In this document: one piece after another, positions 1 to 36,010 of the stretch
Layout: each line of letters starts with the position of its first letter
Numbering within the stretch: position 1 is the first letter of the stretch
Source of the DNA: Thermoleophilia bacterium
GTDB lineage: Bacteria; Actinomycetota; Thermoleophilia; BMS3ABIN01
Reading direction: 5' to 3'
Length of the DNA stretch: 36,010 bases
Assembly (NCBI GenBank): GCA_030650885.1
Contig: JAUSDE010000197.1
Coordinates: 1-36,010, forward strand
Notes under the pieces: generated by a model
Database searches by the model: none
What the model was told of the DNA's origin: nothing
Seen by the model: the letters and a program-made list of their open reading frames with translations, nothing else
Position numbers and translations under genes: made by a program

Positions 1-1684
1 CATATACATCGCTGACCGGCAGGCCGTAATATTCAGGTCCGCCGGTCCCTCCTCCCGATGGAGCCTCCAGGTACCTGGTCATGATCGGACCCGCCACGAC
101 GCCATAAGCACCGACACCCGGGCCCCAATACACCTTGCCGCCGGTGAATTCACTCTCCCTGGCGCCGGTCACACCGGGAACATCTTCCTCGTCATCCAAG
201 GGAATCCCCAGCGAGCCTGCCGGACCGCCAAGCTGGTCATATTTTGTCAGGATGGCGCCGCGGACCAGGTAGGTTTCGCTCAGAGGCTGATTCCAGAAAA
301 GGCTCCCGAGCTGGAAACCGCACCGCTGCGAACCGCTGGCGCCGGCTATATCGAAAACATCGGTCGTCGGCACACCGATGACCGACACGCCGTCCATCTC
401 GAGGTAATGCTCCTCGATCTCACCGGAAACCATGTGAGCTCCACCCGAGGATGACCAGTAGATGCGATCGTTCTCGAAACGGCTCTCACGCCCTCCCCAA
501 CCTCCGGCGCCGAGCTCGTCGGTGACAGGCATGCCCAATGAGACCGGCCCGCCCTCTGACAGATATCTCGCCAGAATCGCGCCGCGCACCTCGTGAGAAC
601 TGGTTGTGCCCGACCAGTAGACACGCCCCCTGGAAAACTGGTTTTCGCGAGCTCCCGGGACACCGGCCACATCCTGCTCATCCGTGATTGGGAAACCAAG
701 CTCCACCGGGCCCCCCTTCTCGAGATATTTGCCAAGGATCCCACCATAAACAGCATGCGCGTTTGTAGTCGGATGCCAGTAGATTCTTCCCCCGGAAAAA
801 TCACCCTCACGGCCGCCAGCGATATCGTACTCGTCGCTCCTGGGAAAACCCATGATGCCGGCCTCCCGTCCAAACTGGTTGTATTTCGCCAGGATAGCGC
901 CGCGGATCCAGTAGACGCCGCCAGCCTGGTTCCAGACGATCCTTCCGTTCTCAAAGTCCTGGGCCTGGCCGATCAGCTGGCCATCCGCTGACGACACGGG
1001 ATATTCGGCGTTCAACGGCCGGCCTGGAGCCCAGTTCAGGCCGTCCCATTTGATCCGGATGCCACCGTTTATCGGAAATGCGATATACATGGGATCAGCC
1101 ATGTTCCAGATGCGGGTCACGTGGACTGCCAGGGCATCACCATATCCGACGCCCGGCACTGCCCACTGCCCACCCAGATCCCTCAGGATGCGCACGGTAT
1201 TGCGATGGCCGGTTCCGAAATGCCTGGGATCCCAGGTGGTGTTGCAGTACTCGTTGACGTGGGTTGGATATACATACCAGGCAAGATGCGCGTAATGGGC
1301 TATGACGCCGGCCTCGGCGCTCGCGAAAGAGTTGCCGGGATTACCGCCCCCCGTAGCCCCGATGCCGGCGAAGTTGTTCTGCCAGGGCCTGACGTCGCCG
1401 GTATAGCGGAGGTAATTGGTCTCGTGGAGCATCTGCGAAAAGGCGAGGTCCGCCTTGATGCCGAAGCGGCTTCCCCAGGTGACATATAACTGCGCGATCT
1501 GAGGATGGATGTGGCCGGGATTCACATAACTGAGTTCCGCGTCCAGCTGCGCTGCCGTCACCATCGAGTATCCGGCGATCGGCTCATCGGCCGTGACTGC
1601 ATTTGCCGTCCCGCTGAAACACCAGAAAGCGATGAACATCGCCAGAATCAGGATCGACCTGTATTTTTTCCCCGCCGGAATCAT
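1..1684 (-). CDS. Secreted peptidoglycan hydrolase: N-acetylglucosaminidase (GH73/Glucosaminidase-type) head plus LGFP repeats; 3' end runs off the left edge
   Basis: Absent from the ORF track because it is open at the window edge. Hand translation from the ATG at 1684..1682 gives MIPAGKKYRSILILAMFIAFWCFSGTANA (signal peptide). It continues ...AFSQMLHETNYLRYTGDVRPWQNNFAGIGATG... (glucosaminidase-like) and then LGFP-type repeats (IRIKWDGLNWAPG..., ILAKYNQFGREAGIMGFPRSDEY..., ILTKYDQLGGPAGSLGIPLDDEEDVPGVTGARESEF...). The last full codon ends at nt 2 (...GGPEYYGLPVSDVY). I saw no in-frame stop. An in-frame stop at 1753..1751 with no start codon in between fixes the ATG. Confidence 0.8.
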   Translation of the reverse strand, partial: MIPAGKKYRSILILAMFIAFWCFSGTANAVTADEPIAGYSMVTAAQLDAELSYVNPGHIHPQIAQLYVTWGSRFGIKADLAFSQMLHETNYLRYTGDVRPWQNNFAGIGATGGGNPGNSFASAEAGVIAHYAHLAWYVYPTHVNEYCNTTWDPRHFGTGHRNTVRILRDLGGQWAVPGVGYGDALAVHVTRIWNMADPMYIAFPINGGIRIKWDGLNWAPGRPLNAEYPVSSADGQLIGQAQDFENGRIVWNQAGGVYWIRGAILAKYNQFGREAGIMGFPRSDEYDIAGGREGDFSGGRIYWHPTTNAHAVYGGILGKYLEKGGPVELGFPITDEQDVAGVPGARENQFSRGRVYWSGTTSSHEVRGAILARYLSEGGPVSLGMPVTDELGAGGWGGRESRFENDRIYWSSSGGAHMVSGEIEEHYLEMDGVSVIGVPTTDVFDIAGASGSQRCGFQLGSLFWNQPLSETYLVRGAILTKYDQLGGPAGSLGIPLDDEEDVPGVTGARESEFTGGKVYWGPGVGAYGVVAGPIMTRYLEAPSGGGTGGPEYYGLPVSDVY

Positions 1685-1760
1685 CTTCGAACCAGCTTCT
1701 GATAGAGCTGCTCTACCATCGACTCCCCTTGAGATCGCCCAAACCTTGCCCTAATCAACA

Positions 1761-1794
1761 AAGGTCAGGAATCACATGTATGATTCCTGACCTT
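1761..1794 (-). terminator. Intrinsic-terminator-like hairpin between the BNR-LGFP gene and the next gene
   Basis: AAGGTCAGGAATCA-catgta-TGATTCCTGACCTT is a perfect 14-bp stem. It is T-rich on the plus-strand side (GTCGTTTTCTATTT) and has UUGUUGAUU on the minus-strand RNA. It lies ~135 nt downstream of the stop at 1929. Confidence 0.5.
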
Positions 1795-1928
1795 GTCGTT
1801 TTCTATTTCCGGATCTGCTCACCCCGGTTATATTAATTCATCCACCGATGCGGATTACCTTCACTGCTCTTGCTGATCACACGCTGATCAAGCTGGTCGA
1901 TCACGGTGCAGCTGAATTGGACCTAGCT

Positions 1929-4900
1929 CTATATGTAATCCACCCAGGTGCCGTAGAGCGCCCACCAGGTAATGAATCCATGCTCGAAGCGGCTGCGCGC
2001 GCCGCCACCCGGAAGTGCCAGCGGATATTCATCGGTGATCGGCAGGCCCAGTCGTCCCTGAGGTCCGCCGACTGACAAGTAGGTCACGTAGACGCCGCCA
2101 TTGACTATGTGAGAACCGGTGGTGCCTGACCAGTAGACCCTTCCATTCTCGAAGACAGCCGCAACTGCATCAGCATGGGCGGGCAATGCCGGCGACAACG
2201 GTGCCTCTTCACTTATGATCAGATGCAGGTATCCCGCGGGGCCGCCCGTCATCTGGTATTTGACCATGACGCCGCCGCGTACGAAATGTTCGTGATCACG
2301 GGGGTTCCATGTGAAGATCGCCTTTTGGAAGTTCTGTCCGAAGCCATCCCATGCTGAGAATGAGTCGCTGGTCGGTATACCCAGGTAGGCAGATCCGCTA
2401 TTGGCATCGAACATATTCAGGAAGTCCATCCTCGTTATGGCATAAGTGCCCACACCCGGGCCCCAGAAGATCCTGCCGCCGGTGAAACGGCTCTCGCGAG
2501 CGCCGGCGACTCCGGCGACATCCTGCTCGTCCGTGGTTGCCAGGCCCAGGGAACCCAGGGGACCTCCGGGTACTCCGCCTGTGGTCCTGTACTTGGCGAG
2601 GATACCGCCGACTACCGCGTATGCGGGGTTGGCGCCGTTACCATCCCAGGTGATTATCGCTTTTTGCAGGTTCTGCGCTTTGCCGCCGCTGGCATTAAAT
2701 TCGTCACCGGTCGGAATGCCATATGTAGCTGACCCTCCGCCGGAGGTGAACTTCGTACCGATAGCTCCAGAGACTCCGTAAGCGCCCACACCCGGGCCCC
2801 AATAGATCCTGCCGCCGGTGAAAGAGCTCTCCACGGCGCCGGAGACGCCAGGGGCTGGTCCCTCATCGCTTGTGGGAAAGCCGAACGCGCCAGTAGTTCC
2901 ACCAAGCGCTTCATACTTGGTCTGGATGGCGCCATGCACCCACCACACCGTTGTAGGACTGGCCGGACCCATTGCCGAGTTCCAGATCAGTCTGCCGTTA
3001 CTGAAGTCCTGGTATTTGCCGCCGGTTATCACATGCGCTACATCTACGGCGGTGCCAGGCAACCCACCCAGACTATCCCACTTTGCAATGAAGTCAGGAT
3101 CAGTAGCAACCGGTGCGAACTTCAGAATCGCGCCATTACCGCCTGCGGCATAAAATGCGTAATTAGGACCGTTCTGTCCGAATGCCACATTGTACAAAGG
3201 CACATCGGTTCCGGACGATTCGATCGACCATGTACCAGCCAGCCCGTTGTATTTACCTATCCTGCCTTCATCGGCTACCAGGTAACCGGTGGTCGTGTTC
3301 AGCATGGTGACCCCGGCGATAAGCTTGCTCGTCGGTGACGTCTGTTCGGTCCATGTCAAACCGCCGTCTGTCGTCTTGTAGACCCTTCCCGTCGTGACCG
3401 TACTGCCACCCGAGCTGTAAGAGTTATAACCCACAGCCCAGCCATAAGTTGCGTCGACCATATCGATCGAGGTGAAGAAGTTGACGTTGGTCTTGATAGT
3501 GGCGGGACTGTTCCAGTTGCCCCCGCTGTACTTCAGGATTATTCCCTTGGACCCCTGCCCTGTTGCGCATCCAGTGGGGCATGGAGCCGAACCGACAGCC
3601 CAGCCGTTAGTACTTGCGGTCGTATCGACTGAGTTCAGGCTGTAAGTCGCACTGGGAACCGACTTGGTCCATGTAGTGCCATCAGCTGTCTGCATGATGA
3701 CGCCTTCTTCACCGACAGCAAAGCCGTTGGTGTCATCACTCATCTTCACGGAGCTCAGATAGCTCGCCCCGCCAGGGGTCACAAGATCCATCTCCGACCA
3801 GGTGCCGCTATTGTACTTATACGCCTTCGCTACATTGGGTGAACCTAGTATGACGCCCACAGCGAACCCGAGTGAAGCATTCCTGAAATTGACTCCATGA
3901 AGAGCGACGTTGGAAGCAATTCCGGCATTGTCGCTTGACCAGGAACCGCCACCATTCGTTGTGTGGTTCACGGTCCCATTTTCTCCGACGGTCCAGCCAT
4001 TGAGGTCGGTCACAAAACTGGAGCTGAAATTCGAGAGAGCGTCGCCGCCGTTCTTTGGGCTCCAGGTGCTGCCCGAATCAGTCGAAGCCAGCACCAGTCC
4101 GGCCGCACCGCCGACATAGCCGGTCGCGCTTCCCGGTGCAAAGCTCGCGCTGATCATCATATTCGAAGTACCTGATGTCATGGCTGCAAGACCCGACGCC
4201 ACGGTATCGATCGGATCCGCCCAGATATTGACTGCGTTCTTCCTGATATTGCCGCCGGAGCCTGTGGTAACGAGATTAGTTCCACCCGGTAACGCTACGC
4301 TGGTAAGCACTGTTGAAATCGGCCCTGACGCTGTATTAGGAGTCCAGGTTTCGCCGCCATCCGTTGTCCTCAAAATCCTTCCTGAGGCGTCCCCTCCGAC
4401 TGCATAGCCATTGCTCGAGCCTGAGAAAGCCACGGCGCTCAGATTCGCAGTTGTATTGGAGGTCTTGGCTGTCCAGTTAACCCCACCGTTGATCGTCTTG
4501 TAAACAACACCTGAGCTACCGACCGCGACTGCGGTTGTAGTGTTCAACATCTGCACTGAAGACAGGTTGCTGGTGCCGGTGCCGTTGCCCTTAGCCCATG
4601 TAGCGCCGCCGTTGGACGTATAGAATGTAAATCCGTCGCCGACTGTCACGCCGTTGTTTGCATCAAAGAAATGAACGGCCCGAAACGTCGGTGGCGAGGT
4701 GTCATAGGGGGGTGAAAAAGCCGGCGTGATATTGATGTGCTGGTCGGTCCAGGTAGTGCCACCATCGCTCGTCTTCCAGATCGAAGCGTAATCACCAACA
4801 GCCCAGCCCACACTGGCGCTTATAAAGGAGACTCCACGCAGGGCGCAACCGCTGCCGATGTTTGTACCATGGCACGTATAGGCCGGTGTAGCAAAAGCCG

Positions 4901-5153
4901 ATGGTGTCTGGACCGTCCAGTTTGTGCCACCGTTTGTCGTCTTCATGACCGACCCGCCGCCGCCAACGGCCCATCCGTTCGAGGCATCAATAAACGACAT
5001 CGCATTTATGTTATTGCCCTGGACTGTGGGGCGTACCCATTCCCAGATTCCGTTACCGGTACTGACACCAGCCATCGCCATGGGCGCAAAAACCAGGAGG
5101 CCCAACAACGACAGCGCAAGCAAAATCTTTAGAGTCAAAAATCTCTTCTTCAT
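1929..5153 (-). CDS. Secreted BNR/Asp-box (Ycf48-like) beta-propeller protein with C-terminal LGFP repeat array
   Basis: 1074-aa ORF with signal peptide MKKRFLTLKILLALSLLGLLVFAPMAMA. About nine Asp-box motifs are present (TTNGGTNWT, TSDGGTTWT, TSNGGATWA, TINGGVNWT, TTDGGETWT, STDSGSTWS, TTNGGGSWS, TADGTTWT, TTDGGLTWT). The last ~390 aa (nt ~1932-3101) hold ~7 LGFP-type repeats. SD AAGGGG lies 5 nt upstream of the ATG. Confidence 0.85.
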   Translation of the reverse strand: MKKRFLTLKILLALSLLGLLVFAPMAMAGVSTGNGIWEWVRPTVQGNNINAMSFIDASNGWAVGGGGSVMKTTNGGTNWTVQTPSAFATPAYTCHGTNIGSGCALRGVSFISASVGWAVGDYASIWKTSDGGTTWTDQHINITPAFSPPYDTSPPTFRAVHFFDANNGVTVGDGFTFYTSNGGATWAKGNGTGTSNLSSVQMLNTTTAVAVGSSGVVYKTINGGVNWTAKTSNTTANLSAVAFSGSSNGYAVGGDASGRILRTTDGGETWTPNTASGPISTVLTSVALPGGTNLVTTGSGGNIRKNAVNIWADPIDTVASGLAAMTSGTSNMMISASFAPGSATGYVGGAAGLVLASTDSGSTWSPKNGGDALSNFSSSFVTDLNGWTVGENGTVNHTTNGGGSWSSDNAGIASNVALHGVNFRNASLGFAVGVILGSPNVAKAYKYNSGTWSEMDLVTPGGASYLSSVKMSDDTNGFAVGEEGVIMQTADGTTWTKSVPSATYSLNSVDTTASTNGWAVGSAPCPTGCATGQGSKGIILKYSGGNWNSPATIKTNVNFFTSIDMVDATYGWAVGYNSYSSGGSTVTTGRVYKTTDGGLTWTEQTSPTSKLIAGVTMLNTTTGYLVADEGRIGKYNGLAGTWSIESSGTDVPLYNVAFGQNGPNYAFYAAGGNGAILKFAPVATDPDFIAKWDSLGGLPGTAVDVAHVITGGKYQDFSNGRLIWNSAMGPASPTTVWWVHGAIQTKYEALGGTTGAFGFPTSDEGPAPGVSGAVESSFTGGRIYWGPGVGAYGVSGAIGTKFTSGGGSATYGIPTGDEFNASGGKAQNLQKAIITWDGNGANPAYAVVGGILAKYRTTGGVPGGPLGSLGLATTDEQDVAGVAGARESRFTGGRIFWGPGVGTYAITRMDFLNMFDANSGSAYLGIPTSDSFSAWDGFGQNFQKAIFTWNPRDHEHFVRGGVMVKYQMTGGPAGYLHLIISEEAPLSPALPAHADAVAAVFENGRVYWSGTTGSHIVNGGVYVTYLSVGGPQGRLGLPITDEYPLALPGGGARSRFEHGFITWWALYGTWVDYI

Positions 5154-5465
5154 GAATACCCCTTAGTGGAAATATATTGAGTCTCTGAATCAGGACAACC
5201 CGGGGGGAATAAATGTATCTCTAGTAATTGCTTCGGAGATTCGCCCGCATAATCAACTCGAAACCCGCTCTGATCACTGTATTATTCACCCGTTATAACG
5301 CATCTTTCCTGTGTAATAAAGGTACCTTCTTGCAAGAGCTAAATCAAGTTATACACAGTTTAAGCAATGTTGCGAAATATTACCTGATGCACCCTTTTTG
5401 AGTGATATTCATGCCATTTACACGCGAAGAAAATCTGAAAACGAAGAAACCGGCGCGGGTGATCC

Positions 5466-5912
5466 CTACATTACATCGATCCAGGTGCCATATAACGCGC
5501 CCCAGGTGACGAATCCATGCTGGAACTGGCTGCGCCTGCCGCCGCCCGGCAGGGCTATGGAGTATTCATCCGTTAACGGCAGTCCAAGGCGGGAGTTAGG
5601 GCCGCAGTTATTGGTCCCGGCATCGCAATAACCCATATATCTGATGTAGATGCCGCCGTTGACCGTATGTCCGCCTGTAACTGAAGACCAGTAAACATTC
5701 CCGTTCTGGAAAGTGTTCATTCTGGCTCCGGTGATACCGGGGACGACGCCGGGGACGTCCTTCTCTTCACCCGTAGCAAGGTGCAGGGCGCCCGTAGGAC
5801 CGCCGAGCAGCTGGTATTTGCCCATGATGCCTCCATAGACTGCGAAGGCTCCCAGGGCGTCGTTCCAGGTAATGATCGCATTTTGCATATTCTGGGCTTT
5901 GCCGTCCCAGGC
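5466..5912 (-). repeat. Conserved 3' LGFP tail module, copy 1 (last 148 codons of the CAP gene)
   Basis: Encodes AWDGKAQNMQNAIITW...GARMNTFQNGNVYWS...YCDAGTNNCGPNSRLGLPLTDEYSIALPGGGRRSQFQHGFVTWGALYGTWIDVM, closely matching copies 2 and 3. Confidence 0.8.
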
Positions 5913-7169
5913 TGCATATTCATCGCTGATCGGCAGGCCATAAGGCCCCGCAGGTCCGCCCTCGGCCATGTACTTTGTCATGACCGGACCTGCCGTGACA
6001 CCAAAAGCACCTACGCCCGGGCCCCAATAAACCGTACCGCCGGTGAATTCACTCTTCCTGGCGCCGGTCACACCGGGAACGTCGCCCTCACCAGCGGTCG
6101 TAAAACCTAACGGACCGGCCGGGCCACCCAGTATCTTGTATTTACCCATGATGCCGCCGACGACGGCATATACAGGATTCGATGTACCGTCCCAGGTCAA
6201 CGCCGCACGCTGGAAATACTGCGCCCTGCCACCCGCGGCGGCAAACTCGTCACCGACAGGCAGCCCATATGCTCCGGCGGGTCCGCCCTGTGCCAGGTAG
6301 CTATCTACGATAGCCGTCCCTGGAATAACGCTGAAAGCGCCAATGCCAGGTCCCCAGTAGACTGTGCCATTTGTGAATTCGGTCTTCCTGGCGCCCGCGA
6401 CTCCATTGACATCGCCTTCATCGCTTACAGGAAGGCCGAGCGGACTGTTCCAACTGCCGAGCTGGTCGAATTTGGTCAGGATGGCGCCTCGAACCCAGTA
6501 GACTTCATTCCTCGATTGGTTCCATACCAGCCTCCCGCTGACAAAGTCCTGATACGTGCCACCTGTCATTACCTGGGCATAATTTGTAGCGGGACCGGGA
6601 GCCCCACCAAGCGCATTCCATTTTCCCGCCACAGATGCGTCAATAGGATAGACCGGTGCTTCAGAAACACCGCCGAAGTCCGTCGTCCAGTACCAGCCAT
6701 AAGTAGAGCCAGGAACGTAGTACCTGCCGATGCCGATCGCCCGAAAGTTGGCACTGAGCATGTTGGCGTTGTGACCAGGTGAGGCGCGCCAGGCGACAAA
6801 GACATCAAATGCAGTGCCATAGCCTGCTGCGATATTTTCTCCCAGATATGTGTTGTATGTATAACCGGCATAGCGAATCCGATCCCAGGGAGTGACCCCC
6901 TGTGGATCATTGTGAGCGAAATAATTCCTCGCGCCCATATCGTAGCTATGCCCCTCGGAAGCGACATACAATGAATTGGAAAGAGTCAGTGGCCCCAGGC
7001 CATAAGCCGCGCGGTGATTGTTGATATAAGTCAGGAAAGCAAGCTCTTCGTTGTCATAAGCAGAGGCTGCCGGAACGACCGCGAGACTTACGAACAGGAC
7101 TATCATAAATACGGCGAACGCCGAGATCACAAACCGCGAAGAAATTATTTTCCCACCCGTGGCTACCAT
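5466..7169 (-). CDS. Secreted CAP/SCP (PR-1/YkwD-like) domain protein with LGFP repeat array
   Basis: 567-aa ORF with an N-terminal membrane/signal segment. The CAP-like block is NNHRAAYGLGPLTLSNSLYVASEGHSYDMGARNYFAHNDPQG...GENIAAGYGTAFDVFVAWRASPGHNANMLSANFRAIGIG (nt ~6672-7049). LGFP repeats run from aa ~176 to the C-terminus. SD GGGAG lies 6 nt upstream of the ATG. Confidence 0.85.
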   Translation of the reverse strand: MVATGGKIISSRFVISAFAVFMIVLFVSLAVVPAASAYDNEELAFLTYINNHRAAYGLGPLTLSNSLYVASEGHSYDMGARNYFAHNDPQGVTPWDRIRYAGYTYNTYLGENIAAGYGTAFDVFVAWRASPGHNANMLSANFRAIGIGRYYVPGSTYGWYWTTDFGGVSEAPVYPIDASVAGKWNALGGAPGPATNYAQVMTGGTYQDFVSGRLVWNQSRNEVYWVRGAILTKFDQLGSWNSPLGLPVSDEGDVNGVAGARKTEFTNGTVYWGPGIGAFSVIPGTAIVDSYLAQGGPAGAYGLPVGDEFAAAGGRAQYFQRAALTWDGTSNPVYAVVGGIMGKYKILGGPAGPLGFTTAGEGDVPGVTGARKSEFTGGTVYWGPGVGAFGVTAGPVMTKYMAEGGPAGPYGLPISDEYAAWDGKAQNMQNAIITWNDALGAFAVYGGIMGKYQLLGGPTGALHLATGEEKDVPGVVPGITGARMNTFQNGNVYWSSVTGGHTVNGGIYIRYMGYCDAGTNNCGPNSRLGLPLTDEYSIALPGGGRRSQFQHGFVTWGALYGTWIDVM

Positions 7170-7371
7170 GATTTTCTCCCTGACCTGAAAAGATTACTCA
7201 TGAGATAAGAATTCGTCGAAAAACATCAGCCTTAATCATGACTATCTACTTATTGAGTCGGCAGTGACGCCAGTCCGCTTTATTGAAGAGGGTTCGAAGC
7301 GAACATCTCAAAAGGGAAAGAGCCATCTACTCTTCAGCGAACATATTCGTTAAAGGTTACTCGACCGGCGC

Positions 7372-7818
7372 TTATCTGACATCGACCCAAGTGCCGTACC
7401 AGGCGCCCCAGGTGACGAAACCGTGCTGAAGCTGGCTGCGCCTGCCACCACCGGGCAGTGGAATCGAGTATTCGTCGGTTATGGGCAGGCCCAGGCGGGA
7501 GTTAGGGCCGCAGTTTGAGGTTCCGGCGTCGCAATAGGATTTGTACCTGACATAGATGCCACCGTTGATGGTGTGTCCGCCGGTAATTATCGACCAGTAG
7601 ACATCGCCGTTCTGGAACATATTCATCCTGGCGCCGGTCACACCCGGGACCACCCCGGGGACATCGATCTCATCGCTGGTCGCCAGATGCAACGGTCCCG
7701 TGGGGCCGCCCAACATCTGGTACTTGCCCATGATGCCGCCGTAGACCGCGTGAGCTCCCAGGCTGCTGTTCCAGGTTATGATCGCCTTCTGCATGTTCTG
7801 CGCTTTACCGTCCCAGGC
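7372..7818 (-). repeat. Conserved 3' LGFP tail module, copy 2 (GH26 gene)
   Basis: Encodes AWDGKAQNMQKAIITW...GARMNMFQNGDVYWS...YCDAGTSNCGPNSRLGLPITDEYSIPLPGGGRRSQLQHGFVTWGAWYGTWVDVR. The DNA aligns by eye with 9441-9887, with mostly scattered third-position differences. Confidence 0.8.
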
Positions 7819-9084
7819 GTTATAGGCATCGCTGACAGGCAGTCCATAATATGCCGGTCCGCCGGTCCCGCCACCCGATGGAGCCGCCAGGTACTTGGCA
7901 AGGATCTCGCCATTTACCCAGTAAACCGCGTTCGTCGACTGGTTCCAGAAGAGGCTGCCGTTACTGAAATCCTGGTACTTGCCGCCGGTTATTGTCTGCG
8001 CCACATCGAGAGCGGTACCGGGCGCGCCACCAAGGGCATTCCATTTCTCGGCAAAGGGAGCCTCGACTAAAACCGGTGGCTGTGTGTTGCCGTCATCAAT
8101 AATCGCGGCACGGAACGACTGCAGGCCGGCAGCGGAACTCTGGACTCTCCAGTCGGTTTCTTTATTGATATTGAACCAGGTCAGGCTGATGATGCGAGGG
8201 AATCTTGATGGCAGGGAAGCAAATGCGTCGGTGATCCAGCCGGCTTTCCCGCCATTGCCGGTATTGCCGCCCACCTCAGTCGTCGCTGTCTCGCAGATAA
8301 CAACGGATTTATCAGTGTTCGCGACGGCCACGTCATAACTGTAGCGAATGACCTCTTCAAAACTTTGCCAGGAAGATGTCCAATCCGGAGTATTGTAAAG
8401 AGTGCCCCAGTTGTATCCGTTTATTCCAATGAAATCCACGTAAGCATCGCCGGGATAGTAGGTATTAAAAGTTGCCTGGGCCGCGCTGGTGGAGCCATCG
8501 CGATTCGGCGACCAGACCCATTTGACGTTAGTCGCGCCTTCCTGGACAAAGATGTCGTGGACATGCCGCCAGGCAGGTATATAGTCCTGCGGTGAATTCC
8601 CGTTTGCGCTGCCACCCCATGTGACCCAGTCACCATTCATCTCGCTCATCGGGCGGAAATAGACCGGGTAGCCAAAATCCCTCAGCTGCCTGGCCCATCG
8701 CCTGATGTCGTTGTCGAAATCGCCGGCGGTTATTCTTGCAAGTCGATACTCGGGCTGATCGGTGGCGGGACGGCTGAAATCATGGGGCTCCCAGGCCAGC
8801 TGGATGATGCGGCCTTCCTGGGCCATCGGGAGAAAGGTGTCAGCGTAAAAATCCTCACTTATCGACTCATACCACAAAAAGACATCCGTCTGCCGGCCGA
8901 TGGAGCTTTCGAAATCGTGGAGATCTTCGACGGAAGGAAGCTGCTCGTCAGGGAATTGAGGATCGGGGAAGAAGACGCCGAGTTGCAGGGGGTTTGGTGC
9001 TGCATCCGCACTCGCGACAGCGGCCGTGGTAAAAAAGATACAGAACAGAACCGCCGCTAATATCGTAGCTATGACGCGAAACAT
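7372..9084 (-). CDS. Secreted GH26-type glycoside hydrolase (beta-mannanase-like) with LGFP repeats; start moved to the internal Met
   Basis: The ORF track gives 7372..9291 (639 aa). Its first 69 aa have no signal peptide and overlap a structured riboswitch-like leader. Met70 (ATG 9084..9082) begins MFRVIATILAAVLFCIFFTTAAVASADA (signal peptide) and follows a GAGGAGG SD. GH26-like motifs are YFRPMSEMNGDWVTWGG, YYPGDAYVDFIGINGYNWG and VVICETATTE (nt ~8107-8994). LGFP repeats run from EKWNALGGAPGTA to the end (nt ~7375-8064). Confidence 0.8.
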   Translation of the reverse strand: MFRVIATILAAVLFCIFFTTAAVASADAAPNPLQLGVFFPDPQFPDEQLPSVEDLHDFESSIGRQTDVFLWYESISEDFYADTFLPMAQEGRIIQLAWEPHDFSRPATDQPEYRLARITAGDFDNDIRRWARQLRDFGYPVYFRPMSEMNGDWVTWGGSANGNSPQDYIPAWRHVHDIFVQEGATNVKWVWSPNRDGSTSAAQATFNTYYPGDAYVDFIGINGYNWGTLYNTPDWTSSWQSFEEVIRYSYDVAVANTDKSVVICETATTEVGGNTGNGGKAGWITDAFASLPSRFPRIISLTWFNINKETDWRVQSSAAGLQSFRAAIIDDGNTQPPVLVEAPFAEKWNALGGAPGTALDVAQTITGGKYQDFSNGSLFWNQSTNAVYWVNGEILAKYLAAPSGGGTGGPAYYGLPVSDAYNAWDGKAQNMQKAIITWNSSLGAHAVYGGIMGKYQMLGGPTGPLHLATSDEIDVPGVVPGVTGARMNMFQNGDVYWSIITGGHTINGGIYVRYKSYCDAGTSNCGPNSRLGLPITDEYSIPLPGGGRRSQLQHGFVTWGAWYGTWVDVR

Positions 9085-9101
9085 GGGGAGCCAGGCCTCC
9101 T

Positions 9102-9185
9102 CGGCGGCAGCCAGGCTGTCATAGTCCGAAGACCTTAGACCCTTGGCTTTGCGCCACCCCGTTTCCGAGGTTTTGCCTTTATCAC
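9102..9185 (-). promoter_or_regulatory. Candidate c-di-GMP-I (GEMM-I) riboswitch in the 5' leader of the GH26-LGFP gene
   Basis: Minus-strand RNA: GUGAUAAAGGCAAAACCUCGGAAACGGGGUGGCGCAAAGCCAAGGGUCUAAGGUCUUCGGACUAUGACAGCCUGGCUGCCGCCG. In order it shows GGCAAAACC; a CCUCG/CGGGG hairpin with a GAAA tetraloop; GCGCAAAGCC; a second hairpin with tetraloop-receptor-like UCUAAG...UAUGA and a UUCG loop; and an AGCCUGGCUGCC 3' block. The GAGGAGG SD follows directly. Confidence 0.7.
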
Positions 9186-9440
9186 CCGGAACTGGCTTCT
9201 CCCCCACCAACCACGCGCCACGGTGTAGCCACTTATGTGACCAATACTTGTATCGGTCTTTACATAAACCCGCTTTATTGCCGTTGGACAAAGGGAGTAT
9301 GGTTTGCCGCCTCGGAAAGTGGACTGATTCAAGGTCAGGGTCGTTCTAATTATTGTGAAAAGTATCATGTATAGAATATCGATGCATCCAGCGGGGAGGA
9401 AATGTTAATCGAAAGCCCTTCAGAATAACCGGGGGAATTG

Positions 9441-9887
9441 CTACATGACGGTTACCCAGGCGCCGTACCATAGCCCCCAGGTGACAAAGCCGTGCTGAAG
9501 CTGGCTGCGCCTGCCACCACCGGGCAGGGCAATCGAGTATTCATCGGTTATTGGCAGGCCCAGGCGGGAGTTGGGGCCGCACTTTGAGGTTCCTGCATCG
9601 CAATAGGCCTTGTAGATCACGTAGATGCCGCCGTTGATCGTGTGTCCGCCTGTGACCGTGGACCAGTAGACATCGCCGTTCTGGAACATGTTCATCCTGG
9701 CGCCGGTGACACCGGGGACTACGCCGGGGACGTCGATCTCATCGCTGGTTGCGAGGTGCAGGGCTCCTTTTGGACCACCCAACATCTGGTATTTGCCCAT
9801 TATCCCACCATAAACCGCGTGAGCTCCCAGGGTGCTATTCCAGGTTATGATAGCTTTTTGAAGGTTCTGTGCCTTGCCGTCCCAGGC
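9441..9887 (-). repeat. Conserved 3' LGFP tail module, copy 3 (M4 protease gene)
   Basis: Encodes AWDGKAQNLQKAIITW...GARMNMFQNGDVYWS...YCDAGTSKCGPNSRLGLPITDEYSIALPGGGRRSQLQHGFVTWGLWYGAWVTVM. Confidence 0.8.
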
Positions 9888-12308
9888 ATCATAAACGTCG
9901 CTGACAGGAATTCCGTAGTATGCCGGCCCGCCGGTTGCTCCGCCCGCCGGAGGCTCCAGGTATTTGGCGAGGATATAGGCATCCGAGATCGCGTAGGTGC
10001 CGATACCCGGACCCCAGTAGATCCTGCCGCTGGCGAAATCGCTCTCCCTGGCGCCGGTTACGCCAGTGACGTCTATCTCGTCACTCACGGGAAGGCCGAG
10101 CGCACCAGATTCACGGCCCTGCTGGTCATATTTTGTCAGGATAGCGCCATGAACCCAGTAGACCGTATCGGTCGACTGGTTCCAGATGAGCCTGCCGTTG
10201 CTGAAATTCTGGTATTGCCCGCCGGTGATCGTCTGCGCCGCACTAGTGGCTGTGCCCGGAGCTCCACCCAGTGCGTTCCATTTTTCCAGGAATGGAGTTT
10301 CGACGGGTAGTGGAGTGTCATCCTGTGTTGGGACGAAAGAATACACTGTGACGAGGTCATTCACGGCTACCGGAGTATCTGTAGCCGTGAAGGTCACTCC
10401 GTTATCCGTGATTGAAAAAGTCCTGATGGAACCGGTATCCTGGCCGGCGGCGTCATAGACTTTAAGGAACCATCGATTCTGCCAGCTGGGAGACAGATAG
10501 GCGCTACCGCCGGAGATGTCGACCGTCGAATAGATATTATCCGCGGAACCGCCCTGCCGATTCGAGACCACAGTCGACCAGCTTGGCGAATCCGGATTGC
10601 CGACTCCAAGGGTCACTATCAGATCGCCCCTGTAGGTGTGGTCGATCTCGATTCTCGCATTCTGGGTGGATGACTGGCCTGAGCCGATTCCGACAGCTGC
10701 AAAACCGTTTTGCACTGCGATTACTTCCGGGCTGCCCGAACCATAAAGGTCGGCAGCCGACTGCACGCTCGCGTCTCGAGCATCGACAAACTGAGATCCG
10801 GAGTTCAGGTATAAAGTCAACGTCCGGTACCAAATGAACTCCATCTTGTCCTTGCCGATCGCTGTGGCAATGTTATAAGCCGCCTTGTTCGGTATGCCGC
10901 TGTTTGTATGGACGCCACCGTTGTCGCTTGAAGTATTCACATAGCTGTTCATGTGGTCGGGTTGCCCATACTGCGCAGGATTGGACACGCTACGAAGCGC
11001 GTCCCCCGGGGTATTCGGCGTGTATACGTCCTCACCCAGCAGCCAGTCGTCACGGTCCACCATCACACCGAATACATCTGAGTAGGATTCGTTTAGCGCG
11101 CCAGACTGGTATGAGTAGACGAGGTCGGCGGTATATTGCGTGACCCCGTGGGTGAGCTCGTGGGCGACAACATCCAGGCTGTTGCCGAGCGGGCCGAAAA
11201 CATTTCCATCGCCGTCTCCGTAGACCATCTGCTGGCCGTTCCAGTAGGCGTTGTTATAGCTGCTGCCATAGTGGACAGTCGAGATCAGGGAAGCTCCGGC
11301 GTTATTGAAACTGTCGCGCCCGAATGTGCTGGAGTAGTAGTCATAGGTTGAGCCGATATTATTGTGTGCCGCCTGGGCGACGCTGTCCCCGGAGGAACCA
11401 CCCTCGCTGATGAGCAGAGTGCCGGGCGTGGTGGTGCCACTGCCGGCCGTGTAGGTACGGCGATTCTTTACATCTTCGAGGGCGTCATATCGATCTACGA
11501 TGCTGCCATCTTTGGCCCCGACAAAATAAACCATCCGCACGGGCGGGTTATCATTGGCAAGGGTGATCTGCCACGCCAAAACCGGCCGGTTGGGATCAGG
11601 GGAATAGATCACCAGCTGAGGTGGTTCGAACGTCGAAGCTGCTGCAGGGAACCCAAAGTCATGCAGTGCTGCATCGATAGCCTGATCCAGTGTCACCGCG
11701 GGATCCACCGACAGATCGATACCAGGCACGTAGCGCCCGTTCACGGTCTGAATCTTGTTGCCAGGGCTGAAGTGCACTGACATCTCTGTCCCAAAAACCG
11801 GAAGACCTTTGTAAACCTGGGCCATGTGCAGATGTACCATGCCCATTTCATCCACGACCTGGCGCTGCTCCGACAGCTCGGCGCCCGGATCTGTCATGCG
11901 GTATAAATCCTTGTTCTCATCGAAAAACGCAACTGCCTCGACTGTCGGGCTCCCAGTCACTGGCGGTGTTATCGATCCCGTTATAAATGCCGGTATGCCT
12001 GTTTCGGCATCCCAGCGGATGGAGGTTGATTCGCTTTCTACGAGCGTTGATCCTGAGTCTGTCTTTTGTGGGATGTCGGCTGCGCCATCTACACCCGGCG
12101 AGCCTGTTTCCGGAATACTGAAGTTGACTTCTGAGGCGACTTGCGGTGAGACTTCGGCTACTGCATCAACTGAAATGGCGGGATTATCGGCTGGAACGGC
12201 TGGAACGGCCGCGAACTGCTCTGTCAGTAAAAACAAAGAAACAACGGCAGTCAAAACTACTGCCAGGATGGCCGCTAACTTGCATAGCCACTTACCTGAA
12301 GGCCCCAT
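9441..12308 (-). CDS. Secreted M4 (thermolysin-like) zinc metalloprotease with propeptide, P-domain and LGFP repeats
   Basis: 955-aa ORF with an N-terminal signal anchor. The propeptide-like region includes VHLHMAQVYKGLPVFG. The M4 active site is VVAHELTHGVTQYTADLVYSYQSGALNESYSDVFG (HELTH at nt 11148-11162). The proprotein-convertase-type P-domain block is IEIDHTYRGDLIVTLGVGNPDSPSW...WFLKVYDAAGQDTGSIRTFSI (nt ~10401-10658). LGFP repeats cover aa ~672-955. SD GGGAG precedes the ATG. Confidence 0.88.
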   Translation of the reverse strand: MGPSGKWLCKLAAILAVVLTAVVSLFLLTEQFAAVPAVPADNPAISVDAVAEVSPQVASEVNFSIPETGSPGVDGAADIPQKTDSGSTLVESESTSIRWDAETGIPAFITGSITPPVTGSPTVEAVAFFDENKDLYRMTDPGAELSEQRQVVDEMGMVHLHMAQVYKGLPVFGTEMSVHFSPGNKIQTVNGRYVPGIDLSVDPAVTLDQAIDAALHDFGFPAAASTFEPPQLVIYSPDPNRPVLAWQITLANDNPPVRMVYFVGAKDGSIVDRYDALEDVKNRRTYTAGSGTTTPGTLLISEGGSSGDSVAQAAHNNIGSTYDYYSSTFGRDSFNNAGASLISTVHYGSSYNNAYWNGQQMVYGDGDGNVFGPLGNSLDVVAHELTHGVTQYTADLVYSYQSGALNESYSDVFGVMVDRDDWLLGEDVYTPNTPGDALRSVSNPAQYGQPDHMNSYVNTSSDNGGVHTNSGIPNKAAYNIATAIGKDKMEFIWYRTLTLYLNSGSQFVDARDASVQSAADLYGSGSPEVIAVQNGFAAVGIGSGQSSTQNARIEIDHTYRGDLIVTLGVGNPDSPSWSTVVSNRQGGSADNIYSTVDISGGSAYLSPSWQNRWFLKVYDAAGQDTGSIRTFSITDNGVTFTATDTPVAVNDLVTVYSFVPTQDDTPLPVETPFLEKWNALGGAPGTATSAAQTITGGQYQNFSNGRLIWNQSTDTVYWVHGAILTKYDQQGRESGALGLPVSDEIDVTGVTGARESDFASGRIYWGPGIGTYAISDAYILAKYLEPPAGGATGGPAYYGIPVSDVYDAWDGKAQNLQKAIITWNSTLGAHAVYGGIMGKYQMLGGPKGALHLATSDEIDVPGVVPGVTGARMNMFQNGDVYWSTVTGGHTINGGIYVIYKAYCDAGTSKCGPNSRLGLPITDEYSIALPGGGRRSQLQHGFVTWGLWYGAWVTVM

Positions 12309-12521
12309 TTTCCACTCCCAGTACCGGCGTTTTCATCCCCGACAGGGTCTGGCGCCTCCCCAAAAAAGTCTACTGGGATTACAGCCTTGAACTTGGCCTA
12401 TGCCCGAACCCTCAATAACTGATTCGGCCCGGGAGCGACTATATATAAGCCGGAGGGGGTGCTAACGCGGTTCAGGAGGGGGTCTACCCCTGTCCGAGAA
12501 CGGGCGTTCAGGGACTTTTAC

Positions 12522-15500
12522 TCAGGATGCGCGGGCGATCGCTATGCGGACGTTCCTGGTCGTATTTACCGTCTGCACGGTGGTTCCCGTGTAATAATAA
12601 CCGAGGATAGTGGTATAACTATCGCCGCGGCTGGCGCGATCCAGCGCACCATGACCGCTGAGGCCGACCCCATGGCCGTTCATGGCCATTCCGGCGCAGT
12701 CTGGGTCGGCAACGCTTTGCAGCCAGGGCCAGGTGCTGATGCCCCAGACCTCTTGTGCCGAACGGGTCCTGCCATCGGAGTTGGAGAAGTATGAGGTCAT
12801 GGCCACAGAACCGCCATACGTCACGACCTGCCCGGCGGTAGAGGTCACCGCTGTCGCCAGGTCGGGGAACCTTGCTTCCAACCCATAACCCTTGTACTGC
12901 TGGTCGTCGCCGTTACCATTACGGCTGTTTTTCAGGTGGAAGATCTCGCTGGCACCGTATTTTCCATTACGGTCCAGGTGCCAGACAGCGTAACTGCGGG
13001 CAGCCACGGTCATCGTCTTGAGAAAATCTGTGGGCACGCCGGAACTGGTCTCAGCGATTCCCCTCATGTAAAGCTCGAGGGGCAGCTCGTTAACTACCCA
13101 AACCGCATCTGACGCCGGCGAGTAACGCACCTCGATCGTTCCGCGGAAGAGGTTATCGTCCAGACCAGGATTCCAGCTGGGGATGTCATGATAAGAAGAA
13201 ACCTTCATGACGCCCCCATTGGCCGTAAACCTGATGTAAGAAGAGCCATTGAGAGAAACGCCGGGAGCCTGCAGGCTGTAGTTACCGCTGCTGTACCTGA
13301 CTGAAGCAACCTGGCCGGGAGCAATCGTTGCCAGCAGAGCCCCACCTGCATCTCGAGCCTCGTATGTCGAATCAGCAGTCACGGTGGTGGCAGTACCGGC
13401 AAATACCTGAGTGCCGGTAGTGGCGCTCCAGTAAATGTAGCCACCCTGGAAATCGCTGCGCCGGCCGGACCCGTAATCATATTCATCGGTGAGCGGCAGG
13501 CCTAATGCTGAGGTGGGACCACCATACTCGATGTACTTCACATAGATCCCACCATTGACCGTGTGGCCACCTGTAGTCGAAGACCAGTAGATGCGGCCGC
13601 GCTGGAAACCATGCTCCCTGGCTCCGGATACACCGGAGACATCAGTCTCACCGGAAACCGGCAAGCCAAGGGCGCCGGCGGGTCCGCCAAGCTGCAGATA
13701 TTTCCCGAGTATGCCGCCGTAGACTTCGTATGTGCCGGTGGTTGCGTGATAGTAGATGCGCCCTTGCTGGAAGTCGCTTTCCCTGCCGCCAGTGACGCCC
13801 GAAATATCGTACTCATCGGTCAAGGGCAGGCCCAGGAGCCCCGCGGGACCACCAAGTGCTAGATATTTAGTGAAGATAGCGCCCATCACAGCATGGCCGC
13901 CAGTGACCGGGGCCCAATAGATGCGCCCGCGCTGGAAGGCGCTCTCCCTGGCTCCGGATACTCCGCTTACGTCTCCCTCATCGCTGGTCGCGAGCCCGAG
14001 CGACCCGGCCGGGCCTCCGAACTGCGCATATTTGACCTGGATGCCTCCTATTACCGAATGAGCGCCGAGAGAAGCCTCCCAGGTGATCGTCCCTCGCTGC
14101 AGGTTCTGGGCCCTTCCATTAGCGGCGGCGTACTCATCGCTCGTCGGCATGCCATATGATCCCGCGGGGCCACCAAGCGCCAGATATTTCGTCAATATCG
14201 CACCGTAAACACCGTATACACCAACACCCGGCGCCCAGTAGATCCTGCCGTTTGTGAATTCGCTCTGGCGGCCTCCGGAAAGACCTGAAATATCGCTCTC
14301 GTCGCTGACGGGAAGGCCTAGTGGCGAGGCAGGTCCGCCCAGCGCAAGGTATTTCCCGAGAATCCCACCAATCACAGTTCGGGAACTGCCACTAGCGGAC
14401 CAATAGATCCGAGCCCGCTGAAAGTCGCCGGCTCTTGTACCGGCATAACCCGGCACGTCGTATTCGTCGGTCGTAGGGAAGCCATCACGGGCGACACCGC
14501 CATCACTTAGCAGCTTTGCGAGGATCGCCCCCGTCACGGCATGTGTGCCGACGCCGGGACACCAGTAAATCCTGCCGCCCGCAAAGTCGTTGCCGCGCCC
14601 CTCTGCCACGCCGTATTCATCACTTCTGGGCAAGCCCATGGATCCAGACGCACCGCCAAGCTGATTGTATTTTTCAAGGATGCCACCGTGGATCCAGTAA
14701 ACTCCGCCGGCGGGGTTCCATATGATGATGCCATTCTGGAAATCCTGGGCCTGCGCCTCAAGCGGGCACTGGCCACCGGGATTCGACAGGCAGTACTCAG
14801 CGCCTGTTGCCGGACCGGGCGCTCCGTTGAGGCTGTCCCACTTGACGCGGATGCCTGCGACTATCGGAATCGGTGAATAATTGATGTATGCCGCCGTCCT
14901 GAAATATGGCAGATAGGCGTAGAGAGAGTCTCCGGGGCAAGCAGTGTAATTTCCGGCAAGATCACGATGTCCCAGAATATTTGATGAGTAACCGCCGACC
15001 GGATAGCAGTTATCAGGACAACCTTCGTAATGAACGAAATAACTATTTCCGTATGGGTCGATCTGGTTCTGGTTGGCCTTTATCGTCATCAGTTCTGCGA
15101 CAGCGTTATAGATGGCGGTATTTATATCGTGCGCCTCGTAGTTGCCCATCACGGAGATTCCGACCGAACCGGTATTCCAACCCAAAGCATGAGCGCCGAC
15201 GACACCGTTGCCGCCCATCCGCCCCTCGTAGACCCGTCCGAGTTCGTCAACGAGGAAGTTGTAGCCGATATCTCCCCATCCGAGGCTGACAGCATGGTAT
15301 TGCCAGATGCCGAGCACTGTGGCAAACGGATTCGGATCATAGTTGGAGCCCGCCGTGTGATGAAGGATGATCTTCTTCGGCTGGGCATATTCGGAGGGCC
15401 AGTTCGCCTGTGTATAGGCGTCGTTGGCTCCCCACTGGGTTCTGGGGATGTAATTGAGGTCTGCGCTGGCCGAGGCCGGAGCGAGCGCGTCTCTGACGTT

Positions 15501-16115
15501 TTGACTAATATTCGACAGGGACAGCTGTGAGTTGTGATAGCCCCTGGAGTCGATGTAGCTGGCCGTCATCTTTGTGACTACCGGCACCTGGCCGGTTGGG
15601 CTGCTGGTCAGGTCGATGCGATACTGAAAAAATCGGCCGGCGTCCGTGAAAATCAGATCGCCTATCGTCTCGCCCGCGGATTTGGTGCTGGCAAAGTGGT
15701 TGGGTAATTCGTCGACTACTTCGCTGACCGGCTGCCAGTCACCCCACTGGCTGCCGTCCTGGCTGAAGCGGACTTCCACGGCTACGTCGGCTCCGGACGG
15801 CTGATCGGCTTTCCAGTGAAGCCCGAGGGCGTTGAAAGTGTAATCGGCCGCGATGGGTTCGGAGAGATAGCTGCCTTGAGGCTGTGCTGGCTGCAGAGAA
15901 AGCGCCAGCTCCCGGCTTCCAGCCACGGGAACGACGCCGGTGCCACTCGATTCGCCTGATTCAAAGTCGGTGCCGGTCTGGACAAAGTCACCGCTGATTG
16001 CTTCCGGGTGAGATGTCTGGCTGCCGAATCCGGGAAAAACAAAGAATGCGGCAATCAGAAGCAGAACCACGACTGCTGTTCCTGTGAAGTACTTATACCT
16101 GCCACGCATGATCAT
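12522..16115 (-). CDS. Membrane-anchored/secreted N-acetylmuramoyl-L-alanine amidase (Amidase_2/PGRP-type) + 9 LGFP repeats + SpoIID/LytB-type domain
   Basis: 1197-aa ORF with an N-terminal hydrophobic segment. The Amidase_2 block is KKIILHHTAGSNYDP...WGDIGYNFLVDELGRVYEGR...LGHRDLAGNYTACPGD (nt ~14928-15452). Nine repeats of the type I(L/F)xKYLxLGGPxGxLGLPxSDExDxSGVxGxRExxFxxGRIYW cover nt ~13401-14858. The C-terminal SpoIID-like block is LELYMRGIAETSSGVPTDFLKTMTVAARSYAVWH...VVTYGGSVAMTSYFSNSDGRTRSAQEVWG...GHGVGLSGHGA (nt ~12561-13163). Confidence 0.88.
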   Translation of the reverse strand: MIMRGRYKYFTGTAVVVLLLIAAFFVFPGFGSQTSHPEAISGDFVQTGTDFESGESSGTGVVPVAGSRELALSLQPAQPQGSYLSEPIAADYTFNALGLHWKADQPSGADVAVEVRFSQDGSQWGDWQPVSEVVDELPNHFASTKSAGETIGDLIFTDAGRFFQYRIDLTSSPTGQVPVVTKMTASYIDSRGYHNSQLSLSNISQNVRDALAPASASADLNYIPRTQWGANDAYTQANWPSEYAQPKKIILHHTAGSNYDPNPFATVLGIWQYHAVSLGWGDIGYNFLVDELGRVYEGRMGGNGVVGAHALGWNTGSVGISVMGNYEAHDINTAIYNAVAELMTIKANQNQIDPYGNSYFVHYEGCPDNCYPVGGYSSNILGHRDLAGNYTACPGDSLYAYLPYFRTAAYINYSPIPIVAGIRVKWDSLNGAPGPATGAEYCLSNPGGQCPLEAQAQDFQNGIIIWNPAGGVYWIHGGILEKYNQLGGASGSMGLPRSDEYGVAEGRGNDFAGGRIYWCPGVGTHAVTGAILAKLLSDGGVARDGFPTTDEYDVPGYAGTRAGDFQRARIYWSASGSSRTVIGGILGKYLALGGPASPLGLPVSDESDISGLSGGRQSEFTNGRIYWAPGVGVYGVYGAILTKYLALGGPAGSYGMPTSDEYAAANGRAQNLQRGTITWEASLGAHSVIGGIQVKYAQFGGPAGSLGLATSDEGDVSGVSGARESAFQRGRIYWAPVTGGHAVMGAIFTKYLALGGPAGLLGLPLTDEYDISGVTGGRESDFQQGRIYYHATTGTYEVYGGILGKYLQLGGPAGALGLPVSGETDVSGVSGAREHGFQRGRIYWSSTTGGHTVNGGIYVKYIEYGGPTSALGLPLTDEYDYGSGRRSDFQGGYIYWSATTGTQVFAGTATTVTADSTYEARDAGGALLATIAPGQVASVRYSSGNYSLQAPGVSLNGSSYIRFTANGGVMKVSSYHDIPSWNPGLDDNLFRGTIEVRYSPASDAVWVVNELPLELYMRGIAETSSGVPTDFLKTMTVAARSYAVWHLDRNGKYGASEIFHLKNSRNGNGDDQQYKGYGLEARFPDLATAVTSTAGQVVTYGGSVAMTSYFSNSDGRTRSAQEVWGISTWPWLQSVADPDCAGMAMNGHGVGLSGHGALDRASRGDSYTTILGYYYTGTTVQTVNTTRNVRIAIARAS

Positions 16116-16300
16116 CCATACCCCGCTTGAAGCTTATACCCTGCCATACCTTAACAAATATTTGCAGGGAGTTCGGCGCCGTGAATATTAATCTACCAGC
16201 GCAGCGTGCTGCCCCGGAAACGCCGGGCTATTACCTGAAAGTTATGCCCGCCGCCCGCATATCCTTCAAATTGGCTGCCCAACCCTATAGGATTCGAAAC

Positions 16301-17416
16301 ATGAGAATCGGTATCGAAGGCCTGCCCCTCCTGTTCCACCGCACTGGAACCTCGACCTACACCCATGAGCTGGTACAGAGCCTGAGACGGCTGAACCGGG
16401 GTGACCAGGTGATCCTTTTCGCGCGGGACCAGCGGATGGCGGGGGATTCCTACCACAACATCTCTTTCGCGGAGAGGGCGGCAAACTATATCTATAAAGA
16501 GTATCGGCTGCCACAGGAGCTGGCCGAACGGGGCATCGATATCTATCATGCCCCGCGTGACATGGGCTTGCCCAAGACATCGCGCCTGCCGTGTGCCAGC
16601 ATCATCACCCTGCATGACATCATTCTGATCAGGCTGGCGTCGGACTACTACAGTGCGGCAAGGGCGCGGATGTATGAACGCCGCCTGCGCGACAGGGTTG
16701 GAGGTGCCGACCATGTCATCACGATTTCCGAGTTCTCCCGCAAGGACATCCTCGACTGGTGTGACATCGACCCTGGCAAGATCAGCGTCGTACACGACGC
16801 CGTCAACGAAACTTTTCGCCCGGTTACCGACGAGGCGAAGCTGGCTGCTGTCGGCAGCCGCTATCAGCTGCCACCTCGTTTTGCCCTGTGCGTGGGTTCG
16901 ACGGAACCGCGCAAGAATATCCGCAACTCGATCAAGGCATTCACGCAGCTCAGGCGCGTCCGCGCCGACGTGCAGCTGGTTGTAACCGGTGTGGAGTACT
17001 GCCGGGTCGGTCCCGATCAGGCTTTTGCGGGCCTGGACCTGGAAGGCGTCCATTTCGCTGGATATGTACACGACCAGGACATGCCGGCCATATACAGCAT
17101 GGCCGAAGTGCTGGTTTTTCCTTCCCTGTACGAAGGGTTCGGATTGCCGCCACTCGAATCGATGGCCTGTGGCACGCCGGTGGTCACCTCAAACTCCACA
17201 TCCATCCCCGAAATCGTCGGGGATGCGGCGGTGCTGGTCGACCCTGAAAGCCCGGCCGAGATCGCAGGAGCTCTGGAAATGGTGCTATCCTCCGGCGACG
17301 TTCGCGCCGGACTGATCGAAAAGGGTACTGCCCGCGTCGCGACTTTCAGCTGGCGGCAGTGTGCTGAAGAGACACGAGATCTTTATCAGCGGGTATTATC
17401 AGCCCGTGGCCACTAA
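16301..17416 (+). CDS. Glycosyltransferase family 4 (GT-B, Glycos_transf_1)
   Basis: The ORF track gives 16127..17416. The typical GT4 N-terminus MRIGIEGLPLLFHRTGTSTY starts at ATG 16301, and the upstream 58 aa look non-coding. C-terminal signature: LVFPSLYEGFGLPPLESMACGTPVVTSN (E-x7-E). Confidence 0.85.
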   Translation: MRIGIEGLPLLFHRTGTSTYTHELVQSLRRLNRGDQVILFARDQRMAGDSYHNISFAERAANYIYKEYRLPQELAERGIDIYHAPRDMGLPKTSRLPCASIITLHDIILIRLASDYYSAARARMYERRLRDRVGGADHVITISEFSRKDILDWCDIDPGKISVVHDAVNETFRPVTDEAKLAAVGSRYQLPPRFALCVGSTEPRKNIRNSIKAFTQLRRVRADVQLVVTGVEYCRVGPDQAFAGLDLEGVHFAGYVHDQDMPAIYSMAEVLVFPSLYEGFGLPPLESMACGTPVVTSNSTSIPEIVGDAAVLVDPESPAEIAGALEMVLSSGDVRAGLIEKGTARVATFSWRQCAEETRDLYQRVLSARGH

Positions 17417-19142
17417 CACTGAAATAGCCCAGATTCTTGAGACGCTGGCCGAGCTGATGGAGCTCGACGGTGTTAACAAGTTCAGATTCATAGCCCTTCA
17501 AAAGGCTGCGCGGCGCGTCTCTGAGGCTGGCTTCTCCATAACCGAACGGGCTGCCGCTGGAACCCTGACGGATATCCCCGACATCGGTGAGAAGATCGCC
17601 GCCAAGATCGAGGAGATCGTCGCAACTGGCAGGCTCGGGGAACTCGAGGAATATTTCCAGAAGTATCCCCCGGCCCTGATAGAGATGGAGCGGGTGCAGG
17701 GCGTCGGGCCGAGGACCGCCCGCCGCGTCTGGGAGGACCTGGGCGTGTCCAACATCGCCGAACTGGAGGCGGCCGCCCGTGACGGAAGCATTGCCGGTCT
17801 GCCTGGCCTGGGAGAGAAAAGCGCGGAAAACATCCTCAAGGCTATCGAACGGCTCAAGGTGCGAAGCGACCGGCTGCTGCTGGGCGAAGTTCTCCCCGTG
17901 GCCGAAGAGATCGCCGAGCGGCTCAGACGGGTTCCCGGAGCTCGTAATGTAACCTGCGCCGGCAGCGTCAGGCGTATGAAAGAGACGGTCAAAGATGTGG
18001 ACATCATCGCAACCGCAACGGACCCTGAAGCGTTGACGGGGGCTGTCGGCCGCCTGCCGATGGTCGCGGATATAATCACCAGCGGCCCTACTAAATGCTC
18101 AGTGCGCACCCATGCGGGCCTTCAGGTTGACCTGCGGGTGGTTCCAGACAGTCTTTACGGCAATCTCCTTCAACATTTCACAGGATCTAAAGAGCATAAT
18201 ATAGCCCTGAGGGAACTGGCTATATCGATGGGGCTCAAGGTCAGCGAGTACGGGGTTGAGGAGACCGCCAGCGGCAAGGTCAACGAATGTGCCACCGAAG
18301 CAGAAGTCTACAGCCTGCTCGGACTGGCTTACATCCCCCCGGAGCTACGCGAGGACAGCGGTGAACTGAAAGCCGCCGCGGAAGGCCGGCTGCCGCATCT
18401 TATCGAGACCGGAGACCTTAAGGGGGACCTGCACCTGCATACTGACTGGAGTGACGGACGCGCGTCGATCAAAGAGATGGCTCTCGCGGCACTGGATCGC
18501 GGTTATTCCTATATCGGTGTATCCGATCACACTCAGTCGATGGGCATGGTAAGAGGCCTGACTCCCAAGAGGCTTGAAGAGCAGCTCGCTGAAATCGCAC
18601 AGGTGAACGATGAGCTGGAGGGATTCCGCGTCTTCGCCAGCGCCGAAGTCGATGTAAGGTCAGACGGTTCACTTGACCTGCCGGATGAATCCCTGTCATC
18701 GCTTGATTTCGTCACTGTCTCGATCCATTCCGGCTTCAATCAGGAGAAATCACAGATAATGGAGCGGCTGCGCGCGGCCATGGAGAATCCGTTTGTCAGG
18801 GCCATCGGGCATCCAACAGGAAGATTGATCAACCGGCGTGAGCCTTACGAAGTGGACATGGAAGAGATTATCGCGACGGCGGCGCGAACGGGCACGGCGC
18901 TGGAGATCAACTCCCACTTTCAGCGGCTCGACCTTAACGACATCCATGCGCGGGCGGCAAAGAACGCCAGCGTACCACTCGTAATCAACAGCGACGCCCA
19001 CCGTCCGGAACATCTGGATGTGCTCAGATATGGCATTGCCACCGCCCGGCGCGGCTGGATCGAGCCGGCCGATGTCCTGAACACCTTGAGCACATCTGCC
19101 ATGGAAAAGGTCCTGCTCAAACCCAAGACCGGGATCCTCTAG
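17361..19142 (+). CDS. polX: DNA polymerase X family protein with C-terminal PHP domain (PolX)
   Basis: HhH motifs (GVGPRTARRVWEDLG, LPGLGEKSAENI), nucleotidyltransferase motif GSVRRMKETVKDVDIIA and PHP motif GDLHLHTDWSDGRASI...SDH. The in-frame GTG at 17406 (VATNTEIAQILETLAELMEL...) is an equally plausible start. Either start overlaps the GT4 stop. Confidence 0.85.
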   Translation: MLKRHEIFISGYYQPVATNTEIAQILETLAELMELDGVNKFRFIALQKAARRVSEAGFSITERAAAGTLTDIPDIGEKIAAKIEEIVATGRLGELEEYFQKYPPALIEMERVQGVGPRTARRVWEDLGVSNIAELEAAARDGSIAGLPGLGEKSAENILKAIERLKVRSDRLLLGEVLPVAEEIAERLRRVPGARNVTCAGSVRRMKETVKDVDIIATATDPEALTGAVGRLPMVADIITSGPTKCSVRTHAGLQVDLRVVPDSLYGNLLQHFTGSKEHNIALRELAISMGLKVSEYGVEETASGKVNECATEAEVYSLLGLAYIPPELREDSGELKAAAEGRLPHLIETGDLKGDLHLHTDWSDGRASIKEMALAALDRGYSYIGVSDHTQSMGMVRGLTPKRLEEQLAEIAQVNDELEGFRVFASAEVDVRSDGSLDLPDESLSSLDFVTVSIHSGFNQEKSQIMERLRAAMENPFVRAIGHPTGRLINRREPYEVDMEEIIATAARTGTALEINSHFQRLDLNDIHARAAKNASVPLVINSDAHRPEHLDVLRYGIATARRGWIEPADVLNTLSTSAMEKVLLKPKTGIL

Positions 19143-19148
19143 CAACAT

Positions 19149-20432
19149 ATGCCCCGCATGGACACAGCTGACTTGAATCGACGGCCGCTGTTGCCGCTGA
19201 TAATCGCCTGCCTGGTGCTCGCGATGTTCTGCACGGGCTGCTTTGGGGAAACACCGGCCAACGTCGACTGGGCGACACATGAAAGCACCGGCGCGTCCGC
19301 CAGCGCTGATGGCATCCAGGAAACTCTGGACACATACGCCAGCGCCCTGGTCGAAAAAGACCGCGTCAGATTCGCGAGCATCCTTGATCAGGAAAACCCG
19401 GCGTTTACCGAACAGGAGCTTCAACGATTCGACGGGTTGATCGAGGTGCCATTCGACCGCTACTACCTGAACCTCATCAGCCAGACCGAGTCCGAACCCG
19501 GCAAGGTGGCTGCCAAGGTCGCCACCGCGTACACGTTGCGAGGCAGCTTTCCGGAGCTTCCGGACCTGAGGCGGGACGCCTATTTTCTGGTCCGTCGTGA
19601 TGGCGGATGGAAACTAGCTGGAGACGCAGGTGAACAGATACTCGGCATGAAGCGCGACGCACGGTTTGAGGACTTCGGCAAGGTCGAAGCGCTGGAAGGC
19701 GACCGCACAATTGTGTTCTACCAGTCACCCCAGACTGAGGTCGCGCAGCAGGCGCTTACGATGGCCGAGGCTTCCCTGCCGCGCATTGAAGAATTCGTTC
19801 CCGGCGCCAGCCTGCCCAAAGTGCCGGTTAAGGTTTATAAAGGCACGGATGAGATCAATCAGACCTTTCCGGGCAAGTGGCAGGAATGGACCGGCGGAGC
19901 ATCGCGCCAGCTCGGAGAGAAAGCCGAACAGGGCGGCGAGATCATCATCGACGCCGAGGTCTTCCAGGAAACCGATAAAACCAGCCCGGGATATAACCAG
20001 AAGATGATCGCCCATGAGCTTACCCATATCGCCCTCTTCCCCCTGACCGGTGACCGCACTCCACCGTTTCTGATCGAGGGGCTCGCCGACCATGTAGCCG
20101 GAATCGAGGATGTCGTCCTCTTGAAGAACAGGCTTCAGAGCGGCTCAGATTTCAGCCCGACTCTCAGCGACTTATATCAGCCGGGAGGCTTTTCGGCGCT
20201 TTTGACCACGGATGCCGCCACACTCGCTTATGAGGAATCCGATATGGCGGTTGCGCTGCTTGAGGAAAGATACGGGAACGAGAAAGTGCTCGCGCTGCTT
20301 CGGGAATTCCGCCGGCGCGAGAGCGACAATGTTAACCAGGCGGTGCTGGTGGACGAGATCTTCAGATCCGTGCTTGGCGTCAGCTGGAACGAATTTGAGA
20401 ATGACTGGCGCCGCTATGTGCTGGAGAACTGA
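19149..20432 (+). CDS. Exported HExxH protein (peptidase MA-like), possible lipoprotein
   Basis: 427-aa ORF. The N-terminal hydrophobic segment ends ...LAMFCTGCFG, which is signal-peptide-like but not a canonical lipobox. MIAHELTHIALF followed by FLIEGLADHV resembles the HExxH...EGxA pattern of Peptidase_MA_2-type proteins. Confidence 0.6.
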   Translation: MPRMDTADLNRRPLLPLIIACLVLAMFCTGCFGETPANVDWATHESTGASASADGIQETLDTYASALVEKDRVRFASILDQENPAFTEQELQRFDGLIEVPFDRYYLNLISQTESEPGKVAAKVATAYTLRGSFPELPDLRRDAYFLVRRDGGWKLAGDAGEQILGMKRDARFEDFGKVEALEGDRTIVFYQSPQTEVAQQALTMAEASLPRIEEFVPGASLPKVPVKVYKGTDEINQTFPGKWQEWTGGASRQLGEKAEQGGEIIIDAEVFQETDKTSPGYNQKMIAHELTHIALFPLTGDRTPPFLIEGLADHVAGIEDVVLLKNRLQSGSDFSPTLSDLYQPGGFSALLTTDAATLAYEESDMAVALLEERYGNEKVLALLREFRRRESDNVNQAVLVDEIFRSVLGVSWNEFENDWRRYVLEN

Positions 20433-20450
20433 GATGAGCCGGGGTTCGTC

Positions 20451-21347
20451 ATGAAGCGCATTTTATTTATAATCACAATCGTTTTATTGACCGCCTTGCT
20501 CGCCGCTGGCGCCTGGTTCGGTCTCGGCCTGGCACAGGAGAAGCGCGCGGACAGGCTGTTATCCAGCGCAAACTCACATATTGAGGAGGCAAATGTGATC
20601 ATGGCTGAAGCCGGGATCGGTCAGCTGGGATCCGAGAGCTTTACCTCGCTGGACAGCATCAACCGCGCCACAGTCGCCGCTGAATCCATGATGCCATTGC
20701 TGGAAGAGGCCGTAAATGAGGTAAACAGCGCTCAGGAAGATGCAGACAAGGCAGCAGGATTTCCACTGCTGGATGATCGGTACAACAGATATCTGCTCAA
20801 GAAACGGGAAATCGCCGAAACGCGAATCCGCCAGCTCGAAGTCCAGGCTGAAACAGCCGACCGGCTTCTGAAGTTCTATGCCGCCGGGCCGGTTATCTTC
20901 AACTCAGTTCAGGAGATGGATCGGCTCTTCGGCCAGCTGCAGAATGCACTTGGCAAAGTGCAGTCAAGCCCTGCGGAAGCCAGCGAGTCACTCGTCCAGA
21001 TTGCCGGGGCTTTCTCAACGATCCAGAATCAGCTGGACCAGGCTTATACAGAAAACGGTTTTGAGATACTACCCGTACTTTCCAGGACGGCGGCGGATAA
21101 TGCCGGACTGGCGTCGCTGGCCGCCCAGCTGGCTGATGCTGCCGGCGCCGGCGACCAGGCACGGGCTCAACAGGCCGCCATCGGTCTGGAAGAAAAACTG
21201 CTCACCACTTCTATCAGCGGGGATACGGTCGATCAGTGGTGGAAGCAACAGATCGAACCGCTGGAGCATGAATTCGCCGAACTGCAATCAGAACAGGAGG
21301 CTCTGGACGAGGAGGCGGCGGCGCTTTACGATCAACTCAATTATTAA
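20451..21347 (+). CDS. Membrane-anchored, predicted helical/coiled-coil protein of unknown function
   Basis: 298-aa ORF. A single N-terminal TM segment (ILFIITIVLLTALLAAGAWFGLGLA) is followed by Ala/Glu/Gln/Leu-rich sequence. No motif recognised. Confidence 0.55.
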   Translation: MKRILFIITIVLLTALLAAGAWFGLGLAQEKRADRLLSSANSHIEEANVIMAEAGIGQLGSESFTSLDSINRATVAAESMMPLLEEAVNEVNSAQEDADKAAGFPLLDDRYNRYLLKKREIAETRIRQLEVQAETADRLLKFYAAGPVIFNSVQEMDRLFGQLQNALGKVQSSPAEASESLVQIAGAFSTIQNQLDQAYTENGFEILPVLSRTAADNAGLASLAAQLADAAGAGDQARAQQAAIGLEEKLLTTSISGDTVDQWWKQQIEPLEHEFAELQSEQEALDEEAAALYDQLNY

Positions 21348-21370
21348 GCATGTGGCTGACACCGGCGGAA

Positions 21371-22414
21371 TCAGTTTTCGAAGCATTCCCGCATCAGCTC
21401 CAGCGCATCCGCGAAACTGCCGGCTCGCCTCAGGCCATCCCTAAGACCAGCATCCGGCCTGAAAGTCTTCAGAAACCAGCCGTAGAATTTTCTCATGTAC
21501 CTTGAGGCTCGTTCCTCGCCCATCTCGATAACAACATCCCGATAAAAACAGGACATCTCGGAGAGTACTTCTCCAGCTGGTCTGCGGGAGGGCTCGACTC
21601 CGTCCAGCAGGTCCCTGTAAATCCAGGGATTGCCCAAAGAAGCCCTGCCGATCATTACCGCGGCGCAGCCATTCTTGATCAGGGATGATGCCTGTCCCGG
21701 GCGGGCGACATCACCGCTGGCGATCACAGGCACTCCCAGTGAAACGGCCAGTGCCGCGGAAACGGAGTGGTCCGCCCAACCTTTCTGGCCCTGAATCGCC
21801 AATCTCGGATGAATACAGATGGCCGACGCTCCAGCCTGAACCAATTTTTTCGCAAATTCAGGCGCCGTTATCTCTCGTTTAAGCCCCGATCGTATCTTAA
21901 CTGTAACCGGGATACTCACGGCATCAGATACTGCAGCAGTCACACGAGACGCCAACTCTGCATCTCCCATCAGAGCAACCCCGGCGCCGGTCTTGACTAC
22001 CTTTCGCACCGGACATCCCATGTTGATGTCTATAACATCCGCGCCGGCCGCTTCCGCCGCAAGGGCGGCTTCGACCATCACTCCGGCATCGTTGCCAAAA
22101 ATCTGCACTGACACCGGATGCTCCTCTTCCGTCAGCTTTAACATCGCCTGGGTACGCCGGTTGTGATAATGGATACCATAGCTGCTGATCATCTCGGTGG
22201 TCACCAGTCCGGCTCCGAAACGCCGCGCCTGAAGCCGGAAGGCAGAGCCGCTGATGCCTGCCATCGGCGCCTGCACCAGCCGGTTCGGTACGTACAGGGA
22301 GCCTATGTTGAAGCCATCGCCAAGAGGCCGCAAGCCGGCTCCGGAACCCCCGTTGATGCCGGACGGTTCGTCGCCGCTAAAGAGTTCATTCGTATGTGAC
22401 GTAGTATGCGTCAT
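21371..22414 (-). CDS. dus: tRNA-dihydrouridine synthase (Dus family)
   Basis: 347-aa ORF with VQAPMAGISGSAFRLQARRFGAGLVTTEMISS, DINMGCPVRKVVKTGAGVALM and GDVARPGQASSLIKNGCAAVMIGRASLGNPWI. Confidence 0.88.
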   Translation of the reverse strand: MTHTTSHTNELFSGDEPSGINGGSGAGLRPLGDGFNIGSLYVPNRLVQAPMAGISGSAFRLQARRFGAGLVTTEMISSYGIHYHNRRTQAMLKLTEEEHPVSVQIFGNDAGVMVEAALAAEAAGADVIDINMGCPVRKVVKTGAGVALMGDAELASRVTAAVSDAVSIPVTVKIRSGLKREITAPEFAKKLVQAGASAICIHPRLAIQGQKGWADHSVSAALAVSLGVPVIASGDVARPGQASSLIKNGCAAVMIGRASLGNPWIYRDLLDGVEPSRRPAGEVLSEMSCFYRDVVIEMGEERASRYMRKFYGWFLKTFRPDAGLRDGLRRAGSFADALELMRECFEN

Positions 22415-22430
22415 GCTAGAATACCCTCAC

Positions 22431-23279
22431 ATGGCTGACCTGGTTCTCGAAACCCACAACCTCACCAAAGAGTTTATCAGGCGCAAGGGGTTTTCTTCGC
22501 CCCGACGACCTTTGGACAAGACCGTTTTCACAGCTGTCAAGGGAATCAGCCTTTCCATCGAGCGTGGTGAGATCTTTGGCCTTCTCGGGCCGAACGGCGC
22601 CGGCAAAACGACCCTCACCAAGATGCTCTGTACCCTGTTGCTGCCCAGTGCGGGCAACGCAAGCATCTGTGGCTTCGACCTCGCCCGTCAACAGGGTAAA
22701 GTCAAATCCCGCATCGCTCTCATTTCCAGCGAAGAACGCAGCTTTTACTGGCGCCTGAGCGGACGACAGAACCTTGATTTTTTCGCGGCGCTCCATGGCC
22801 TTTCGAAAAAAACGGCCCGGCAGCGCATAGACAAGGTCCTCGAGATCGTCGAGATGTCCGACGCTGCCGACCGCCGATTCCAGGAATATTCCACCGGCAT
22901 GAAACAGCGCATGGGTCTGGCCCGCGGCCTGCTCGCAGATCCCGAGATCTTTTTCATGGATGAACCCACCAAGGGACTCGACCCTATCGCCGCCTGGCAT
23001 CTCCATGAATTCATCCGCAACCGGCTGGCGGCCGCAGGCAAGACCGTGGTCATCGCAACCCATCATCTGGCAGAAGCGGAACAGATCTGCGACCGTGTCG
23101 GCGTCATGTATGCCGGCGAGATGCGCGCTAGCGGTGCGGTCAAGGAACTCACCGGCGATGCCTCGCTTACTGACTTCTTTCGAGATCTGGTGGAACAGTC
23201 GATGGTGGAACCTTCGAAAAGCTGGGACGTGGGAGGCATGCCAGTCGAGGGCATGCCAGTGGAGGGAATGCCAGAATGA
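22431..23279 (+). CDS. ABC transporter ATP-binding protein (ABC-2/DrrA-like)
   Basis: The ORF track gives 22254..23279, but that 5' part is antisense to dus. MADLVLETHNLTKEF starts at ATG 22431 (alternative ATG at 22413). Walker A GLLGPNGAGKTT, signature YSTGMKQRMGLARGL, Walker B IFFMDEPTKGLD. The stop overlaps the next start (ATGA). Confidence 0.85.
   Translation: MADLVLETHNLTKEFIRRKGFSSPRRPLDKTVFTAVKGISLSIERGEIFGLLGPNGAGKTTLTKMLCTLLLPSAGNASICGFDLARQQGKVKSRIALISSEERSFYWRLSGRQNLDFFAALHGLSKKTARQRIDKVLEIVEMSDAADRRFQEYSTGMKQRMGLARGLLADPEIFFMDEPTKGLDPIAAWHLHEFIRNRLAAAGKTVVIATHHLAEAEQICDRVGVMYAGEMRASGAVKELTGDASLTDFFRDLVEQSMVEPSKSWDVGGMPVEGMPVEGMPE
23235..23279 (+). repeat. 3 x 15-bp tandem repeat at the ABC-2 ATPase 3' end
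   Basis: The units are ggcatgccagtcgag, ggcatgccagtggag and ggaatgccagaatga, encoding GMPVE-GMPVE-GMPE-stop. The repeat overlaps the RBS and start of the permease gene. Confidence 0.85.
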
Positions 23280-24097
23280 TACTCAATTTCAGAAAGCCGA
23301 TGGCGTTCCTGAAAAAAGACTTCCTGATGGAAATCAGCTACAAGTTTTCCTTCGTTCTGCAGTTCGCAAGCATCTTTTTTTCTGTGGTCATGTTCTACTT
23401 TGTGGCCAAACTGCTGGGCGATGCGCCATCGGTGCAGAGCAGCCTCAGCGAATATGGTGGTGACTATTTCTCATTCGTGCTGATCGGCATCGCCTTTTCA
23501 AATTTCCTTTCCGTCGGGCTTGGCAGTTTCGCCACCAGCATCCGTTCAGAACAGATGATCGGAACCCTCGAGGCCATGCTGGTCACGCCCACACGCCTGT
23601 CCAATATAGTGCTCTCCTCTTCCCAGTGGAGCTTCGCATTCACTTCCCTGCGCGTCGGCGTCTACCTGCTGATCGGCGGACTCTTCTTCGGAGTCAGTTT
23701 CGCGGGTGCAGCCGTGCTACCGGCGCTCCTGGCGCTTGTACTCACTGTCGTAGCCTTCTCCAGCCTTGGAATCATCTCTGCCAGCTTCATCATGGTCTAC
23801 AAACGCGGCGACCCGATCGCCTTCGTACTGGCTACTTCATCGACGCTGCTGGGTGGCGTCTACTATCCCATCAGTGTTCTGCCCGGCTGGCTGCAAAGCC
23901 TCTCCTATCTCTTTCCTATTACATATTCGCTGCGAGCTATCAGACTCTCTCTTCTGCAGGGAGCCGGATTTGACGAAGTCGGTAGCGACCTGCTGGCCCT
24001 GCTTGCCTTCTCCTGTATTACCATACCAATCAGCCTTTTTTGCTTCCGACTGGCTGTCAGAAGGGCCAAGCGTGACGGCAGTCTGGCTCATTATTAG
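23276..24097 (+). CDS. ABC-2 type transporter permease
   Basis: 273-aa polytopic membrane ORF, translationally coupled to the preceding ATPase, with a GGAGGG SD 9 nt upstream of the ATG. Confidence 0.8.
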   Translation: MILNFRKPMAFLKKDFLMEISYKFSFVLQFASIFFSVVMFYFVAKLLGDAPSVQSSLSEYGGDYFSFVLIGIAFSNFLSVGLGSFATSIRSEQMIGTLEAMLVTPTRLSNIVLSSSQWSFAFTSLRVGVYLLIGGLFFGVSFAGAAVLPALLALVLTVVAFSSLGIISASFIMVYKRGDPIAFVLATSSTLLGGVYYPISVLPGWLQSLSYLFPITYSLRAIRLSLLQGAGFDEVGSDLLALLAFSCITIPISLFCFRLAVRRAKRDGSLAHY

Positions 24098-24154
24098 ACT
24101 TCTGGCTCCTTATTAAGCTCCTTTAAGTTTTAGCCGGCTGAGCCCGGCGGCAGT

Positions 24155-24182
24155 TTCACTTTCAATCATCAGCATCTACAAT
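24155..24182 (+). promoter_or_regulatory. Possible sigma-70-type promoter for the rpoN operon
   Basis: TTCACT-N16-TACAAT lies in the 203-nt gap upstream of rpoN. It is followed by the direct repeats TCAGTCAA (x2) and CAGTCA. Pattern match only. Confidence 0.25.
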
Positions 24183-24300
24183 ATTTAAAATCAGTCAATC
24201 ATGTTTGATTCAGTCAAGCAGTCACGATTGCAGCGGAATCCCCCAGCCGCGCAACGGTCGGCAGCTTGAGATATCTGCGATAGTATCCGAAAGCCCGGTC

Positions 24301-25683
24301 ATGGAACTCAAACCAACCCTGAAGACATCCCCATCGGTAAGCCAGCAACTGGTGCTATCACCAAGGCTCTACCAGAGCCTGAGTATACTTCGGCTGGCCG
24401 CCCCCGAACTCCAGGAGCTTATACAAAAGGAGCTCGTGGAGAATCCGACTTTAGAGATCCCTGAGCCTTCCGAGATGGATCAAGAGCATGGCAACACCGC
24501 CGAGCGGGAGCTCTGGGACGATTACCTGGGTGCGCACCGAAGTGAGGGCGGTAGTTATTCTGGCAGTGGCGAAGCGACAGCACGCGGGGAACTGGCCGCA
24601 AGCCCTGTAACCCTCACCGAGCACCTGACCACGCAGCTCGAGCTGGAGAGCCTCGATGACAGGCGGCGGCGTATCGGGCTCGCCATCATCGGCAGCCTCG
24701 ATGAAGACGGCTATCTCCGCGAACCGTTAACAGCTCTGGCCAGGACCATCGACAGGCCTGAAAGCGAGATCGAGGAGGTGCTGGCCCTGGTGCAGCATTT
24801 CGATCCTCCGGGAGTCGCAGCTCGTGACCTCGCGGAATGCCTGGCCATCCAGCTTGAGCAGATGAATTCTGGCGATACCGCAATCAGCATCGCAAGGGAT
24901 TTTCTACCCAAGGTGGCGCGTGGCGCATATACAGACATTGCAAAGACCCTGTCGATCTCTACCGCCCGAGTGCGCAATGCTGTCAAACTCATCCGGAGCC
25001 TGTGCCCCTCACCGGGATCCCTTTTCGATAACAGCCCGCCCGCGTCGGCCATCATTCCTGATATATACGCGCGACTTGACCGCGGCGGTAAGGTGCGGGT
25101 ATTGGCCAACAGGGAGATCCTGCCTTCCCTGAGGTTGAGTCGGCTTTACAAAGAGATGGCCGAAGCCAGCAACGAGGGCGCTGACAGGGAAACCACCCTC
25201 TACGTCAAGGAAAAGATCCAGGAGGCCTCGCGGCTGATCCGGGATATCGACCACCGGCGTACGACGGTTACCAAGGTAGCCCGCGCCATCGCCGATTCCC
25301 AGCCGGAATTTTTCACACTGGGGCCCGAACACCTTCGTCCGCTGGGACTTGAAGAGATCGCTGAAAAGCTGGAAGTGCATCCATCAACTGTCAGCCGTGC
25401 CATACTGGGAAAATATATGAGTACACCTTATGGCATCTTTGAGTTCCGCTATTTCTTTTCTGCTGGCTATGCGACCTCTGATGGCGATGGATTGTCATCC
25501 ACAGCAGTAAAGAAACGGCTGGCGGGAATGATCTCAGCCGAGGATCACCGCCGCCCACTATCCGACCAGAAGCTGGCAAAACAACTTGGAGCAAGCGGTC
25601 TCAGCATTTCACGCCGAACGGTGGCCAAATACCGTGAAGCATTGGGAATCAGTGCTTCCTGGGAGCGCAAGCAGATCAAATGA
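24301..25683 (+). CDS. rpoN: RNA polymerase sigma-54 factor
   Basis: The ORF track starts at TTG 24205. The typical region I sequence MELKPTLKTSPSVSQQLVLSPRLYQSLSILRLAAPELQELIQKELVENPTLE starts at ATG 24301. The C-terminal RpoN box is ISRRTVAKYREALGI. The stop overlaps the next start (ATGA at 25680). Confidence 0.92.
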   Translation: MELKPTLKTSPSVSQQLVLSPRLYQSLSILRLAAPELQELIQKELVENPTLEIPEPSEMDQEHGNTAERELWDDYLGAHRSEGGSYSGSGEATARGELAASPVTLTEHLTTQLELESLDDRRRRIGLAIIGSLDEDGYLREPLTALARTIDRPESEIEEVLALVQHFDPPGVAARDLAECLAIQLEQMNSGDTAISIARDFLPKVARGAYTDIAKTLSISTARVRNAVKLIRSLCPSPGSLFDNSPPASAIIPDIYARLDRGGKVRVLANREILPSLRLSRLYKEMAEASNEGADRETTLYVKEKIQEASRLIRDIDHRRTTVTKVARAIADSQPEFFTLGPEHLRPLGLEEIAEKLEVHPSTVSRAILGKYMSTPYGIFEFRYFFSAGYATSDGDGLSSTAVKKRLAGMISAEDHRRPLSDQKLAKQLGASGLSISRRTVAKYREALGISASWERKQIK

Positions 25684-27242
25684 CAGATAGAGCAGATAAA
25701 CCCTGGGCCCAGATTCGCGATGCGGTGCTTGTCGCCGTAGCCATAGTCGTCATTACCTACTTCCATTATTATCCACTTCATCTCGAGTTCATCTCACATG
25801 ATAACTTCCATATACTGCTACGGCGTCTTTATTACATCCCCATCCTGTTCTCAGCATATCGTTTCGGCATCAAGGGCGGTCTTCTGGCTTCAATCTCGGT
25901 CTCTGTGCTTTTTATCCCCCATGCGATCATGACCATGGGCGGCCTTTTATTCGAAGGCGAAGCGCTTGAGAATCTCTTTGATATCCTGCTTTACAATATG
26001 GTGGCCTTGATTATGGGCGCCGTTGTCGAAGCCAAGCGCCGGCAAGCCCAGAGATATGAGGAAGTTTTAAAACTCAACAGGGAGATCGAGGACCGTGAGA
26101 CTGATATCCGCCGTATGAAAGCTTATACGGAAAGCATACTGAACAGCGTCAGCAGCGGCGTGATTTCCTGCGACAGGCGCGGAACAATCGTTACCGTGAA
26201 CCCGGAAGCCCGCAAGATGCTGGCGCGTCATGAAGAGGACCTGGTAGCCTTTCCACTCGTTCGTATATTCGAAAAACACGATGAACTCAATCGTGCTGCT
26301 GAGCTCGTGCTGTCGGGCAAACAGACTCGAGCGACCATGGAGACAGAACTCGAATCCGCAGGCCGGCCGATGCCCGTAGCCGTTCGTATCACGCCACACC
26401 GAAGCAGCGGTCAGACTGTCGGAATCGTCATCACTCTCGAGGATCTGACCGAGGTCAAGGATCTGACCGAGCAGCTGCTGCGCGCAGACAAGCTATCCGG
26501 GCTCGGAGAACTTGTAGCCGGCGTCGCCCATGAAGTACGCAATCCCCTGGGCGTGATCAAGGCCAGCGTCCAGATGCTCGAGCAGGAAATGGAGCAGGGT
26601 TGTCAGGATGCTGAACTGACCCACGTGATGGCGCAGGAGATCGACCGACTCGACTCGGTGGTTAACGCGCTGCTTGACTTCGGCAGGCCATCTCAGTCAC
26701 AGTTTGGGCCTGTGGATGCTCACCGGGTGCTCGGTGAGGTCGTTCTTTTGACCAAACAGTTTGCCAAGCAGCAGAACGTGACGGTTTTCGACGAAAGCCT
26801 GGAAGGGCTGCCGGAGATAAGGGCAGACGAGGACAGGTTGAAGCAGATTTTTGTTAACCTGATTTCCAATGCCATCCAGGCGATGCCGGATGGCGGAAAC
26901 CTGACGATCAGCGCGGCCGTAAGGGAAGGCTTCCTCAGAATCTCTTTTTCGGATACCGGCATCGGCATCTCTCCCGAGGAAAAGGACCGCATCTTCGATC
27001 CATTCCATACAACACGCGCTGAGGGCAGCGGCCTGGGCCTGTCCATCGTGCATCGCATAGTAGACGCTCACAACGGGTACATTACCGCGGAAAGTGAGCC
27101 GGGCACCGGCAGCACTTTCACTGTTGGCTTGCCGATGGCTTATCAGCCAGAAGGCGAAGCCGGCGATCGGGTTTCAACCGCGAGTGAAAGTACAGATGGA
27201 ACTGTTTTGACAACAATCGAGGAAGATACCGATGTCCACTAG
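25680..27242 (+). CDS. Sensor histidine kinase (polytopic N-terminal domain, PAS, HisKA, HATPase_c)
   Basis: 520-aa ORF. The N-terminal ~120 aa are hydrophobic. PAS-like block: ILNSVSSGVISCDRRGTIVTVNPEARKML. H-box VAGVAHEVRNPLGVI, N-box FVNLISNAIQAM, G-boxes FSDTGIGI and GSGLGLSIV. Confidence 0.9.
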   Translation: MTDRADKPWAQIRDAVLVAVAIVVITYFHYYPLHLEFISHDNFHILLRRLYYIPILFSAYRFGIKGGLLASISVSVLFIPHAIMTMGGLLFEGEALENLFDILLYNMVALIMGAVVEAKRRQAQRYEEVLKLNREIEDRETDIRRMKAYTESILNSVSSGVISCDRRGTIVTVNPEARKMLARHEEDLVAFPLVRIFEKHDELNRAAELVLSGKQTRATMETELESAGRPMPVAVRITPHRSSGQTVGIVITLEDLTEVKDLTEQLLRADKLSGLGELVAGVAHEVRNPLGVIKASVQMLEQEMEQGCQDAELTHVMAQEIDRLDSVVNALLDFGRPSQSQFGPVDAHRVLGEVVLLTKQFAKQQNVTVFDESLEGLPEIRADEDRLKQIFVNLISNAIQAMPDGGNLTISAAVREGFLRISFSDTGIGISPEEKDRIFDPFHTTRAEGSGLGLSIVHRIVDAHNGYITAESEPGTGSTFTVGLPMAYQPEGEAGDRVSTASESTDGTVLTTIEEDTDVH

Positions 27243-28575
27243 CATTCTTGTCGTCGACGATGAAAAGAACATGCGTTTTGTCGTAGGCAGGGCACTATCA
27301 GGCGCAGGCCATGAAATACGCGAGGCTGCCTGCGGCGAAGATGCACTCGAGGCTTTCGATGTTGCCATCCCTGATCTGGTAATCCTCGACCAGCGCATGC
27401 CGGGAATGGGTGGCCTGGCCACTCTCAGCGAGATCAAGAAATCTTACCCGGACATGCCGGTCATCATGTTGACTGCCCACGGGAATGTCGAAAGCGCCGT
27501 GCAGGCCATGAAGGCCGGAGCCACAGAATATCTGACCAAACCCTTTGACGTGGAGGAGCTCAAGCTCACGGTCGCCAAAGCTCTCAAAGTCGGCAACCTC
27601 GTTCGCCAGGTTGATTATCTGCGCGGCGAACTCGATCGCGATTATGATACGTCGGGCATCGTGGGAGACAGCCAGGCAATGAAGGACGTCCTCGAAACTG
27701 TCGCGCGCGTGGCCGCATCCGATGCCAACGTGATGGTCTACGGAGAAAGCGGCACGGGCAAGGAGCTGATCGCCCGGGCACTCCATGAACAAAGCAACCG
27801 CAACGGCAAGCCATTCATTCAGCTCAGTTGCGCGGCATTGCCAGAAACGCTCCTTGAGAGCGAACTCTTCGGCTACGATAAAGGTGCTTTTACCGGAGCC
27901 GTTGACTCGAAACCCGGCCGCTTCGAACTGGCCGACTCCGGTACGCTCTTCCTTGACGAGATAGGGGACATCTCCCTCACCGTCCAGGTCAAACTGCTGC
28001 GCGTGCTCGAACAGATGAGCTTCGAAAGGCTCGGCGGCTCCAAGACGATAAATGTAGACATCAGACTTATCGGCGCCACAAACCGCGACCTTCCCGCAAT
28101 GATAAGGGAAGGAGAATTCCGCGAGGATCTTTTTTACCGTCTGAACGTCATCCCGATCAACCTGCCTCCGCTGCGCGATCGTCGCGGCGATATCAAACTG
28201 CTGGTCCGGCATTTTCTGAAGCGATTCTCAAATGACAAGGAGATGTCGGCTGAAGCCCTCAGACTGCTGGAAGATTATCACTGGCCAGGTAACGTGCGCG
28301 AGCTTCAAAATGCAATCGAAAGGGCGACCATTCTTAGCCGGGAAAAGGTCATGGTCCCCGCCGACCTTCCAGCCGAGATCAGACAGCGCGCTTCGCTTTC
28401 CAGCGATACTATTAGTCTGCCCGCAGAAGGAGTCGCGCTGGAAAAAGTGGAACGCGAGCTGATCATGCAGGCACTGCAGCGCACTGGTGGCAATCGCACA
28501 AAAGCGGCCGAATTGCTGGGAATAAGCCGGCATACATTGCTGTACCGAATAGAAAAATATAGGCTGGGTCAATGA
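27232..28575 (+). CDS. Sigma-54-dependent response regulator (NtrC family bEBP: REC + AAA+ + Fis-type HTH)
   Basis: 447-aa ORF overlapping the kinase gene by 11 nt. REC domain (LVILDQRMPGMGG), Walker A GESGTGKE, the sigma-54 contact loop GAFTGA (YDKGAFTGAV), and C-terminal HTH NRTKAAELLGISRHTLLYRIEKY. Confidence 0.92.
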   Translation: MSTSILVVDDEKNMRFVVGRALSGAGHEIREAACGEDALEAFDVAIPDLVILDQRMPGMGGLATLSEIKKSYPDMPVIMLTAHGNVESAVQAMKAGATEYLTKPFDVEELKLTVAKALKVGNLVRQVDYLRGELDRDYDTSGIVGDSQAMKDVLETVARVAASDANVMVYGESGTGKELIARALHEQSNRNGKPFIQLSCAALPETLLESELFGYDKGAFTGAVDSKPGRFELADSGTLFLDEIGDISLTVQVKLLRVLEQMSFERLGGSKTINVDIRLIGATNRDLPAMIREGEFREDLFYRLNVIPINLPPLRDRRGDIKLLVRHFLKRFSNDKEMSAEALRLLEDYHWPGNVRELQNAIERATILSREKVMVPADLPAEIRQRASLSSDTISLPAEGVALEKVERELIMQALQRTGGNRTKAAELLGISRHTLLYRIEKYRLGQ

Positions 28576-28666
28576 CCGCCTTGACCCTGACTACTGACAC
28601 AGGTATTCTGATTAACAATAATATGAACGACTTTAGCCCCATTGCCAGGGAGCCGAAGAAGGCAAA

Positions 28667-29869
28667 ATGAAACGACTCGGACTCCTCTACCTGGCCGCTC
28701 AGAACCTGCGACGCAAGCCTTTTCGAAGCTTTGTCACTATTGCGATCGTAGCTCTGGCCGCCGGCACGCTATTCTCTGCAACCCTGCTGATCGGAAGCGT
28801 TGATCGCAGCCTGGAAGTAGGGATGGAGCGTCTGGGCGCCGATTTGCTGGTCGTGCCTGAAGGTTACCAGGAGTCCGGACAGGCAGCGCTGATCACCGGA
28901 GCGCCTACCAGCTTCTATATGGATGGCAGCATCCTCGACCAGGTGAAGACGGTCCCCGGGGTCGATCAGGCGTCTCCGCAACTCTTTATCGAATCCATGG
29001 TTTCTTCTCAATGCTGCACGGGCCACGTACAGCTGGTTGGCTATGATCCATCAAGTGATTTTGTTGTCAGCCCCTGGCTGAGAGACAATCTCCAGCGGAC
29101 GCTTAGCAAGGACGAAGTCGTGATTGGTTCGCTAATCCTTGCAAACAAGGGCGAACAGGTGCATTTCTACGGCCATGACTTCGATGTCGCCGGTGTCCTT
29201 GACGCCACCGGAATGGGCGTCGATGAGAGCGTCTTCATGAGCCTGGATACCGCTTATCTGATGGCTAGGGAATCCGCCCAGGTGGCTGAATCGCCGCTGG
29301 ACGTCAAACCAGGCCAGATCTCATCCGTGCTGGTGAAGATGGCGGACGGCACCAATGTAGACCAGTTGACTCAAAGGATAAAGACGAATGTTCCAGGAAC
29401 CACTGTCATCACTGCAAACGAGTTAAGCCGCTCGGTGACTGATCGGATCTCCGGCTTCAAGCGCGGTTTTATCGCAGTGGATGCGATCGTATGGATAATG
29501 TCGCTTCTGACTATAGCTGCTATTTTTTCCATGATCGTCAATGAGCGGCAGAGGGAGATCGGCCTCCTAAGGGCAATGGGATCCAGCCGGCAATTCGTAT
29601 TCCGCCTTATGCTGACTGAAGCGGTCTTCCTGACCGCGGCCGGCGGCATCGCAGGAATATTTGTTGGGGGCGCCGCCCTGTTTATCTTCAAGGCGATCAT
29701 CACTTCCAGCCTTGGTATACCTTATCTATGGCCTCCGGTTCTGACTTTCGTGAAGCTTATGGCTATCACCATGATACTGGCGATAGTCAGTGGTGCTGTA
29801 GCCTCTTTATATCCAGCGCTTAGCTCCAGCAGGCTGGAGCCATATGCAGCTATCAGGCGGGGCGAGTGA
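28667..29869 (+). CDS. ABC transporter permease, FtsX/MacB-like (extracytoplasmic domain between TM1 and TM2)
   Basis: 400-aa ORF. The order is N-terminal TM, a ~230-aa soluble region, then three C-terminal TM segments with ...RQREIGLLRAMGSSRQFVF... (FtsX-type). Confidence 0.82.
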   Translation: MKRLGLLYLAAQNLRRKPFRSFVTIAIVALAAGTLFSATLLIGSVDRSLEVGMERLGADLLVVPEGYQESGQAALITGAPTSFYMDGSILDQVKTVPGVDQASPQLFIESMVSSQCCTGHVQLVGYDPSSDFVVSPWLRDNLQRTLSKDEVVIGSLILANKGEQVHFYGHDFDVAGVLDATGMGVDESVFMSLDTAYLMARESAQVAESPLDVKPGQISSVLVKMADGTNVDQLTQRIKTNVPGTTVITANELSRSVTDRISGFKRGFIAVDAIVWIMSLLTIAAIFSMIVNERQREIGLLRAMGSSRQFVFRLMLTEAVFLTAAGGIAGIFVGGAALFIFKAIITSSLGIPYLWPPVLTFVKLMAITMILAIVSGAVASLYPALSSSRLEPYAAIRRGE

Positions 29870-29876
29870 CGCGCTC

Positions 29877-30560
29877 ATGACTACCGACGCAATGATCGTT
29901 CTAAAGGATATCAGCAAGACCTATAAGGTCGGCCCCAGTACAGTGCGAGCTGTCGAGAAAGTCGACCTTGAGATACCCCGTGGGCAGATGGTCTCTATCG
30001 TGGGGCACTCCGGCTCGGGAAAGACAACTCTTCTGAGCCTCATTGGAGGTCTTACCAAACCGAGTGACGGCCGCGTGATAATCGACGACATCAACATCTG
30101 GACGCTCTCAGATAAAGAGATGTCACAGCTCAGAAATGAGAAGATCGGATTCTCTTTCCAGTTTGCCAGCCTGTTCCCCACGCTTAACGCGATCGACAAT
30201 GTCAGGCTGCCGGCGACTTTCGGCAGTAAAAATGAATCCGACCATGATCGCGCCATCGAGCTTCTGAATCTCGTAGGCCTGGAAGACAGGATCTATTCAT
30301 ACCCTGGCCAGCTTTCAGGTGGCGAGCAGCGGCGGGTAGCCCTGGCGCGCACCTTGATGAACAAGCCGCGGCTCATCCTTGCTGATGAACCAACTGGTGA
30401 CCTTGATGAGGATACCGAGGCTGACATCCTGGAGATCTTCCGCACGATCAACGGCGAAGGCGTGACGATTGTCATCGTCACCCACTCCCGGGCGGTCGCC
30501 TCGCAGGCCCAGAGGATGCTGCGCATGCATCGCGGCCTGCTCTCCGAGGAGGAAGAATGA
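29877..30560 (+). CDS. ABC transporter ATP-binding protein (MacB/LolD-like)
   Basis: The ORF track starts at 29844, inside the permease gene. MTTDAMIVLKDISKTY starts at ATG 29877, 8 nt after the permease stop. Walker A GHSGSGKTTLL, signature LSGGEQRRVALARTL, Walker B ILADEPTGDLD. Confidence 0.88.
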   Translation: MTTDAMIVLKDISKTYKVGPSTVRAVEKVDLEIPRGQMVSIVGHSGSGKTTLLSLIGGLTKPSDGRVIIDDINIWTLSDKEMSQLRNEKIGFSFQFASLFPTLNAIDNVRLPATFGSKNESDHDRAIELLNLVGLEDRIYSYPGQLSGGEQRRVALARTLMNKPRLILADEPTGDLDEDTEADILEIFRTINGEGVTIVIVTHSRAVASQAQRMLRMHRGLLSEEEE

Positions 30561-30895
30561 GACGGAATCTCGACATAGCCAGGACAGGTCTGTACACTTC
30601 AGGCGTCATGATCATCCTGCTGGCCATATCTTTGTTCATCATCGCTGGATGTGGGTCACAGGCTGGTATCGGCCAGAGCCAATATGAGCAGGTCCAGAAA
30701 GGCATGACCCTGGACGATGTAGAGGGTCTGCTGGGGCAACCAGACCGCAGCCATCGCACAGGTCCTACAAATAATCCCAGCATCATCTGGTATTACAATA
30801 AGTCAGAAGCCGAAGGCCTGGTGCGCATCGGCTTCGTCAATGCCAAAGTGGACAGCCTTTCACCCTACGATCTCAGCGTCAATCTCGACGAATAG
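30557..30895 (+). CDS. Small lipoprotein (SmpA/OmlA-like fold suggested)
   Basis: 112-aa ORF with an ATGA overlap onto the ATPase stop. Lipobox LFIIAGCGSQ, then YEQVQKGMTLDDVEGLLGQPDR, typical of small BamE/SmpA-like lipoproteins. Confidence 0.7.
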   Translation: MRRNLDIARTGLYTSGVMIILLAISLFIIAGCGSQAGIGQSQYEQVQKGMTLDDVEGLLGQPDRSHRTGPTNNPSIIWYYNKSEAEGLVRIGFVNAKVDSLSPYDLSVNLDE

Positions 30896-30915
30896 CAGCC
30901 CGGCCCCACCGCTTC

Positions 30916-30947
30916 ACCGCTTATGTGCCAAATGCCACACAAGCGGT
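30916..30947. promoter_or_regulatory. 32-bp dyad containing TGT-N10-ACA; candidate bEBP enhancer (UAS), alternatively a terminator hairpin
   Basis: ACCGCTT-a-TGTG-ccaaatgc-CACA-c-AAGCGGT has 11 of 12 arm positions complementary. Its centre is ~170 bp upstream of the GG of the 31100 promoter. Confidence 0.5.
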
Positions 30948-31099
30948 AGCAGAAGGCTCAGTTAGGGGCCGAATCCCACCGTTTCACACGGCTTTTTTTC
31001 TCCCAGCCCATTTCTCCGAATTACCGTATAAGCTAATAATCCACGCTTTTGCAGGCTTTTTTATATTTAATGCCGCAAATGCATGGTTTTGTCGTAGAT

Positions 31100-31115
31100 T
31101 GGCACATTCCTTGCT
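31100..31115 (+). promoter_or_regulatory. Sigma-54 (-24/-12) promoter
   Basis: TGGCAC-attcc-TTGCT is an exact match to the TGGCAC-N5-TTGCW consensus. It is intergenic, ~180 nt upstream of ATG 31297, and rpoN and a bEBP are encoded just upstream. Confidence 0.8.
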
Positions 31116-31126
31116 TCATATACAGG

Positions 31127-31185
31127 CAGCAAATGACTTCATGCCCTTCTAATCGGTCTGGGTCCCAGGTTATTGCTGATTTTTT
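31127..31185 (+). promoter_or_regulatory. Terminator-like stem-loop plus U6 at the very start of the sigma-54 transcript (possible attenuator)
   Basis: CAGCAAAUGAC (31127-31137) pairs with GUUAUUGCUG (31169-31178): 10 bp with one bulged A and one G-U. This encloses the inner palindrome CUGGG-U-CCCAG and is followed by A-UUUUUU-G (T run 31180-31185). Confidence 0.35.
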
Positions 31186-31244
31186 GCTCCGGCGGGTGAA
31201 CCGGAGCCTGATTTTACGAGAACCCCAGTATCTTGTAAGCGGAT

Positions 31245-31281
31245 TTTCCTGACGGGGTCACTGGGGGACCCCGTCAGGAAA
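31245..31281 (+). promoter_or_regulatory. Perfect 15-bp stem hairpin 16 nt upstream of the start codon
   Basis: TTTCCTGACGGGGTC (31245-31259), loop ACTGGGG, GACCCCGTCAGGAAA (31267-31281). There is no U tract on either strand, so it is a leader structure rather than a classical terminator. The right arm contains CAGGAAAT, which is repeated at the real RBS/ATG (31291-31298). Confidence 0.6.
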
Positions 31282-31296
31282 TAACTACCCCAGGAA

Positions 31297-32373
31297 ATGA
31301 AAGACACGACTAAAAAAAAGATCTTCCTTTTCAGCGTCGCATCAGTGGCGCTGATCGCGTGCGCCTGGATAGCCATACCCACTGCTTCGATCAGCCCCGG
31401 CGATATCGAGAAAGCCGTTCCCCTTGGCCAGCCTGTTTCCATAAACTCTTCGCCGCTTGCAGCAATTGGAAAAGTGGCCGTCTACGCCGATGACCAGCAG
31501 CTGGCCCTGGAGTACAACCTCGGAAGCGGAGACCTCAGCCGCGATTTCCAGCTCAAACCGGGACAAAGCATACGTATTGAAGCGAAAATATCTTCCGTAA
31601 TCGGACTCACTCGCGAATTCACCTCTACTTTCACTACGGTGGAACCGGTGACCATGGCCGATATTTCAGTAAATGGCTCAAGGATGGAGCCTGGACAAAA
31701 GATCCCGCCACAGCCGACGCTGACATTCTCGTTCAGTAAACCGTTGAGCTCGGCTTCCGTTTCTCTCGACGGCAGTGACGCAATCGAACTACAGATAGAC
31801 CCGGAAGATCCTACCGTTGCCACTTTGCCACCGACAGTCTCGTTGAAGCAGGGTGCGACCCATCTGATGAACCTGACGGCGACGGCAGTCGATACGGCGA
31901 CACTGGATTCTCGTGAAGTCCGAGCCAGTGTCGTAAGGCCGCTTTCCCTTTACGGCAGCGTGACCACAGTCGACGGACAGACAAAGATCGAGCTCGATTC
32001 CACGGCTGCTTTCGGTGATCCTGCCGCGGTTAGGGCAGCCCTTTCGACTACACTCCCGAGCCCCGAGGTCGTAGTGGATAAACAAAAGATCCTGATCACC
32101 TGCGCGAGCCTTGAACCGGGCAACGATTACACGATAAAGCTGGCGAGCGCTCTGGGCGGCGACGGCAGCTTTCTGGAAGCGCCGCTTGAGATGAATGTGA
32201 CTTACCGCTCTGATCCATCAGCGGTTTCACCATCAGGAAACACCGGTTACCGCGGTTATGTATATACCAGCGGCGGCACTTCGTCAGGCTCTGCCTCAGG
32301 TAGCGGAGGAGCTCCAGCTGATTCGGGACCACCTCCGGGATGGCCATCATGTTGTCCCTGGCCGCCTCAATAA
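31297..32373 (+). CDS. Membrane-anchored/secreted Ig-like (Big_5/SbsA-like) domain protein with Gly/Ser/Pro-rich, Cys-Cys-containing C-terminus
   Basis: 358-aa ORF with an N-terminal TM/signal segment IFLFSVASVALIACAWIAI and beta-rich segments (e.g. KIPPQPTLTFSFSKPLSSASVSLDG). The tail is SGGTSSGSASGSGGAPADSGPPPGWPSCCPWPPQ. It is the first gene downstream of the sigma-54 promoter at 31100. Confidence 0.75.
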   Translation: MKDTTKKKIFLFSVASVALIACAWIAIPTASISPGDIEKAVPLGQPVSINSSPLAAIGKVAVYADDQQLALEYNLGSGDLSRDFQLKPGQSIRIEAKISSVIGLTREFTSTFTTVEPVTMADISVNGSRMEPGQKIPPQPTLTFSFSKPLSSASVSLDGSDAIELQIDPEDPTVATLPPTVSLKQGATHLMNLTATAVDTATLDSREVRASVVRPLSLYGSVTTVDGQTKIELDSTAAFGDPAAVRAALSTTLPSPEVVVDKQKILITCASLEPGNDYTIKLASALGGDGSFLEAPLEMNVTYRSDPSAVSPSGNTGYRGYVYTSGGTSSGSASGSGGAPADSGPPPGWPSCCPWPPQ

Positions 32374-32379
32374 AATGAG

Positions 32380-34833
32380 ATGAAGTTGTCTGGCAAAACC
32401 CGAAATTTCCTGTCGGTACCGTTAGCCCTGTTGACGGCCATATCGCTGCTCACCGCCGTGGCGCCGATTTCCCTGTCTGCAACAACTGGAAGCGCAGCCA
32501 CGGAAGTCTATACGGGTAATGATCCATTGCCACCGGCTGCAGATACTCCGCCAGCCGCACCTGCCGTAGATGTCACTTCCGGGAGCGAAAACCCGGGGGT
32601 CTCCACAGTAATTGACAAGCTACCAGTGTATTCGTCCACACCTGACGCTGTTATCAGCCTGCAGCTCGTGACCATGGCGGATACGACAGCACCCCTGATT
32701 ACCGGATATTCCCCTGCAAACGACGCAATAACGGGTTCATCGGTGGCCATAAGCGCCAGCTTTTACGATCCCGACCCTTCAGTCGGCATCAAGCTAAGCA
32801 CAGGCATGATACATGTGGATAACAGGCACCAGCCGGGCACAGTGGTCACGGAATCCGGAATATCCAACCTGAAATCGGGCCTGACCGAAGGCCAGCACAA
32901 GCTGGAGGCTTTTATCTGCGACAACAACTACAACTGCAGTGTGGCAACCTGGTATATCAATGTGGACACGACTGCACCGGTTATCTCCAACGCCCAGCCG
33001 ACCGGGACGATTAATTCCACAAGCGCGACAATCGCGGCATCTTTCACTGACGGCGCCGGAACCGGAGTCGATGTCACTTCGGCCAACGTGGTCATTGACG
33101 GCGTCAACATCGATTCATCATGCGGGATATCCGCTGACGGCGTCAGCTGTGATTCTGGCGTACTTGCGGAGGGTAACCACGATTTGCAGGTTGAAGTCTA
33201 TGATCTGGCAGGCTATAGGGCAGTGAGAAACTGGAGCTTCAGTGTCGACCTGGCCGCAATCGCCATAACCGGCCAGACACCAGCTCACAACAGCTGGCAA
33301 ACCTCCGCTTCTCCATCAATCGAGGCGGTTTTTCACCAGGCTGGCAGTGGCTTAATCGACACATCTTCCATCACGATGCTTCTGGACGGTGTGGATGTCA
33401 GCGCCGATGCCGGGCGCTCGTCCGGTGGAATCGTCTTCCTTCCGACATCGCAATTATCCCAGGGGGGACACACGATGATCGTCGCCCTGAGAGATGATCT
33501 GGGGCACGAGGGCAGGTGTGAGTGGAGTTTCACAGTCGACTCTCTGGCTCCTCAGATCCTTAATCAAACACCATCTGGAACTGCGGGCAACCAGCCGACC
33601 ATTTCCGCTCTCATGGCCGACACTGGCAGCGGTATTGATTCAGCTTCGGTCAATCTCACGGTGGATGGTATCAATGCTACCGACTCATCTGACGTGACTG
33701 TTAATCAGGTTACCTACATTCCACCTGAATCCCTTACCCCCGGCCCACACAGCGTTCAATTAGCAGTAAGAGATCTGGCCGGCAACCAGCAGACTTCGGC
33801 ATGGAATTTCAGCGTTTCTCAGCCTCCTGCTCCATCGCGTCCGGCCATCACGCCTCCCGTCGCAGGCCAGATGACCGTGGCGGAGTACTGGCAAAGTTAC
33901 AGTTCGATTTCCGGCCCTGAAGGCAACTGGATCATCTCCGGTTTTATGGCCTTCCCCAGCACTTACTACCTCCCGTGGTACGATTCCGGCCAGACCAATG
34001 GTCCCGTAAAGGACGAACTTGTTATTCGCAACGATGGCGCCGGCAGCGCGATAGTCAACGTCCTTCTTGGCGGCAAGGTCAAGTGGCAGGGAAAAGTCGA
34101 GGAAGGCGCAAGCGAGACCATTCACATTCCTGAAACCACCGGTGGTCCCGTGAAGATAATCTGCCCCTCTGGGCAGCCTCTGGAAGTTACCCATCGCTTG
34201 ACCGGAGAGAACGGCTTTGTCAGCGAAACTCCGGCATTAGCTGACACCGACATGGAATCTGTGCTGCTCCTGCCCTGGTACGAGACTCGCTCAACGGATG
34301 AAGGAAGCTCTTCGCTTGTTATCGCCAACGCCGGAAGTGTGGATGCGTCGGTCGATGTATATGTCGGCGACCCGGAAAAACCGGAGTCACTGAAAGGTCA
34401 CTATAACATCGGGCCTGATTCCGCAGCTAGAACGGTCCTTGCTGATACAAGCGGCGGCCCGCTTCGAATAATCTCCACAAATAACCAGCCTCTGCTCGCT
34501 GAGGTGCAGTTGGTCAACCGGGATACCATTTCGGAAACGATCGCTACCGGCATTTCACATGTGGCTGACAGTTTCAAATTCGAGGCTACCAACAGCAGCA
34601 CTCACCGGGCTTCAAAACTGATGGTTGGAAACGGTAGCGACCGGGACCTGCGGATTGAGGTCAGAATCGGCGATGAGCTCCTTCGTGATCCAGAAAATAC
34701 CGATAATGACTTTTTTACGATTCCCCGTCAGGGATTTGAATCAATCGCTTTGAACCCCGCTCCGGGTAAGTCAGTCGAAATTATCTGTACCGACTGTATG
34801 TATGGCGAAGGGCTCGTAGTTTCCAGGTTTTAG
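32380..34833 (+). CDS. Large secreted surface protein: 4 tandem Ig-like (Big_5-like) repeats + 3 tandem C-terminal beta-sandwich-like modules
   Basis: 817-aa ORF with a signal peptide ending ...ISLSATTGSAA. Four ~95-aa repeats begin DTTAPLITGYSPAND, DTTAPVISNAQPTGT, DLAAIAITGQTPAHN and DSLAPQILNQTPSGT. Three ~90-aa modules begin YYLPWYDSGQ, LLLPWYETRS and FKFEATNSS, each ending in a G-x-(V/L)-(K/R/E)-I-(I/C) strand. Confidence 0.82.
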   Translation: MKLSGKTRNFLSVPLALLTAISLLTAVAPISLSATTGSAATEVYTGNDPLPPAADTPPAAPAVDVTSGSENPGVSTVIDKLPVYSSTPDAVISLQLVTMADTTAPLITGYSPANDAITGSSVAISASFYDPDPSVGIKLSTGMIHVDNRHQPGTVVTESGISNLKSGLTEGQHKLEAFICDNNYNCSVATWYINVDTTAPVISNAQPTGTINSTSATIAASFTDGAGTGVDVTSANVVIDGVNIDSSCGISADGVSCDSGVLAEGNHDLQVEVYDLAGYRAVRNWSFSVDLAAIAITGQTPAHNSWQTSASPSIEAVFHQAGSGLIDTSSITMLLDGVDVSADAGRSSGGIVFLPTSQLSQGGHTMIVALRDDLGHEGRCEWSFTVDSLAPQILNQTPSGTAGNQPTISALMADTGSGIDSASVNLTVDGINATDSSDVTVNQVTYIPPESLTPGPHSVQLAVRDLAGNQQTSAWNFSVSQPPAPSRPAITPPVAGQMTVAEYWQSYSSISGPEGNWIISGFMAFPSTYYLPWYDSGQTNGPVKDELVIRNDGAGSAIVNVLLGGKVKWQGKVEEGASETIHIPETTGGPVKIICPSGQPLEVTHRLTGENGFVSETPALADTDMESVLLLPWYETRSTDEGSSSLVIANAGSVDASVDVYVGDPEKPESLKGHYNIGPDSAARTVLADTSGGPLRIISTNNQPLLAEVQLVNRDTISETIATGISHVADSFKFEATNSSTHRASKLMVGNGSDRDLRIEVRIGDELLRDPENTDNDFFTIPRQGFESIALNPAPGKSVEIICTDCMYGEGLVVSRF

Positions 34834-34835
34834 TC

Positions 34836-34861
34836 CTGTTCCAGACACGACCTGGAAACAG
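34836..34861 (+). terminator. Hairpin just after the stop of the 817-aa gene
   Basis: CTGTTCCAG-acacgac-CTGGAAACAG is a 9-bp stem with one extra A. No clear U tract follows. Confidence 0.3.
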
Positions 34862-34887
34862 TTCCAAAAGCTGATCCGTAGTACCAC

Positions 34888-34918
34888 TGTGGCATTTAAC
34901 ACACCCGATGTGCCAAAT
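34888..34918. promoter_or_regulatory. TGT-N10-ACA dyad plus ATGTGCCAAAT box; candidate bEBP enhancer (UAS)
   Basis: TGTG-gcatttaa-CACA sits at 34888-34903, with its centre ~167 bp upstream of the GG of the 35061 promoter. The 11-mer ATGTGCCAAAT at 34908-34918 is identical to 30923-30933. Confidence 0.45.
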
Positions 34919-35060
34919 CCTGTAACATTTGTAGGATTTCCCCGGAACAAACCTCGCGCTGGCCTGAAACCCGCATCTTCACTCGTCGTAAAAGTCGGTG
35001 ATCAAGGCCAACACGCTGAATTGCAGCAATTATTTCCCATTTTCATCTAACTGGATTACT

Positions 35061-35076
35061 TGGCATAAAACTTGCT
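35061..35076 (+). promoter_or_regulatory. Sigma-54 (-24/-12) promoter
   Basis: TGGCAT-aaaac-TTGCT. It is intergenic, ~70 nt upstream of ATG 35144, and shares the 11-mer CTTGCTTCATA with the promoter at 31100. Confidence 0.75.
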
Positions 35077-35143
35077 TCATAAAACGTATACAACCAGCAA
35101 TCCTGCAAACTCTTACATGATTGAAGGGAGGGAATTGAAATCA

Positions 35144-35602
35144 ATGAACAGCATAACAAGAACCATATTAGGCGCCGGCGTCATCGCCCTGGGAGGACTC
35201 ATCGCCATCACGCCACGCTACATTCTTCCCGTTTGTGAGCATTACGGAGTGCGCATGGATATAGGAATGGGCAATACCCTTCCCATGTCATGCTATTACA
35301 CGGAAAGAGCATCGCTCTTGATCGGTGTGATAATCGCCGTCATCGGCATCGCCATTATCATTGCCAGCCGCCCTGCAACACTGCGGCCACTGGCATTGAT
35401 ACTTGCGGGCGCCGGGGCCGCGACGATACTCATTCCGACCTGGCTCTTTCCCGTCTGTCACAACGCCGACATGCACTGCAATCAGGGCGCCAAGCCGGCA
35501 TTGATAGTACTGGGGATCATGGCGATGATCACTGCCGTCTGGCTTGGCATATCGTCAGCTGCTCCCGAAGAGATCTCGAAAAGCGCCGCCGAGACAAAAT
35601 AA
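35144..35602 (+). CDS. Small polytopic membrane protein with paired Cys motifs (DUF4418-like)
   Basis: The ORF-track start (TTG 35072) lies inside the sigma-54 promoter. ATG 35144 follows a GGGAGGG SD. MNSITRTILGAGVIALGGLIAITPRYILPVCEHYG...MSCYY...LFPVCHNADMHCNQGAKPAL shows four hydrophobic segments and a repeated PVC...M-x-C pattern. I recall this pattern from DUF4418 but cannot verify it here. Confidence 0.7.
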   Translation: MNSITRTILGAGVIALGGLIAITPRYILPVCEHYGVRMDIGMGNTLPMSCYYTERASLLIGVIIAVIGIAIIIASRPATLRPLALILAGAGAATILIPTWLFPVCHNADMHCNQGAKPALIVLGIMAMITAVWLGISSAAPEEISKSAAETK

Positions 35603-35695
35603 CGGCGCAAAAGTTTTAAATAAGCGACCCGGACCAAAGCAACAAACATCTGATAACCAGACAGTTAGTAGTTGAGAAGGAGGAAAGACCATACC

Positions 35696-36010
35696 ATGCA
35701 AGCGCGTTATAAACCGATGAAGTACCTGTTAATCCTGGCCTTCCTGGTGACGATTCTCGTCATGGGGGCAGGTTCCCTGGCCATGGCGGCTGGTGATGTT
35801 ACAGCGCCGTTAGTCACAAATGTCGTTCCTGCCAACGGAAGCATGATGTTCACGAACGGCAGTTCGACGATCTATTATCAGACTGGCAACACCACACCAC
35901 TGGTAATAAAAGCCGACTATAGCGACGAAGTTGGCGGAAGTGGTATCGATCCCTCCAGCGTAATGGTACATCTGGATGGTAGCAACATGCTTGATAATTG
36001 CCCAGTCCAG
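35696..36010 (+). CDS. Secreted Ig-like repeat protein, paralogous to the repeat unit of the 32380 gene; 3' end runs off the window
   Basis: Not in the ORF track because it is open at the right edge. A GAAGGAGGA SD lies 10 nt upstream of ATG 35696. MQARYKPMKYLLILAFLVTILVMGAGSLAMAAGDVTAPLVTNVVPANGS...GSGIDPSSVMVHLDGSNMLDNC matches the DTTAP...G(T/S)G(V/I)D...(I/L)DG pattern of the upstream protein. Confidence 0.75.
   Translation, partial: MQARYKPMKYLLILAFLVTILVMGAGSLAMAAGDVTAPLVTNVVPANGSMMFTNGSSTIYYQTGNTTPLVIKADYSDEVGGSGIDPSSVMVHLDGSNMLDNCPVQ

Follow-up and report, generated by a model that had tools for sequence, protein, structure and literature searches.

The stretch of DNA examined here (the window) is an entire contig of 36,010 bp from an uncultured Thermoleophilia-type lineage, the left end of which falls within the gene designated g1. 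Positions 2..16115 of the minus strand are occupied by six co-directional genes (g1 to g6), each encoding a different head joined to an array of 4–9 LGFP repeats, and the locus is bordered on its right by a divergent glycosyltransferase gene. The genes and their encoded modules are:

2..1684, minus strand: g1, signal peptide, GH73-like/TftA-C-like head and LGFP array at nt 2..1075 (at least 7 units); 3′ truncated at the contig end
1929..5153, minus strand: g2, signal peptide, about 680 aa of Ycf48/BNR-type propeller repeats and 7 LGFP units at nt 1932..3104
5466..7169, minus strand: g3, signal peptide, CAP/SCP (YkwD-like) domain and 7 LGFP units at nt 5469..6644
7372..9084, minus strand: g4, signal peptide, GH26 domain and 4 LGFP units at nt 7375..8067
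9441..12308, minus strand: g5, signal peptide/anchor, FTP propeptide, M4 thermolysin-type protease, weak P-domain-like region and 5 LGFP units at nt 9444..10307
12522..16115, minus strand: g6, N-terminal anchor/signal, Amidase_2, 9 LGFP units at nt 13401..14864 and C-terminal SpoIID/LytB domain
16127..17416, plus strand: GT4 glycosyltransferase, divergent from g6, the conserved right-hand border of the locus
35696..36010, plus strand: 5′-end of a seventh family member (signal peptide and start of a Big_13-like head) at the right contig end

The LGFP family (PF08310) matches all six proteins (E 1.7e-31 to 1.4e-109; 108.7–358.8 bits against a cut-off of 22), and together with the gene set this confirms the original prediction of six co-directional genes with different heads and the same LGFP tail. 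The six proteins all have Sec-type N-termini, in which a hydrophobic h-region accompanies a charged n-region, in agreement with their description as secreted-type proteins. Apart from one ORF that overlaps a riboswitch, no reading frame of at least 30 aa occurs between the genes, and the statement that no immunity or dedicated secretion genes are interleaved is thus upheld. The seventh gene, which the original prediction lacked, has an orthologue in a related contig (L018) with a 5-unit LGFP tail, the first and last units of which are like those of the cluster; the family consists of several paralogues on one anchor module, partly clustered and partly dispersed. Exact-sequence matches to g2, g3 and P0007 were not found.

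Pfam searches identify the g2 head as PSII_BNR/Ycf48 (E 2e-30), the g3 head as a CAP domain (E 3e-21) resembling the divisome-associated DalA and YkwD families, and the g4 head as a GH26 domain (E 8e-16) that is closest to the CelH lichenase of C. thermocellum (E 1e-49) and has SEMNG and ICET motifs. The g5 head is composed of FTP, Peptidase_M4 and M4_C domains with HELTH and NESYSD motifs, and g6 combines Amidase_2 (E 3e-15; HHT motif at aa 252) with SpoIID (E 6e-11). The latter domain scores 114.2 bits with the SpoIID/LytB model TIGR02669 (cut-off 83.3) and has a GIAE motif at aa 1019 that would hold the catalytic Glu, and it falls short of the equivalog for sporulation SpoIID, TIGR02870 (79 bits against 234.75). 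No sporulation genes were found in the window, and the partner amidase of g6 is Amidase_2 rather than the SpoIIP type. Of the domains originally named, two lie below Pfam cut-offs: the P-domain of g5 (19.4 bits against a curated cut-off of 21) and the GH73 head of g1 (27.7 bits against a gathering score of 30.2 for Glucosaminidase PF01832). The g1 head has no PDB match by sequence, and its orthologue is named ‘glucosaminidase domain-containing’ by NCBI; assignment as GH73-like stays plausible because the head matches the C-terminal domain of NCBIfam TftA (E 3e-24) and has a HETN motif at aa 87. The M4, GH26 and SpoIID heads have motifs that match known catalytic signatures; Amidase_2 has a partial one, and the GH73-like head a possible one.

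Tandem units of ~54 aa can be delimited in all of the arrays, numbering 4 in g4, 5 in g5, 7 in each of g2 and g3, 9 in g6, and at least 7 in g1 (9 in its full-length orthologue); the upper end of the predicted range of about five to nine repeats is therefore correct and the lower end is not, as g4 has 4. The conserved polarity that had been described is also evident. Every array opens with a unit of the form (K/E)W(N/D)xL(G/N)(G/W)xPG...QDFxNGxxxWN, and those of g2–g5 close at the C-terminus with ...LPGGG(R/A)RSxxxHGF(V/I)TWxxxYGxW followed by 4 residues. The g1 orthologues P0002, L017 and L049 (81% identity) are full-length and close with a matching C-terminal cap unit, and g6 has a related last unit with SpoIID after it. 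The terminal unit of g3, g4, g5 and the g1 orthologue carries a Cys-x6-Cys insert, and 27 of 134 C-terminal arrays, as well as every listed g6 orthologue, have a GxRR(S/N/T) signature. The LGFP stalk is C-terminal in proteins of the g1–g5 type and internal in g6, where it lies between the two catalytic domains.

By sequence, the tails match the PDB entries for PS1/MytA of C. glutamicum (6SWZ, 6SX4; E ~1e-23). Foldseek searches with an AF2 model of the g5 tail (pLDDT 96.7, pTM 0.90) return 6SX4 and 6SWZ as the top matches (E 8e-19, TM 0.73/0.82, rmsd 3.5 Å over 277 columns), the predicted five-unit tail superposing on the five-unit MytA stalk. As modelled, the two share homologous ~54-aa repeats, each with a helix and a 3–4-stranded antiparallel sheet, that build an elongated stalk, and in both actinobacterial proteins LGFP follows the secreted catalytic head on its C-terminal side. 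Unlike MytA, the proteins described here have 4–9 repeats, a lineage-own terminal unit (HGF(V/I)TW...YGTW), an internal array in g6, and a Thermoleophilia-type host. Together, the Pfam matches and the predicted fold show the tails to be genuine LGFP arrays of the MytA fold, and the original prediction was right in calling the repeats LGFP.

LGFP is the sole anchor found in the cluster, with no CWB2 or SLH module, and tethering to the wall is the best reading of the tails by analogy with MytA. Arabinogalactan is not known from Thermoleophilia, and neither mycolate nor arabinogalactan is known from the uncultured lineage in question. The ligand in this presumed setting may therefore differ from that of MytA, whose LGFP domain binds peptidoglycan-arabinogalactan (as summarised in PMC11299179).

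A profile scan of genome contigs with the terminal-unit alignment as query recovered one species-level genome with the cluster’s tail type, and for this reason the comparative evidence comes mostly from metagenome contigs and MAGs reached via g6 and g5 homologues. The conserved core in these relatives is a GT4 gene, then Amidase_2-LGFP-SpoIID, then a Wzm/Wzt glycan-export locus; the architecture of g6 recurs in over 20 protein clusters, and the gene keeps its place between GT4 and Wzm. In L039, L041, L043 and L044 the order is HK-RpoN-ABC-Dus-PepMA-PolX-GT4, Ami-LGFP-SpoIID, Wzm-Wzt(Wzt_C), and glycosyltransferases or methyltransferases. The amidase-LGFP-SpoIID gene is the sole LGFP gene at the site in four related MAGs with identical flanking synteny. 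Backbone proteins of L039 are 73–93% identical to those of the window, and g6 is 61% identical. A cluster beside a wall-glycan locus is seen in L001, L017, L049, L039, L041, L043 and L046. In the window itself the glycan side shows the GT4 border only, the contig stopping within g1, and Wzm/Wzt beside its own cluster is deduced from L001, L017 and L049.

Between the amidase gene and Wzm there are 0, 1 or 2 extra LGFP genes in relatives and 5 here. L049, with a g5 orthologue of 71% identity, has Ami, M4 and GH73, then Wzm; L001 has a CAP-like tail, BNR and GH73, then Wzm/Wzt, a methyltransferase, GT2 and WsaF; and L017 has a chimeric Ami and GH73, then Wzm, with breakpoints within the LGFP arrays. 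L046 has two amidase-LGFP genes adjoining glycosyltransferases. Some of these structural variants are short metagenome contigs and could be mis-assemblies, although the L017 junction, at which no exact run of more than 8 nt is common to both source arrays, speaks otherwise. The order g6...g5...g1-Wzm is preserved wherever these genes occur, and co-location may thus confer some selective advantage.

Heads and tails also occur in other combinations. In many Thermoleophilia MAGs, M4 heads of 61–77% identity are joined to Big_5 tails. In the MAG of L039, the closest of the four with g6 only (about 87% backbone identity), no extra LGFP gene occupies the site and the M4-Big_5 gene is at an unrelated locus. 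The last 115 aa of the CAP-headed P0003/P0005 are 100% identical to those of a Sortilin-headed protein of L021. LGFP-tailed heads in relatives further include Sortilin/BNR, Big_13 and FG-GAP, and LGFP is joined to dozens of heads across Actinomycetota (for example GH3, GH43, GH25 and deacetylases). As read from gene content and order, these comparisons show that the ancestral conserved element is the single gene Amidase_2-LGFP-SpoIID between GT4 and the Wzm/Wzt glycan locus, that extra LGFP genes lie between g6 and Wzm in the window’s lineage in numbers that differ among close relatives, and that heads and tails have been re-assorted. Conservation of the cluster accordingly holds for g6 and its flanks and not for the six-gene set, as four MAGs have g6 only and closer relatives have 2–3 genes or other subsets; this agrees in part with the lack of conserved clustering that the original prediction named as grounds for refutation.

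The gaps between the six genes are 200–350 bp and each gene has its own leader. Two regulatory features were detected, the first of which had not been noted in the original prediction:

9103..9187, minus strand: full-length c-di-GMP-I riboswitch aptamer (RF01051) in the g4 leader (80.8 bits against a gathering score of 35, E 1e-14, model positions 1–87 of 87)
1761..1794, minus strand: terminator-like hairpin (15-bp stem) that separates the g2 stop from the g1 start

The riboswitch ends 18 nt upstream of the g4 ATG, with a Shine-Dalgarno sequence (GAGGAGG) between them, and among the six genes it precedes g4 only. The g4 start is taken as ATG 9084, which matches the database gene call P0004, and not as the TTG of a longer ORF at 9291; the stretch between the two starts contains the riboswitch. 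Lying so near the Shine-Dalgarno sequence, the aptamer may act through control of translation; a minimum free energy fold of the leader, in which the 5′ flank would sequester the Shine-Dalgarno region by pairing with it, has a z-score (−1.3) that is not significant. No riboswitch was found with a 35%-identical GH26-LGFP gene (L047/L048), and no g4 orthologue was recovered. Because of the hairpin, g1 is probably a separate transcription unit. A scan of 1..16400 for sigma-70 promoters and terminators gave nothing above shuffled expectation except this hairpin, a search for sigma-54 −24/−12 elements found no site upstream of the six genes and a total count not above chance, and no common motif was seen by eye in the six leaders. 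From the gaps, the hairpin and the riboswitch, the genes would be expressed one by one rather than as a single operon, and g4 may respond to c-di-GMP via its riboswitch, which suggests a role for its GH26 enzyme in matrix or biofilm glucan turnover. In C. difficile, c-di-GMP-I (GEMM-I) riboswitches control surface proteins and a secreted metalloprotease (PMC11477304). As in those cases, a secreted enzyme that acts on the envelope has a class I aptamer in the leader of its gene; unlike them, the target is a GH26-LGFP glucanase in an actinobacterial MAG.

The variable gene content, and the breakpoints within arrays, therefore point to a lineage-specific, recombination-prone surface-protein locus and not to an obligate six-part machine. 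The six genes are probably a lineage-specific tandem expansion of secreted envelope proteins that are held non-covalently on the wall by the LGFP stalk. The stalk would bind peptidoglycan and/or the wall-linked glycan of the adjacent locus and thereby present each head at the wall. There, g6 (and probably g1) would remodel the cell’s own peptidoglycan, the amidase stripping stem peptides and the SpoIID-type lytic transglycosylase cutting the denuded strands. The M4 protease of g5 and the GH26 beta-glucanase of g4 would act as wall-tethered exoenzymes, the CAP and propeller proteins of g3 and g2 may be binding or accessory modules, and genes may be added, deleted and re-tailed through recombination that uses the LGFP repeats as substrate. 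A more specific version can be offered only tentatively, in which the site is a recombination-driven ‘surface enzyme cassette’. LGFP arrays would both anchor to a methyl-capped Wzm/Wzt glycan and serve as homologous substrate for capturing heads (M4 passing from Big_5 to LGFP) and for deleting or re-tailing genes, with a captured GH26 placed under a c-di-GMP riboswitch for matrix turnover. If true, no LGFP-based counterpart of the clostridial S-layer/cwp cassette would have been described before, and this one would belong to a deep actinobacterial lineage.

Functional coupling, as raised in the original prediction, would make the genes an autolytic or remodelling toolkit for division, cell separation or a sporulation-like process, co-located for co-expression and co-assembly on the wall. 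Three heads (GH73-like, Amidase_2 and SpoIID) are plausibly peptidoglycan-directed, the g3 CAP domain has its divisome-associated resemblance, and the genes are co-directional with relative order kept in close relatives. Such a toolkit is nonetheless unlikely, as g6 stands alone in relatives with highly similar backbones, closer relatives hold 2–3 genes in differing combinations, each gene has its own leader with a hairpin between g2 and g1 and a riboswitch before g4 only, lichenase-type GH26 and M4 heads are not peptidoglycan enzymes, and g6 falls below the spore_II_D equivalog threshold. Because relatives carry only g6 or other subsets, and the M4 head occurs elsewhere with another tail, the battery is, on comparative grounds, a recent local accretion with a shared destination and not six functionally coupled parts. 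Nutrient scavenging at the wall by a cellulosome-like logic, in which a protease, a beta-glucanase and carbohydrate-binding propellers are kept at the surface and their products captured by the producer, would suit the CelH-like g4 head, the M4 protease with its FTP propeptide, and the fusion of LGFP to glycoside hydrolases, deacetylases and other heads elsewhere. It is quite improbable, since it leaves the amidase-SpoIID, GH73-like and CAP members unexplained, the riboswitch points to lifestyle or matrix control rather than substrate induction, and the cluster contains no transporters or sugar-utilisation genes. The suggested surface-displayed arsenal against neighbouring bacteria draws on the several lytic activities in secreted proteins and is very improbable: no cognate immunity genes or immunity-type small ORFs lie between the genes, the window has no secretion-system or toxin-delivery domains, the core gene is a single housekeeping-like copy in every relative examined, and a tail binding the producer’s own wall would keep the enzymes on the producer.

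An expansion of tethered envelope proteins has precedents. In the Cwp (CWB2) family of C. difficile, paralogues share one non-covalent wall anchor and have varied domains including proteases and amidases, 12 of the 29 paralogues share a locus that directly adjoins the glycan cluster believed to produce PS-II, the anchor’s ligand, and the slpA/cwp locus contains a variable cassette (PMC5270738). The LGFP paralogues are likewise partly clustered, beside a Wzm/Wzt glycan locus in relatives, and strain-variable in content; unlike the cwp locus, the anchor fold is unrelated (CWB2 trimer versus LGFP stalk) and the window has no S-layer protein or SecA2. By analogy, the resemblance is organisational and not one of homology. 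The choline-binding proteins of Streptococcus pneumoniae also combine a common anchor with different heads, including autolysins. So do the SLH families of Bacillus and Clostridia (PMC5270738); both differ from the LGFP proteins in anchor modules and wall ligands, and their genes are mostly dispersed. LGFP is joined to amidase or glycosidase heads in the phage endolysins Barnyard gp39 and that of Tsukamurella phage TPA2, presumably for wall targeting (PMC3314691), whereas the genes of the window are chromosomal, with signal peptides and no phage context. Given the many LGFP heads across Actinomycetota and the known CWB2 clusters, the claim of an undescribed kind of system does not hold; combining one anchor with many heads is standard among protein families that attach to the wall non-covalently.

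The locus is best seen as a recent expansion, variable in content and, judged by its relatives, adjoining a wall-sugar locus; it resembles the surface-protein loci of other Gram-positives and is not a new kind of system. It leaves current concepts unchanged, as a good comparative-genomics example with no new mechanism, and offers a concrete, testable view of the wall equipment of an uncultured actinobacterial lineage: a conserved remodelling enzyme that joins amidase and SpoIID in one chain, at the edge of a glycan-export locus, with fast-changing LGFP-anchored enzymes around it. Through the riboswitch, a glucanase tethered to the wall would be linked directly to c-di-GMP. Should the neighbouring glycan prove to be what the tail binds, the rule of anchor genes beside ligand genes, known from Firmicutes, would extend to Actinomycetota, and the class of ligand that LGFP binds outside the mycolata would be identified.

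The six adjacent genes at 2..16115 (g1 to g6) lie on the minus strand, are separated by intergenic gaps of 200-350 bp, and each encode a secreted-type protein with a head joined to an array of LGFP (PF08310) repeats. This set, as described in the original prediction, was confirmed, and nearly all of the domains named there were recovered with Pfam.

LGFP-tailed genes of the cluster
2..1684, minus strand: g1, Glucosaminidase/GH73 head (weak match), at least 7 LGFP units
1929..5153, minus strand: g2, Ycf48/BNR propeller head, 7 LGFP units
5466..7169, minus strand: g3, CAP head, 7 LGFP units
7372..9084, minus strand: g4, GH26 head, 4 LGFP units
9441..12308, minus strand: g5, FTP, Peptidase_M4, M4_C and weak P-domain, 5 LGFP units
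12522..16115, minus strand: g6, N-terminal Amidase_2 and C-terminal SpoIID, 9 LGFP units

Each of the six proteins begins with a basic n-region and then a strongly hydrophobic stretch, and four have AxA-type cleavage sites. The g1 Glucosaminidase and g5 P-domain matches fell under the Pfam cut-offs (27.7 vs 30.2 bits and 19.4 vs 21 bits, respectively). The g1 gene is truncated because the window is the whole 36,010-bp contig, which ends within the g1 repeat array; its GH73-like head carries an HETN motif and also matches the C-terminal domain of TftA, a cyanobacterial morphoprotein (E 3e-24). Direct reading of the sequence revealed, besides HETN, further motifs that fit known catalytic signatures: the GH26 motifs SEMNG and ICET in the g4 head, whose closest match is the GH26 lichenase of C. 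thermocellum CelH (E 1e-49), the M4 signatures HELTH and NESYSD in g5, and in g6 the Amidase_2 motif HHT and a GIAE motif in the SpoIID domain; the second Amidase_2 signature expected in g6, H...CPG, was sought and not found.

Repeat units were delimited with a profile built from the g6 units, giving 4 to 9 per protein, and alignment of all 39 units yielded five recurring types.

Recurring LGFP unit types
First unit: KW(N/D)xLGGxPG...QDFxNGRLxWN
Type A unit: DVxGVxGARESxFxGGRIYWGPGVG
Type B unit: AWDGKAQNxQKAIITW
Penultimate unit type: LHLA(T/I)...ARMNxFQNGxVYW
Terminal unit: GGIYVxY...LPGGGRRSxxxHGF(V/I)TWxxxYGTW

The recurrence of the first and terminal types shows that the predicted array polarity is real. 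A full-length g1 orthologue also ends in the terminal type, and the GxRRS signature is found in the last unit of g6, its orthologues and a minority of distant LGFP proteins. In g3, g4 and g5 (e.g. window 7375..7560), as in the g1 orthologue, the terminal unit has an inserted YCDAGTxxCGP stretch that is absent from g2 and g6 and whose two cysteines could form a disulfide. By sequence, the window's tails match PS1/MytA of C. glutamicum (6SWZ, 6SX4), the sole solved LGFP structure, with E about 1e-23. The MytA entries were also the only strong structural neighbours of an AlphaFold2 model of the five-unit g5 tail (pLDDT 96.7, pTM 0.90), with E 8e-19, an rmsd of 3.5 A over 277 columns, and TM scores of 0.73 (query-normalised) and 0.82 (on 6SWZ). 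In MytA, the LGFP domain is a five-unit stalk that binds the peptidoglycan-arabinogalactan wall (PMC11299179), and a few phage endolysins have an LGFP end that is presumed to bind the wall (PMC3314691).

The nearest proteins in the database carry the label 'MAG: Thermoleophilia bacterium'. LGFP arrays occur throughout Actinomycetota in fusion with many heads, including esterase/mycoloyltransferase, GH25, GH3, GH43, YkuD, polysaccharide deacetylase, NlpC/P60, VanY, astacin, caspase-like and calpain-like domains, Amidase_2 and SpoIID, so the combination of different heads with the same tail is general to the family. Other heads in relatives include Sortilin/BNR (locus L021) and FG-GAP (protein P0007). 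When one genome per GTDB species was scanned, MAG 5_8_m_bin1 (GCA_016650015.1) was the sole other species-level genome with the window's terminal-unit type, and scanning metagenomes added a handful of contigs. A small contig of this MAG that ends in an LGFP terminal unit also holds a SAM riboswitch (L010:208-332), which is unrelated to the cluster.

The family extends outside the cluster, since a seventh LGFP-family gene, with a signal peptide and a Big_13-like head, begins far from g1 to g6, in the window's final 315 nt (35696..36010, plus strand). Its orthologue at locus L018 joins a Big_13 head to a tail of five LGFP units, and the orthologues with such tails (L018, L020, L004) adjoin housekeeping genes (rho, transaldolase and pantothenate kinase). 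The window gene is preceded by hyp358-Big_13-DUF4418 genes that lead into it, and about 180 nt upstream of these, at 31100..31115 on the plus strand, is a perfect match to the sigma-54 -24/-12 consensus (TGGCACATTCCTTGCT); the total of sigma-54 pattern matches across the window is not above chance. Genes for RpoN, a PAS histidine kinase and an NtrC-type activator (24205..28575) are found a few kb upstream of this site. Sigma-54 is unusual in Actinomycetota, and is conserved in related MAGs.

Comparison with related genomes indicates that g6 is the conserved member of the locus. More than 20 protein clusters share its Amidase_2-LGFP-SpoIID architecture, with identities of 53-82%, and in four Thermoleophilia MAGs (loci L039, L041, L043 and L044) the flanks equal those of the window gene for gene, with a histidine kinase, RpoN, an ABC-2 pair, Dus, a hypothetical protein, a peptidase MA, PolX and a GT4 glycosyltransferase to the left of the g6 orthologue. 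Immediately following that orthologue, L039 and L041 have the glycan ABC-exporter genes Wzm and Wzt (with a Wzt_C domain) and then glycosyltransferases, with a methyltransferase also downstream in L039; in L043 and L044 glycosyltransferases come first and methyltransferases farther downstream, and the fetched locus contains no Wzm/Wzt. The L039 site lacks all of g1 to g5. Backbone proteins of L039 show 73-93% identity to their counterparts in the window, against only 61% for g6, a contrast typical of a fast-evolving surface protein. Single-protein fusions of Amidase_2 and SpoIID with other spacers (Ig-like domains, CARDB, PF16158, PF27503; P0143-P0238) are widespread, one match being labelled Candidatus Peregrinibacteria, and the amidase-spacer-SpoIID design is thus more general than its LGFP version.

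Closer relatives vary in gene content. L049/L045 carry Ami-LGFP-SpoIID (82% identity), M4-LGFP (71%) and GH73-LGFP (81%) followed by Wzm; L001 carries a CAP-type tail, BNR-LGFP (48%) and GH73-LGFP (81%) followed by Wzm, Wzt, a methyltransferase, GT2 and WsaF; and L046 has glycosyltransferases beside two amidase-LGFP genes. These arrangements indicate that the ancestral state is a single LGFP gene bordering a wall-glycan locus, and that the window is the largest known accretion, with five extra genes. Judging from L001, L017 and L049, the window's cluster very probably continues into Wzm/Wzt past the contig end.

Heads and tails have also been re-assorted. M4 heads 61-77% identical to that of g5 are common in Thermoleophilia MAGs on proteins of about 1,195 aa with a Big_5 tail (P0242-P0283), and one MAG with the single-gene locus has its M4-Big_5 gene on another contig among unrelated neighbours (L050:5065-8649, GCA_054642175.1). 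M4-LGFP is confined to the closest relatives, indicating that the protease gained a new tail and was moved into the locus. Over their final 115 residues, the CAP-headed P0003 and P0005 are 100% identical to the Sortilin-headed L021 protein, a CAP orthologue (P0001) has a penultimate unit of the g2 type, and the window's own g3, g4 and g5 share 77-87% DNA identity at their 3' ends. Locus L017 equals L049 minus 4.86 kb, from the interior of the g6 array to that of the g5 array (L017:1535-1600 vs L049:1549-6407), with flanks 99.6-99.9% identical, leaving an in-frame amidase-LGFP gene without SpoIID. This variant may be a chimeric metagenome assembly; the longest exact run common to both source arrays at the junction is at most 8 nt and about 50 nt match neither source, making a simple k-mer mis-join unlikely. 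L017 is probably a real recombination product with a mosaic junction and both breakpoints in LGFP arrays.

With regard to expression, an Rfam scan of the whole window gave a single match, at 9103..9187 on the coding (minus) strand of g4, to a c-di-GMP-I riboswitch aptamer in its full length (80.8 bits vs a gathering score of 35, E 1e-14); the other cluster genes had no Rfam match even at E up to 1. The aptamer ends 18 nt before the ATG at 9084, with a Shine-Dalgarno sequence, GAGGAGG, between. The 639-aa reading frame starting at 9291 is therefore an over-extension and 9084 the true g4 start, in agreement with the database gene call of 570 aa. In the MFE fold of the g4 leader, which is not significantly better than shuffles, the Shine-Dalgarno region pairs with the aptamer 5' flank, an arrangement that would fit translational control of g4. 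A related MAG has a GGDEF gene. Between the g2 stop and the g1 start is a hairpin with a perfect-looking 15-bp stem (1761..1794); this hairpin, the long leaders and the single riboswitch argue for genes that are individually expressed. In C. difficile, class I c-di-GMP riboswitches have surface proteins and a secreted metalloprotease among their targets (PMC11477304).

The best-supported reading is a secreted protein family held on the wall by an LGFP stalk, encoded in a variable, recombination-prone cluster beside a wall-glycan locus. The original prediction was right about the anchor and heads; its undescribed, functionally coupled system is unsupported. Beyond the nearest relatives the clustering is largely lost, an outcome the prediction had named as evidence against itself. 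No account of such an LGFP cluster emerged from literature searches. In organisation, the nearest precedent is the C. difficile cwp locus, where 12 of 29 CWB2-anchored paralogues with diverse functional domains adjoin the cluster for PS-II, the glycan ligand of the CWB2 anchor, and which holds a variable cassette (PMC5270738). The analogy suggests that the glycan exported by the adjacent Wzm/Wzt system may be what the LGFP tails bind.

The SpoIIP/SpoIID pair divides its labour between stem-peptide removal and subsequent cleavage of denuded strands. The two halves of g6, spaced by nine LGFP units, would mirror this division, with Amidase_2 removing stem peptides before SpoIID cleaves the denuded strands. 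The interest of the locus lies in its variable dynamics, in a conserved single-chain amidase-SpoIID enzyme, and in a c-di-GMP riboswitch on a predicted wall-tethered glucanase.

Follow-up and report, generated by a model that had tools for sequence, protein, structure and literature searches.

The founding GEMM survey names proteobacteria, Firmicutes and Planctomycetes, and extracellular carbohydrate-active enzymes and peptidases are classic targets of these RNAs (PMC1950547). Vc2, the class-I aptamer of the Vibrio cholerae tfoY leader (PDB 3IRW), is reported to mask a distant ribosome-binding site by means of a helix that lies outside the aptamer, and so to repress translation (Inuzuka 2018, as far as it is summarised in PMC11705072). 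P1a is needed for ligand binding by Vc2, in which G20 and C92 have roles in ligand contact (PMC11705072); A47 is among the ligand-binding nucleotides of 3IRW (PMC7288161), and P1 is described as an unstable, ligand-dependent helix, with P2 and P3 preformed (PMC9262584; PMC11705072). In C. difficile, Cd1 (before flgB) and the ppep-1/zmpI switch are c-di-GMP-I OFF switches (PMC11477304; PMC9262584). Cd1 works by transcription termination (PMC9262584), and the class-I riboswitch of ppep-1/zmpI controls the secreted protease PPEP-1/ZmpI, an enzyme that remodels the cell surface (PMC11477304). The GEMM-Ib riboswitches of Geobacter (pilM, Gm0970) respond to cGAMP and share the fold and the clan of the c-di-GMP-I RNAs. 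According to what is said of the 2015 work of Kellenberger and of Nelson, they carry A at the position equivalent to G20 and are transcriptional ON switches.

Little has been said of GEMM-I in the actinobacterial group. We analyzed a window of 36,010 nucleotides (the whole stretch of DNA presented here), in which a first-pass annotation had called a GEMM-I aptamer in the minus-strand leader of a GH26-LGFP gene. The quoted RNA is present at that place, and cmscan of the whole window against Rfam matched RF01051 (c-di-GMP-I) at 9187..9103 on the minus strand, over model positions 1-87 of 87, with 80.8 bits against a gathering score of 35 and an E value of 1.4e-14. This was the sole Rfam match in the 36 kb, and gathering and permissive thresholds gave the same outcome. 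Given this score and E value over the full-length model, the resemblance is far beyond chance, and as judged from its sequence the leader element is a genuine class-I cyclic-di-GMP (GEMM-I) aptamer. Its parts are as follows.

9103..9187, minus strand: c-di-GMP-I aptamer (RF01051; compensatory changes in P2 and P3)
9186-9183 with 9106-9103, minus strand: P1, GGUG with CGCC (sequence, Rfam alignment)
9171-9156, minus strand: P2, with the GAAA tetraloop at 9165-9162 (sequence)
9150-9148, minus strand: AAA linker (sequence)
9148-9109, minus strand: P3, with the receptor UCUAAG/UAUGA (sequence)
9177, 9150 and 9107, minus strand: G, A and C equivalent to G20, A47 and C92 (Rfam alignment, Vc2 numbering, spacing from P1)

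The aptamer lies in cis before the GH26 gene, as had been proposed: its 3′ end is 1 nt before the SD GAGGAGG (9102-9096) and 18 nt before the ATG at 9084, which sits 11 nt after AGGAGG.

7372..9084, minus strand: GH26 gene, 570 aa, secreted, with three LGFP repeats (Pfam PF02156 and PF08310; PDB 2bv9; protein collection)

The catalytic domain aligned best with CtLic26A, the GH26 module of C. thermocellum endoglucanase H (2bv9, E 3e-50), and its SEMNG and ICETA motifs line up with both catalytic Glu of 2bv9, which we take to be E109 and E222. The LGFP repeats match the LGFP domain of Corynebacterium PS1 (6swz), and the N-terminus of the 570-aa protein is signal-peptide-like (MFRVIATILAAVLFCIFFTTAAVASA); this secreted protein is probably wall-anchored. 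We know of no riboswitch control of either CtLic26A or PS1. The open reading frame listed for this gene is 639 aa long, starts at a TTG at 9291 and runs through the aptamer. We regard it as an over-extension because in six homologous loci stop codons interrupt this frame within the riboswitch, before the start, the 570-aa product (P0001) is present in the protein collection, and the N-termini of homologues align at M(F/L)RLAA. The suspicion of a wrong start was thus borne out; on this evidence the true start is ATG 9084, and the gene is corrected from 639 to 570 aa.

Relatives of the GH26 protein at 52-79% identity come from metagenome-assembled genomes labelled Actinomycetes, Thermoleophilia or Gaiellales. 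Beyond the window, RF01051 stands directly before GH26 homologues in 13 loci of uncultured Actinomycetota, with 63-85 bits (L001-L005, L008, L068, L082, L101, L103, L106, L107 and L108), which makes 14 with the window included; it is absent before six GH26 homologues (L006, L007, L009, L105, L109 and L110). Twelve of the leaders, including that of the window, form class A, and since they come from closely related uncultured lineages, the leader counts given below are not counts of independent events. The other two, L005 and L008, form class B and differ from class A in having a P3 insertion and another platform; in folds of these two leaders the aptamer was not recovered. A metagenome scan for the pattern GGCGCAAAGCC-N35-65-CCGCCNAGGAGG returned 40 matches, of which 3 are true leaders (L068, L082 and L091, the last being identical with L004) and the rest GC-rich coding sequence. 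A search for contigs that encode the GH26 protein of the window itself gave none.

We note some features of the class-B sites (L005 2821-2933 and L008 2820-2932), which lie before GH26 paralogues. By eye, they have an insertion of ∼28 nt in the P3 loop, a 6-bp extension of P1 (GAUGUU/AACAUC), an SD ∼25 nt downstream and a CUUCCU anti-SD-like box ∼45 nt upstream.

With respect to Vc2, the aptamer of the window shares the Rfam family, a predicted P1, the GAAA loop of P2, the receptor in P3 and the three ligand-contact positions. The first hairpin (GC/GC plus ACCUCG-GAAA-CGGGGU) fits the 2-bp and 6-bp stems, 3-nt internal loop and GNRA tetraloop that were described, with covariation, for GEMM-I, and the AAA linker, which stands in the context GGCGC-AAA-GCC and is invariant in alignment A3, fits a linker that is "virtually always AAA" (PMC1950547). 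Across the 12 class-A leaders P2 is 100% paired with both sides changed in 3 of its 6 pairs, and P3 has one pair with compensatory changes. P1 (GGUG/CGCC) is paired in all 12, but its sequence is invariant, so that it gains no support from covariation. The GAAA loop and the UCUAAG/UAUGA receptor are both present; the latter had been taken for a special compensatory variant of the canonical receptor, but it is simply the consensus of the RF01051 model (uCUAAg...uAuGa). That the element is a chance resemblance or a decayed, functionless relic is effectively refuted: some homologues do lack the aptamer, as listed above, but the match has an E value of 1.4e-14 with the full-length model, and the aptamer is kept, with compensatory changes, before orthologues that have diverged to 52-79% protein identity.

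We also observed that 10 of the 12 class-A aptamers have GGCGC where the family consensus is GACGC (9155-9151 in the window, minus strand). This variant makes GGCG complementary to the P1 3′ strand CGCC, and a GGCG:CGCC pairing, which appears in folds with the TIR (translation initiation region) forced open, may be an alternative of the apo state.

The G, A and C at the three ligand-contact positions were as first assigned. A47 reportedly emerged from the 2009 work of Smith as a ligand-contacting nucleotide in Vc2. The position equivalent to G20 carries G, not A, in all 12 class-A leaders, that of the window among them, so that these RNAs differ from the Geobacter GEMM-Ib riboswitches and lack the cGAMP signature; on the sequence of this position c-di-GMP is favoured over cGAMP, in agreement with the original annotation. 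A preference for another cyclic dinucleotide (3′3′-cGAMP), or promiscuity, seems very improbable to us. GEMM-I does have cGAMP-selective members, and the G20-equivalent position is a selectivity factor and not a hard filter (PMC9262584). Against this stand, besides the uniform G, the agreement of the A47 and C92 equivalents with the c-di-GMP consensus, RF01051 itself being the best clan member, and the GGDEF-domain genes that adjoin the GH26 gene in L104 and L106.

We then compared the sequences 5′ of the aptamer, where class-A leaders have ∼75 nt in common, consisting of a CGATACAA box, a hairpin (H1), an ACCUCGG box and a strand termed S5, in this order. These elements and the translation initiation region are located in the window as follows.

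9243..9255, minus strand: CGATACAAGTATT, a conserved box that adjoins the leader on its 5′ side; candidate -10 region of a promoter
9226..9243, minus strand: 5′ hairpin H1, UGGUCAC-AUAA-GUGGCUA (pairing and covariation)
9218..9225, minus strand: ACCUCGG-type box, CACCGUGG in the window; conserved, alignment A3 columns 33-40, between H1 and S5
9188..9207, minus strand: S5, the G-rich sequestering strand, with GUGGGG 9207-9202, AGCCAG 9197-9192 and the anti-SD UUCC 9191-9188
9082..9102, minus strand: translation initiation region (TIR), with N 9102, SD AGGAGG 9101-9096, switching strand C(N′)UGGCU 9095-9089, CCCC 9088-9085 and ATG 9084-9082 (sequence)

The pattern of the CGATACAAGTATT box occurs once in the window, and its CGATA is invariant in 12/12 class-A leaders; a promoter scan of the leader region found no canonical sigma-70 promoter. 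H1 has 6 pairs, with 94% of cells paired across the 12 leaders and 3 pairs changed on both sides, and because its G-U wobbles fit the minus strand only, it is transcribed RNA. A reading of H1 as a sigma-54 promoter (TGGCCAC-N-GTGGCC) was rejected by eye, since the spacing varies and the changes are of the RNA type, compensatory or wobble. The highly conserved ACCUCGG-type box has complementarity to the CCGAGG in the SD region, and likewise to the 5′ strand of P1 or to the anti-SD strand; its pairing with either of the latter two is 88% paired and has no covariation. No terminator-like site was found in 8800-9800, including the interval between aptamer and ATG, so that the intrinsic terminator of a transcriptional riboswitch, as in Cd1, has no counterpart after this aptamer. 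With no terminator and only 18 nt from aptamer to ATG, control of translation initiation is the natural reading.

In the homologue L109 (2880-3000), which has no aptamer, the CGATACAA box is kept as a similar sequence, CGATACAAATAATG, that agrees at 14/15 pattern positions, and an S5-like sequence, AGCCAAGUUCGAGGGUG, stands directly before the ATG; from its sequence, the locus looks as if aptamer and SD had been deleted.

We sought pairing partners of the TIR and found that S5 can pair with it, by UUCC:GGAG at the SD, AGCCAG:CUGGCU in the spacer and GGGG:CCCC up to the AUG, and that this S5:TIR helix (state A) directly continues the aptamer helix P1 (GGUG:CGCC). In the minimum-free-energy (MFE) fold of the window leader (-73.6 kcal/mol, z -2) the aptamer is enclosed by the S5:TIR helix, as it is in the alifold consensus and in the MFE folds of homologues (all of the first 7 leaders). 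S5:TIR is a conserved helix over SD and start codon that is linked to the aptamer. In the 12-leader alignment the full model is 95.1% paired, with 8 pairs showing double changes, a result that was reached by 0/500 shuffles. S5:TIR including P1 comprises 15 pairs, 91% paired, one of them compensatory, and the CC:GG contact between S5 and SD is found in 11/12 leaders. The covariation rests mainly on one column (the pair col72-177 is AU in 6 leaders, GC in 3, GU in 1 and other in 2), where L003 and L004 have a mismatch; in L108, S5 itself has diverged. RNAduplex energies of S5:TIR range from -15 to -30 kcal/mol. An all-against-all covariation scan of 7 sequences only gave a signal that was too noisy.

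The TIR also has a second, local partner. GCCGAG, which joins the P1 3′ strand to the first bases of the SD, can pair with the spacer C(N′)UGGC in a local hairpin (state B), which breaks P1 since it uses the P1 3′ strand. The register GCC-N/N′-(U)GGC reaches 100% pairing, by four types of pair, and 1/500 shuffles was as good; the most stable registers of the local hairpin have energies of -4.5 to -9.8 kcal/mol. An N-N′ hairpin on its own, which would place the SD in a 7-nt loop, was rejected, since it is 100% paired but reaches only -0.2 to -2.3 kcal/mol. We read the N-N′ pairing as one element of a competition among three strands, in which stability lies with other registers. Taken together, the alignments indicate that both competing pairings are conserved, with limited covariation. 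The ensemble energy of state A minus that of state B lies between -8 and +6 kcal/mol, and since this gap is small and binding needs P1, the ligand energy could decide between the two states. To open the TIR takes 9-18 kcal/mol in general, and with the aptamer held formed it takes 14-22 kcal/mol.

From these data we consider it probable, with a fair measure of doubt, that the GEMM-I riboswitch in the 5′ untranslated region of the GH26-LGFP gene is a translational OFF switch that acts via S5. In this mechanism c-di-GMP binding would need P1 and lock it; the locked P1 would withdraw GCC from the local hairpin and line S5 up with the ribosome site, and SD and AUG would be buried in an interrupted helix of ∼20 bp, turning translation off. 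Without ligand, the weaker local hairpin would leave the AUG free and be easier for the 30S subunit to open, so that translation would be on or leaky. Ligand binding and the OFF direction are both inferred. For many leaders, nearest-neighbour models place S5:TIR in the ground state, or close to it, already without ligand, which means that kinetic (co-transcriptional) control is probably needed. The ON state would not be cleanly open, since the local hairpin also covers part of the SD, and the start codon follows GGAGG at 9-13 nt, a rather long spacing.

The first-pass annotation had proposed a different switch, in which the SD region pairs with the first hairpin of the aptamer. CCUCGG (9170-9165) of the P2 5′ strand is indeed complementary to CCGAGG (9104-9099), but this match is perfect only in the window and has one G-U wobble in the closest relative, L082. 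As a conserved switch helix it failed the comparative test: of its two central pairs, one is broken in 9/12 leaders and the other in 4/12, with no compensatory change, 470/500 shuffles were equally good, and the P2 5′ strand covaries with its own 3′ strand, not with the SD region. The conserved partner of the SD is instead the strand 5′ of the aptamer, which implies the opposite logic, OFF and not ON with ligand. An ON switch, in which the P2 5′ strand or S5 would hold the SD until c-di-GMP frees it, is an unlikely reading, although one with something to be said for it. There are ON switches among the GEMM-I RNAs, and for terminator-type platforms ON logic was put forward by Weinberg 2007 (PMC1950547); S5:TIR, moreover, is predicted without ligand, so that its relief by ligand is conceivable. 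But without the P2:SD helix the ON model has no conserved structural route. In every predicted fold the aptamer can coexist with S5:TIR and is coaxial with it, and because no aptamer element competes with S5 or the TIR, there is no visible structural route from binding to release of the SD.

The S5:TIR duplex, stabilized by ligand, could instead act on mRNA decay or processing (for example as an entry site for RNase III or RNase J) or on Rho-dependent termination. The interrupted helix of ∼20 bp, the conserved H1 at the 5′ terminus and the lack of an intrinsic terminator are compatible with this reading, which we nevertheless hold to be rather improbable: the helix covers exactly SD, spacer and AUG, a classic signature of translational control, and there is no specific sign of a nuclease site or of a rut site.

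The translational OFF switch via S5 that we favour differs from Vc2 in that the SD starts 1 nt after P1 and is masked by a 5′ strand in coaxial continuation of P1; it also has another host, uncultured Actinomycetota, and another target gene, and it is known here from sequence and predicted folds. From Cd1 it differs in its platform, which is sequestration of SD and AUG. Biologically, the switch would repress a matrix or wall glucan hydrolase at high c-di-GMP, in parallel with ppep-1/zmpI, where an OFF switch likewise controls a secreted enzyme. More tentatively, uncultured, deep-branching Actinomycetota might use a distinctive, kinetically controlled three-strand GEMM-I platform, with S5 as the 5′ mimic strand, the SD together with the P1 3′ strand as the second and the spacer as the third, to make a secreted Lic26A-like glucanase an enzyme of dispersal or wall remodelling at low c-di-GMP; if this is true, second-messenger signalling would be tied directly to the turnover of a β-glucan matrix. 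The aptamer itself is an ordinary addition to a well-known RNA family and leaves the knowledge of riboswitch classes unchanged. The novelty lies in the lineage, in GH26-LGFP as the target and in the S5-type platform, a compact and comparatively supported platform for translational control, which would place a secreted, probably wall-anchored polysaccharide hydrolase of an uncultured actinobacterial lineage under c-di-GMP control.

In relatives the GH26 gene adjoins a large Epimerase_2 gene, a GT2/DUF2334 gene and GGDEF genes, a neighbourhood that suggests a setting of exopolysaccharide and c-di-GMP; the window has no such neighbourhood, and within it no GGDEF or EAL gene was found. The Epimerase_2 protein (516-549 aa) is encoded upstream of and divergently from the GH26 gene in L101, L105, L106, L108 and L109, and a HAMP-GGDEF gene and a GGDEF-HD gene lie near GH26 in L104 (4781-5338) and L106 (4190-5947).

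The GH26 gene of the window is one of five consecutive minus-strand genes (1929-16115) for secreted proteins that all end in LGFP repeats. The C-terminal LGFP regions of the five proteins are highly alike, and among the five genes the riboswitch stands before the GH26 gene only. The other four are the following.

12522-16115, minus strand: Amidase_2 and SpoIID, LGFP
9441-12308, minus strand: M4 thermolysin-like peptidase, LGFP
5466-7169, minus strand: CAP/SCP, LGFP
1929-5153, minus strand: BNR/Ycf48-like, LGFP

Further along the window, genes for sigma-54 (RpoN), for a histidine kinase with a PAS domain and for a sigma-54 activator of the NtrC type lie at 24205-28575 on the plus strand. Classical Actinobacteria do not usually have sigma-54; the closest relatives of this sigma-54-bearing genome are labelled Actinomycetes or Thermoleophilia. 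Finally, a PolX-type DNA polymerase with pol beta thumb, HHH and PHP domains is encoded at 17361-19142 on the plus strand, adjoining a GT4 glycosyltransferase gene (16127-17416).

Follow-up and report, generated by a model that had tools for sequence, protein, structure and literature searches.

In the 36,010-nucleotide stretch of Thermoleophilia DNA analyzed here (the window), a single gene joins a predicted peptidoglycan amidase to a SpoIID/LytB-like domain through nine LGFP repeats, and we think it probable that the product is an exported, wall-associated bifunctional peptidoglycan hydrolase that works in two steps, the amidase baring the glycan and the SpoIID-like domain cutting it. The open reading frame has exactly the length first claimed for it, and from N to C terminus it encodes a signal or anchor, a beta-sandwich, an Amidase_2 domain, the nine repeats, a beta lead-in, and the SpoIID/LytB-like domain. 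A public gene caller places the start at Met3 instead (nt 16109), giving a protein of 1195 aa; the numbering below is that of the longer form.

12522..16115, reverse strand: complete coding sequence, 1197 aa, stop codon 12522-12524
16029..16115, reverse strand: putative export signal or signal-anchor, aa 1-29, read directly from the sequence
15549..15998, reverse strand: beta-sandwich (jelly-roll) domain, aa ~40-189, from AF2, Foldseek, and conservation
14928..15386, reverse strand: Amidase_2/PGRP-type N-acetylmuramoyl-L-alanine amidase domain, aa 244-396, Pfam PF01510
15357-15359, reverse strand: predicted Zn ligand H253 of the amidase
15261-15263, reverse strand: predicted catalytic Tyr Y285 of the amidase
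14967-14969, reverse strand: predicted Zn ligand H383 of the amidase
14937-14939, reverse strand: predicted Zn ligand C393 of the amidase
13401..14855, reverse strand: nine tandem LGFP repeats, aa 421-905, 485 aa in total, 52-56 aa each
14697-14855, reverse strand: LGFP repeat R1
14535-14696, reverse strand: LGFP repeat R2
14376-14534, reverse strand: LGFP repeat R3
14208-14375, reverse strand: LGFP repeat R4
14052-14207, reverse strand: LGFP repeat R5
13887-14051, reverse strand: LGFP repeat R6
13722-13886, reverse strand: LGFP repeat R7
13557-13721, reverse strand: LGFP repeat R8
13401-13556, reverse strand: LGFP repeat R9
13107..13394, reverse strand: lead-in rich in beta-strands, ahead of the SpoIID-like domain, aa 908-1003, model pLDDT >90
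12525..13106, reverse strand: SpoIID/LytB-like domain, short form, aa 1004-1197
13050-13052, reverse strand: catalytic Glu candidate E1022, aligned with C. difficile SpoIID E101 (5txu numbering)
12996-12998, reverse strand: R1040 of the SpoIID-like domain
aa 1147-1151: GHGVG motif of the SpoIID-like domain

Domains and catalytic residues

The first 29 residues comprise a basic stretch (MIMRGRYKY), an 18-residue hydrophobic stretch, and PGFG/S, a pattern kept in the orthologues. The ~190-residue N-terminal region ahead of the amidase, described in the earlier note as being of unknown fold, exists and is conserved, but its fold can be named. Its AF2 model (pLDDT 85.6) is a jelly-roll beta-sandwich whose best Foldseek matches are CBM6, CBM61, CBM86, and the ephrin-receptor LBD (E 2e-5 to 1e-3, TM 0.45-0.6), and it probably corresponds to the Rv3811_N family (PF27503) of newer Pfam. 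Orthologues P0008, P0010, and P0021 and many Amidase_2+LGFP proteins have this label as a precomputed annotation; the window protein reaches it via the orthologues, its N-domain aligning with those of PF27503-annotated proteins. In relatives the beta-sandwich is always found immediately before the Amidase_2 domain, and it is probably a glycan-binding module.

The Amidase_2 domain scores 57.3 bits against a Pfam cutoff of 26 and is matched by PGRP structures (E 6e-16), the alignments to which start in agreement with the range originally proposed for the amidase (14928-15452, aa 222-396). Its predicted Zn triad (H253, H383, and C393) and catalytic tyrosine (Y285) correspond to H17, H122, C130, and Y46 of T7 lysozyme, and the Zn site of T7 lysozyme/Ts2631 has been validated by mutagenesis (PMC4573324). 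All four residues are invariant in 58 of 58 fused relatives, and the noncatalytic PGRP-S has Ser at the position aligned with C393. The domain is predicted from its sequence to cleave the MurNAc-L-Ala amide bond.

The LGFP profile (PF08310) matches nine stretches, in tandem units of ~54 aa, with 358.8 bits against a cutoff of 22, and the boundaries found (aa 421-905) agree with the nine repeats over ~485 aa that had been described. The region is homologous to the C. glutamicum PS1/MytA structures 6swz and 6sx4 (E 3e-28). The LGFP stalk of MytA binds the peptidoglycan-arabinogalactan wall of its own producer (PMC11299179), and by analogy the nine repeats are predicted to form a wall-binding stalk. 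Individual repeats are positionally orthologous among the orthologues, in which the spacer measures 474-498 aa, so that repeat number is conserved. The long spacer of the earlier note is present in this protein, but it is not a universal feature of the fusion, as only a short linker joins the domains in the Chloroflexota versions. LGFP, found also in four neighboring genes, is a putative generic wall anchor of this genome.

The C-terminal domain scores 43.3 bits with Pfam SpoIID (PF08486, aa 1004-1100, cutoff 23) and 114.2 bits with NCBIfam SpoIID_LytB (TIGR02669, cutoff 83.3), so that Amidase_2, LGFP, and SpoIID all lie above curated profile cutoffs, and its first proposed range (12561-13163, aa 985-1185) agrees with alignments to PDB 4rwr and 5txu. 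None of the E-values for these assignments comes near what chance would give. The beta lead-in is conserved together with it in all N-to-C fusions. A model of the two (aa 908-1197, AF2, pLDDT 95.2) matches the SpoIID structures 5i1t (E 3.3e-12) and 4rwr (E 2e-10) with TM ~0.5 in Foldseek and also matches the lytic transglycosylase SleC. The score for the sporulation SpoIID equivalog TIGR02870 (spore_II_D), at 79 bits, is far below the cutoff of 234.75. By these profiles the domain is a SpoIID/LytB family member and not a SpoIID orthologue; the original description of it as SpoIID type holds at the family level and fails for sporulation SpoIID proper. It is also a short form: between SVxDP (aa 1134-1138) and GHGVG, nothing corresponds to 81 residues of 4rwr (197-277) and 93 of 5txu (223-315), and the query has 2-7 residues in their place. 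The short form is common to all fused homologues checked.

Mutation of E101, the C. difficile residue aligned with E1022, abolishes SpoIID activity (PMC6221140). In 59 of 59 fused homologues, which come from three phyla, E1022 and R1040 do not vary, and neither do Y1016, G1019, and the GHGVG core (H1148/V1150/G1151), so that the candidate catalytic glutamate, like the predicted Zn triad and tyrosine of the amidase, is both present and conserved. The catalytic motif is shortened in the window clade (GIAE versus GVVxxE(M)), and Chloroflexota versions retain G-x4-E. The clostridial Zn site is absent, H134/C140/H145/C146 aligning with Y1053/I1058/N1063/S1064, but it is also absent in Bacilli (PMC6934232) and is therefore not family defining.

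Recurrence of the fusion

Amidase_2 and SpoIID-like domains are both present in 58 of the 120 best hits, joined by spacers of unrelated types. Fusions through other spacers occur in Actinomycetota and Patescibacteria, in the latter frequently (Peribacteria, Peregrinibacteria, Gracilibacteria, and Andersenbacteria), and in Chloroflexota the domain order is reversed, with the catalytic residues retained. Separate, adjacent amidase and SpoIID-like genes are found at two loci (L008 and L031), and an NJ tree, which carries no support values, places split forms among fused forms. Thermoleophilia also have SpoIID-less paralogues, and in L086 one of them is encoded immediately upstream of the fused gene. 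Since different-spacer fusions, reversed-order fusions, and adjacent separate genes all occur in other lineages, these sequence patterns give strong support to the suggestion that the amidase and SpoIID-like activities work together. The architecture recurs widely in public MAGs of uncultured bacteria, and its novelty is therefore below what had been implied; it is an authentic and coherent design of moderate novelty.

Proposed function and alternatives

In the reading that we favor, the protein, from an uncultured Thermoleophilia-type actinobacterium, would be exported by Sec, via a signal peptide or N-terminal anchor, and the nine LGFP modules would serve as an elongated stalk keeping it on the cell wall. 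The beta-sandwich and Zn-dependent Amidase_2 domain would cut the MurNAc-L-Ala bond and strip the stem peptides, and the SpoIID/LytB-like domain would then cleave the denuded strands, with E1022 as the catalytic acid. A single wall-tethered chain would give 1:1 stoichiometry and co-localization of the two activities, so that bared glycan would be removed at the place of its making. With a stalk of ~485 aa separating the domains, substrate is not expected to pass directly from one to the other, and at most co-localization can be claimed. Wall turnover or daughter-cell separation are likely uses. In line with this order of events, C. difficile SpoIID alone is inactive (PMC6221140), and Waddlia and B. 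subtilis SpoIID digest peptidoglycan once CwlH, an Amidase_2 enzyme, or AmiA has acted on it. Waddlia SpoIID, however, cleaves denuded strands in the manner of a muramidase and shows some activity toward intact peptidoglycan, which makes both the product here (anhydro- or reducing muropeptide) and a strict dependence on the amidase uncertain.

In the window the gene is the first of five in a row whose predicted secreted products carry LGFP anchors, the neighbors including an M4 thermolysin-like protease, a GH26 glycosidase, and a CAP-domain protein. Such surface-anchored degradative neighbors (protease and GH26) are as compatible with a role directed outward as with autolysis. It is conceivable, though rather unlikely, that the same two-step chemistry is directed at foreign peptidoglycan, in necromass scavenging or attack on neighboring cells, and not at autolysis. 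The run resembles a set of tools for degradation at the cell surface, Patescibacteria, which are often attached to host bacteria, frequently have the fusion, and one Chloroflexota version carries a dockerin. In three Thermoleophilia relatives, however, the gene keeps its position beside housekeeping genes and genes for cell-envelope glycosyltransferases or Wzm/Wzt polymer export, with the extra hydrolase genes absent from the locus; no gene for toxin delivery or immunity adjoins the fusion gene; and the LGFP repeats of MytA bind the producer's own wall.

Membership in the SpoIID family does not guarantee lytic activity, because B. subtilis LytB (CwbA), which has wall-binding repeats and a SpoIID-family amidase enhancer region and stimulates lytic amidases, is listed as nonhydrolyzing. 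The domain studied here might likewise bind denuded or nascent glycan and stimulate or position the fused amidase, in which case the protein would function as an amidase alone, carrying its own enhancer. Its truncation by 81-93 residues would agree with such a role, as would a report that catalytically dead B. subtilis SpoIID stimulates SpoIIP, but this stimulation was not reproduced with C. difficile proteins (both in review PMC6934232). The domain model is confidently folded and SpoIID-like, and the invariance of E1022/R1040, Y1016, G1019, and H1148/V1150/G1151 is what one would expect if an active site had been preserved; we consider the accessory role unlikely.

A more elaborate version of the two-step scheme, which strikes us as improbable, is a spatially ordered wall-turnover device in which the LGFP stalk is a molecular ruler setting the delay between the reactions. 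An uncleaved N-terminal membrane anchor would place the amidase close to the membrane, and a stiff nine-LGFP stalk of conserved repeat number would set the SpoIID-like domain a fixed distance further out, so that strands bared in the inner wall would not be cut until inside-to-outside growth had brought them to the outer domain.

Finally, split adjacent versions in other genomes notwithstanding, there is next to no chance that the long reading frame is an assembly or frameshift artifact merging separate amidase and SpoIID-like genes, as the 3.6-kb frame runs without interruption and at least 22 full-length collinear orthologues (identity 53-82%, coverage 97-100%), from Thermoleophilia MAGs with conserved synteny, are present in independent NCBI, JGI, ENA, and Logan assemblies. 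No DNA-level tandem repeats are detectable across the nine LGFP repeats, making repeat-driven misassembly unlikely as well.

Significance

Proteins of the SpoIID family are common among bacteria that do not form spores, and little is known of their partners and roles there. Swapped spacers, both domain orders, and split neighbors across Actinomycetota, Chloroflexota, and Patescibacteria amount to Rosetta-stone-type evidence, which points to short-form SpoIID/LytB plus Amidase_2 as a general nonsporulation module for peptidoglycan disposal. The two-step hydrolase that we favor would extend to little-studied phyla the rule, known from SpoIIP/SpoIID and Atl, that the amidase acts first and the denuded-glycan cutter second. 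The principle itself is not new, being familiar from staphylococcal Atl and B. subtilis LytC/LytB, and databases already list the fusion proteins under generic names. As a single polypeptide, the fusion would be a convenient system for measuring the effect of tethering on two sequential wall hydrolases.

Comparison with known systems

The earlier note took SpoIIP/SpoIID as its model, but the amidase here is of the Amidase_2 and not the SpoIIP type, and the closest analogues are instead Atl and LytC/LytB. Like the window protein, Atl/AtlE (SP-propeptide-AmiA-R1R2-R3-GlcA) combines a secreted PGRP-like Zn amidase, wall-targeting repeats, and a glycan cutter in the same N-to-C order, and Atl GlcA cuts only naked glycan, after AmiA has removed the peptides (PMC7679415). 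The Atl cutter is a GH73-type exo-glucosaminidase in place of the SpoIID-like domain, and no GH73/glucosaminidase match was found in the window protein with Pfam, so the likeness is functional and architectural and not one of membership. Atl repeats are beta-barrel and LTA binding in place of LGFP, Atl lacks the N-terminal Rv3811_N beta-sandwich, and it occurs only in Staphylococcus and Macrococcus. Proteolytic processing splits Atl into two enzymes, and the window protein may be processed similarly.

B. subtilis LytC and its modifier LytB (CwbA), encoded by lytABC, are a vegetative wall-bound pair in which a SpoIID-family domain goes with an N-acetylmuramoyl-L-alanine amidase from a neighboring gene, making lytABC an operon counterpart of the fusion, as in L008. 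LytB has three wall-binding repeats and is reported to be a nonlytic enhancer. LytC and LytB are two proteins, with an Amidase_3 domain in LytC and CWB-type repeats, whereas the window protein is one chain with Amidase_2 and LGFP.

Thermoleophilia are not known to form endospores. In the SpoIIP-SpoIID engulfment machinery (with SpoIIM), as in our proposal, an amidase/endopeptidase bares the glycan and the SpoIID lytic transglycosylase then cuts it. The catalytic Glu of SpoIID is conserved (E101 in C. difficile, E1022 here), whereas the window amidase is unrelated to SpoIIP, and SpoIIM and SpoIIP orthologues are reported to be confined to Firmicutes (PMC6934232).

Mycobacterial Rv3811 (Ami3/Csp)-type proteins and Geodermatophilaceae LGFP amidases have the order Rv3811_N, Amidase_2, LGFP (Pfam lists), which the window protein probably shares up to its repeats, Rv3811 itself being an Amidase_2 protein (PMC3987819), but they end after the LGFP repeats, without a SpoIID-like domain, and are 30-38% identical over ~70% of the query. 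The SpoIID homologue of Waddlia chondrophila, a nonsporulator, cleaves glycan strands at the septum and digests amidase-bared glycan, but it is a stand-alone protein without LGFP repeats, and its lytic transglycosylase activity toward intact peptidoglycan is weak. C. glutamicum PS1/MytA has five LGFP repeats C-terminal to its mycoloyltransferase, whereas the window protein has nine, placed internally between two catalytic domains.

Gene integrity and domain structure

The frame at 12522-16115 (minus strand) is open without interruption and encodes a protein of 1197 aa, in which Pfam detected all three of the domain types that the earlier note had proposed:

aa 244-396, minus strand, Amidase_2 (57.3 bits; cutoff 26)
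aa 421-905, minus strand, nine LGFP repeats (358.8 bits)
aa 1004-1100, minus strand, SpoIID (43.3 bits; cutoff 23)

The C-terminus also falls within the NCBIfam family TIGR02669 (SpoIID_LytB), with 114.2 bits against a cutoff of 83.3. The gene coordinates, the nine repeats and the 485-aa spacer first read from the sequence proved correct when the ORF and the repeat boundaries were examined. Matches in the PDB were numerous PGRPs, along with Amidase_2 enzymes from phages or bacteria, for the amidase, Corynebacterium glutamicum PS1/MytA (6swz and 6sx4; E 3e-28) for the repeats, and the Bacillus anthracis and Clostridioides difficile SpoIID proteins (4rwr, 5i1t, and 5txu) for the C-terminus. The earlier note had allowed that a sequencing frameshift might have merged two separate genes. 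We reject such an artefact because the frame is uninterrupted and at least 22 clusters of collinear orthologues, several of them labeled "MAG: Thermoleophilia bacterium," share all three Pfam domains with the target, to which they are 53-82% identical over 97-100% of its length. A scan of positions 12200-16400 for promoters and terminators found none exceeding shuffle expectation.

The N-terminal region and the amidase

Residues 1-29 consist of a basic stretch followed by 18 hydrophobic residues and PGFG/S, a sequence that suggests a Sec signal or signal-anchor. The N-terminal region of ~190 aa, previously described as being of unknown fold, was modeled at aa ~40-189 as a jelly-roll beta-sandwich (pLDDT 85.6). 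The structures closest to it (E 2e-5 to 1e-3; TM 0.45-0.6) include carbohydrate-binding modules of the CBM6, CBM61, CBM86, and CBM32 types as well as sandwiches of the ephrin-receptor or MAM type, a likeness at the level of the fold that does not point to any particular ligand. A newer Pfam family, Rv3811_N (PF27503), names this domain and is precomputed on several of the orthologues and on many proteins with Amidase_2 and LGFP. Because the sandwich immediately precedes the amidase in every relative, the two form one unit.

The predicted zinc ligands H253, H383, and C393, together with Y285, are present in the amidase and invariant in 58 of 58 relatives. Their counterparts in T7 lysozyme and the Ts2631 endolysin form the H/Y/H/C zinc site, which has been validated by mutagenesis (PMC4573324). 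C393 lies opposite a serine of a non-catalytic PGRP in the alignment, at the position that distinguishes catalytic from non-catalytic PGRPs.

The LGFP array

Spacers in the orthologues span 474-498 aa, indicating that the number of nine repeats is conserved. The repeats share 30-71% protein identity, all are positionally orthologous with those of the closest sequenced orthologue, and no DNA-level tandem repeat was detectable in the LGFP region, observations that argue against both recent repeat expansion and repeat-collapse misassembly. The array is old and stable. In MytA, the LGFP modules extend from the protein like a stalk and pull down peptidoglycan-arabinogalactan (PMC11299179). LGFP is probably the organism's general wall-anchoring module and is not peculiar to the target, since the window has four further LGFP-bearing genes:

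1929-5153, minus strand, BNR/YCF48-like protein with 7 LGFP repeats
5466-7169, minus strand, CAP/SCP protein with 7 LGFP repeats
7372-9291, minus strand, GH26 protein with 3 LGFP repeats
9441-12308, minus strand, M4 thermolysin-like protein with a putative P-domain and 4 LGFP repeats

Together with the target, they make up five consecutive same-strand LGFP genes (1929-16115, minus strand), an island of putative wall-anchored surface proteins. The 955-aa product of 9441-12308 has an FTP propeptide motif, the catalytic and helical domains of thermolysin M4, and its four LGFP repeats at the C-terminus, a combination that suggests a secreted metalloprotease tethered to the wall; its match to the proprotein-convertase P-domain is weak (19.4 bits, under the cutoff).

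The SpoIID-like domain

With a very confident AlphaFold model of aa 908-1197 (pLDDT 95.2), the leading structural matches were all to SpoIID (E 3e-12 and 2e-10; TM ~0.5), and the lytic transglycosylase SleC came next. In a HMMER alignment with C. difficile SpoIID (5txu, a chain of 354 residues whose indices match the published numbering of H134, C140, H145, and C146), E1022, the candidate catalytic glutamate, stands opposite E101. In C. difficile, mutation of E101 abolished the activity of SpoIID in vitro as well as sporulation in vivo (PMC6221140). Across 59 proteins with both domains, E1022, R1040, Y1016, G1019, and residues H1148, V1150, and G1151 of the GHGVG core are invariant or nearly so. 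Activity of B. subtilis SpoIID requires K203 and D210 as well. The clostridial zinc site is absent, since its ligands H134, C140, H145, and C146 align to Y1053, I1058, N1063, and S1064 of the query; the same site is also missing from SpoIID of Bacilli (PMC6934232). Where clostridial SpoIID has its zinc-binding turn (yCxdxxHCQ), the actinobacterial subgroup has the motif HLKNSRNGNGDDQxYxGYG (aa 1058-1078; nt ~12882-12944), invariant or nearly so, of which only Q1072, Y1074, and G1076 are kept across all fused homologues.

Few residues separate SVADP (aa 1134-1138) from GHGVG (aa 1147-1151) in the query; between the same positions, B. anthracis SpoIID has 81 extra residues and C. difficile SpoIID has 93. 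This short form was found in every fused homologue checked. The catalytic motif is likewise two residues shorter in the query (GIAE versus GVVxxE). The short form, the shortened motif, and the model matches lead us to conclude that the C-terminal domain has the SpoIID/LytB fold in a compact form and is not an orthologue of sporulation SpoIID; with TIGR02870, the equivalog model of that protein, it scores 79 bits against a cutoff of 234.75.

Distribution and arrangements of the pairing

The survey that the earlier note had suggested recovered actinobacterial, Patescibacteria, and reversed Chloroflexota forms. Both Amidase_2 and a SpoIID-like domain were present in 58 of the 120 best database matches, 55 of which also have the beta-sandwich, and the order throughout is sandwich, amidase, spacer, SpoIID, with spacers of 370-720 aa. 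LGFP spacers are confined to the Thermoleophilia group, the others being either Ig-like repeats (N_BRCA1_IG or CARDB) or repeats without an assignment. When one genome per species was scanned, complete fusions turned up in Actinomycetes and Thermoleophilia MAGs and in Patescibacteria (Peribacteria, Peregrinibacteria, Gracilibacteria, and Andersenbacteria). Chloroflexota (Anaerolineae) proteins have the reverse order, confirmed by Pfam, in which the SpoIID-like domain is followed by a short linker and then the sandwich and amidase. They keep the catalytic residues and have flanking CarboxypepD_reg and Big_7 domains and, at the end of one, a dockerin. The reversed proteins and two split pairs, in loci from other genomes, are as follows:

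L055, 5293-9156, reversed order
L065, 1118-5278, reversed order, the protein ending in a dockerin
L018, 4060-10068, reversed order
L046, L073, and L077, also reversed order
L008 ("Bacterium BMS3Abin01"), 2-2197 and 3001-6885, same strand, Amidase_2 gene directly upstream of a 1295-aa gene ending in a SpoIID-like domain
L031 (a Patescibacteria genome), 1001-3391 (minus strand) and 5038-6840 (plus strand), Amidase_2 and SpoIID-like genes as divergent neighbors

In both split pairs, the SpoIID-like protein ends in the short form of the domain. The ~1000-aa N-terminal part of the SpoIID-like proteins of L008 and a further locus, L007, gave no confident Pfam assignment. In a rough neighbor-joining tree of the SpoIID-like domain, calculated without support values, the reversed Chloroflexota proteins form their own clade, actinobacterial forms that are split or unfused branch among the fused ones, and proteins with LGFP and other spacers are interleaved. 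Such patterns would be expected from selection keeping both activities together, with the spacer exchangeable. On a Thermoleophilia-like contig (L086), an 879-aa Amidase_2-LGFP paralogue that has no SpoIID-like domain (2545-5184) lies directly upstream of a full fusion of 1176 aa (5414-8944), both within a glycosyltransferase-rich cluster.

Genomic neighborhood

Three Thermoleophilia MAG loci have the neighborhood of the window in common. The shared side comprises a divergent GT4 glycosyltransferase, PolX, Peptidase_MA_2, a hypothetical gene, Dus, an ABC transporter, sigma-54, and a histidine kinase. The opposite side is occupied in the three relatives by glycosyltransferase genes and genes for polymer export of the Wzm/Wzt type, and in the window by the four LGFP-bearing genes instead. 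This conserved chromosomal setting does not support an origin as a phage endolysin or from a mobile element. The GT4 gene (16127-17416, plus strand) is the one immediate neighbor of the target conserved in all relatives examined. The PolX ORF (HHH, pol-beta thumb, and PHP; 17361-19142, plus strand) overlaps it by 56 nt as listed, and the true PolX start is therefore probably further downstream. Three successive genes at 24205-28575 (plus strand) encode sigma-54 (RpoN), a MASE1/PAS histidine kinase, and a sigma-54-dependent response regulator; sigma-54 and histidine-kinase genes occupy the corresponding place in one Thermoleophilia MAG locus (L001), and sigma-54 is found in another locus (L084) too.

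Proposed mechanism and role

The substrate of SpoIID enzymes is glycan strands already stripped of peptides. C. difficile SpoIID without SpoIIP is inactive on peptidoglycan (PMC6221140), and wall material treated with AmiA or with CwlH, which belongs to the Amidase_2 enzymes, is digested by Waddlia and B. subtilis SpoIID. We therefore propose that an amidase step precedes glycan cleavage. The exported protein would be held on the wall by its LGFP stalk, the amidase unit would remove stem peptides, and the SpoIID-like domain would then depolymerize the bared strands, with fusion providing fixed stoichiometry and co-localization. Direct channeling across the ~485-aa stalk is unlikely, and long separation of the domains is not required, since the Chloroflexota forms have a short linker.

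The hydrolase-rich neighborhood in the window and the abundance of the fusion in Patescibacteria could suggest that the target digests foreign wall material, but the conserved synteny with envelope-polymer genes favors a role in own-wall turnover or cell separation, and we consider digestion of foreign walls unlikely. The main rival to the proposed two-step reaction, that the SpoIID-like domain is a LytB-like amidase enhancer and not a glycan cutter, derives from the report that B. subtilis LytB does not hydrolyze peptidoglycan, and we judge it quite improbable.

Comparison with known systems

The earlier interpretation survives the check for each of the findings it had named as fatal (merged genes, a C-terminus not scoring as SpoIID, or loss of the catalytic glutamate) and gains comparative support. 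The likeness that it had drawn to SpoIIP/SpoIID stands for the reaction logic and fails for the amidase family, the cellular context, and orthology. The nearest vegetative-cell pair with a SpoIID-family domain is B. subtilis LytC/LytB, in which LytB combines wall-binding repeats with an "amidase enhancer" SpoIID region. The N-terminal three quarters of the target resemble Actinomycetota Amidase_2-LGFP proteins of the Rv3811 (Ami3) type. One review says of SpoIID/LytB homologues beyond Firmicutes only that their architectures vary (PMC6934232), and the literature searched contained no account of an Amidase_2-SpoIID fusion; such proteins are already in many public MAGs under generic names. The nearest design is staphylococcal Atl, a single precursor in which targeting repeats accompany a PGRP-like amidase and a glycan-cleaving domain, and whose glucosaminidase cleaves only naked glycan, after amidase action (PMC7679415). 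The glycan cutter is GH73 in Atl and SpoIID-like in the target, whose repeats are LGFP. The fusion appears to be a variant of an established design, the bifunctional amidase and denuded-glycan hydrolase.

Follow-up and report, generated by a model that had tools for sequence, protein, structure and literature searches.

A sigma-54 gene joined to a histidine kinase and an NtrC-type activator in an uncultured Actinomycetota-labelled lineage

The stretch of DNA analysed here (the window) comprises 36,010 nt of Thermoleophilia bacterium assembly GCA_030650885.1 (contig JAUSDE010000197.1, positions 1–36,010, forward strand), and contains a sigma-54 gene (rpoN) followed directly by genes for a sensor histidine kinase and an NtrC/AtoC-type response regulator (Table 1). 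In profile searches, RpoN scores 409 bits on TIGR02395 (cutoff 277), and its RpoN box, RRTVAKYR, is found at residue 438. The kinase contains PAS, HisKA, and HATPase_c domains, with the H-box His at residue 284, while the regulator contains REC, Sigma54_activat, AAA_lid_14, and HTH_8 domains, with a Walker A motif (GESGTGKE) at residue 171 and the GAFTGA motif at residue 218.

Table 1. Features of the rpoN region and the neighbouring sigma-54 promoters (window positions)
Feature	Position	Strand	Basis or remark
ABC-2/DrrA-type ABC transporter ATPase	22254..23279	+	ABC_tran 100.7 bits; best match TIGR01188 drrA
ABC-2 permease	23276..24097	+	ABC2_membrane 65.6 bits; synteny in relatives
Candidate sigma-70-type promoter, TTCACT-16-TACAAT	24155..24182	+	Consensus match only, 9/12 positions
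rpoN (sigma-54), 460 aa	24301..25683	+	AID, CBD, and DBD; TIGR02395; RpoN box
Sensor histidine kinase, 520 aa	25680..27242	+	Domain profiles; ATGA overlap with rpoN
NtrC/AtoC-type bEBP response regulator, 447 aa	27232..28575	+	REC; AAA+ with GAFTGA; HTH_8
MacB/FtsX-type ABC transporter permease	28667..29869	+	MacB_PCD and FtsX
LolD/MacB-like ABC ATPase	29844..30560	+	ABC_tran 119.7 bits
Small putative lipoprotein, 112 aa	30557..30895	+	IAGC lipobox-like motif; weak BamE-like match
Dyad TGTGCCAAATGCCACA, candidate activator binding site (UAS)	30924..30939		176 nt upstream of P1
Sigma-54 promoter P1, TGGCACATTCCTTGCT	31100..31115	+	Perfect -24/-12 consensus
Conserved hairpin, 5' leader of first putative target gene	31249..31281	+	Just before start codon
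Putative target gene 1, membrane-anchored, 358 aa	31297..32373	+	Weak Ig-like (Big_5) signal
Putative target gene 2, secreted, 817 aa	32380..34833	+	Big_13 Ig-like repeats
Second dyad, TGTGGCATTTAACACA	34888..34903		173 nt upstream of P2
Sigma-54 promoter P2, TGGCATAAAACTTGCT	35061..35076	+	-24/-12 promoter PWM
Putative target gene 3, DUF4418 membrane protein, 152 aa, cysteine-rich	35144..35602	+	PF14387

The three regulatory genes overlap one another. The rpoN stop codon (TGA, 25681–25683) lies inside an ATGA whose ATG at 25680 opens the kinase reading frame, and the regulator ATG at 27232 together with the kinase stop codon (TAG, 27240–27242) gives an 11-nt overlap; both junctions are as the preliminary description had read them. 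Both overlaps are repeated in the related locus L090, and the 4-nt rpoN/kinase overlap is also found in L081, L085, L086, and L087 and probably in L005, while the two genes are spaced by 10–77 nt, without overlap, in L001–L003, L084, L088, and L089. The kinase ATG has a weak ribosome-binding site at some distance (GGGAG, approximately 13 nt upstream). The rpoN start at 24301 is supported by the database copy and the closest homologues, which are also 460 aa long, as well as by alignment of the start codon across relatives. The gap 5' of rpoN measures 203 nt and holds the candidate sigma-70-type promoter, with TAnAAT-like boxes at the matching place in L001, L002, and L081. No sigma-54 promoter was found 5' of rpoN, as the best PWM score in 21300–24320 is only 5.3.

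Transporter genes flank the three regulatory genes on both sides. The DrrA-type ATPase gene overlaps the ABC-2 permease gene by 4 nt and is kept upstream of rpoN in L001–L005, L081, L085, and L090; its true start is probably near 22410–22428, as opposed to the mechanical opening of the reading frame at 22254. Assignment of this ATPase as LptB was rejected (LptB model, 125 bits; cutoff 240). On the downstream side, a sigma-70-like site (28594–28622) precedes the MacB/FtsX-type permease gene, which follows the regulator gene in L002, L003, L005, L081, L085, and L090. The LolD/MacB-like ATPase scores 221 bits on the LolD model, under the cutoff of 308, and the small putative lipoprotein is conserved in L002, L003, L005, L081, and L090.

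Exactly two strong -24/-12 promoters, P1 and P2, are found in the window, with PWM scores of 25.2 and 22.6 bits versus 10.4 for the next best. The P1 core (TTGGCAC-N5-TTGCT) is invariant across the window, L002, L003, and L005, and the P2 core is identical before the DUF4418 gene in L090. While the preliminary description placed the regulatory genes immediately upstream of sigma-54 promoters, P1 and P2 belong to the same cluster but lie 2.5 and 6.5 kb past the regulator stop codon, with the MacB-type ABC transporter operon in between. The dyad consensus TGTGGCA-N2-TGCCACA has only two matches with at most three mismatches in the window, both upstream of these promoters, and the dyad is found 168–212 nt upstream of promoters in L002, L003, L081, and L090. 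In L090, which was not among the sequences behind the sigma-54 PWM, three promoters score 20–25 bits, compared with at most 7.4 for the background, and have dyads 173–212 nt upstream. From its position and conservation, we infer that the dyad is the site of the regulator. Strong sigma-54 promoters also occur directly after the regulator gene in L087–L089, and the Coriobacteriia-type relatives may be autoregulated.

The leader hairpin behind P1 matches no Rfam family, and compensatory changes are seen in 7 of its 18 predicted pairs, drawn from only 3–4 sequences. Homologues of the first putative target gene lie behind the same promoter in L002, L003, L081, and L090. No solved relative of the second was found by sequence, and the third scores 92.6 bits on PF14387 (cutoff 27). 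The flanking target genes differ among three subclades. Taken as a whole, the rpoN-kinase-activator unit appears to activate genes in its vicinity that encode cell-surface proteins.

The adjacency that the preliminary description read as a self-contained cassette is conserved among relatives. Kinase and activator genes lie directly behind rpoN in nine of ten RpoN-anchored relatives (L001, L002, L003, L005, L081, L084, L085, L086, and L087; RpoN identity 34–71%), the exception being L082/L083, where the clade rpoN has no adjoining kinase-regulator pair, and L004 being truncated. Similarly, rpoN is directly in front in all three loci retrieved via the kinase or regulator (L088, L089, and L090). 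The contrast drawn earlier with the well-studied rpoN context, the lptABC/PTS-Ntr/hpf neighbourhood described for diderms (Francke et al. 2011), is borne out by 75 control rpoN loci from other phyla, mostly proteobacterial, none of which has a kinase or bEBP downstream of rpoN. In a neighbour-joining tree built without support values, the RpoNs linked to the triad fall into one clade, and the gene order is kept while RpoN identity drops to 34–38%, across two classes and three flanking contexts. In this uncultured Actinomycetota-labelled lineage, the three genes are likely to represent a sigma-54 regulatory module that is conserved and vertically inherited.

The kinase input was previously described as a polytopic membrane domain followed by one PAS domain, in agreement with the layout found here, in which a conserved four-helix membrane domain (residues 8–115) is followed by a coiled-coil linker, a single PAS domain, HisKA, and HATPase_c. 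The helices (residues 8–30, 40–85, and 93–134) are joined by short connectors with no sizeable extracytoplasmic loop. This N-terminal region passes no Pfam threshold (MASE1 and DUF4118 matches are sub-threshold only), and no solved structural relative of the input domain was found. The domain is orthologous throughout the clade, with P54, F62, G63, G66, and G113 invariant and H29, H44, R48, L50, Y51, Y52, H81, and N98 near-invariant. BceS is an intramembrane-sensing kinase that reads the transporter BceAB, and bceAB is in turn a target of BceR. By analogy, the kinase might have no sensing function of its own and instead read the activity of the adjoining MacB/FtsX-type ABC transporter, which would make the module a circuit for cell-envelope stress or detoxification. 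The short connectors are consistent with such sensing, as is the presence of the MacB_PCD/FtsX permease, ATPase, and lipoprotein genes directly after the regulator gene in all Thermoleophilia-like loci; furthermore, the MacB transporter genes are still linked to rpoN in L082, which lacks the kinase-regulator pair. However, the same input domain is found in L084/L086 and the Coriobacteriia-type loci, which have no nearby MacB transporter. In addition, the transporter operon lacks a separate sigma-54 promoter, whereas bceAB is a BceR target, and the kinase has a PAS domain, which is absent from BceS. Bce-like sensing is possible but doubtful; it would affect no more than the input step and does not conflict with the conserved module.

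The kinase and regulator could also form just one among several ordinary sigma-54-dependent two-component systems, sitting behind rpoN through inherited synteny and having a promoter of its own, with P1 and P2 served by another activator. The 10–77 nt rpoN-kinase gaps noted above could hold promoters, and the target genes vary among the subclades. Moreover, the regulator is much better conserved (56–92% identity) than RpoN (34–87%), so that shared constraints on the two are not evident. This explanation is nevertheless unlikely, as the overlaps in the window, L090, L081, L085, L086, and L087 are too tight to accommodate a terminator or promoter, the order withstands the divergence of RpoN across classes and flanking contexts, and the promoters in L087–L089 lie directly 3' of the regulator gene.

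It is quite unlikely that this rpoN is a function-specific second paralogue, with a general rpoN and other bEBPs elsewhere in the genome. Two to four sigma-54 variants are found in some Proteobacteria (Francke et al. 2011), and the L082/L083 rpoN indicates that more than one arrangement exists within the clade. In contrast, among the best 120 matches listed from 5.8 billion proteins, the RpoN homologues of at least 47% identity all belong to one clade and no second Thermoleophilia-labelled RpoN group is present; the triad occurs at every such RpoN with its context read, except L082/L083.

All carriers of the triad are MAGs, labelled Thermoleophilia, Actinobacteria, or Coriobacteriia/Anaerosomatales, and Actinobacteria have been reported to lack sigma-54 (Francke et al. 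2011). The taxonomic assignment is based on the submitters' MAG labels and five LGFP-repeat proteins encoded in the window. Between 20 and 31 kb, GC content is 0.53–0.58 and does not shift markedly across the region, no tRNA gene was found in the window, and no integrase or transposase family is present among its annotated genes. The flanking Dus, PolX, GT4, and amidase genes are syntenic in relatives, on contigs that come from independent studies and reach 712 kb. The flanking synteny, the even GC content, and the lack of a tRNA gene argue against a mobile island. Recent horizontal transfer from a sigma-54-rich phylum, with the Actinomycetota label due to binning error or chimeric contigs, would fit the reported absence and the MAG origin of every carrier, but is very improbable in view of these observations, the LGFP-repeat proteins on the same contig, labels consistent across at least five submitter groups, and the depth of the clade, whose nearest outside RpoNs are only 37–42% identical among the matches listed.

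Similar to the proteobacterial rpoN locus (lptA/B-rpoN-hpf-ptsN-yhbJ), the sigma-54 gene in the window lies directly 3' of an ABC-transporter ATPase gene, and the sigma factor is tied to cell-envelope functions, a theme of Francke et al. (2011). In contrast to that locus, the upstream ATPase is DrrA/ABC-2-like, comes with its own permease, and falls below the LptB cutoff, while rpoN is followed by a kinase and a bEBP with no hpf or ptsN. The Chlamydia CtcB-CtcC-sigma-54 and Borrelia Hk2-Rrp2-RpoN systems use an AtoS/NtrB-like PAS kinase and an NtrC-family regulator as the sigma-54 route, as here, although CtcC has no DNA-binding domain whereas the window regulator carries HTH_8, with the dyad as its candidate UAS. 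The two-component genes of these genera are not known to be linked to rpoN. A single activator accompanies sigma-54 in either genus (Francke et al. 2011), and by analogy the window system may work like these one-activator systems.

The best named families for the kinase are AtoS (332 bits; cutoff 646) and ZraS (225 bits; cutoff 479), and those for the regulator are AtoC (525 bits; cutoff 714) and ZraR (422 bits; cutoff 760), all below the equivalog cutoffs. Among solved structures, the ZraS kinase core is closest to the window kinase. The output domains and chemistry of AtoS/AtoC and ZraS/ZraR are as in the window pair, but AtoS and ZraS have periplasmic sensor domains in place of the four-helix membrane input domain. 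In Xanthomonas (rpoN2-vemR-fleQ) and among the Rhodobacter sphaeroides rpoN paralogues, the gene for sigma-54 shares its locus or its transcript with genes for a response regulator and a bEBP, beside the genes that these control. This is the nearest precedent for sigma-54 and its activator in one operon. Those paralogues are secondary and dedicated to flagella, with a canonical rpoN also in the genome; the operon is not known to include a histidine kinase, nor FleQ to act as a phosphorylated regulator of the NtrC type. The window unit, on the other hand, includes a kinase, has surface proteins as putative targets, and shows an arrangement that defines a whole RpoN clade.

For the conserved module, the following mechanism is proposed. 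One transcript for rpoN, kinase, and regulator would arise from the sigma-70-type promoter in the 203-nt gap. The kinase would sense a membrane- or envelope-associated cue via its four-helix intramembrane domain, perhaps aided by the PAS domain, and phosphorylate the REC aspartate of the regulator, which would then oligomerise on the dyad. ATP hydrolysis and the GAFTGA loop would open the sigma-54 holoenzyme at P1 and P2, leading to production of the Ig-like-domain surface proteins and the DUF4418 membrane protein. Like ECF sigma/anti-sigma cassettes, the locus encodes a sigma factor with its own membrane signal transducer beside putative target genes. However, the proteins are unrelated. ECF sigmas are sigma-70 family members and are kept in check by sequestration, whereas control here would be exerted by an ATP-dependent activator on pre-bound sigma-54 holoenzyme. 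All of the parts belong to known families, and it is the arrangement and the host phylum that are unusual; the Actinomycetota label of the host, missed in the preliminary description, is the more surprising point. We infer by analogy that the unit would functionally resemble an ECF-sigma cassette, but one made from sigma-54 parts.

The rpoN gene, the histidine kinase gene and the gene for an NtrC/AtoC-type regulator (bEBP), hereafter the triad, lie on the same strand and overlap one another. At the rpoN/kinase junction (...ATCAAATGACAG...), the TGA of rpoN at 25681–25683 falls within an ATGA that also holds the kinase ATG, giving an overlap of 4 nt, while at the kinase/regulator junction (...ACCGATGTCCACTAGC...) the regulator ATG at 27232 and the kinase TAG at 27240–27242 give an overlap of 11 nt. 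Both the ATGA coupling and the 11-nt overlap claimed in the preliminary description are confirmed in the sequence. The start of rpoN is placed at the ATG at 24301, and the longer ORF beginning with TTG at 24205 is not favored, because the nearest homologues are 460 aa long and relatives can be aligned at this start codon but not in the DNA upstream of it. The 4-nt rpoN/kinase overlap is also found in the relatives' loci L081, L085, L086, L087 and L090, and probably in L005; the other loci have a gap of 10–77 nt. The shared strand, the 4- and 11-nt overlaps, and the retention of order and overlaps in relatives are the marks of a translationally coupled operon. A terminator search in the triad returned a single match on the forward strand (26719–26738, within the kinase coding sequence) that is at chance level (12 found versus 9.1 ± 3.0 expected). 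Based on these features, the three genes would form one transcript initiated at a sigma-70-type promoter.

Features of the window in and around the rpoN-kinase-regulator locus
Feature	Position	Strand	Basis or remark
Five large secreted LGFP-repeat proteins in a row	1929–16115	−	
Mechanical ORF	7372–9291	−	contains the riboswitch
c-di-GMP-I riboswitch (RF01051)	9103–9187	−	80.8 bits, E = 1.4e-14
ABC-2/DrrA-type ATPase gene and permease gene	22254–24097	+	domain calls; upstream of rpoN
Sigma-70-like site TTCACT-16-TACAAT	in 203-nt gap before rpoN	+	consensus match
rpoN	24301–25683	+	ORF call
Histidine kinase gene	25680–27242	+	ORF call
Response regulator gene	27232–28575	+	ORF call
MacB_PCD/FtsX permease, LolD-like ATPase and small putative lipoprotein genes	28667–30895	+	downstream of regulator gene
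Sigma-54 promoter P1	31100	+	TGGCACATTCCTTGCT; sole perfect sigma-54 consensus match in search
Conserved 5′ leader after P1 (~185 nt)	31116–31296	+	
Leader hairpin GCTCCGG..CCGGAGC	31186–31207		invariant stem; T-run in window
Second leader hairpin	31249–31281		adjoins start codon; compensatory changes in 7 of 18 pairs
Sigma-54 promoter P2	35061	+	TGGCATAAAACTTGCT; one mismatch, fitting position
DUF4418 gene	35144–35602		

The products of the triad are readily assigned to families. RpoN contains the activator-interacting, core-binding and DNA-binding domains of sigma-54 (PF00309, 45.2 bits; PF04963, 179 bits; PF04552, 188 bits; all over cutoff), scores 409 bits against TIGR02395 (cutoff 277) and carries the RpoN box RRTVAKYR at residue 438; cognate −24 GG/−12 GC promoters are also seen in the sequence, and the protein is a member of the sigma-54 family on all of these grounds. 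The regulator is an NtrC-family enhancer-binding response regulator made up of REC (PF00072, 109 bits), Sigma54_activat AAA+ (PF00158, 243 bits), AAA_lid_14 (PF25601, 89 bits) and Fis-type HTH_8 (PF02954, 66 bits) domains, with Walker A GESGTGKE at 171, GAFTGA at 218 and the Walker B motif DEI at 242. The kinase belongs to the HisKA class of sensor histidine kinases, with one PAS domain, HisKA (PF00512, 53.6 bits), HATPase_c (PF02518, 105.9 bits) and an H-box, HEVRNP, whose His284 is invariant in 92 homologues. Assignment of the pair as the AtoSC, ZraSR or NtrBC equivalog was rejected, as all scores are below the cutoffs: the kinase scores 332 bits as AtoS (cutoff 646, with the match beginning only at residue 134) and 225 as ZraS (cutoff 479), and the regulator scores 525 as AtoC (cutoff 714), 467 as NtrC (cutoff 559) and 422 as ZraR (cutoff 760). 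Judged by these scores, the regulator is a member of the superfamily and none of the named AtoC, NtrC or ZraR regulators. The best 120 regulator homologues in a protein homologue search are all orthologues. While the components of the triad all come from known families, the conserved sigma-kinase-activator arrangement in Actinomycetota-labelled lineages is an unusual variant.

The first ~115 residues of the kinase are conserved in all triads. Among the 92 homologues, Pro54, Phe62, Gly63, Gly66 and Gly113 are invariant and His29, His44, Arg48, Leu50, Tyr51, Tyr52, His81 and Asn98 are nearly so. A confident AlphaFold2 model of residues 1–135 (pLDDT 91.9) contains four helices (8–30, 40–50, 52–85 and 93–134) joined by short connectors, the last of which runs on into the PAS linker; together with the PAS match, this bears out the earlier description of the input region as a membrane domain followed by one PAS domain. 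The membrane region falls short of the Pfam gathering scores for MASE1 (27.5 versus 29.8) and DUF4118 (23.3 versus 28.4). A Foldseek search of the PDB with the model gave a best E-value of 0.9, and kinases of solved structure match the sequence only from residue 135 onward. With neither a solved structure nor a curated family related to it, the four-helix input domain offers a new subject for work on how signals are sensed. The modeled helices suggest a cue that is intramembrane or at the membrane interface.

The surroundings of the triad differ from those of the proteobacterial lptB-rpoN-hpf-ptsN locus. In diderms, rpoN is located with lptABC, PTS-Ntr and hpf genes (Francke et al. 2011, PMC3162934). 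The ATPase encoded upstream of rpoN was considered as LptB, which would make this a disguised proteobacterial locus, and was rejected because its LptB score of 125 bits falls short of the cutoff (240) and its partner is an ABC-2 permease. Furthermore, the kinase and bEBP genes lie downstream in place of hpf and ptsN, and a kinase or bEBP gene was found downstream of rpoN in none of 75 control loci. The preliminary description's claim of a non-proteobacterial arrangement therefore holds.

Two sigma-54 promoters lie further downstream. P1 precedes the genes for a membrane-anchored 358-aa protein with a weak Ig-like signal and a secreted 817-aa Big_13 Ig-repeat protein, and P2 precedes the gene for a DUF4418 membrane protein. 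Their position weight matrix (PWM) scores are 25.2 and 22.6 bits, respectively, against 10.4 for the next-best site in the window, and promoters of this type are kept in L002, L003, L005, L081 and L090. The nearby sigma-54 promoters reported previously thus exist, but they do not immediately adjoin the triad, being separated from the regulator gene by 2.5 and 6.5 kb. Upstream of rpoN, of the ABC-2 operon and of the MacB operon there is no sigma-54 promoter (best PWM scores 5.3 and −2.2), and a GG-N11-GC element at about 24103 was rejected since its spacing is wrong. Alignment of the region upstream of P1 in the window and three relatives reveals an invariant core, TTGGCAC-N5-TTGCT, and a conserved dyad, TGTGGCA-N2-TGCCACA, ~175 nt upstream of P1. 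With up to three mismatches allowed on both strands of the whole window, the dyad is matched only at 30924 and 34888, 176 nt from P1 and 173 nt from P2. This count of 2 against 1.8 expected is not significant alone; the positions look non-random because the spacing recurs in L003 (179 and 168 nt), L002 (176 nt) and L081 (175 nt). In the close relative L090, which is outside the PWM training set, three promoters of 20–25 bits (background maximum 7.4) have dyads 173–212 nt upstream. Such enhancer-promoter geometry is classical for NtrC-family activators, and from its sequence and placement the dyad is a candidate site for the triad's own regulator.

Several further observations concern these targets. 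The 5′ leader that follows P1 is also conserved in L003 (16974–17137) and L002 (15056–15264), and a search of Rfam with it gave chance-level matches only and no family; judging from its two hairpins, the leader could be an element of translational or attenuation control. A sequence search of the PDB with the 358-aa and 817-aa proteins found no match. In L002, a ~4.1-kb insert (10738–14860) that holds three genes on the minus strand (143, 148 and 809 aa) sits between the lipoprotein gene and the activator site (UAS) and promoter of the 358-aa gene, leaving the UAS-promoter-leader unit intact. DUF4418, a small protein that spans the membrane several times and whose cysteines are conserved, is a recurrent companion of the MacB-type transporter and Big_13 proteins (also in L082, 12933–13397 and 20448–20942, and L090, 18019–18480); both in the window and in L090, its gene has a separate sigma-54 promoter. 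The third promoter of L090 (20396, forward strand, 24.8 bits, dyad 178 nt upstream) lies beyond an additional Big_13 gene (487 aa), which itself follows DUF4418. Because L090 has this promoter and the window stops at 36010, a third promoter probably lies just past the window end.

These features suggest a circuit in which the kinase would phosphorylate the regulator upon an envelope-related cue, and the regulator would then bind the dyad and remodel the sigma-54 holoenzyme at both P1 and P2; by analogy with L090, it would probably do so at the third promoter as well. The module would be similar in logic to an ECF-sigma cassette. Borrelia and Chlamydia have a single sigma-54 activator (Francke et al. 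2011, PMC3162934), and by analogy the triad module would work likewise. It is possible that in the window's group, the Thermoleophilia-like loci with a MacB-type transporter operon, the cue is co-sensed in a Bce-like manner through that neighboring transporter; such co-sensing would affect nothing but the input step and would fit the proposed circuit, yet it could not apply to the other subclades, which have no such transporter.

The preliminary description left conservation of the order rpoN-kinase-regulator to a comparison with relatives, and there the order is kept. A scan for RpoN with one genome per species identified five close relatives (L001–L005, 49–71% identity), beyond which identity is at most 42% (Myxococcaceae, Xanthomonadales and others). 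In tblastn searches, L002, L003 and L005 have the order Dus (minus strand), ABC-2 ATPase, ABC-2 permease, rpoN, kinase, regulator, MacB permease, ATPase and lipoprotein; L001 has the same order up to its contig edge, and the L004 contig stops just past rpoN. The same cluster is present in L081 and L085 (RpoN 55% and 47% identical), while in L084 (42%), L086 (43%) and L087 (38%) the triad is present in quite different surroundings. Searches anchored on the kinase or regulator also found rpoN directly upstream in all three loci recovered: L088 (an Anaerosomatales MAG), L089 (a 1.59-Mb JGI contig) and L090 (a 712-kb contig). Since the triad recurs across relatives and in these reverse look-ups, the adjacency is a conserved one. 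In a neighbor-joining tree, drawn without support values, the triad-linked RpoNs form one clade apart from those of Firmicutes, Proteobacteria and Myxococcota. The sole exception among clade members is L082/L083 (RpoN 50% identical), in which no kinase or regulator gene stands behind rpoN. There (L082, 10001–20942), rpoN is convergent with MacB permease, ATPase, lipoprotein, SurA-like PPIase, Big_13 and two DUF4418 genes, so that the target genes are still linked to rpoN despite the two-component pair being elsewhere; a strong sigma-54 promoter was not found in this cluster. Two rival readings carry a low probability: that the adjacency was simply inherited, without a common transcript or a common regulon, and that this rpoN is a specialized second paralogue.

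The Coriobacteriia-type loci L087–L089 differ in their promoters. A sigma-54-like element, GTGGTAC/T-N5-TTGCW (PWM 8–12 bits), lies ~60 nt upstream of rpoN on the forward strand (L087, 9935; L088, 8533; L089, 8512), and a strong sigma-54 promoter (18–26 bits) directly follows the regulator gene; no sigma-54-like element precedes rpoN in the window's group. The upstream element suggests positive autoregulation in this subclade, where the rpoN operon might be transcribed by sigma-54 itself. Identity between the window and these loci is 56–57% for the regulator, 41–42% for the kinase and 34–38% for RpoN; the activator is conserved far better than the sigma factor it serves. In L086, the stop codon of the regulator gene is directly followed by a long near-perfect palindrome, GGGGACGTAGGTTGACTTGTTGACTTTTCGCCCGGGCGAAAAGTCAACAAGTCAACCTACGTCCCC (14192–14256), which may act as a terminator or bind a protein.

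Among the matches listed, the named homologues of RpoN, kinase and regulator all come from metagenome-assembled genomes of several submitters, with no cultured organism, and the submitters' labels (Thermoleophilia, Gaiellales, Actinomycetes, Actinobacteria, Coriobacteriia and Anaerosomatales) all fall within Actinomycetota. Since synteny is conserved and the clade is deep, horizontal acquisition or mis-binning is unlikely. A recent island is disfavored by the lack of a marked GC step across the region, the absence of a tRNA gene from the window and of integrase or transposase families from its annotated genes, and the synteny of the neighbors Dus, PolX, glycosyltransferase and amidase in relatives. 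LGFP repeats are typical of cell-wall proteins in Actinobacteria. In the window's row of LGFP-repeat genes, the repeats are fused to BNR/Ycf48-like, CAP, GH26, thermolysin M4, and amidase_2 and SpoIID domains; the row resembles a set of hydrolases anchored to the cell wall and speaks for an origin in Actinobacteria. As the riboswitch falls inside the mechanical ORF, the GH26 and LGFP-repeat gene has its real start downstream of it, and the secreted GH26 glycosidase is probably under c-di-GMP control.

The usual organization of sigma-54 is one sigma factor with many separately encoded activators, and Xanthomonas rpoN2-vemR-fleQ is a precedent for a sigma-54 gene that sits with an activator gene. 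In the triad, sigma factor, sensor and activator are one conserved unit beside a few promoters with a recognizable activator site. A tentative reading, which we regard as possible rather than probable, is that in those Actinomycetota lineages that retain sigma-54, it survives only as a self-contained cassette with a single activator, comprising one rpoN, one kinase that senses within the membrane and one bEBP, and that this set has been passed on together from a time before the Thermoleophilia-like/Coriobacteriia split. Actinobacteria have been described as organisms that “lack the Sigma-54 system” (Francke et al. 2011, PMC3162934). If the cassette reading is true, this textbook absence would be overturned, sigma-54 would serve envelope genes in the dedicated manner of an ECF sigma factor, and the locus would provide a minimal sigma-54 circuit from nature whose cis code, the dyad plus the −24/−12 promoter, can be read. 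If the genomes hold only this activator, the whole regulon could be read from sequence, and the lineage would offer a case for how and why a monoderm phylum retained sigma-54.

Follow-up and report, generated by a model that had tools for sequence, protein, structure and literature searches.

The NtrC glnAp2-type system of enterobacteria combines two dyad sites, located on the same face of the DNA and over 100 bp ahead of a -24/-12 promoter, with an activator built of a receiver domain (REC), an AAA+ domain with the GAFTGA motif and a Fis-type helix-turn-helix (HTH), whose gene adjoins that of the partner histidine kinase. NtrC-type activators usually have their sites arranged as such a pair on one face of the DNA. 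Among the activator families, the AtoC type is the most widespread (Francke et al., 2011; PMC3162934), and single-activator sigma-54 systems are found in Borrelia and Chlamydia (PMC3162934). The Actinobacteria have been reported to be without a sigma-54 system (Francke et al., 2011; PMC3162934). Then, how would a sigma-54 locus of this phylum compare with the systems described?

The locus considered here lies in a stretch of 36,010 nucleotides from a Thermoleophilia bacterium, which was analysed over its whole length and is called the window below. The glnAp2-type features listed above are shared by this locus. However, the site is TGTGGCAWWTGCCACA here and TGCACC-N5-GGTGCA for NtrC, the sites are located further upstream (at about -170 from the -24 element), the targets are Ig-like surface proteins rather than nitrogen assimilation genes, and the host phylum differs, with rpoN placed within the cluster. 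The regulator also scores below the cut-off of the NtrC equivalog (467 vs. 559 bits). The best-scoring named families are those of AtoSC and ZraSR, that is, AtoS and ZraS as the nearest NCBIfam families of the kinase, each below its cut-off, and AtoC (525 bits) and ZraR (422 bits) for the regulator, again below the curated cut-offs (714 and 760 bits), while the sensor domain, the targets and the DNA site are unrelated to those of AtoSC and ZraSR. The likeness to Borrelia and Chlamydia is the small size of the system, in which apparently few promoters are served through one activator; the difference is that rpoN, the kinase, the activator and the targets are all found here in one cluster.

We propose that the region 30896-31296 is, very probably, a classical enhancer-dependent sigma-54 control region worked by the adjacent two-component regulator, as predicted from its sequence and that of its relatives. 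The sigma-54 mechanism itself would be ordinary, textbook enhancer-dependent activation; consequently, all that is new in the promoter and the enhancer is the DNA motif of an NtrC-family regulator not characterised so far. The unusual aspects are the host phylum, the self-contained cluster that includes rpoN, and an undescribed leader RNA. In fact, many Actinomycetota MAGs share a conserved set of rpoN, the activator and the target promoters, despite the reported lack of the system in the phylum (PMC3162934). The wider view, to which we give slightly less than an even chance, is that the locus would represent a self-contained sigma-54 regulon of uncultured Actinomycetota, complete with rpoN, a single kinase, a single activator and two to three target promoters, together with a new leader RNA of ~170-280 nt gating the main operon. 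Such a circuit, compact and fully specified, could be rebuilt in vitro.

Gene cluster and its relatives

The window encodes, in a single co-directional cluster, every component that a sigma-54 system requires, and the genes referred to below are as follows.

24301..25683, + strand: rpoN (sigma-54), 460 aa, with the ATG at 24301 (the mechanical ORF begins at TTG 24205)
25680..27242, + strand: sensor histidine kinase with membrane N-terminus, PAS, HisKA and HATPase domains (Pfam)
27232..28575, + strand: NtrC-family response regulator/enhancer-binding protein, the putative enhancer binder, with REC, AAA+ sigma-54 interaction (Sigma54_activat) and HTH_8 domains (Pfam)
28667..30895, + strand: ABC-lipoprotein operon upstream of promoter A, judged by sequence not to be sigma-54 dependent, composed of the next three genes
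28667-29869, + strand: MacB/FtsX-type permease (Pfam)
29844-30560, + strand: ABC ATPase (Pfam)
30557-30895, + strand: lipoprotein with lipobox IAGC and TAG stop at 30893-30895
31297..32373, + strand: 358-aa membrane-anchored protein with three Ig-like domains, first gene of the promoter A operon
32380..34833, + strand: 817-aa secreted protein with a Big_13 Ig-like domain, second gene, 6 nt past the 358-aa gene
35144..35602, + strand: DUF4418 membrane protein (Pfam), first gene under promoter B

The rpoN product contains the Pfam domains Sigma54_AID, Sigma54_CBD and Sigma54_DBD, passes the TIGR02395 equivalog (409 bits; cut-off 277) and carries region I as well as the RpoN box SRRTVAKYR; its orthologues are also 460 aa long. 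It belongs to a clade of many MAG proteins with 45-87% identity, some of which are already auto-annotated as sigma-54. The nearest named relatives outside the clade, from Clostridia and other Bacillota, show ~37-40% identity, with a gap in between. In the regulator, the phospho-acceptor D52, the Walker A motif GESGTGKE, GAFTGA and the Fis-type HTH are all present, and its top solved relatives are the NtrC-family proteins of Aquifex (4l4u and 1ny5).

The 358-aa protein has no Pfam or NCBIfam family match. Its AlphaFold2 model (mean pLDDT 84.7) consists of an N-terminal membrane helix, three Ig-like domains and a disordered linker, and resembles Ig-like domain arrays according to Foldseek; the C-terminal GPPPGWPxCCPWPPQ is conserved. 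Since the targets are Ig-like surface proteins beside a MacB-type transporter, the locus fits the idea of sigma-54 controlling the cell exterior. In addition, LGFP cell-wall-anchor repeats, which are linked with Actinobacteria, occur in five proteins of the first half of the window, and fit an actinobacterial origin.

For the 358-aa protein, 47 homologues were found, and the named ones all come from MAGs called Thermoleophilia, Actinobacteria or Gaiellales. The comparison set was made up of 26 related loci, titled Thermoleophilia, Actinomycetes or Gaiellales. Synteny of the entire cluster extends over at least 15 Actinomycetota MAG contigs, and the conserved gene order of the related loci runs from Dus, an ABC-2 transporter, rpoN, the kinase, the regulator, the FtsX permease, the ABC ATPase and the lipoprotein to the 358-aa protein, the 817-aa protein, DUF4418, a second Big_13 protein, Rho and transaldolase. 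In this syntenic cluster, module A, that is, promoter A with its upstream sites, precedes the 358-aa gene, and module B precedes the DUF4418 gene. The second Big_13 protein, of 487 aa, follows the DUF4418 gene in related loci, and its start is visible at the end of the window. Based on the conserved gene order, the cluster looks like a stable chromosomal feature of the lineage. The activator gene was found in every related locus for which the upstream region was available. The divergent locus L006, in which a PpiC-like gene links the 358-aa gene to the ABC operon, is without a regulator gene within 17.7 kb and also without the promoter and enhancer of module A.

Predicted sigma-54 promoters and their upstream sites

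The elements of the two modules are listed below.

31100..31115, + strand: promoter A, TGGCAC-N5-TTGCT, TGGCACattccTTGCT = TGGCACATTCCTTGCT, exact -24/-12 match
35061..35076, + strand: promoter B, TGGCAT-N5-TTGCT, TGGCATaaaacTTGCT = TGGCATAAAACTTGCT, exact -24/-12 match
30924..30939, unstranded: predicted enhancer site 1 of module A, TGTGCCAAATGCCACA, 15 of 16 positions as in the clade consensus TGTGGCAWWTGCCACA, centre 169.5 bp before the -24 GG
30945..30960, unstranded: predicted enhancer site 2, module A, GGTAGCAGAAGGCTCA, offset from site 1 by 21 bp, or two helical turns, with the left half conserved and the right half degenerate
31049..31062, unstranded: T-tract element TTGCAGGCTTTTTT between enhancer and promoter, maybe a bending site
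34888..34903, unstranded: predicted enhancer site 1 of module B, TGTGGCATTTAACACA, centre 166.5 bp upstream of the -24 GG
34909..34924, unstranded: predicted enhancer site 2, module B, TGTGCCAAATCCTGTA, offset from its site 1 by 21 bp

An earlier reading of the window, made from the sequence alone, had described the element at 31100-31115 as an exact sigma-54 consensus, and this description holds. The pattern TGGCAY-N5-TTGCW has two exact matches in the 36-kb window, promoters A and B, against 0.07 expected, and only two further matches, both intragenic, appear when one mismatch is allowed, a number at chance level. With a clade-specific weight matrix, promoters A and B score 28.4 and 26.9 bits, respectively, and the next best position in the window scores 12.0 bits. 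TGGCAC-N5-TTGC is also found upstream of the orthologous gene in 8 of the 10 related loci fetched first. When 21 loci and the window (264 kb) are taken together, all 30 exact promoters lie on the gene strand before the 358-aa or the DUF4418 gene. The five loci fetched later obey the same rule, with no minus-strand match, and add a third module and operon in L023 and L024.

The conservation reaches past the search pattern, as TTGGCACG-N3-CTTGCTT. In all module A promoters, it is followed by an A/T-rich spacer of constant length (9 nt, 31116-31124) and then by the conserved GGCAGCAA. Transcription from promoter A is predicted to start at ~G31126, and the conserved helix of the leader starts exactly at this predicted +1. 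Given the elements, the presence of rpoN in the window, the orientation and the conservation, which are all the features that a sequence can put to the test, the element is a sigma-54 promoter by prediction. In the window scan, neither a promoter nor an enhancer match occurs upstream of rpoN or of the ABC operon, and autoregulation was therefore rejected. A sigma-70-like CTGACA-17-AATAAT was seen at 28594-28622, before the ABC operon.

Upstream of the promoters, a 16-bp palindrome with the consensus TGTGGCAWWTGCCACA is present in all 33 non-identical promoter modules of the syntenic contigs (at least 12 of 16 positions). The distance from the centre of site 1 to the -24 GG ranges from 117.5 to 205.5 bp, with a mode of 169.5 bp, and falls between 165.5 and 172.5 bp in 22 of the 33 modules; it is not strictly fixed, and the differences are not all whole helical turns. 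At a threshold of 13 of 16 positions, 245 kb of sequence contain 24 matches, every one of them located 100-200 bp ahead of an exact promoter, and not a single strong match falls elsewhere. At 14 of 16 positions, there are two matches in the window, against 0.015 in shuffles. Note that the positions of site 1 were picked by their best match to the consensus, and its information content is thereby inflated. The columns that define the conservation of site 2 played no part in locating the sites: its left half and A-rich centre, GTGGCAaAA (columns +23 to +31), carry 0.9-2.0 bits per column in the 33 modules. The offset of site 2 is exactly 21 bp downstream, or 20 bp in one lineage.

The features known from NtrC-type enhancers, such as a GAFTGA activator, dyad sites ~80-200 bp upstream on one face of the DNA, and their co-occurrence with the promoters and the activator, are found together here. 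The core at 30924-30939 with the second site at 30945-30960 is the predicted enhancer, to which the regulator would bind. The suggestion that the adjacent regulator (27232-28575) acts from the upstream dyad at a looping distance has thus gained comparative support, and the arrangement does recur, as had been noticed, at 34888-35076, that is, site 1 of module B with promoter B.

The earlier reading had also compared the dyad with NifA-type enhancers. The core does share the formal TGT-N10-ACA pattern and the position upstream of a sigma-54 promoter with these. However, the generic pattern occurs 5 times in the window, against 6.4 +/- 2.7 in shuffles, which is not above chance, so the pattern carries no weight on its own. 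Furthermore, the activator has a receiver domain rather than a GAF domain (REC-AAA+-HTH_8), no nif genes are present, and the nifA model reaches 393 bits with the regulator (cut-off 529), aligning with the central domain alone. The identity as a NifA-type enhancer was therefore rejected, given the chance-level pattern, the receiver-domain activator and the Ig-like surface targets.

Could another protein recognise the palindrome? Other enhancer-binding proteins or regulators that recognise TGTG-N8-CACA, encoded elsewhere in the genome, may act at the sites. For example, a regulator of the CRP/FNR type, which has TGTG-N8-CACA sites, would bind the palindrome in place of the adjacent activator and modulate or bend the promoter region. 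The core agrees with the TGTGA-N6-TCACA geometry at its four outermost bases, and Actinobacteria commonly have regulators of the CRP family. However, positions 5-7 and 10-12 (GCA/TGC) are conserved and unlike the CRP consensus, the strong matches are restricted to the regions upstream of sigma-54 promoters near the activator gene, and a 21-bp spacing of paired sites at about -170 is what enhancer-binding proteins typically show. In addition, the recognition helix of the activator, LLGISRHTLLYRIEKY, is unchanged across all 18 loci that include the regulator, and the cluster is without a CRP-type gene. We regard a regulator of this kind as a very unlikely binder, and the NtrC-family regulator of the cluster as the probable one.

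Between the enhancer and promoter A, the A/T-rich run that had been pointed out is present (TTTTTTATATTTAATG at 31057-31072). The T-tract element TTGCAGGC is located at -64 to -50 in module A of the window and of L022, L023, L025, L014 and L019, with variants in L001 and L003, and may mark a bend or the site of an architectural protein. Its 7-mer is frequent by itself (57 in 295 kb), and consequently the support that it gives is modest.

The 32-bp dyad and the proposed mechanism

The feature that the sequence-only reading had taken as the site upstream of promoter A is larger than the palindrome, and the quoted sequences were found in place.

30916..30947, unstranded: 32-bp dyad ACCGCTTaTGTGccaaatgcCACAcAAGCGGT, 11 of 12 arm positions complementary, starting 21 nt past the lipoprotein TAG, centre 169.5 bp from the -24 GG

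The part of this dyad that stands as a site is the 16-bp core (30924-30939). The outer arms, ACCGCTT (30916-30922) and AAGCGGT (30941-30947), are peculiar to this window and missing in the closest relatives (L022, L023 and L025, with 72-76% protein identity), and the flank columns carry 0-0.2 bits across the 33 modules. The 32-bp dyad as a functional unit was therefore rejected. The left arm forms one of the two units of a tandem CACCGCTT CACCGCTT repeat at 30907-30922.

Then, could the dyad be mainly an RNA hairpin that ends or stabilises the ABC-lipoprotein transcript, its distance to the promoter being incidental? It begins 21 nt past the lipoprotein stop, the full 32 nt fold to -17.4 kcal/mol, a stability matched by 1% of the flank shuffles (z = -3.0), and extended arms occur also in a few other modules (L001 A and L003 B), extra flank stability being seen in three or four. 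However, the mean z over 26 modules is -0.64, no U-tract follows the dyad (AGCAGAAGG does), and the terminator scan omits it. Among the 26 modules, the pairs of the outer arms are unpaired in 40-60%, and, inside the palindrome, pairs 5/12 and 6/11 fail to form in 12-13 modules, with few compensating changes. Across the loci, anything between 20 nt and more than 4 kb separates the element from the upstream stop, whereas its spacing to the promoter is mostly 166-172 bp. A true RNA hairpin nearby, P4 of the leader described below, behaves in the opposite way, with compensatory changes in 11 of 14 pairs and pairing in 99% of the cells. Taken together, the results on flanks, pairing, shuffles, terminators and distances point to a conserved function at the DNA level. 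Since the arms are window-specific and the two halves change independently of each other, with no compensation, the reading as a conserved RNA hairpin or terminator finds no support and was rejected, and the probability left for a dyad that serves mainly as RNA is minimal.

Consequently, the idea that the dyad folds as a hairpin ending the ABC operon finds no support as a conserved function. It may, at most, apply to this genome only, as a dual use in which the core is the enhancer and the outer arms form a U-less terminator or a stabilising hairpin for the ABC operon. The flank-shuffle z in the window and the origin of the left arm through tandem CACCGCTT duplication would be consistent with it, and hairpin terminators without U-tracts have been proposed in Actinobacteria. 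However, the arms are not conserved even at 72-76% protein identity, and one or two such extensions among 26 modules could be chance. Such an extra role is unlikely, with roughly one chance in seven.

The core as an enhancer of the adjacent regulator is the reading that we prefer. Based on the established behaviour of the NtrC family, the PAS histidine kinase would phosphorylate the adjacent regulator (27232-28575), and dimers of the latter would bind the DNA, one at the strong palindrome (30924-30939) and another at the weaker site (30945-30960). The bound dimers would form an AAA+ ring, and the DNA between enhancer and promoter would loop, for which the T-tract element (31049-31062) may be of assistance. 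The ring would then touch the closed complex that RNA polymerase forms at 31100-31115 with the sigma-54 encoded in the cluster, and ATP hydrolysis would open the promoter, with transcription beginning at ~31126. The transcript would comprise the structured leader of ~170 nt first, and then the two Ig-like cell-surface proteins. The regulator would also drive the second module (34888-35076), before the DUF4418 membrane-protein operon. We also infer dependence on rpoN.

Leader RNA of the promoter A operon

The region between the predicted start and the 358-aa gene contains the following parts.

31125..31296, + strand: conserved structured leader RNA, 172 nt from the predicted start to the ATG, based on conservation and covariation
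31127-31139 with 31167-31178, + strand: 5' helix, from direct reading and folding, enclosing the invariant CGGUCUGGGU (31154-31163)
31186-31207, + strand: P2, from RNAalifold
31214-31238, + strand: P3, from direct reading and folding, with CCCCAG (31223-31228) in the loop
31245-31281, + strand: P4, from RNAalifold, with CUGGGG (31261-31266) in the loop
31288-31293, + strand: second CCCCAG box, adjoining the Shine-Dalgarno AGGA
31157-31162 with 31289-31294, + strand: predicted long-range helix of UCUGGG with CCCAGG, from RNAalifold, overlapping the Shine-Dalgarno AGGA

In the RNAalifold structure, which is composed of the long-range helix, P2 and P4, 96.7% of the cells pair, against 89.6% in shuffles, and none of 500 shuffles reaches the observed value. 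For P3, all 7 pairs show compensatory changes on the model-fitted alignment, which leans towards the structure of the model. The loop CUGGGG of P4 complements each of the two CCCCAG boxes, and a kissing loop or alternative pairings may therefore form; all these boxes are invariant, so covariation has no hold on a kissing-loop or pseudoknot pairing.

The leader shares with translational riboswitches and other structured leaders the multi-helix 5' form, the covariation, the invariant loops and a predicted helix over the Shine-Dalgarno sequence. It differs from them in having no Rfam family: no relevant match was obtained at E <= 1 for the window or at E <= 0.1 for L009, L014, L019 and L022. Combining four or more helices with mutually complementary CUGGGG and CCCCAG loops and the predicted Shine-Dalgarno helix, the leader may belong to a new riboswitch-like class, and its covariation makes it a candidate for a new class of cis-regulatory RNA.

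As for the way in which the leader would act, the P2 hairpin as an attenuator terminator is unsupported, the T-run after P2 being confined to the window and L022. Since this T-run is not conserved, control of translation seems likelier than attenuation of transcription, and the leader probably gates the translation of the 358-aa gene. A covariance model was built for the 3' domain of the leader; it matches once in each locus, four non-seed loci included, and in every case immediately before the 358-aa gene.

The sigma-54 cluster in Actinomycetota and its variants

The Actinobacteria were reported to be without sigma-54 in 2011 (PMC3162934). A syntenic cluster consisting of rpoN, one activator gene and two or three sigma-54 promoters is present in many Actinomycetota MAGs (related loci L001-L026), and the closest named relatives of its RpoN outside the clade belong to Clostridia and other Bacillota, with ~37-40% identity. 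The corresponding features are as follows.

Window 24301-35602: whole sigma-54 cluster
Window 24301-25683 (+): rpoN
L023 16214-16229: third promoter, TGGCACGCTTCTTGCT
L023 ~16035-16050: enhancer of the third module, CGCGGTATATGCCACA, 171.5 bp upstream of the promoter

The same third promoter-plus-enhancer module occurs in L024, at 9679. In both loci it is located 3' of the second Big_13 gene and 5' of genes for small proteins, which have no recorded Pfam match; the counterpart of this region would lie past the end of the window.

A natural variant is found in L006 (8898-10001), where a PpiC/SurA-like gene separates the lipoprotein gene from the 358-aa gene and the spacer measures only ~40 nt. 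Neither a promoter nor an enhancer module was found in L006, and no activator gene occurs within 17.7 kb; rpoN is there, but inverted and downstream.

Sequence elements around the enhancer and promoter of module A

Two further elements were identified at module A, the promoter and enhancer ahead of the 358-aa gene.

Window 30907-30922: tandem 8-bp duplication, CACCGCTT CACCGCTT
Window 31049-31062: TTGCAGGCTTTTTT, between enhancer and promoter

The duplication generates the left outer arm of the 32-bp extended dyad around the enhancer site, and that dyad is specific to the window. Among the nearer relatives, module A keeps the element TTGCAGGCTTTTTT at -64 to -50, and CCYGCAAA-like sequences occupy a similar place in module B, ahead of the DUF4418 gene; TTGCAGGCTTTTTT may be where the DNA bends, or where an architectural protein binds.

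A candidate leader RNA and the protein encoded downstream

Window 31125-31296 (+): conserved structured leader RNA, ~170-280 nt across loci
Window 32329-32370: GPPPGWPxCCPWPPQ, C-terminus of the 358-aa protein

The leader RNA is located immediately 5' of the 358-aa gene in the window as well as in L001-L003, L005, L007, L009-L012, L014-L017, L019, L022, L023 and L025. Its 5' helix encloses the invariant CGGUCUGGGU and is followed by P2, P3 (loop CCCCAG) and P4 (loop CUGGGG). CCCCAG recurs 3' of P4, where it adjoins the Shine-Dalgarno sequence. P3 and P4 show strong covariation, and an Rfam search of the window, L009, L014, L019 and L022 gave no match. The leader is a candidate new cis-regulatory RNA. 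A mechanical 90-aa ORF (31170-31442, minus strand) overlaps both the leader and the 5' end of the 358-aa gene; this ORF is probably spurious, because the conservation there is RNA-structural and on the plus strand.

The C-terminal motif, preceded by a disordered Gly/Ser-rich linker, is nearly invariant, includes two adjacent cysteines and was found in no other protein of the window. The motif may act as a signal for sorting or modification.

The LGFP array

Five consecutive genes (1929-16115, minus strand) encode large secreted proteins with LGFP cell-wall-anchor repeats, whose fusion partners differ: BNR/Ycf48-like repeats, CAP, glycoside hydrolase 26, thermolysin M4, and amidase plus SpoIID.

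What the first reader, a model, noticed from the sequence alone, without database searches (positions are those of the whole stretch)
34888..35076. Locus B: second sigma-54 promoter with the same extended -12 box and the same upstream dyad spacing
TGGCATaaaacTTGCT (35061-35076) shares the 11-mer CTTGCTTCATA with locus A. TGTGgcatttaaCACA (34888-34903) is centred ~167 bp upstream, within ~3 bp of the spacing at locus A. The 11-mer ATGTGCCAAAT (34908-34918) is identical to the left half of the locus A dyad (30923-30933). An 8-position dyad appearing at the same offset before two of two sigma-54 promoters is unlikely by chance, and it defines a small regulon. The ORF track start (TTG 35072) falls inside the -12 element, so the real start is ATG 35144 behind a GGGAGGG SD.
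Basis: seen in the sequence. Interest (0 to 1): 0.65.

Follow-up and report, generated by a model that had tools for sequence, protein, structure and literature searches.

The report
Sigma-54 promoter with upstream activator site
This is a genuine, evolutionarily conserved sigma-54 promoter with its activator-binding site in front of a small membrane-protein gene; it is an ordinary kind of switch, but it sits in an actinobacterial lineage, a phylum that the literature describes as lacking sigma-54.

Summary
TGGCAT-N5-TTGC (35061-35075) and its locus A twin (31100-31114) are the only two exact sigma-54 consensus matches in the window (0.15 expected). TGTG-N8-CACA occurs only twice (0.48 expected), each time 157-160 bp upstream of one of those promoters.

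The window itself encodes sigma-54 (24301-25683), a PAS histidine kinase and an NtrC-type response-regulator activator with a GAFTGA motif and a Fis-type HTH (27232-28575).

In loci found through DUF4418 homology (DUF4418 49-84% identical; Thermoleophilia, Gaiellales and 'Actinobacteria' MAGs), the -24/-12 element and the dyad recur upstream of the DUF4418 gene wherever there is an intergenic gap. The roughly 110 bp between them is not conserved.

The real site is larger than reported: a 16-bp palindrome TGTGnCAwwTGnCACA, then a third half-site (TGTGnCAAA) 5 bp downstream. No exact dyad occurs elsewhere in about 175 kb of related DNA.

Two claims need trimming. The 'extended -12 box' is not conserved, and TGTG-N8-CACA is a generic activator-site class (NifA/DctD-like).

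ATG 35144 is confirmed as the start codon.

Verdict: a new member of a known kind. Its interest comes mainly from its actinobacterial setting.

The parts
34888..34903 (+). UAS site S1 of locus B: 16-bp palindrome TGTGGCAT|TTAACACA (clade consensus TGTGnCAwwTGnCACA)
   Evidence: One of only 2 exact TGTG-N8-CACA matches in the window. Columns G29 T30 C33 A34 T35 T37 C40-A43 of alignment A1 are invariant across 8 loci. An orthologous dyad is present in L001, L002, L004, L009, L011 and L014.
34909..34918 (+). UAS half-site S2 (TGTGCCAAAT), 5 bp after S1 and 21 bp after the S1 left half-site.
   Evidence: A1 has invariant columns G50, A55-A57 and C59. The same S1 + 5 nt + (T/C)GT..CA.A arrangement is seen at locus A and in L006 and L010.
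34915..34939 (+). Inverted repeat AAATCCT-N11-AGGATTT, containing a third half-site-like TGTAACATTT (34921-34930). It is conserved only in closer relatives and its role is unresolved.
   Evidence: Read directly. It is present in L002, L014, L045 and L055, partly in L008, L011 and L058, and absent in L001, L004 and L009.
35061..35076 (+). Sigma-54 -24/-12 promoter TGGCATaaaacTTGCT (GG at 35062-63, GC at 35074-75). The predicted transcription start is about 35087.
   Evidence: Exact consensus; 2 matches in the window against 0.15 expected. TGGCA and TTGC are invariant in A1. It is present upstream of DUF4418 in every protein-retrieved locus that has an intergenic gap of more than 100 bp.
35092..35109 (+). 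5'-UTR motif AACCAGCAATCCTGCAAA (two CC(A/T)GCAA repeats, about +6 to +23). It is conserved in closer relatives although the UAS-promoter spacer is not. Function unknown.
   Evidence: L002, L011, L014, L045, L055, L058. There is no Rfam match.
35126..35132 (+). Shine-Dalgarno GGGAGGG
   Evidence: GAGG is conserved in the alignment.
35144..35602 (+). DUF4418 gene (152 aa; four predicted TM helices and four invariant Cys). It is the first gene of the locus B operon. The true start is ATG 35144, not TTG 35072.
   Evidence: Pfam PF14387, E=2.6e-26. M1 is invariant in 14 homologues, and C31, C50, C105 and C112 are invariant. The AF2 model is low-confidence with 4 helices.
35696..36010 (+). Second gene of the locus B operon: a secreted protein with a signal peptide, truncated by the window end. 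Its orthologue in L002 is 487 aa with a faint Big_13 hit.
   Evidence: No terminator is predicted between it and DUF4418.
30924..30939 (+). Locus A UAS site S1, TGTGCCAAATGCCACA
31100..31115 (+). Locus A sigma-54 promoter TGGCACattccTTGCT, driving the 358-aa and 817-aa Ig-like-domain secreted proteins (31297-34833)
27232..28575 (+). NtrC-family response regulator / enhancer-binding protein (receiver D53, Walker A GESGTGKE, GAFTGA, C-terminal Fis-type HTH). It is the candidate binder of S1/S2.
   Evidence: Pfam Response_reg + Sigma54_activat + HTH_8, motifs read. The closest solved structure is Aquifex NtrC1, 4l4u. It falls below all NCBIfam equivalog cut-offs.
25680..27242 (+). Cognate membrane PAS histidine kinase (AtoS-like)
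24301..25683 (+). rpoN (sigma-54) with activator-interacting, core-binding and DNA-binding domains and an RpoN box (SRRTVAKYR)
   Evidence: Pfam. TIGR02395 scores 409 bits against a cut-off of 277. Sequence. The 460-aa form was recovered as P0023.

Best explanation
Locus B is a sigma-54-dependent promoter (-24 GG at 35062-63, -12 GC at 35074-75, predicted start about 35087). It drives the DUF4418 membrane-protein gene and the secreted protein gene behind it.

RNA polymerase carrying the sigma-54 encoded at 24301-25683 would sit on this promoter as a closed complex. It would fire only when an AAA+ enhancer-binding protein, assembled on the upstream activator sequence 125-175 bp away, loops over and remodels it using ATP.

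The activator sequence is a 16-bp palindrome (34888-34903) plus a half-site 5 bp downstream (34909-34918). The most likely binder is the NtrC-type response regulator at 27232-28575, phosphorylated by the adjacent PAS histidine kinase in response to an unknown signal.

Locus A (promoter at 31100) has the same architecture. Together the two loci, plus a third promoter in some relatives, form a compact regulon of surface and envelope proteins encoded next to its own sigma factor and two-component system.

Shown by computation: the motifs, their conservation and their exclusivity to these positions, and the presence of intact sigma-54 and activator genes. Inferred: which protein binds the dyad, the looping, the transcription start and the signal.
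For: 1. The consensus matches are exact and rarer than chance.
2. All required machinery is encoded in the window: sigma-54 with three domains and an RpoN box, and an activator with GAFTGA, Walker A, a receiver Asp and an HTH_8 domain.
3. Phylogenetic footprint: in 8 loci whose spacers are unalignable, the invariant columns are almost all in S1, S2, TGGCA/TTGC and the SD.
4. Exclusivity: the protein-retrieved loci and the window (about 175 kb) hold 10 exact dyads. Nine of them have an exact sigma-54 promoter 128-196 bp downstream, and the tenth lies in the locus A intergenic region of L009, where the promoter has one mismatch (TGGCACGCATCGTGC). There are none elsewhere.
5. Synteny rpoN-HK-activator-ABC-[A]-[B] is conserved. 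Even the rearranged loci L012 and L013 keep rpoN and the kinase next to DUF4418.
6. No sigma-70-like promoter is predicted in the B intergenic region.
7. S1-promoter gaps cluster at 160 bp. The deviants differ by roughly whole helical turns (128-130, 140, 150-152), which is suggestive of face-of-helix constraint.
8. Loci with no gap before DUF4418 (L006, L010) lack promoter B but keep promoter A with its dyad. DUF4418 therefore stays under the same control.
Against: There is no experimental evidence for a transcript start, for sigma-54 dependence or for protein binding.

The assignment of the dyad to the adjacent regulator rests only on co-localisation. In L006 and L010 the regulators are not on the contig.

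TGTG-N8-CACA is a generic dyad class, also found before sigma-54 promoters of unrelated bacteria, so the motif alone does not identify the binder.

L008, L012 and L013 lack a good dyad at the usual distance.

The phasing statistic is inflated by shared ancestry.

No IHF-like bending site was identified.

No terminator separates operon A from B, so read-through may also contribute to DUF4418 expression.
Confidence: 0.8

Rival explanations
1. The promoter is a real sigma-54 promoter, but the dyad is bound by a different enhancer-binding protein encoded elsewhere in the genome, not by the regulator at 27232-28575.
For: In L006 and L010 the target operon with its dyad sits next to a tRNA gene, with no rpoN or two-component genes nearby. 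The dyad class is shared by many activators.
Against: In L002, L004 and L064 rpoN, the kinase and the activator all lie directly upstream of the targets, and L008 and L009 show at least the activator gene there. L012 and L013 keep rpoN and the kinase adjacent even after rearrangement. No other activator gene was seen on any clade contig.
Confidence: 0.12
2. The dyad is an operator for a CRP/FNR/GlxR-type or other sigma-54-independent regulator (TGTGA-N6-TCACA class) that modulates the promoter, rather than the enhancer itself.
For: TGTG-N8-CACA overlaps the CRP-family core, and CRP-family regulators are global regulators in Actinobacteria (general knowledge).
Against: In 21 clade sites, position 5 is G, C or T and never A, and position 12 is never T. 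The invariant inner positions are instead C6/A7 and T10, which is unlike CRP sites. The dyad is found only at a fixed 128-196 bp from sigma-54 promoters. No CRP-family gene is in the window.
Confidence: 0.05
3. The A/B similarity is a relic of a local duplication or chance, and locus B is not an independent promoter. DUF4418 would be transcribed by read-through from promoter A.
For: No terminator is predicted between the 817-aa gene and DUF4418. In L006 and L010 DUF4418 follows the upstream gene with a gap of only 37-85 bp and no promoter of its own.
Against: The promoter and dyad at B are conserved in relatives whose DUF4418 is only 49-58% identical, while the spacer has diverged completely. 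Chance expectation is 0.15 and 0.48 per window. Read-through and an internal promoter are not mutually exclusive.
Confidence: 0.03

Closest known systems
NtrC-family two-component activation of sigma-54 promoters (e.g. NtrB/NtrC at glnAp2; AtoS/AtoC; ZraS/ZraR)
   Same: The activator has a receiver, an AAA+ domain with GAFTGA and a Fis-type HTH, and a histidine kinase is encoded next to it. Dyad sites lie more than 100 bp upstream of a TGGCAC-N5-TTGCW promoter. The best NCBIfam hits are AtoC, NtrC and ZraR, and the best solved structure is Aquifex NtrC1.
   Different: It scores below every equivalog cut-off (AtoC 525 bits against 714; NtrC 467 against 559), so it is not an orthologue of any named system. 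Its site TGTGnCAwwTGnCACA is not the NtrC site (from memory: TGCACC-N5-GGTGCA). The targets are surface and envelope proteins, not nitrogen or acetoacetate genes. The host is an actinobacterial lineage.
[quoted passage not shown]
   Same: The dyad fits the degenerate TGT-N10-ACA formula and lies more than 100 bp upstream (PMC2820453). Like DctD (from memory), a strong palindrome is followed by a weaker second site about two helical turns away.
   Different: There are no nif or dct genes here. The activator has a receiver rather than a GAF domain, and NifA scores 393 bits against a cut-off of 529. The conserved inner positions (CA-ww-TG) are specific to this clade.
Dedicated rpoN paralogues encoded next to their targets (e.g. 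the multiple rpoN genes of Cereibacter/Rhodobacter sphaeroides)
   Same: The sigma-54 gene is physically clustered with one activator and its target operons. Francke et al. 2011 note multiple rpoN variants, and PMC11999139 describes RpoN3 with a cognate activator.
   Different: It is not known here whether this rpoN is the only copy. The module also contains a MacB/FtsX-type ABC transporter and lies in a phylum reported to lack sigma-54.

Membership tests
Sigma-54 (-24/-12) promoter | GG and GC dinucleotides exactly 10 bp apart within TGGCAC-N5-TTGCW | tested here: met
   TGGCATaaaacTTGCT at 35061-35076; exact match to TGGCAY-N5-TTGC, 0.15 expected per window
Sigma-54 (-24/-12) promoter | The genome encodes sigma-54 with AID, CBD and DBD domains and an RpoN box | tested here: met
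   24301-25683. All three Pfam domains are present, TIGR02395 scores above its cut-off, and SRRTVAKYR is present.
Sigma-54 (-24/-12) promoter | The genome encodes an AAA+ activator with the GAFTGA loop | tested here: met
   27232-28575, with ...GYDKGAFTGA... and Walker A GESGTGKE
Sigma-54 (-24/-12) promoter | The element is conserved at the orthologous position in related genomes | tested here: met
   Present upstream of DUF4418 in L001, L002, L004, L008, L009 and L011-L014. TGGCA and TTGC are invariant in A1.
Sigma-54 (-24/-12) promoter | Transcript starts about 12 nt after the GC and depends on sigma-54 and ATP hydrolysis by the activator | not testable with these tools
   Needs 5'-end mapping or in vitro transcription
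Enhancer (UAS) for an NtrC-family activator | Dyad-symmetric site or sites about 80-200 bp upstream of the promoter | tested here: met
   S1 at 34888-34903, 157 bp before TGGCAT. Clade range is 128-196 bp with a mode of 160.
Enhancer (UAS) for an NtrC-family activator | More than one site, supporting oligomer assembly | tested here: inconclusive
   A conserved half-site S2 lies 5 bp after S1 at both the A and B loci, but no full second palindrome is conserved.
Enhancer (UAS) for an NtrC-family activator | The site occurs specifically at sigma-54 promoters rather than genome-wide | tested here: met
   Of 10 exact dyads in about 175 kb of protein-retrieved clade DNA, all lie upstream of -24/-12 elements. 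Complete genomes could not be scanned.
Enhancer (UAS) for an NtrC-family activator | Bound by the HTH domain of the activator | not testable with these tools
   Only co-localisation supports it
Enhancer (UAS) for an NtrC-family activator | Helical-phase dependence, or a bending-protein site between the UAS and the promoter | tested here: inconclusive
   Gaps differ by about 10-bp multiples (Rayleigh p about 0.004, but the loci are not independent). T-rich tracts lie upstream of -24, and no IHF consensus was seen.
NifA regulon (TGT-N10-ACA UAS) | GAF-domain NifA activator and nif target genes | tested here: not met
   The activator has a receiver domain, and the NifA model scores 393 against a cut-off of 529. 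The targets are DUF4418 and Ig-like proteins.
CRP/FNR-type operator (TGTGA-N6-TCACA) | Conserved A at position 5 and T at position 12 | tested here: not met
   Position 5 is G, C or T in all 21 clade sites and position 12 is A, C or G. The conserved positions are instead C6, A7 and T10.

The most novel reading that the evidence does not exclude
This locus, together with locus A, is the cis-regulatory read-out of a functional, vertically inherited sigma-54 system in Actinomycetota, a phylum that two comparative studies describe as lacking sigma-54. It would be a self-contained module: one rpoN, one two-component activator, one MacB-type ABC transporter and two or three target operons for surface or envelope proteins. 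Here sigma-54 would serve a single activator rather than acting as a global factor. Conserved promoters and enhancers would be the first evidence that the actinobacterial rpoN genes are actually used.
Probability: 0.55. Interest if true: 0.65.

Novelty: new member of a known kind. Interest (0 to 1): 0.5.

Why it matters
Mechanistically this is a textbook sigma-54 promoter with an enhancer, so it teaches nothing new about how such switches work. Its value lies in context.

Francke et al. 2011 (PMC3162934) and a 2025 regulon survey (PMC12316311) both state that Actinobacteria/Actinomycetota lack a functional sigma-54 system. The 2025 paper offers high GC content as the explanation.

Here an intact rpoN, an activator and conserved -24/-12 promoters with enhancers co-occur in a clade of MAGs labelled Thermoleophilia, Gaiellales or Actinobacteria. 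The window is about 56% GC. Two of the supporting contigs are 712 kb and 379 kb long.

The conserved promoters argue that the sigma factor is in use. The targets are secreted Ig-like-domain proteins and a Cys-rich membrane protein, with an ABC transporter alongside. This fits Francke's proposal that sigma-54 controls the cell exterior.

The defined motif (TGTGnCAwwTGnCACA-N5-TGTGnCAAA, about 160 bp before TGGCAY-N5-TTGC) also gives a ready probe for enumerating the regulon once complete genomes are available.

Tried and rejected
1. Extended -12 box. CTTGCTTCATA is shared by A and B in the window (and by locus A of L006), but relatives keep only TTGC(W). It was rejected as a distinct element.

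2. CRP-type operator. Rejected on position-specific conservation (see the membership test).

3. Known RNA element in the B leader or intergenic region. No Rfam match, even at E<=5.

4. Sigma-70 promoter or terminator in the B intergenic region. None predicted.

5. Autoregulation. No dyad with 1 mismatch or fewer lies upstream of rpoN, the kinase/regulator genes or the ABC operon.

6. Regulon enumeration by a composite pattern in metagenomes. The pattern was TGTGNNAWWTNNCACA-N135-165-TGGCAY-N5-TTGC.
   - It gave 90 hits.
   - Eight carry homologues of the window's target or module genes: L045, L046, L055, L058, L064, L086, L089 and L095.
   - L074 resembles the clade only in its UAS sequence; its contig is too short to show the gene.
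   - The identifiable clade hits are all A-type or B-type promoters (L086/L089 A-type by leader sequence), so no further regulon members were found.
   - The rest come from unrelated taxa, and 23 of the 90 carry an activator homologue nearby. The dyad class is therefore generic.
Gaps outside 135-165 bp were therefore not scanned.

7. A third conserved promoter in front of the 145-aa gene. It was found only in L002 and L003, not in L004, L005, L008 or L009.

8. DUF4418 structure. The AlphaFold model had a mean pLDDT of only 59, so no fold search was run.

9. Genome contigs gave only one relative (L001), so whole-genome scans of the clade were not possible.

Full report
OBSERVATION

Exact TGGCAY-N5-TTGC occurs twice in the 36-kb window on both strands, at 31100 and 35061. 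Shuffles give 0.15 expected, and 1 of 100 reached two. Exact TGTG-N8-CACA also occurs only twice, at 30924 and 34888. Shuffles give 0.48 expected, and 5 of 100 reached two.

Each dyad lies in intergenic DNA 157 bp (B) or 160 bp (A) upstream of one of the two promoter matches, on the strand of the downstream genes. The reverse complement of the B dyad matches the A dyad at 14 of 16 positions. With one mismatch allowed, both patterns are at or below chance levels elsewhere, so the signal lies in the exact, paired occurrences. No sigma-70-like promoter and no intrinsic terminator is predicted in the B intergenic region.

CONTEXT IN THE WINDOW

Pfam and NCBIfam scans give the following gene order on the plus strand:

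| Coordinates | Feature |
|---|---|
| 22254-24097 | ABC-2 transporter |
| 24301-25683 | rpoN; all three sigma-54 domains; TIGR02395 409 bits against a cut-off of 277; RpoN box SRRTVAKYR |
| 25680-27242 | membrane PAS histidine kinase |
| 27232-28575 | NtrC-family response regulator; receiver Asp, Walker A, GAFTGA, Fis-type HTH |
| 28667-30560 | MacB/FtsX-type permease and ATPase |
| 30557-30895 | 112-aa protein |
| locus A | UAS and promoter |
| 31297-32373 | 358-aa protein with a weak, sub-threshold Ig-like (Big_5) hit |
| 32380-34833 | 817-aa Ig-like-domain (Big_13) protein |
| locus B | UAS and promoter |
| 35144-35602 | DUF4418 |
| 35696 to the window end | secreted protein, truncated |

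Everything a sigma-54 promoter needs is therefore encoded within 11 kb of locus B.

The minus-strand half of the window carries five LGFP-repeat secreted hydrolase genes and a c-di-GMP-I riboswitch.

COMPARATIVE EVIDENCE

A genome scan with the 817-aa protein found one syntenic locus, L001, a Thermoleophilia MAG at 46% identity. A protein search with DUF4418 found 21 homologues at 49-84% identity. Ten contig look-ups then gave L002-L014.

The order rpoN-kinase-regulator-FtsX-ABC-small-[A]-357aa-826aa-[B]-DUF4418 recurs in full in L002 and L004, which lie on contigs of 712 kb and 379 kb. L003, L008 and L009 show the downstream part of the same order. L012 and L013 are rearranged (...DUF4418-Big_13-rpoN-kinase...) but keep the genes adjacent.

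An exact or near-exact -24/-12 element lies 55-83 bp before the DUF4418 start in every protein-retrieved locus that has an intergenic gap of more than 100 bp. A TGTG-N8-CACA-type dyad lies 128-161 bp further upstream in L001, L002, L004, L009, L011 and L014. L006/L007 and L010 have only 37-85 bp before DUF4418 and lack promoter B. They retain promoter A with the dyad variants TGTGTTATTTGACGCA and TGTGGCATTTGCCGCA.

In an 8-way alignment the spacer between dyad and promoter cannot be aligned. The invariant columns are GT..CAT.T..CACA (S1), G....AAA.C (S2), TGGCA...TTGC and the SD, plus three isolated spacer columns.

Across the window and the protein-retrieved loci (about 175 kb) there are 10 exact dyads. 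Nine have an exact sigma-54 consensus 128-196 bp downstream. The tenth is in the locus A intergenic region of L009, where the promoter has one mismatch. There are none elsewhere.

ANATOMY OF THE ENHANCER

Pooling 21 sites from A-type, B-type and one C-type promoter gives TGTGnCAwwTGnCACA. G2, A7, T10, C13, C15 and A16 are invariant.

Five bp after it, both locus types carry a half-site in the same orientation. Examples are B TGTGCCAAAT, TGTATCAAAA and CGTGGCAAAA, and A GGTAGCAGAA.

Closer relatives also share an inverted repeat AAATCCT-N11-AGGATTT (34915-34939) containing TGTAACATTT. More distant relatives do not, and its role is open.

Gaps from S1 to the promoter are 128, 128, 130, 140, 150-152, 156-163 and 196 bp. 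Deviations from the 160-bp mode are close to whole helical turns (Rayleigh p about 0.004). Related loci are not independent, so I treat this only as suggestive.

REGULON SIZE

L002 and L003 have a third exact promoter behind the 487-aa gene. A degenerate dyad (CGCGGTATATGCCACA) lies 161 bp upstream and is followed by an S2-like ACGTCATAAA. It is absent from L004, L005, L008 and L009.

A composite-pattern scan of metagenome contigs returned 90 loci. Eight of them carry homologues of the window's target or module genes: L045, L046, L055, L058, L064, L086, L089 and L095. L074 resembles the clade only in its UAS sequence, and its contig is too short to identify the gene. The identifiable clade hits are all A-type or B-type promoters; L086 and L089 are A-type by their leader sequence. 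No additional targets surfaced.

The other hits are from unrelated bacteria, and 23 of the 90 carry an activator homologue on the same short contig. TGTG-N8-CACA is thus a general class of enhancer site. It is a subset of the NifA formula TGT-N10-ACA (PMC2820453). Some hits have the tandem arrangement I recall for DctD. What is specific to this clade is the inner CA-ww-TG and the S2 half-site.

START CODON

All 14 aligned DUF4418 homologues are 149-158 aa and share the invariant M1 that corresponds to ATG 35144. Pfam DUF4418 starts at residue 14. TTG 35072 lies inside the -12 element. TTG 35135 has no counterpart in L002.

The protein has four predicted TM helices and four invariant Cys (C31, C50, C105, C112) in the two loops that are predicted, by the positive-inside rule, to face outward. 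The AlphaFold model is of low confidence, with pLDDT 59. Its function remains unknown.

MECHANISM

Best-supported model, at about 0.8 overall:

- Sigma-54 holoenzyme forms a closed complex at 35061-35076.
- The phosphorylated NtrC-type regulator binds S1/S2, oligomerises, contacts sigma-54 through GAFTGA by DNA looping and drives open-complex formation.
- Transcription starts near 35087 and runs through DUF4418 and the downstream secreted-protein gene.
- Locus A is controlled in the same way.

The step 'this regulator binds this dyad' is inferred from co-localisation only; I put it at about 0.65 on its own. Rivals are a different activator (0.12), a CRP-like operator (0.05) and no independent promoter (0.03). 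The CRP reading is rejected because positions 5 and 12 are never A and T, while positions 6, 7 and 10 are conserved.

COMPARISON AND NOVELTY

The kind is well known. The regulator is not an orthologue of AtoC, NtrC, ZraR, NifA or any other named activator, because all score below their cut-offs.

The setting is what is unusual. RpoN homologues down to about 47% identity are, where a source names them, all from MAGs labelled Thermoleophilia or Gaiellales. Thermoleophilia is a class of Actinomycetota. Francke et al. 2011 and a 2025 survey state that this phylum lacks sigma-54. I found no paper linking Thermoleophilia with sigma-54.

The phylum assignment rests on the submitters' MAG labels, on large contigs and on the actinobacterial-type LGFP repeats. 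I did not build a marker phylogeny.

I therefore rate the finding as a new member of a known kind, with interest 0.5.

Noticed in passing
window 31126-31296 (locus A leader); also L001 4296-4508, L002 5995-6164, L008, L009, L064, L086, L095: The roughly 170-270-nt 5' leader of operon A is a conserved structured RNA. It has an invariant CGGTCTGGGTC, a GCTCCGG...CCGGAGC hairpin, and a 12-15-bp hairpin just before the start codon (window 31250-31281). In that hairpin 9 of 15 pairs show compensatory changes. Its invariant loop CUGGGG is complementary to an invariant upstream CCCCAG and, in most loci, to a second CCCCAG next to the start codon. This suggests alternative pseudoknots that gate translation. 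There is no Rfam match, so it is a possible new cis-regulatory RNA.
   Followed up: partly
window 24301-25683 (rpoN) with 25680-28575: A complete sigma-54 gene with its own kinase and activator, in a clade labelled Thermoleophilia, Gaiellales or Actinobacteria. Homologues at 47-87% identity are, where named, all from such MAGs. This contradicts published statements that Actinomycetota lack sigma-54 (PMC3162934, PMC12316311). The phylum assignment was not checked independently by marker phylogeny.
   Followed up: partly
window 9103-9187 (-): A c-di-GMP-I riboswitch (80.8 bits, E=1.4e-14) lies inside the mechanical ORF 7372-9291(-), which encodes an LGFP-repeat GH26 glycosidase. The true start of that gene must lie downstream of the riboswitch, and the gene is probably c-di-GMP-controlled.
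   Followed up: no
window 1929-16115 (-): An array of five large secreted proteins that all carry LGFP cell-wall-binding repeats. They are fused to different catalytic domains: BNR/YCF48-like, CAP, GH26, thermolysin M4, and amidase_2 + SpoIID.
   Followed up: no
window 35092-35109; L002, L011, L014, L045, L055, L058 leaders: The locus B 5' UTR carries a conserved AACCAGCAAnCC(A/T)GCAAA motif (two CCAGCAA repeats at about +6 to +23), although the upstream spacer is not conserved. Locus A leaders start with a similar GCAAGCAAGC. The function is unknown; it could be an RNA-level or an operator-level element.
   Followed up: no
window 34915-34939: Inverted repeat AAATCCT-N11-AGGATTT directly after half-site S2. 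It is conserved in closer relatives only. It could be a second or third activator site, or the site of another regulator.
   Followed up: partly
L002 12201-12393 (and L003 9502-9694): A third exact sigma-54 promoter (TGGCACGCTTCTTGC) with a degenerate dyad 161 bp upstream. It follows a strong terminator hairpin after the 487-aa gene and is followed by a leader of about 500 nt and small ORFs. It is absent from L004, L005, L008 and L009.
   Followed up: partly
L006 1100-1230 and L010 1-35; L008 10546-13355 and L010 4619-7318: In the Gaiellales-like variants the 358aa-817aa-DUF4418 operon sits next to a tRNA gene with no rpoN or two-component genes nearby. In L008 and L010, DUF4418 is followed by PqqD-like, radical-SAM and ScmC-like genes, which resemble a peptide-maturation cluster.
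   Followed up: no
L013 about 670-730: A perfect hairpin of about 20 bp (GTGCCAAAGCATCTGCTTTT...AAAAGCAGATGCTTTGGCAC) is inserted between the dyad and promoter B. It stretches the gap to about 265 bp, and its arms contain the GTGCCAAA half-site motif.
   Followed up: no
L002 17217-18599, and L003, L004, L005, L008: The neighbouring conserved genes include a CpgS_N-domain protein (cyclic 2,3-diphosphoglycerate synthetase-like), which is mostly associated with archaea (from memory).
   Followed up: no
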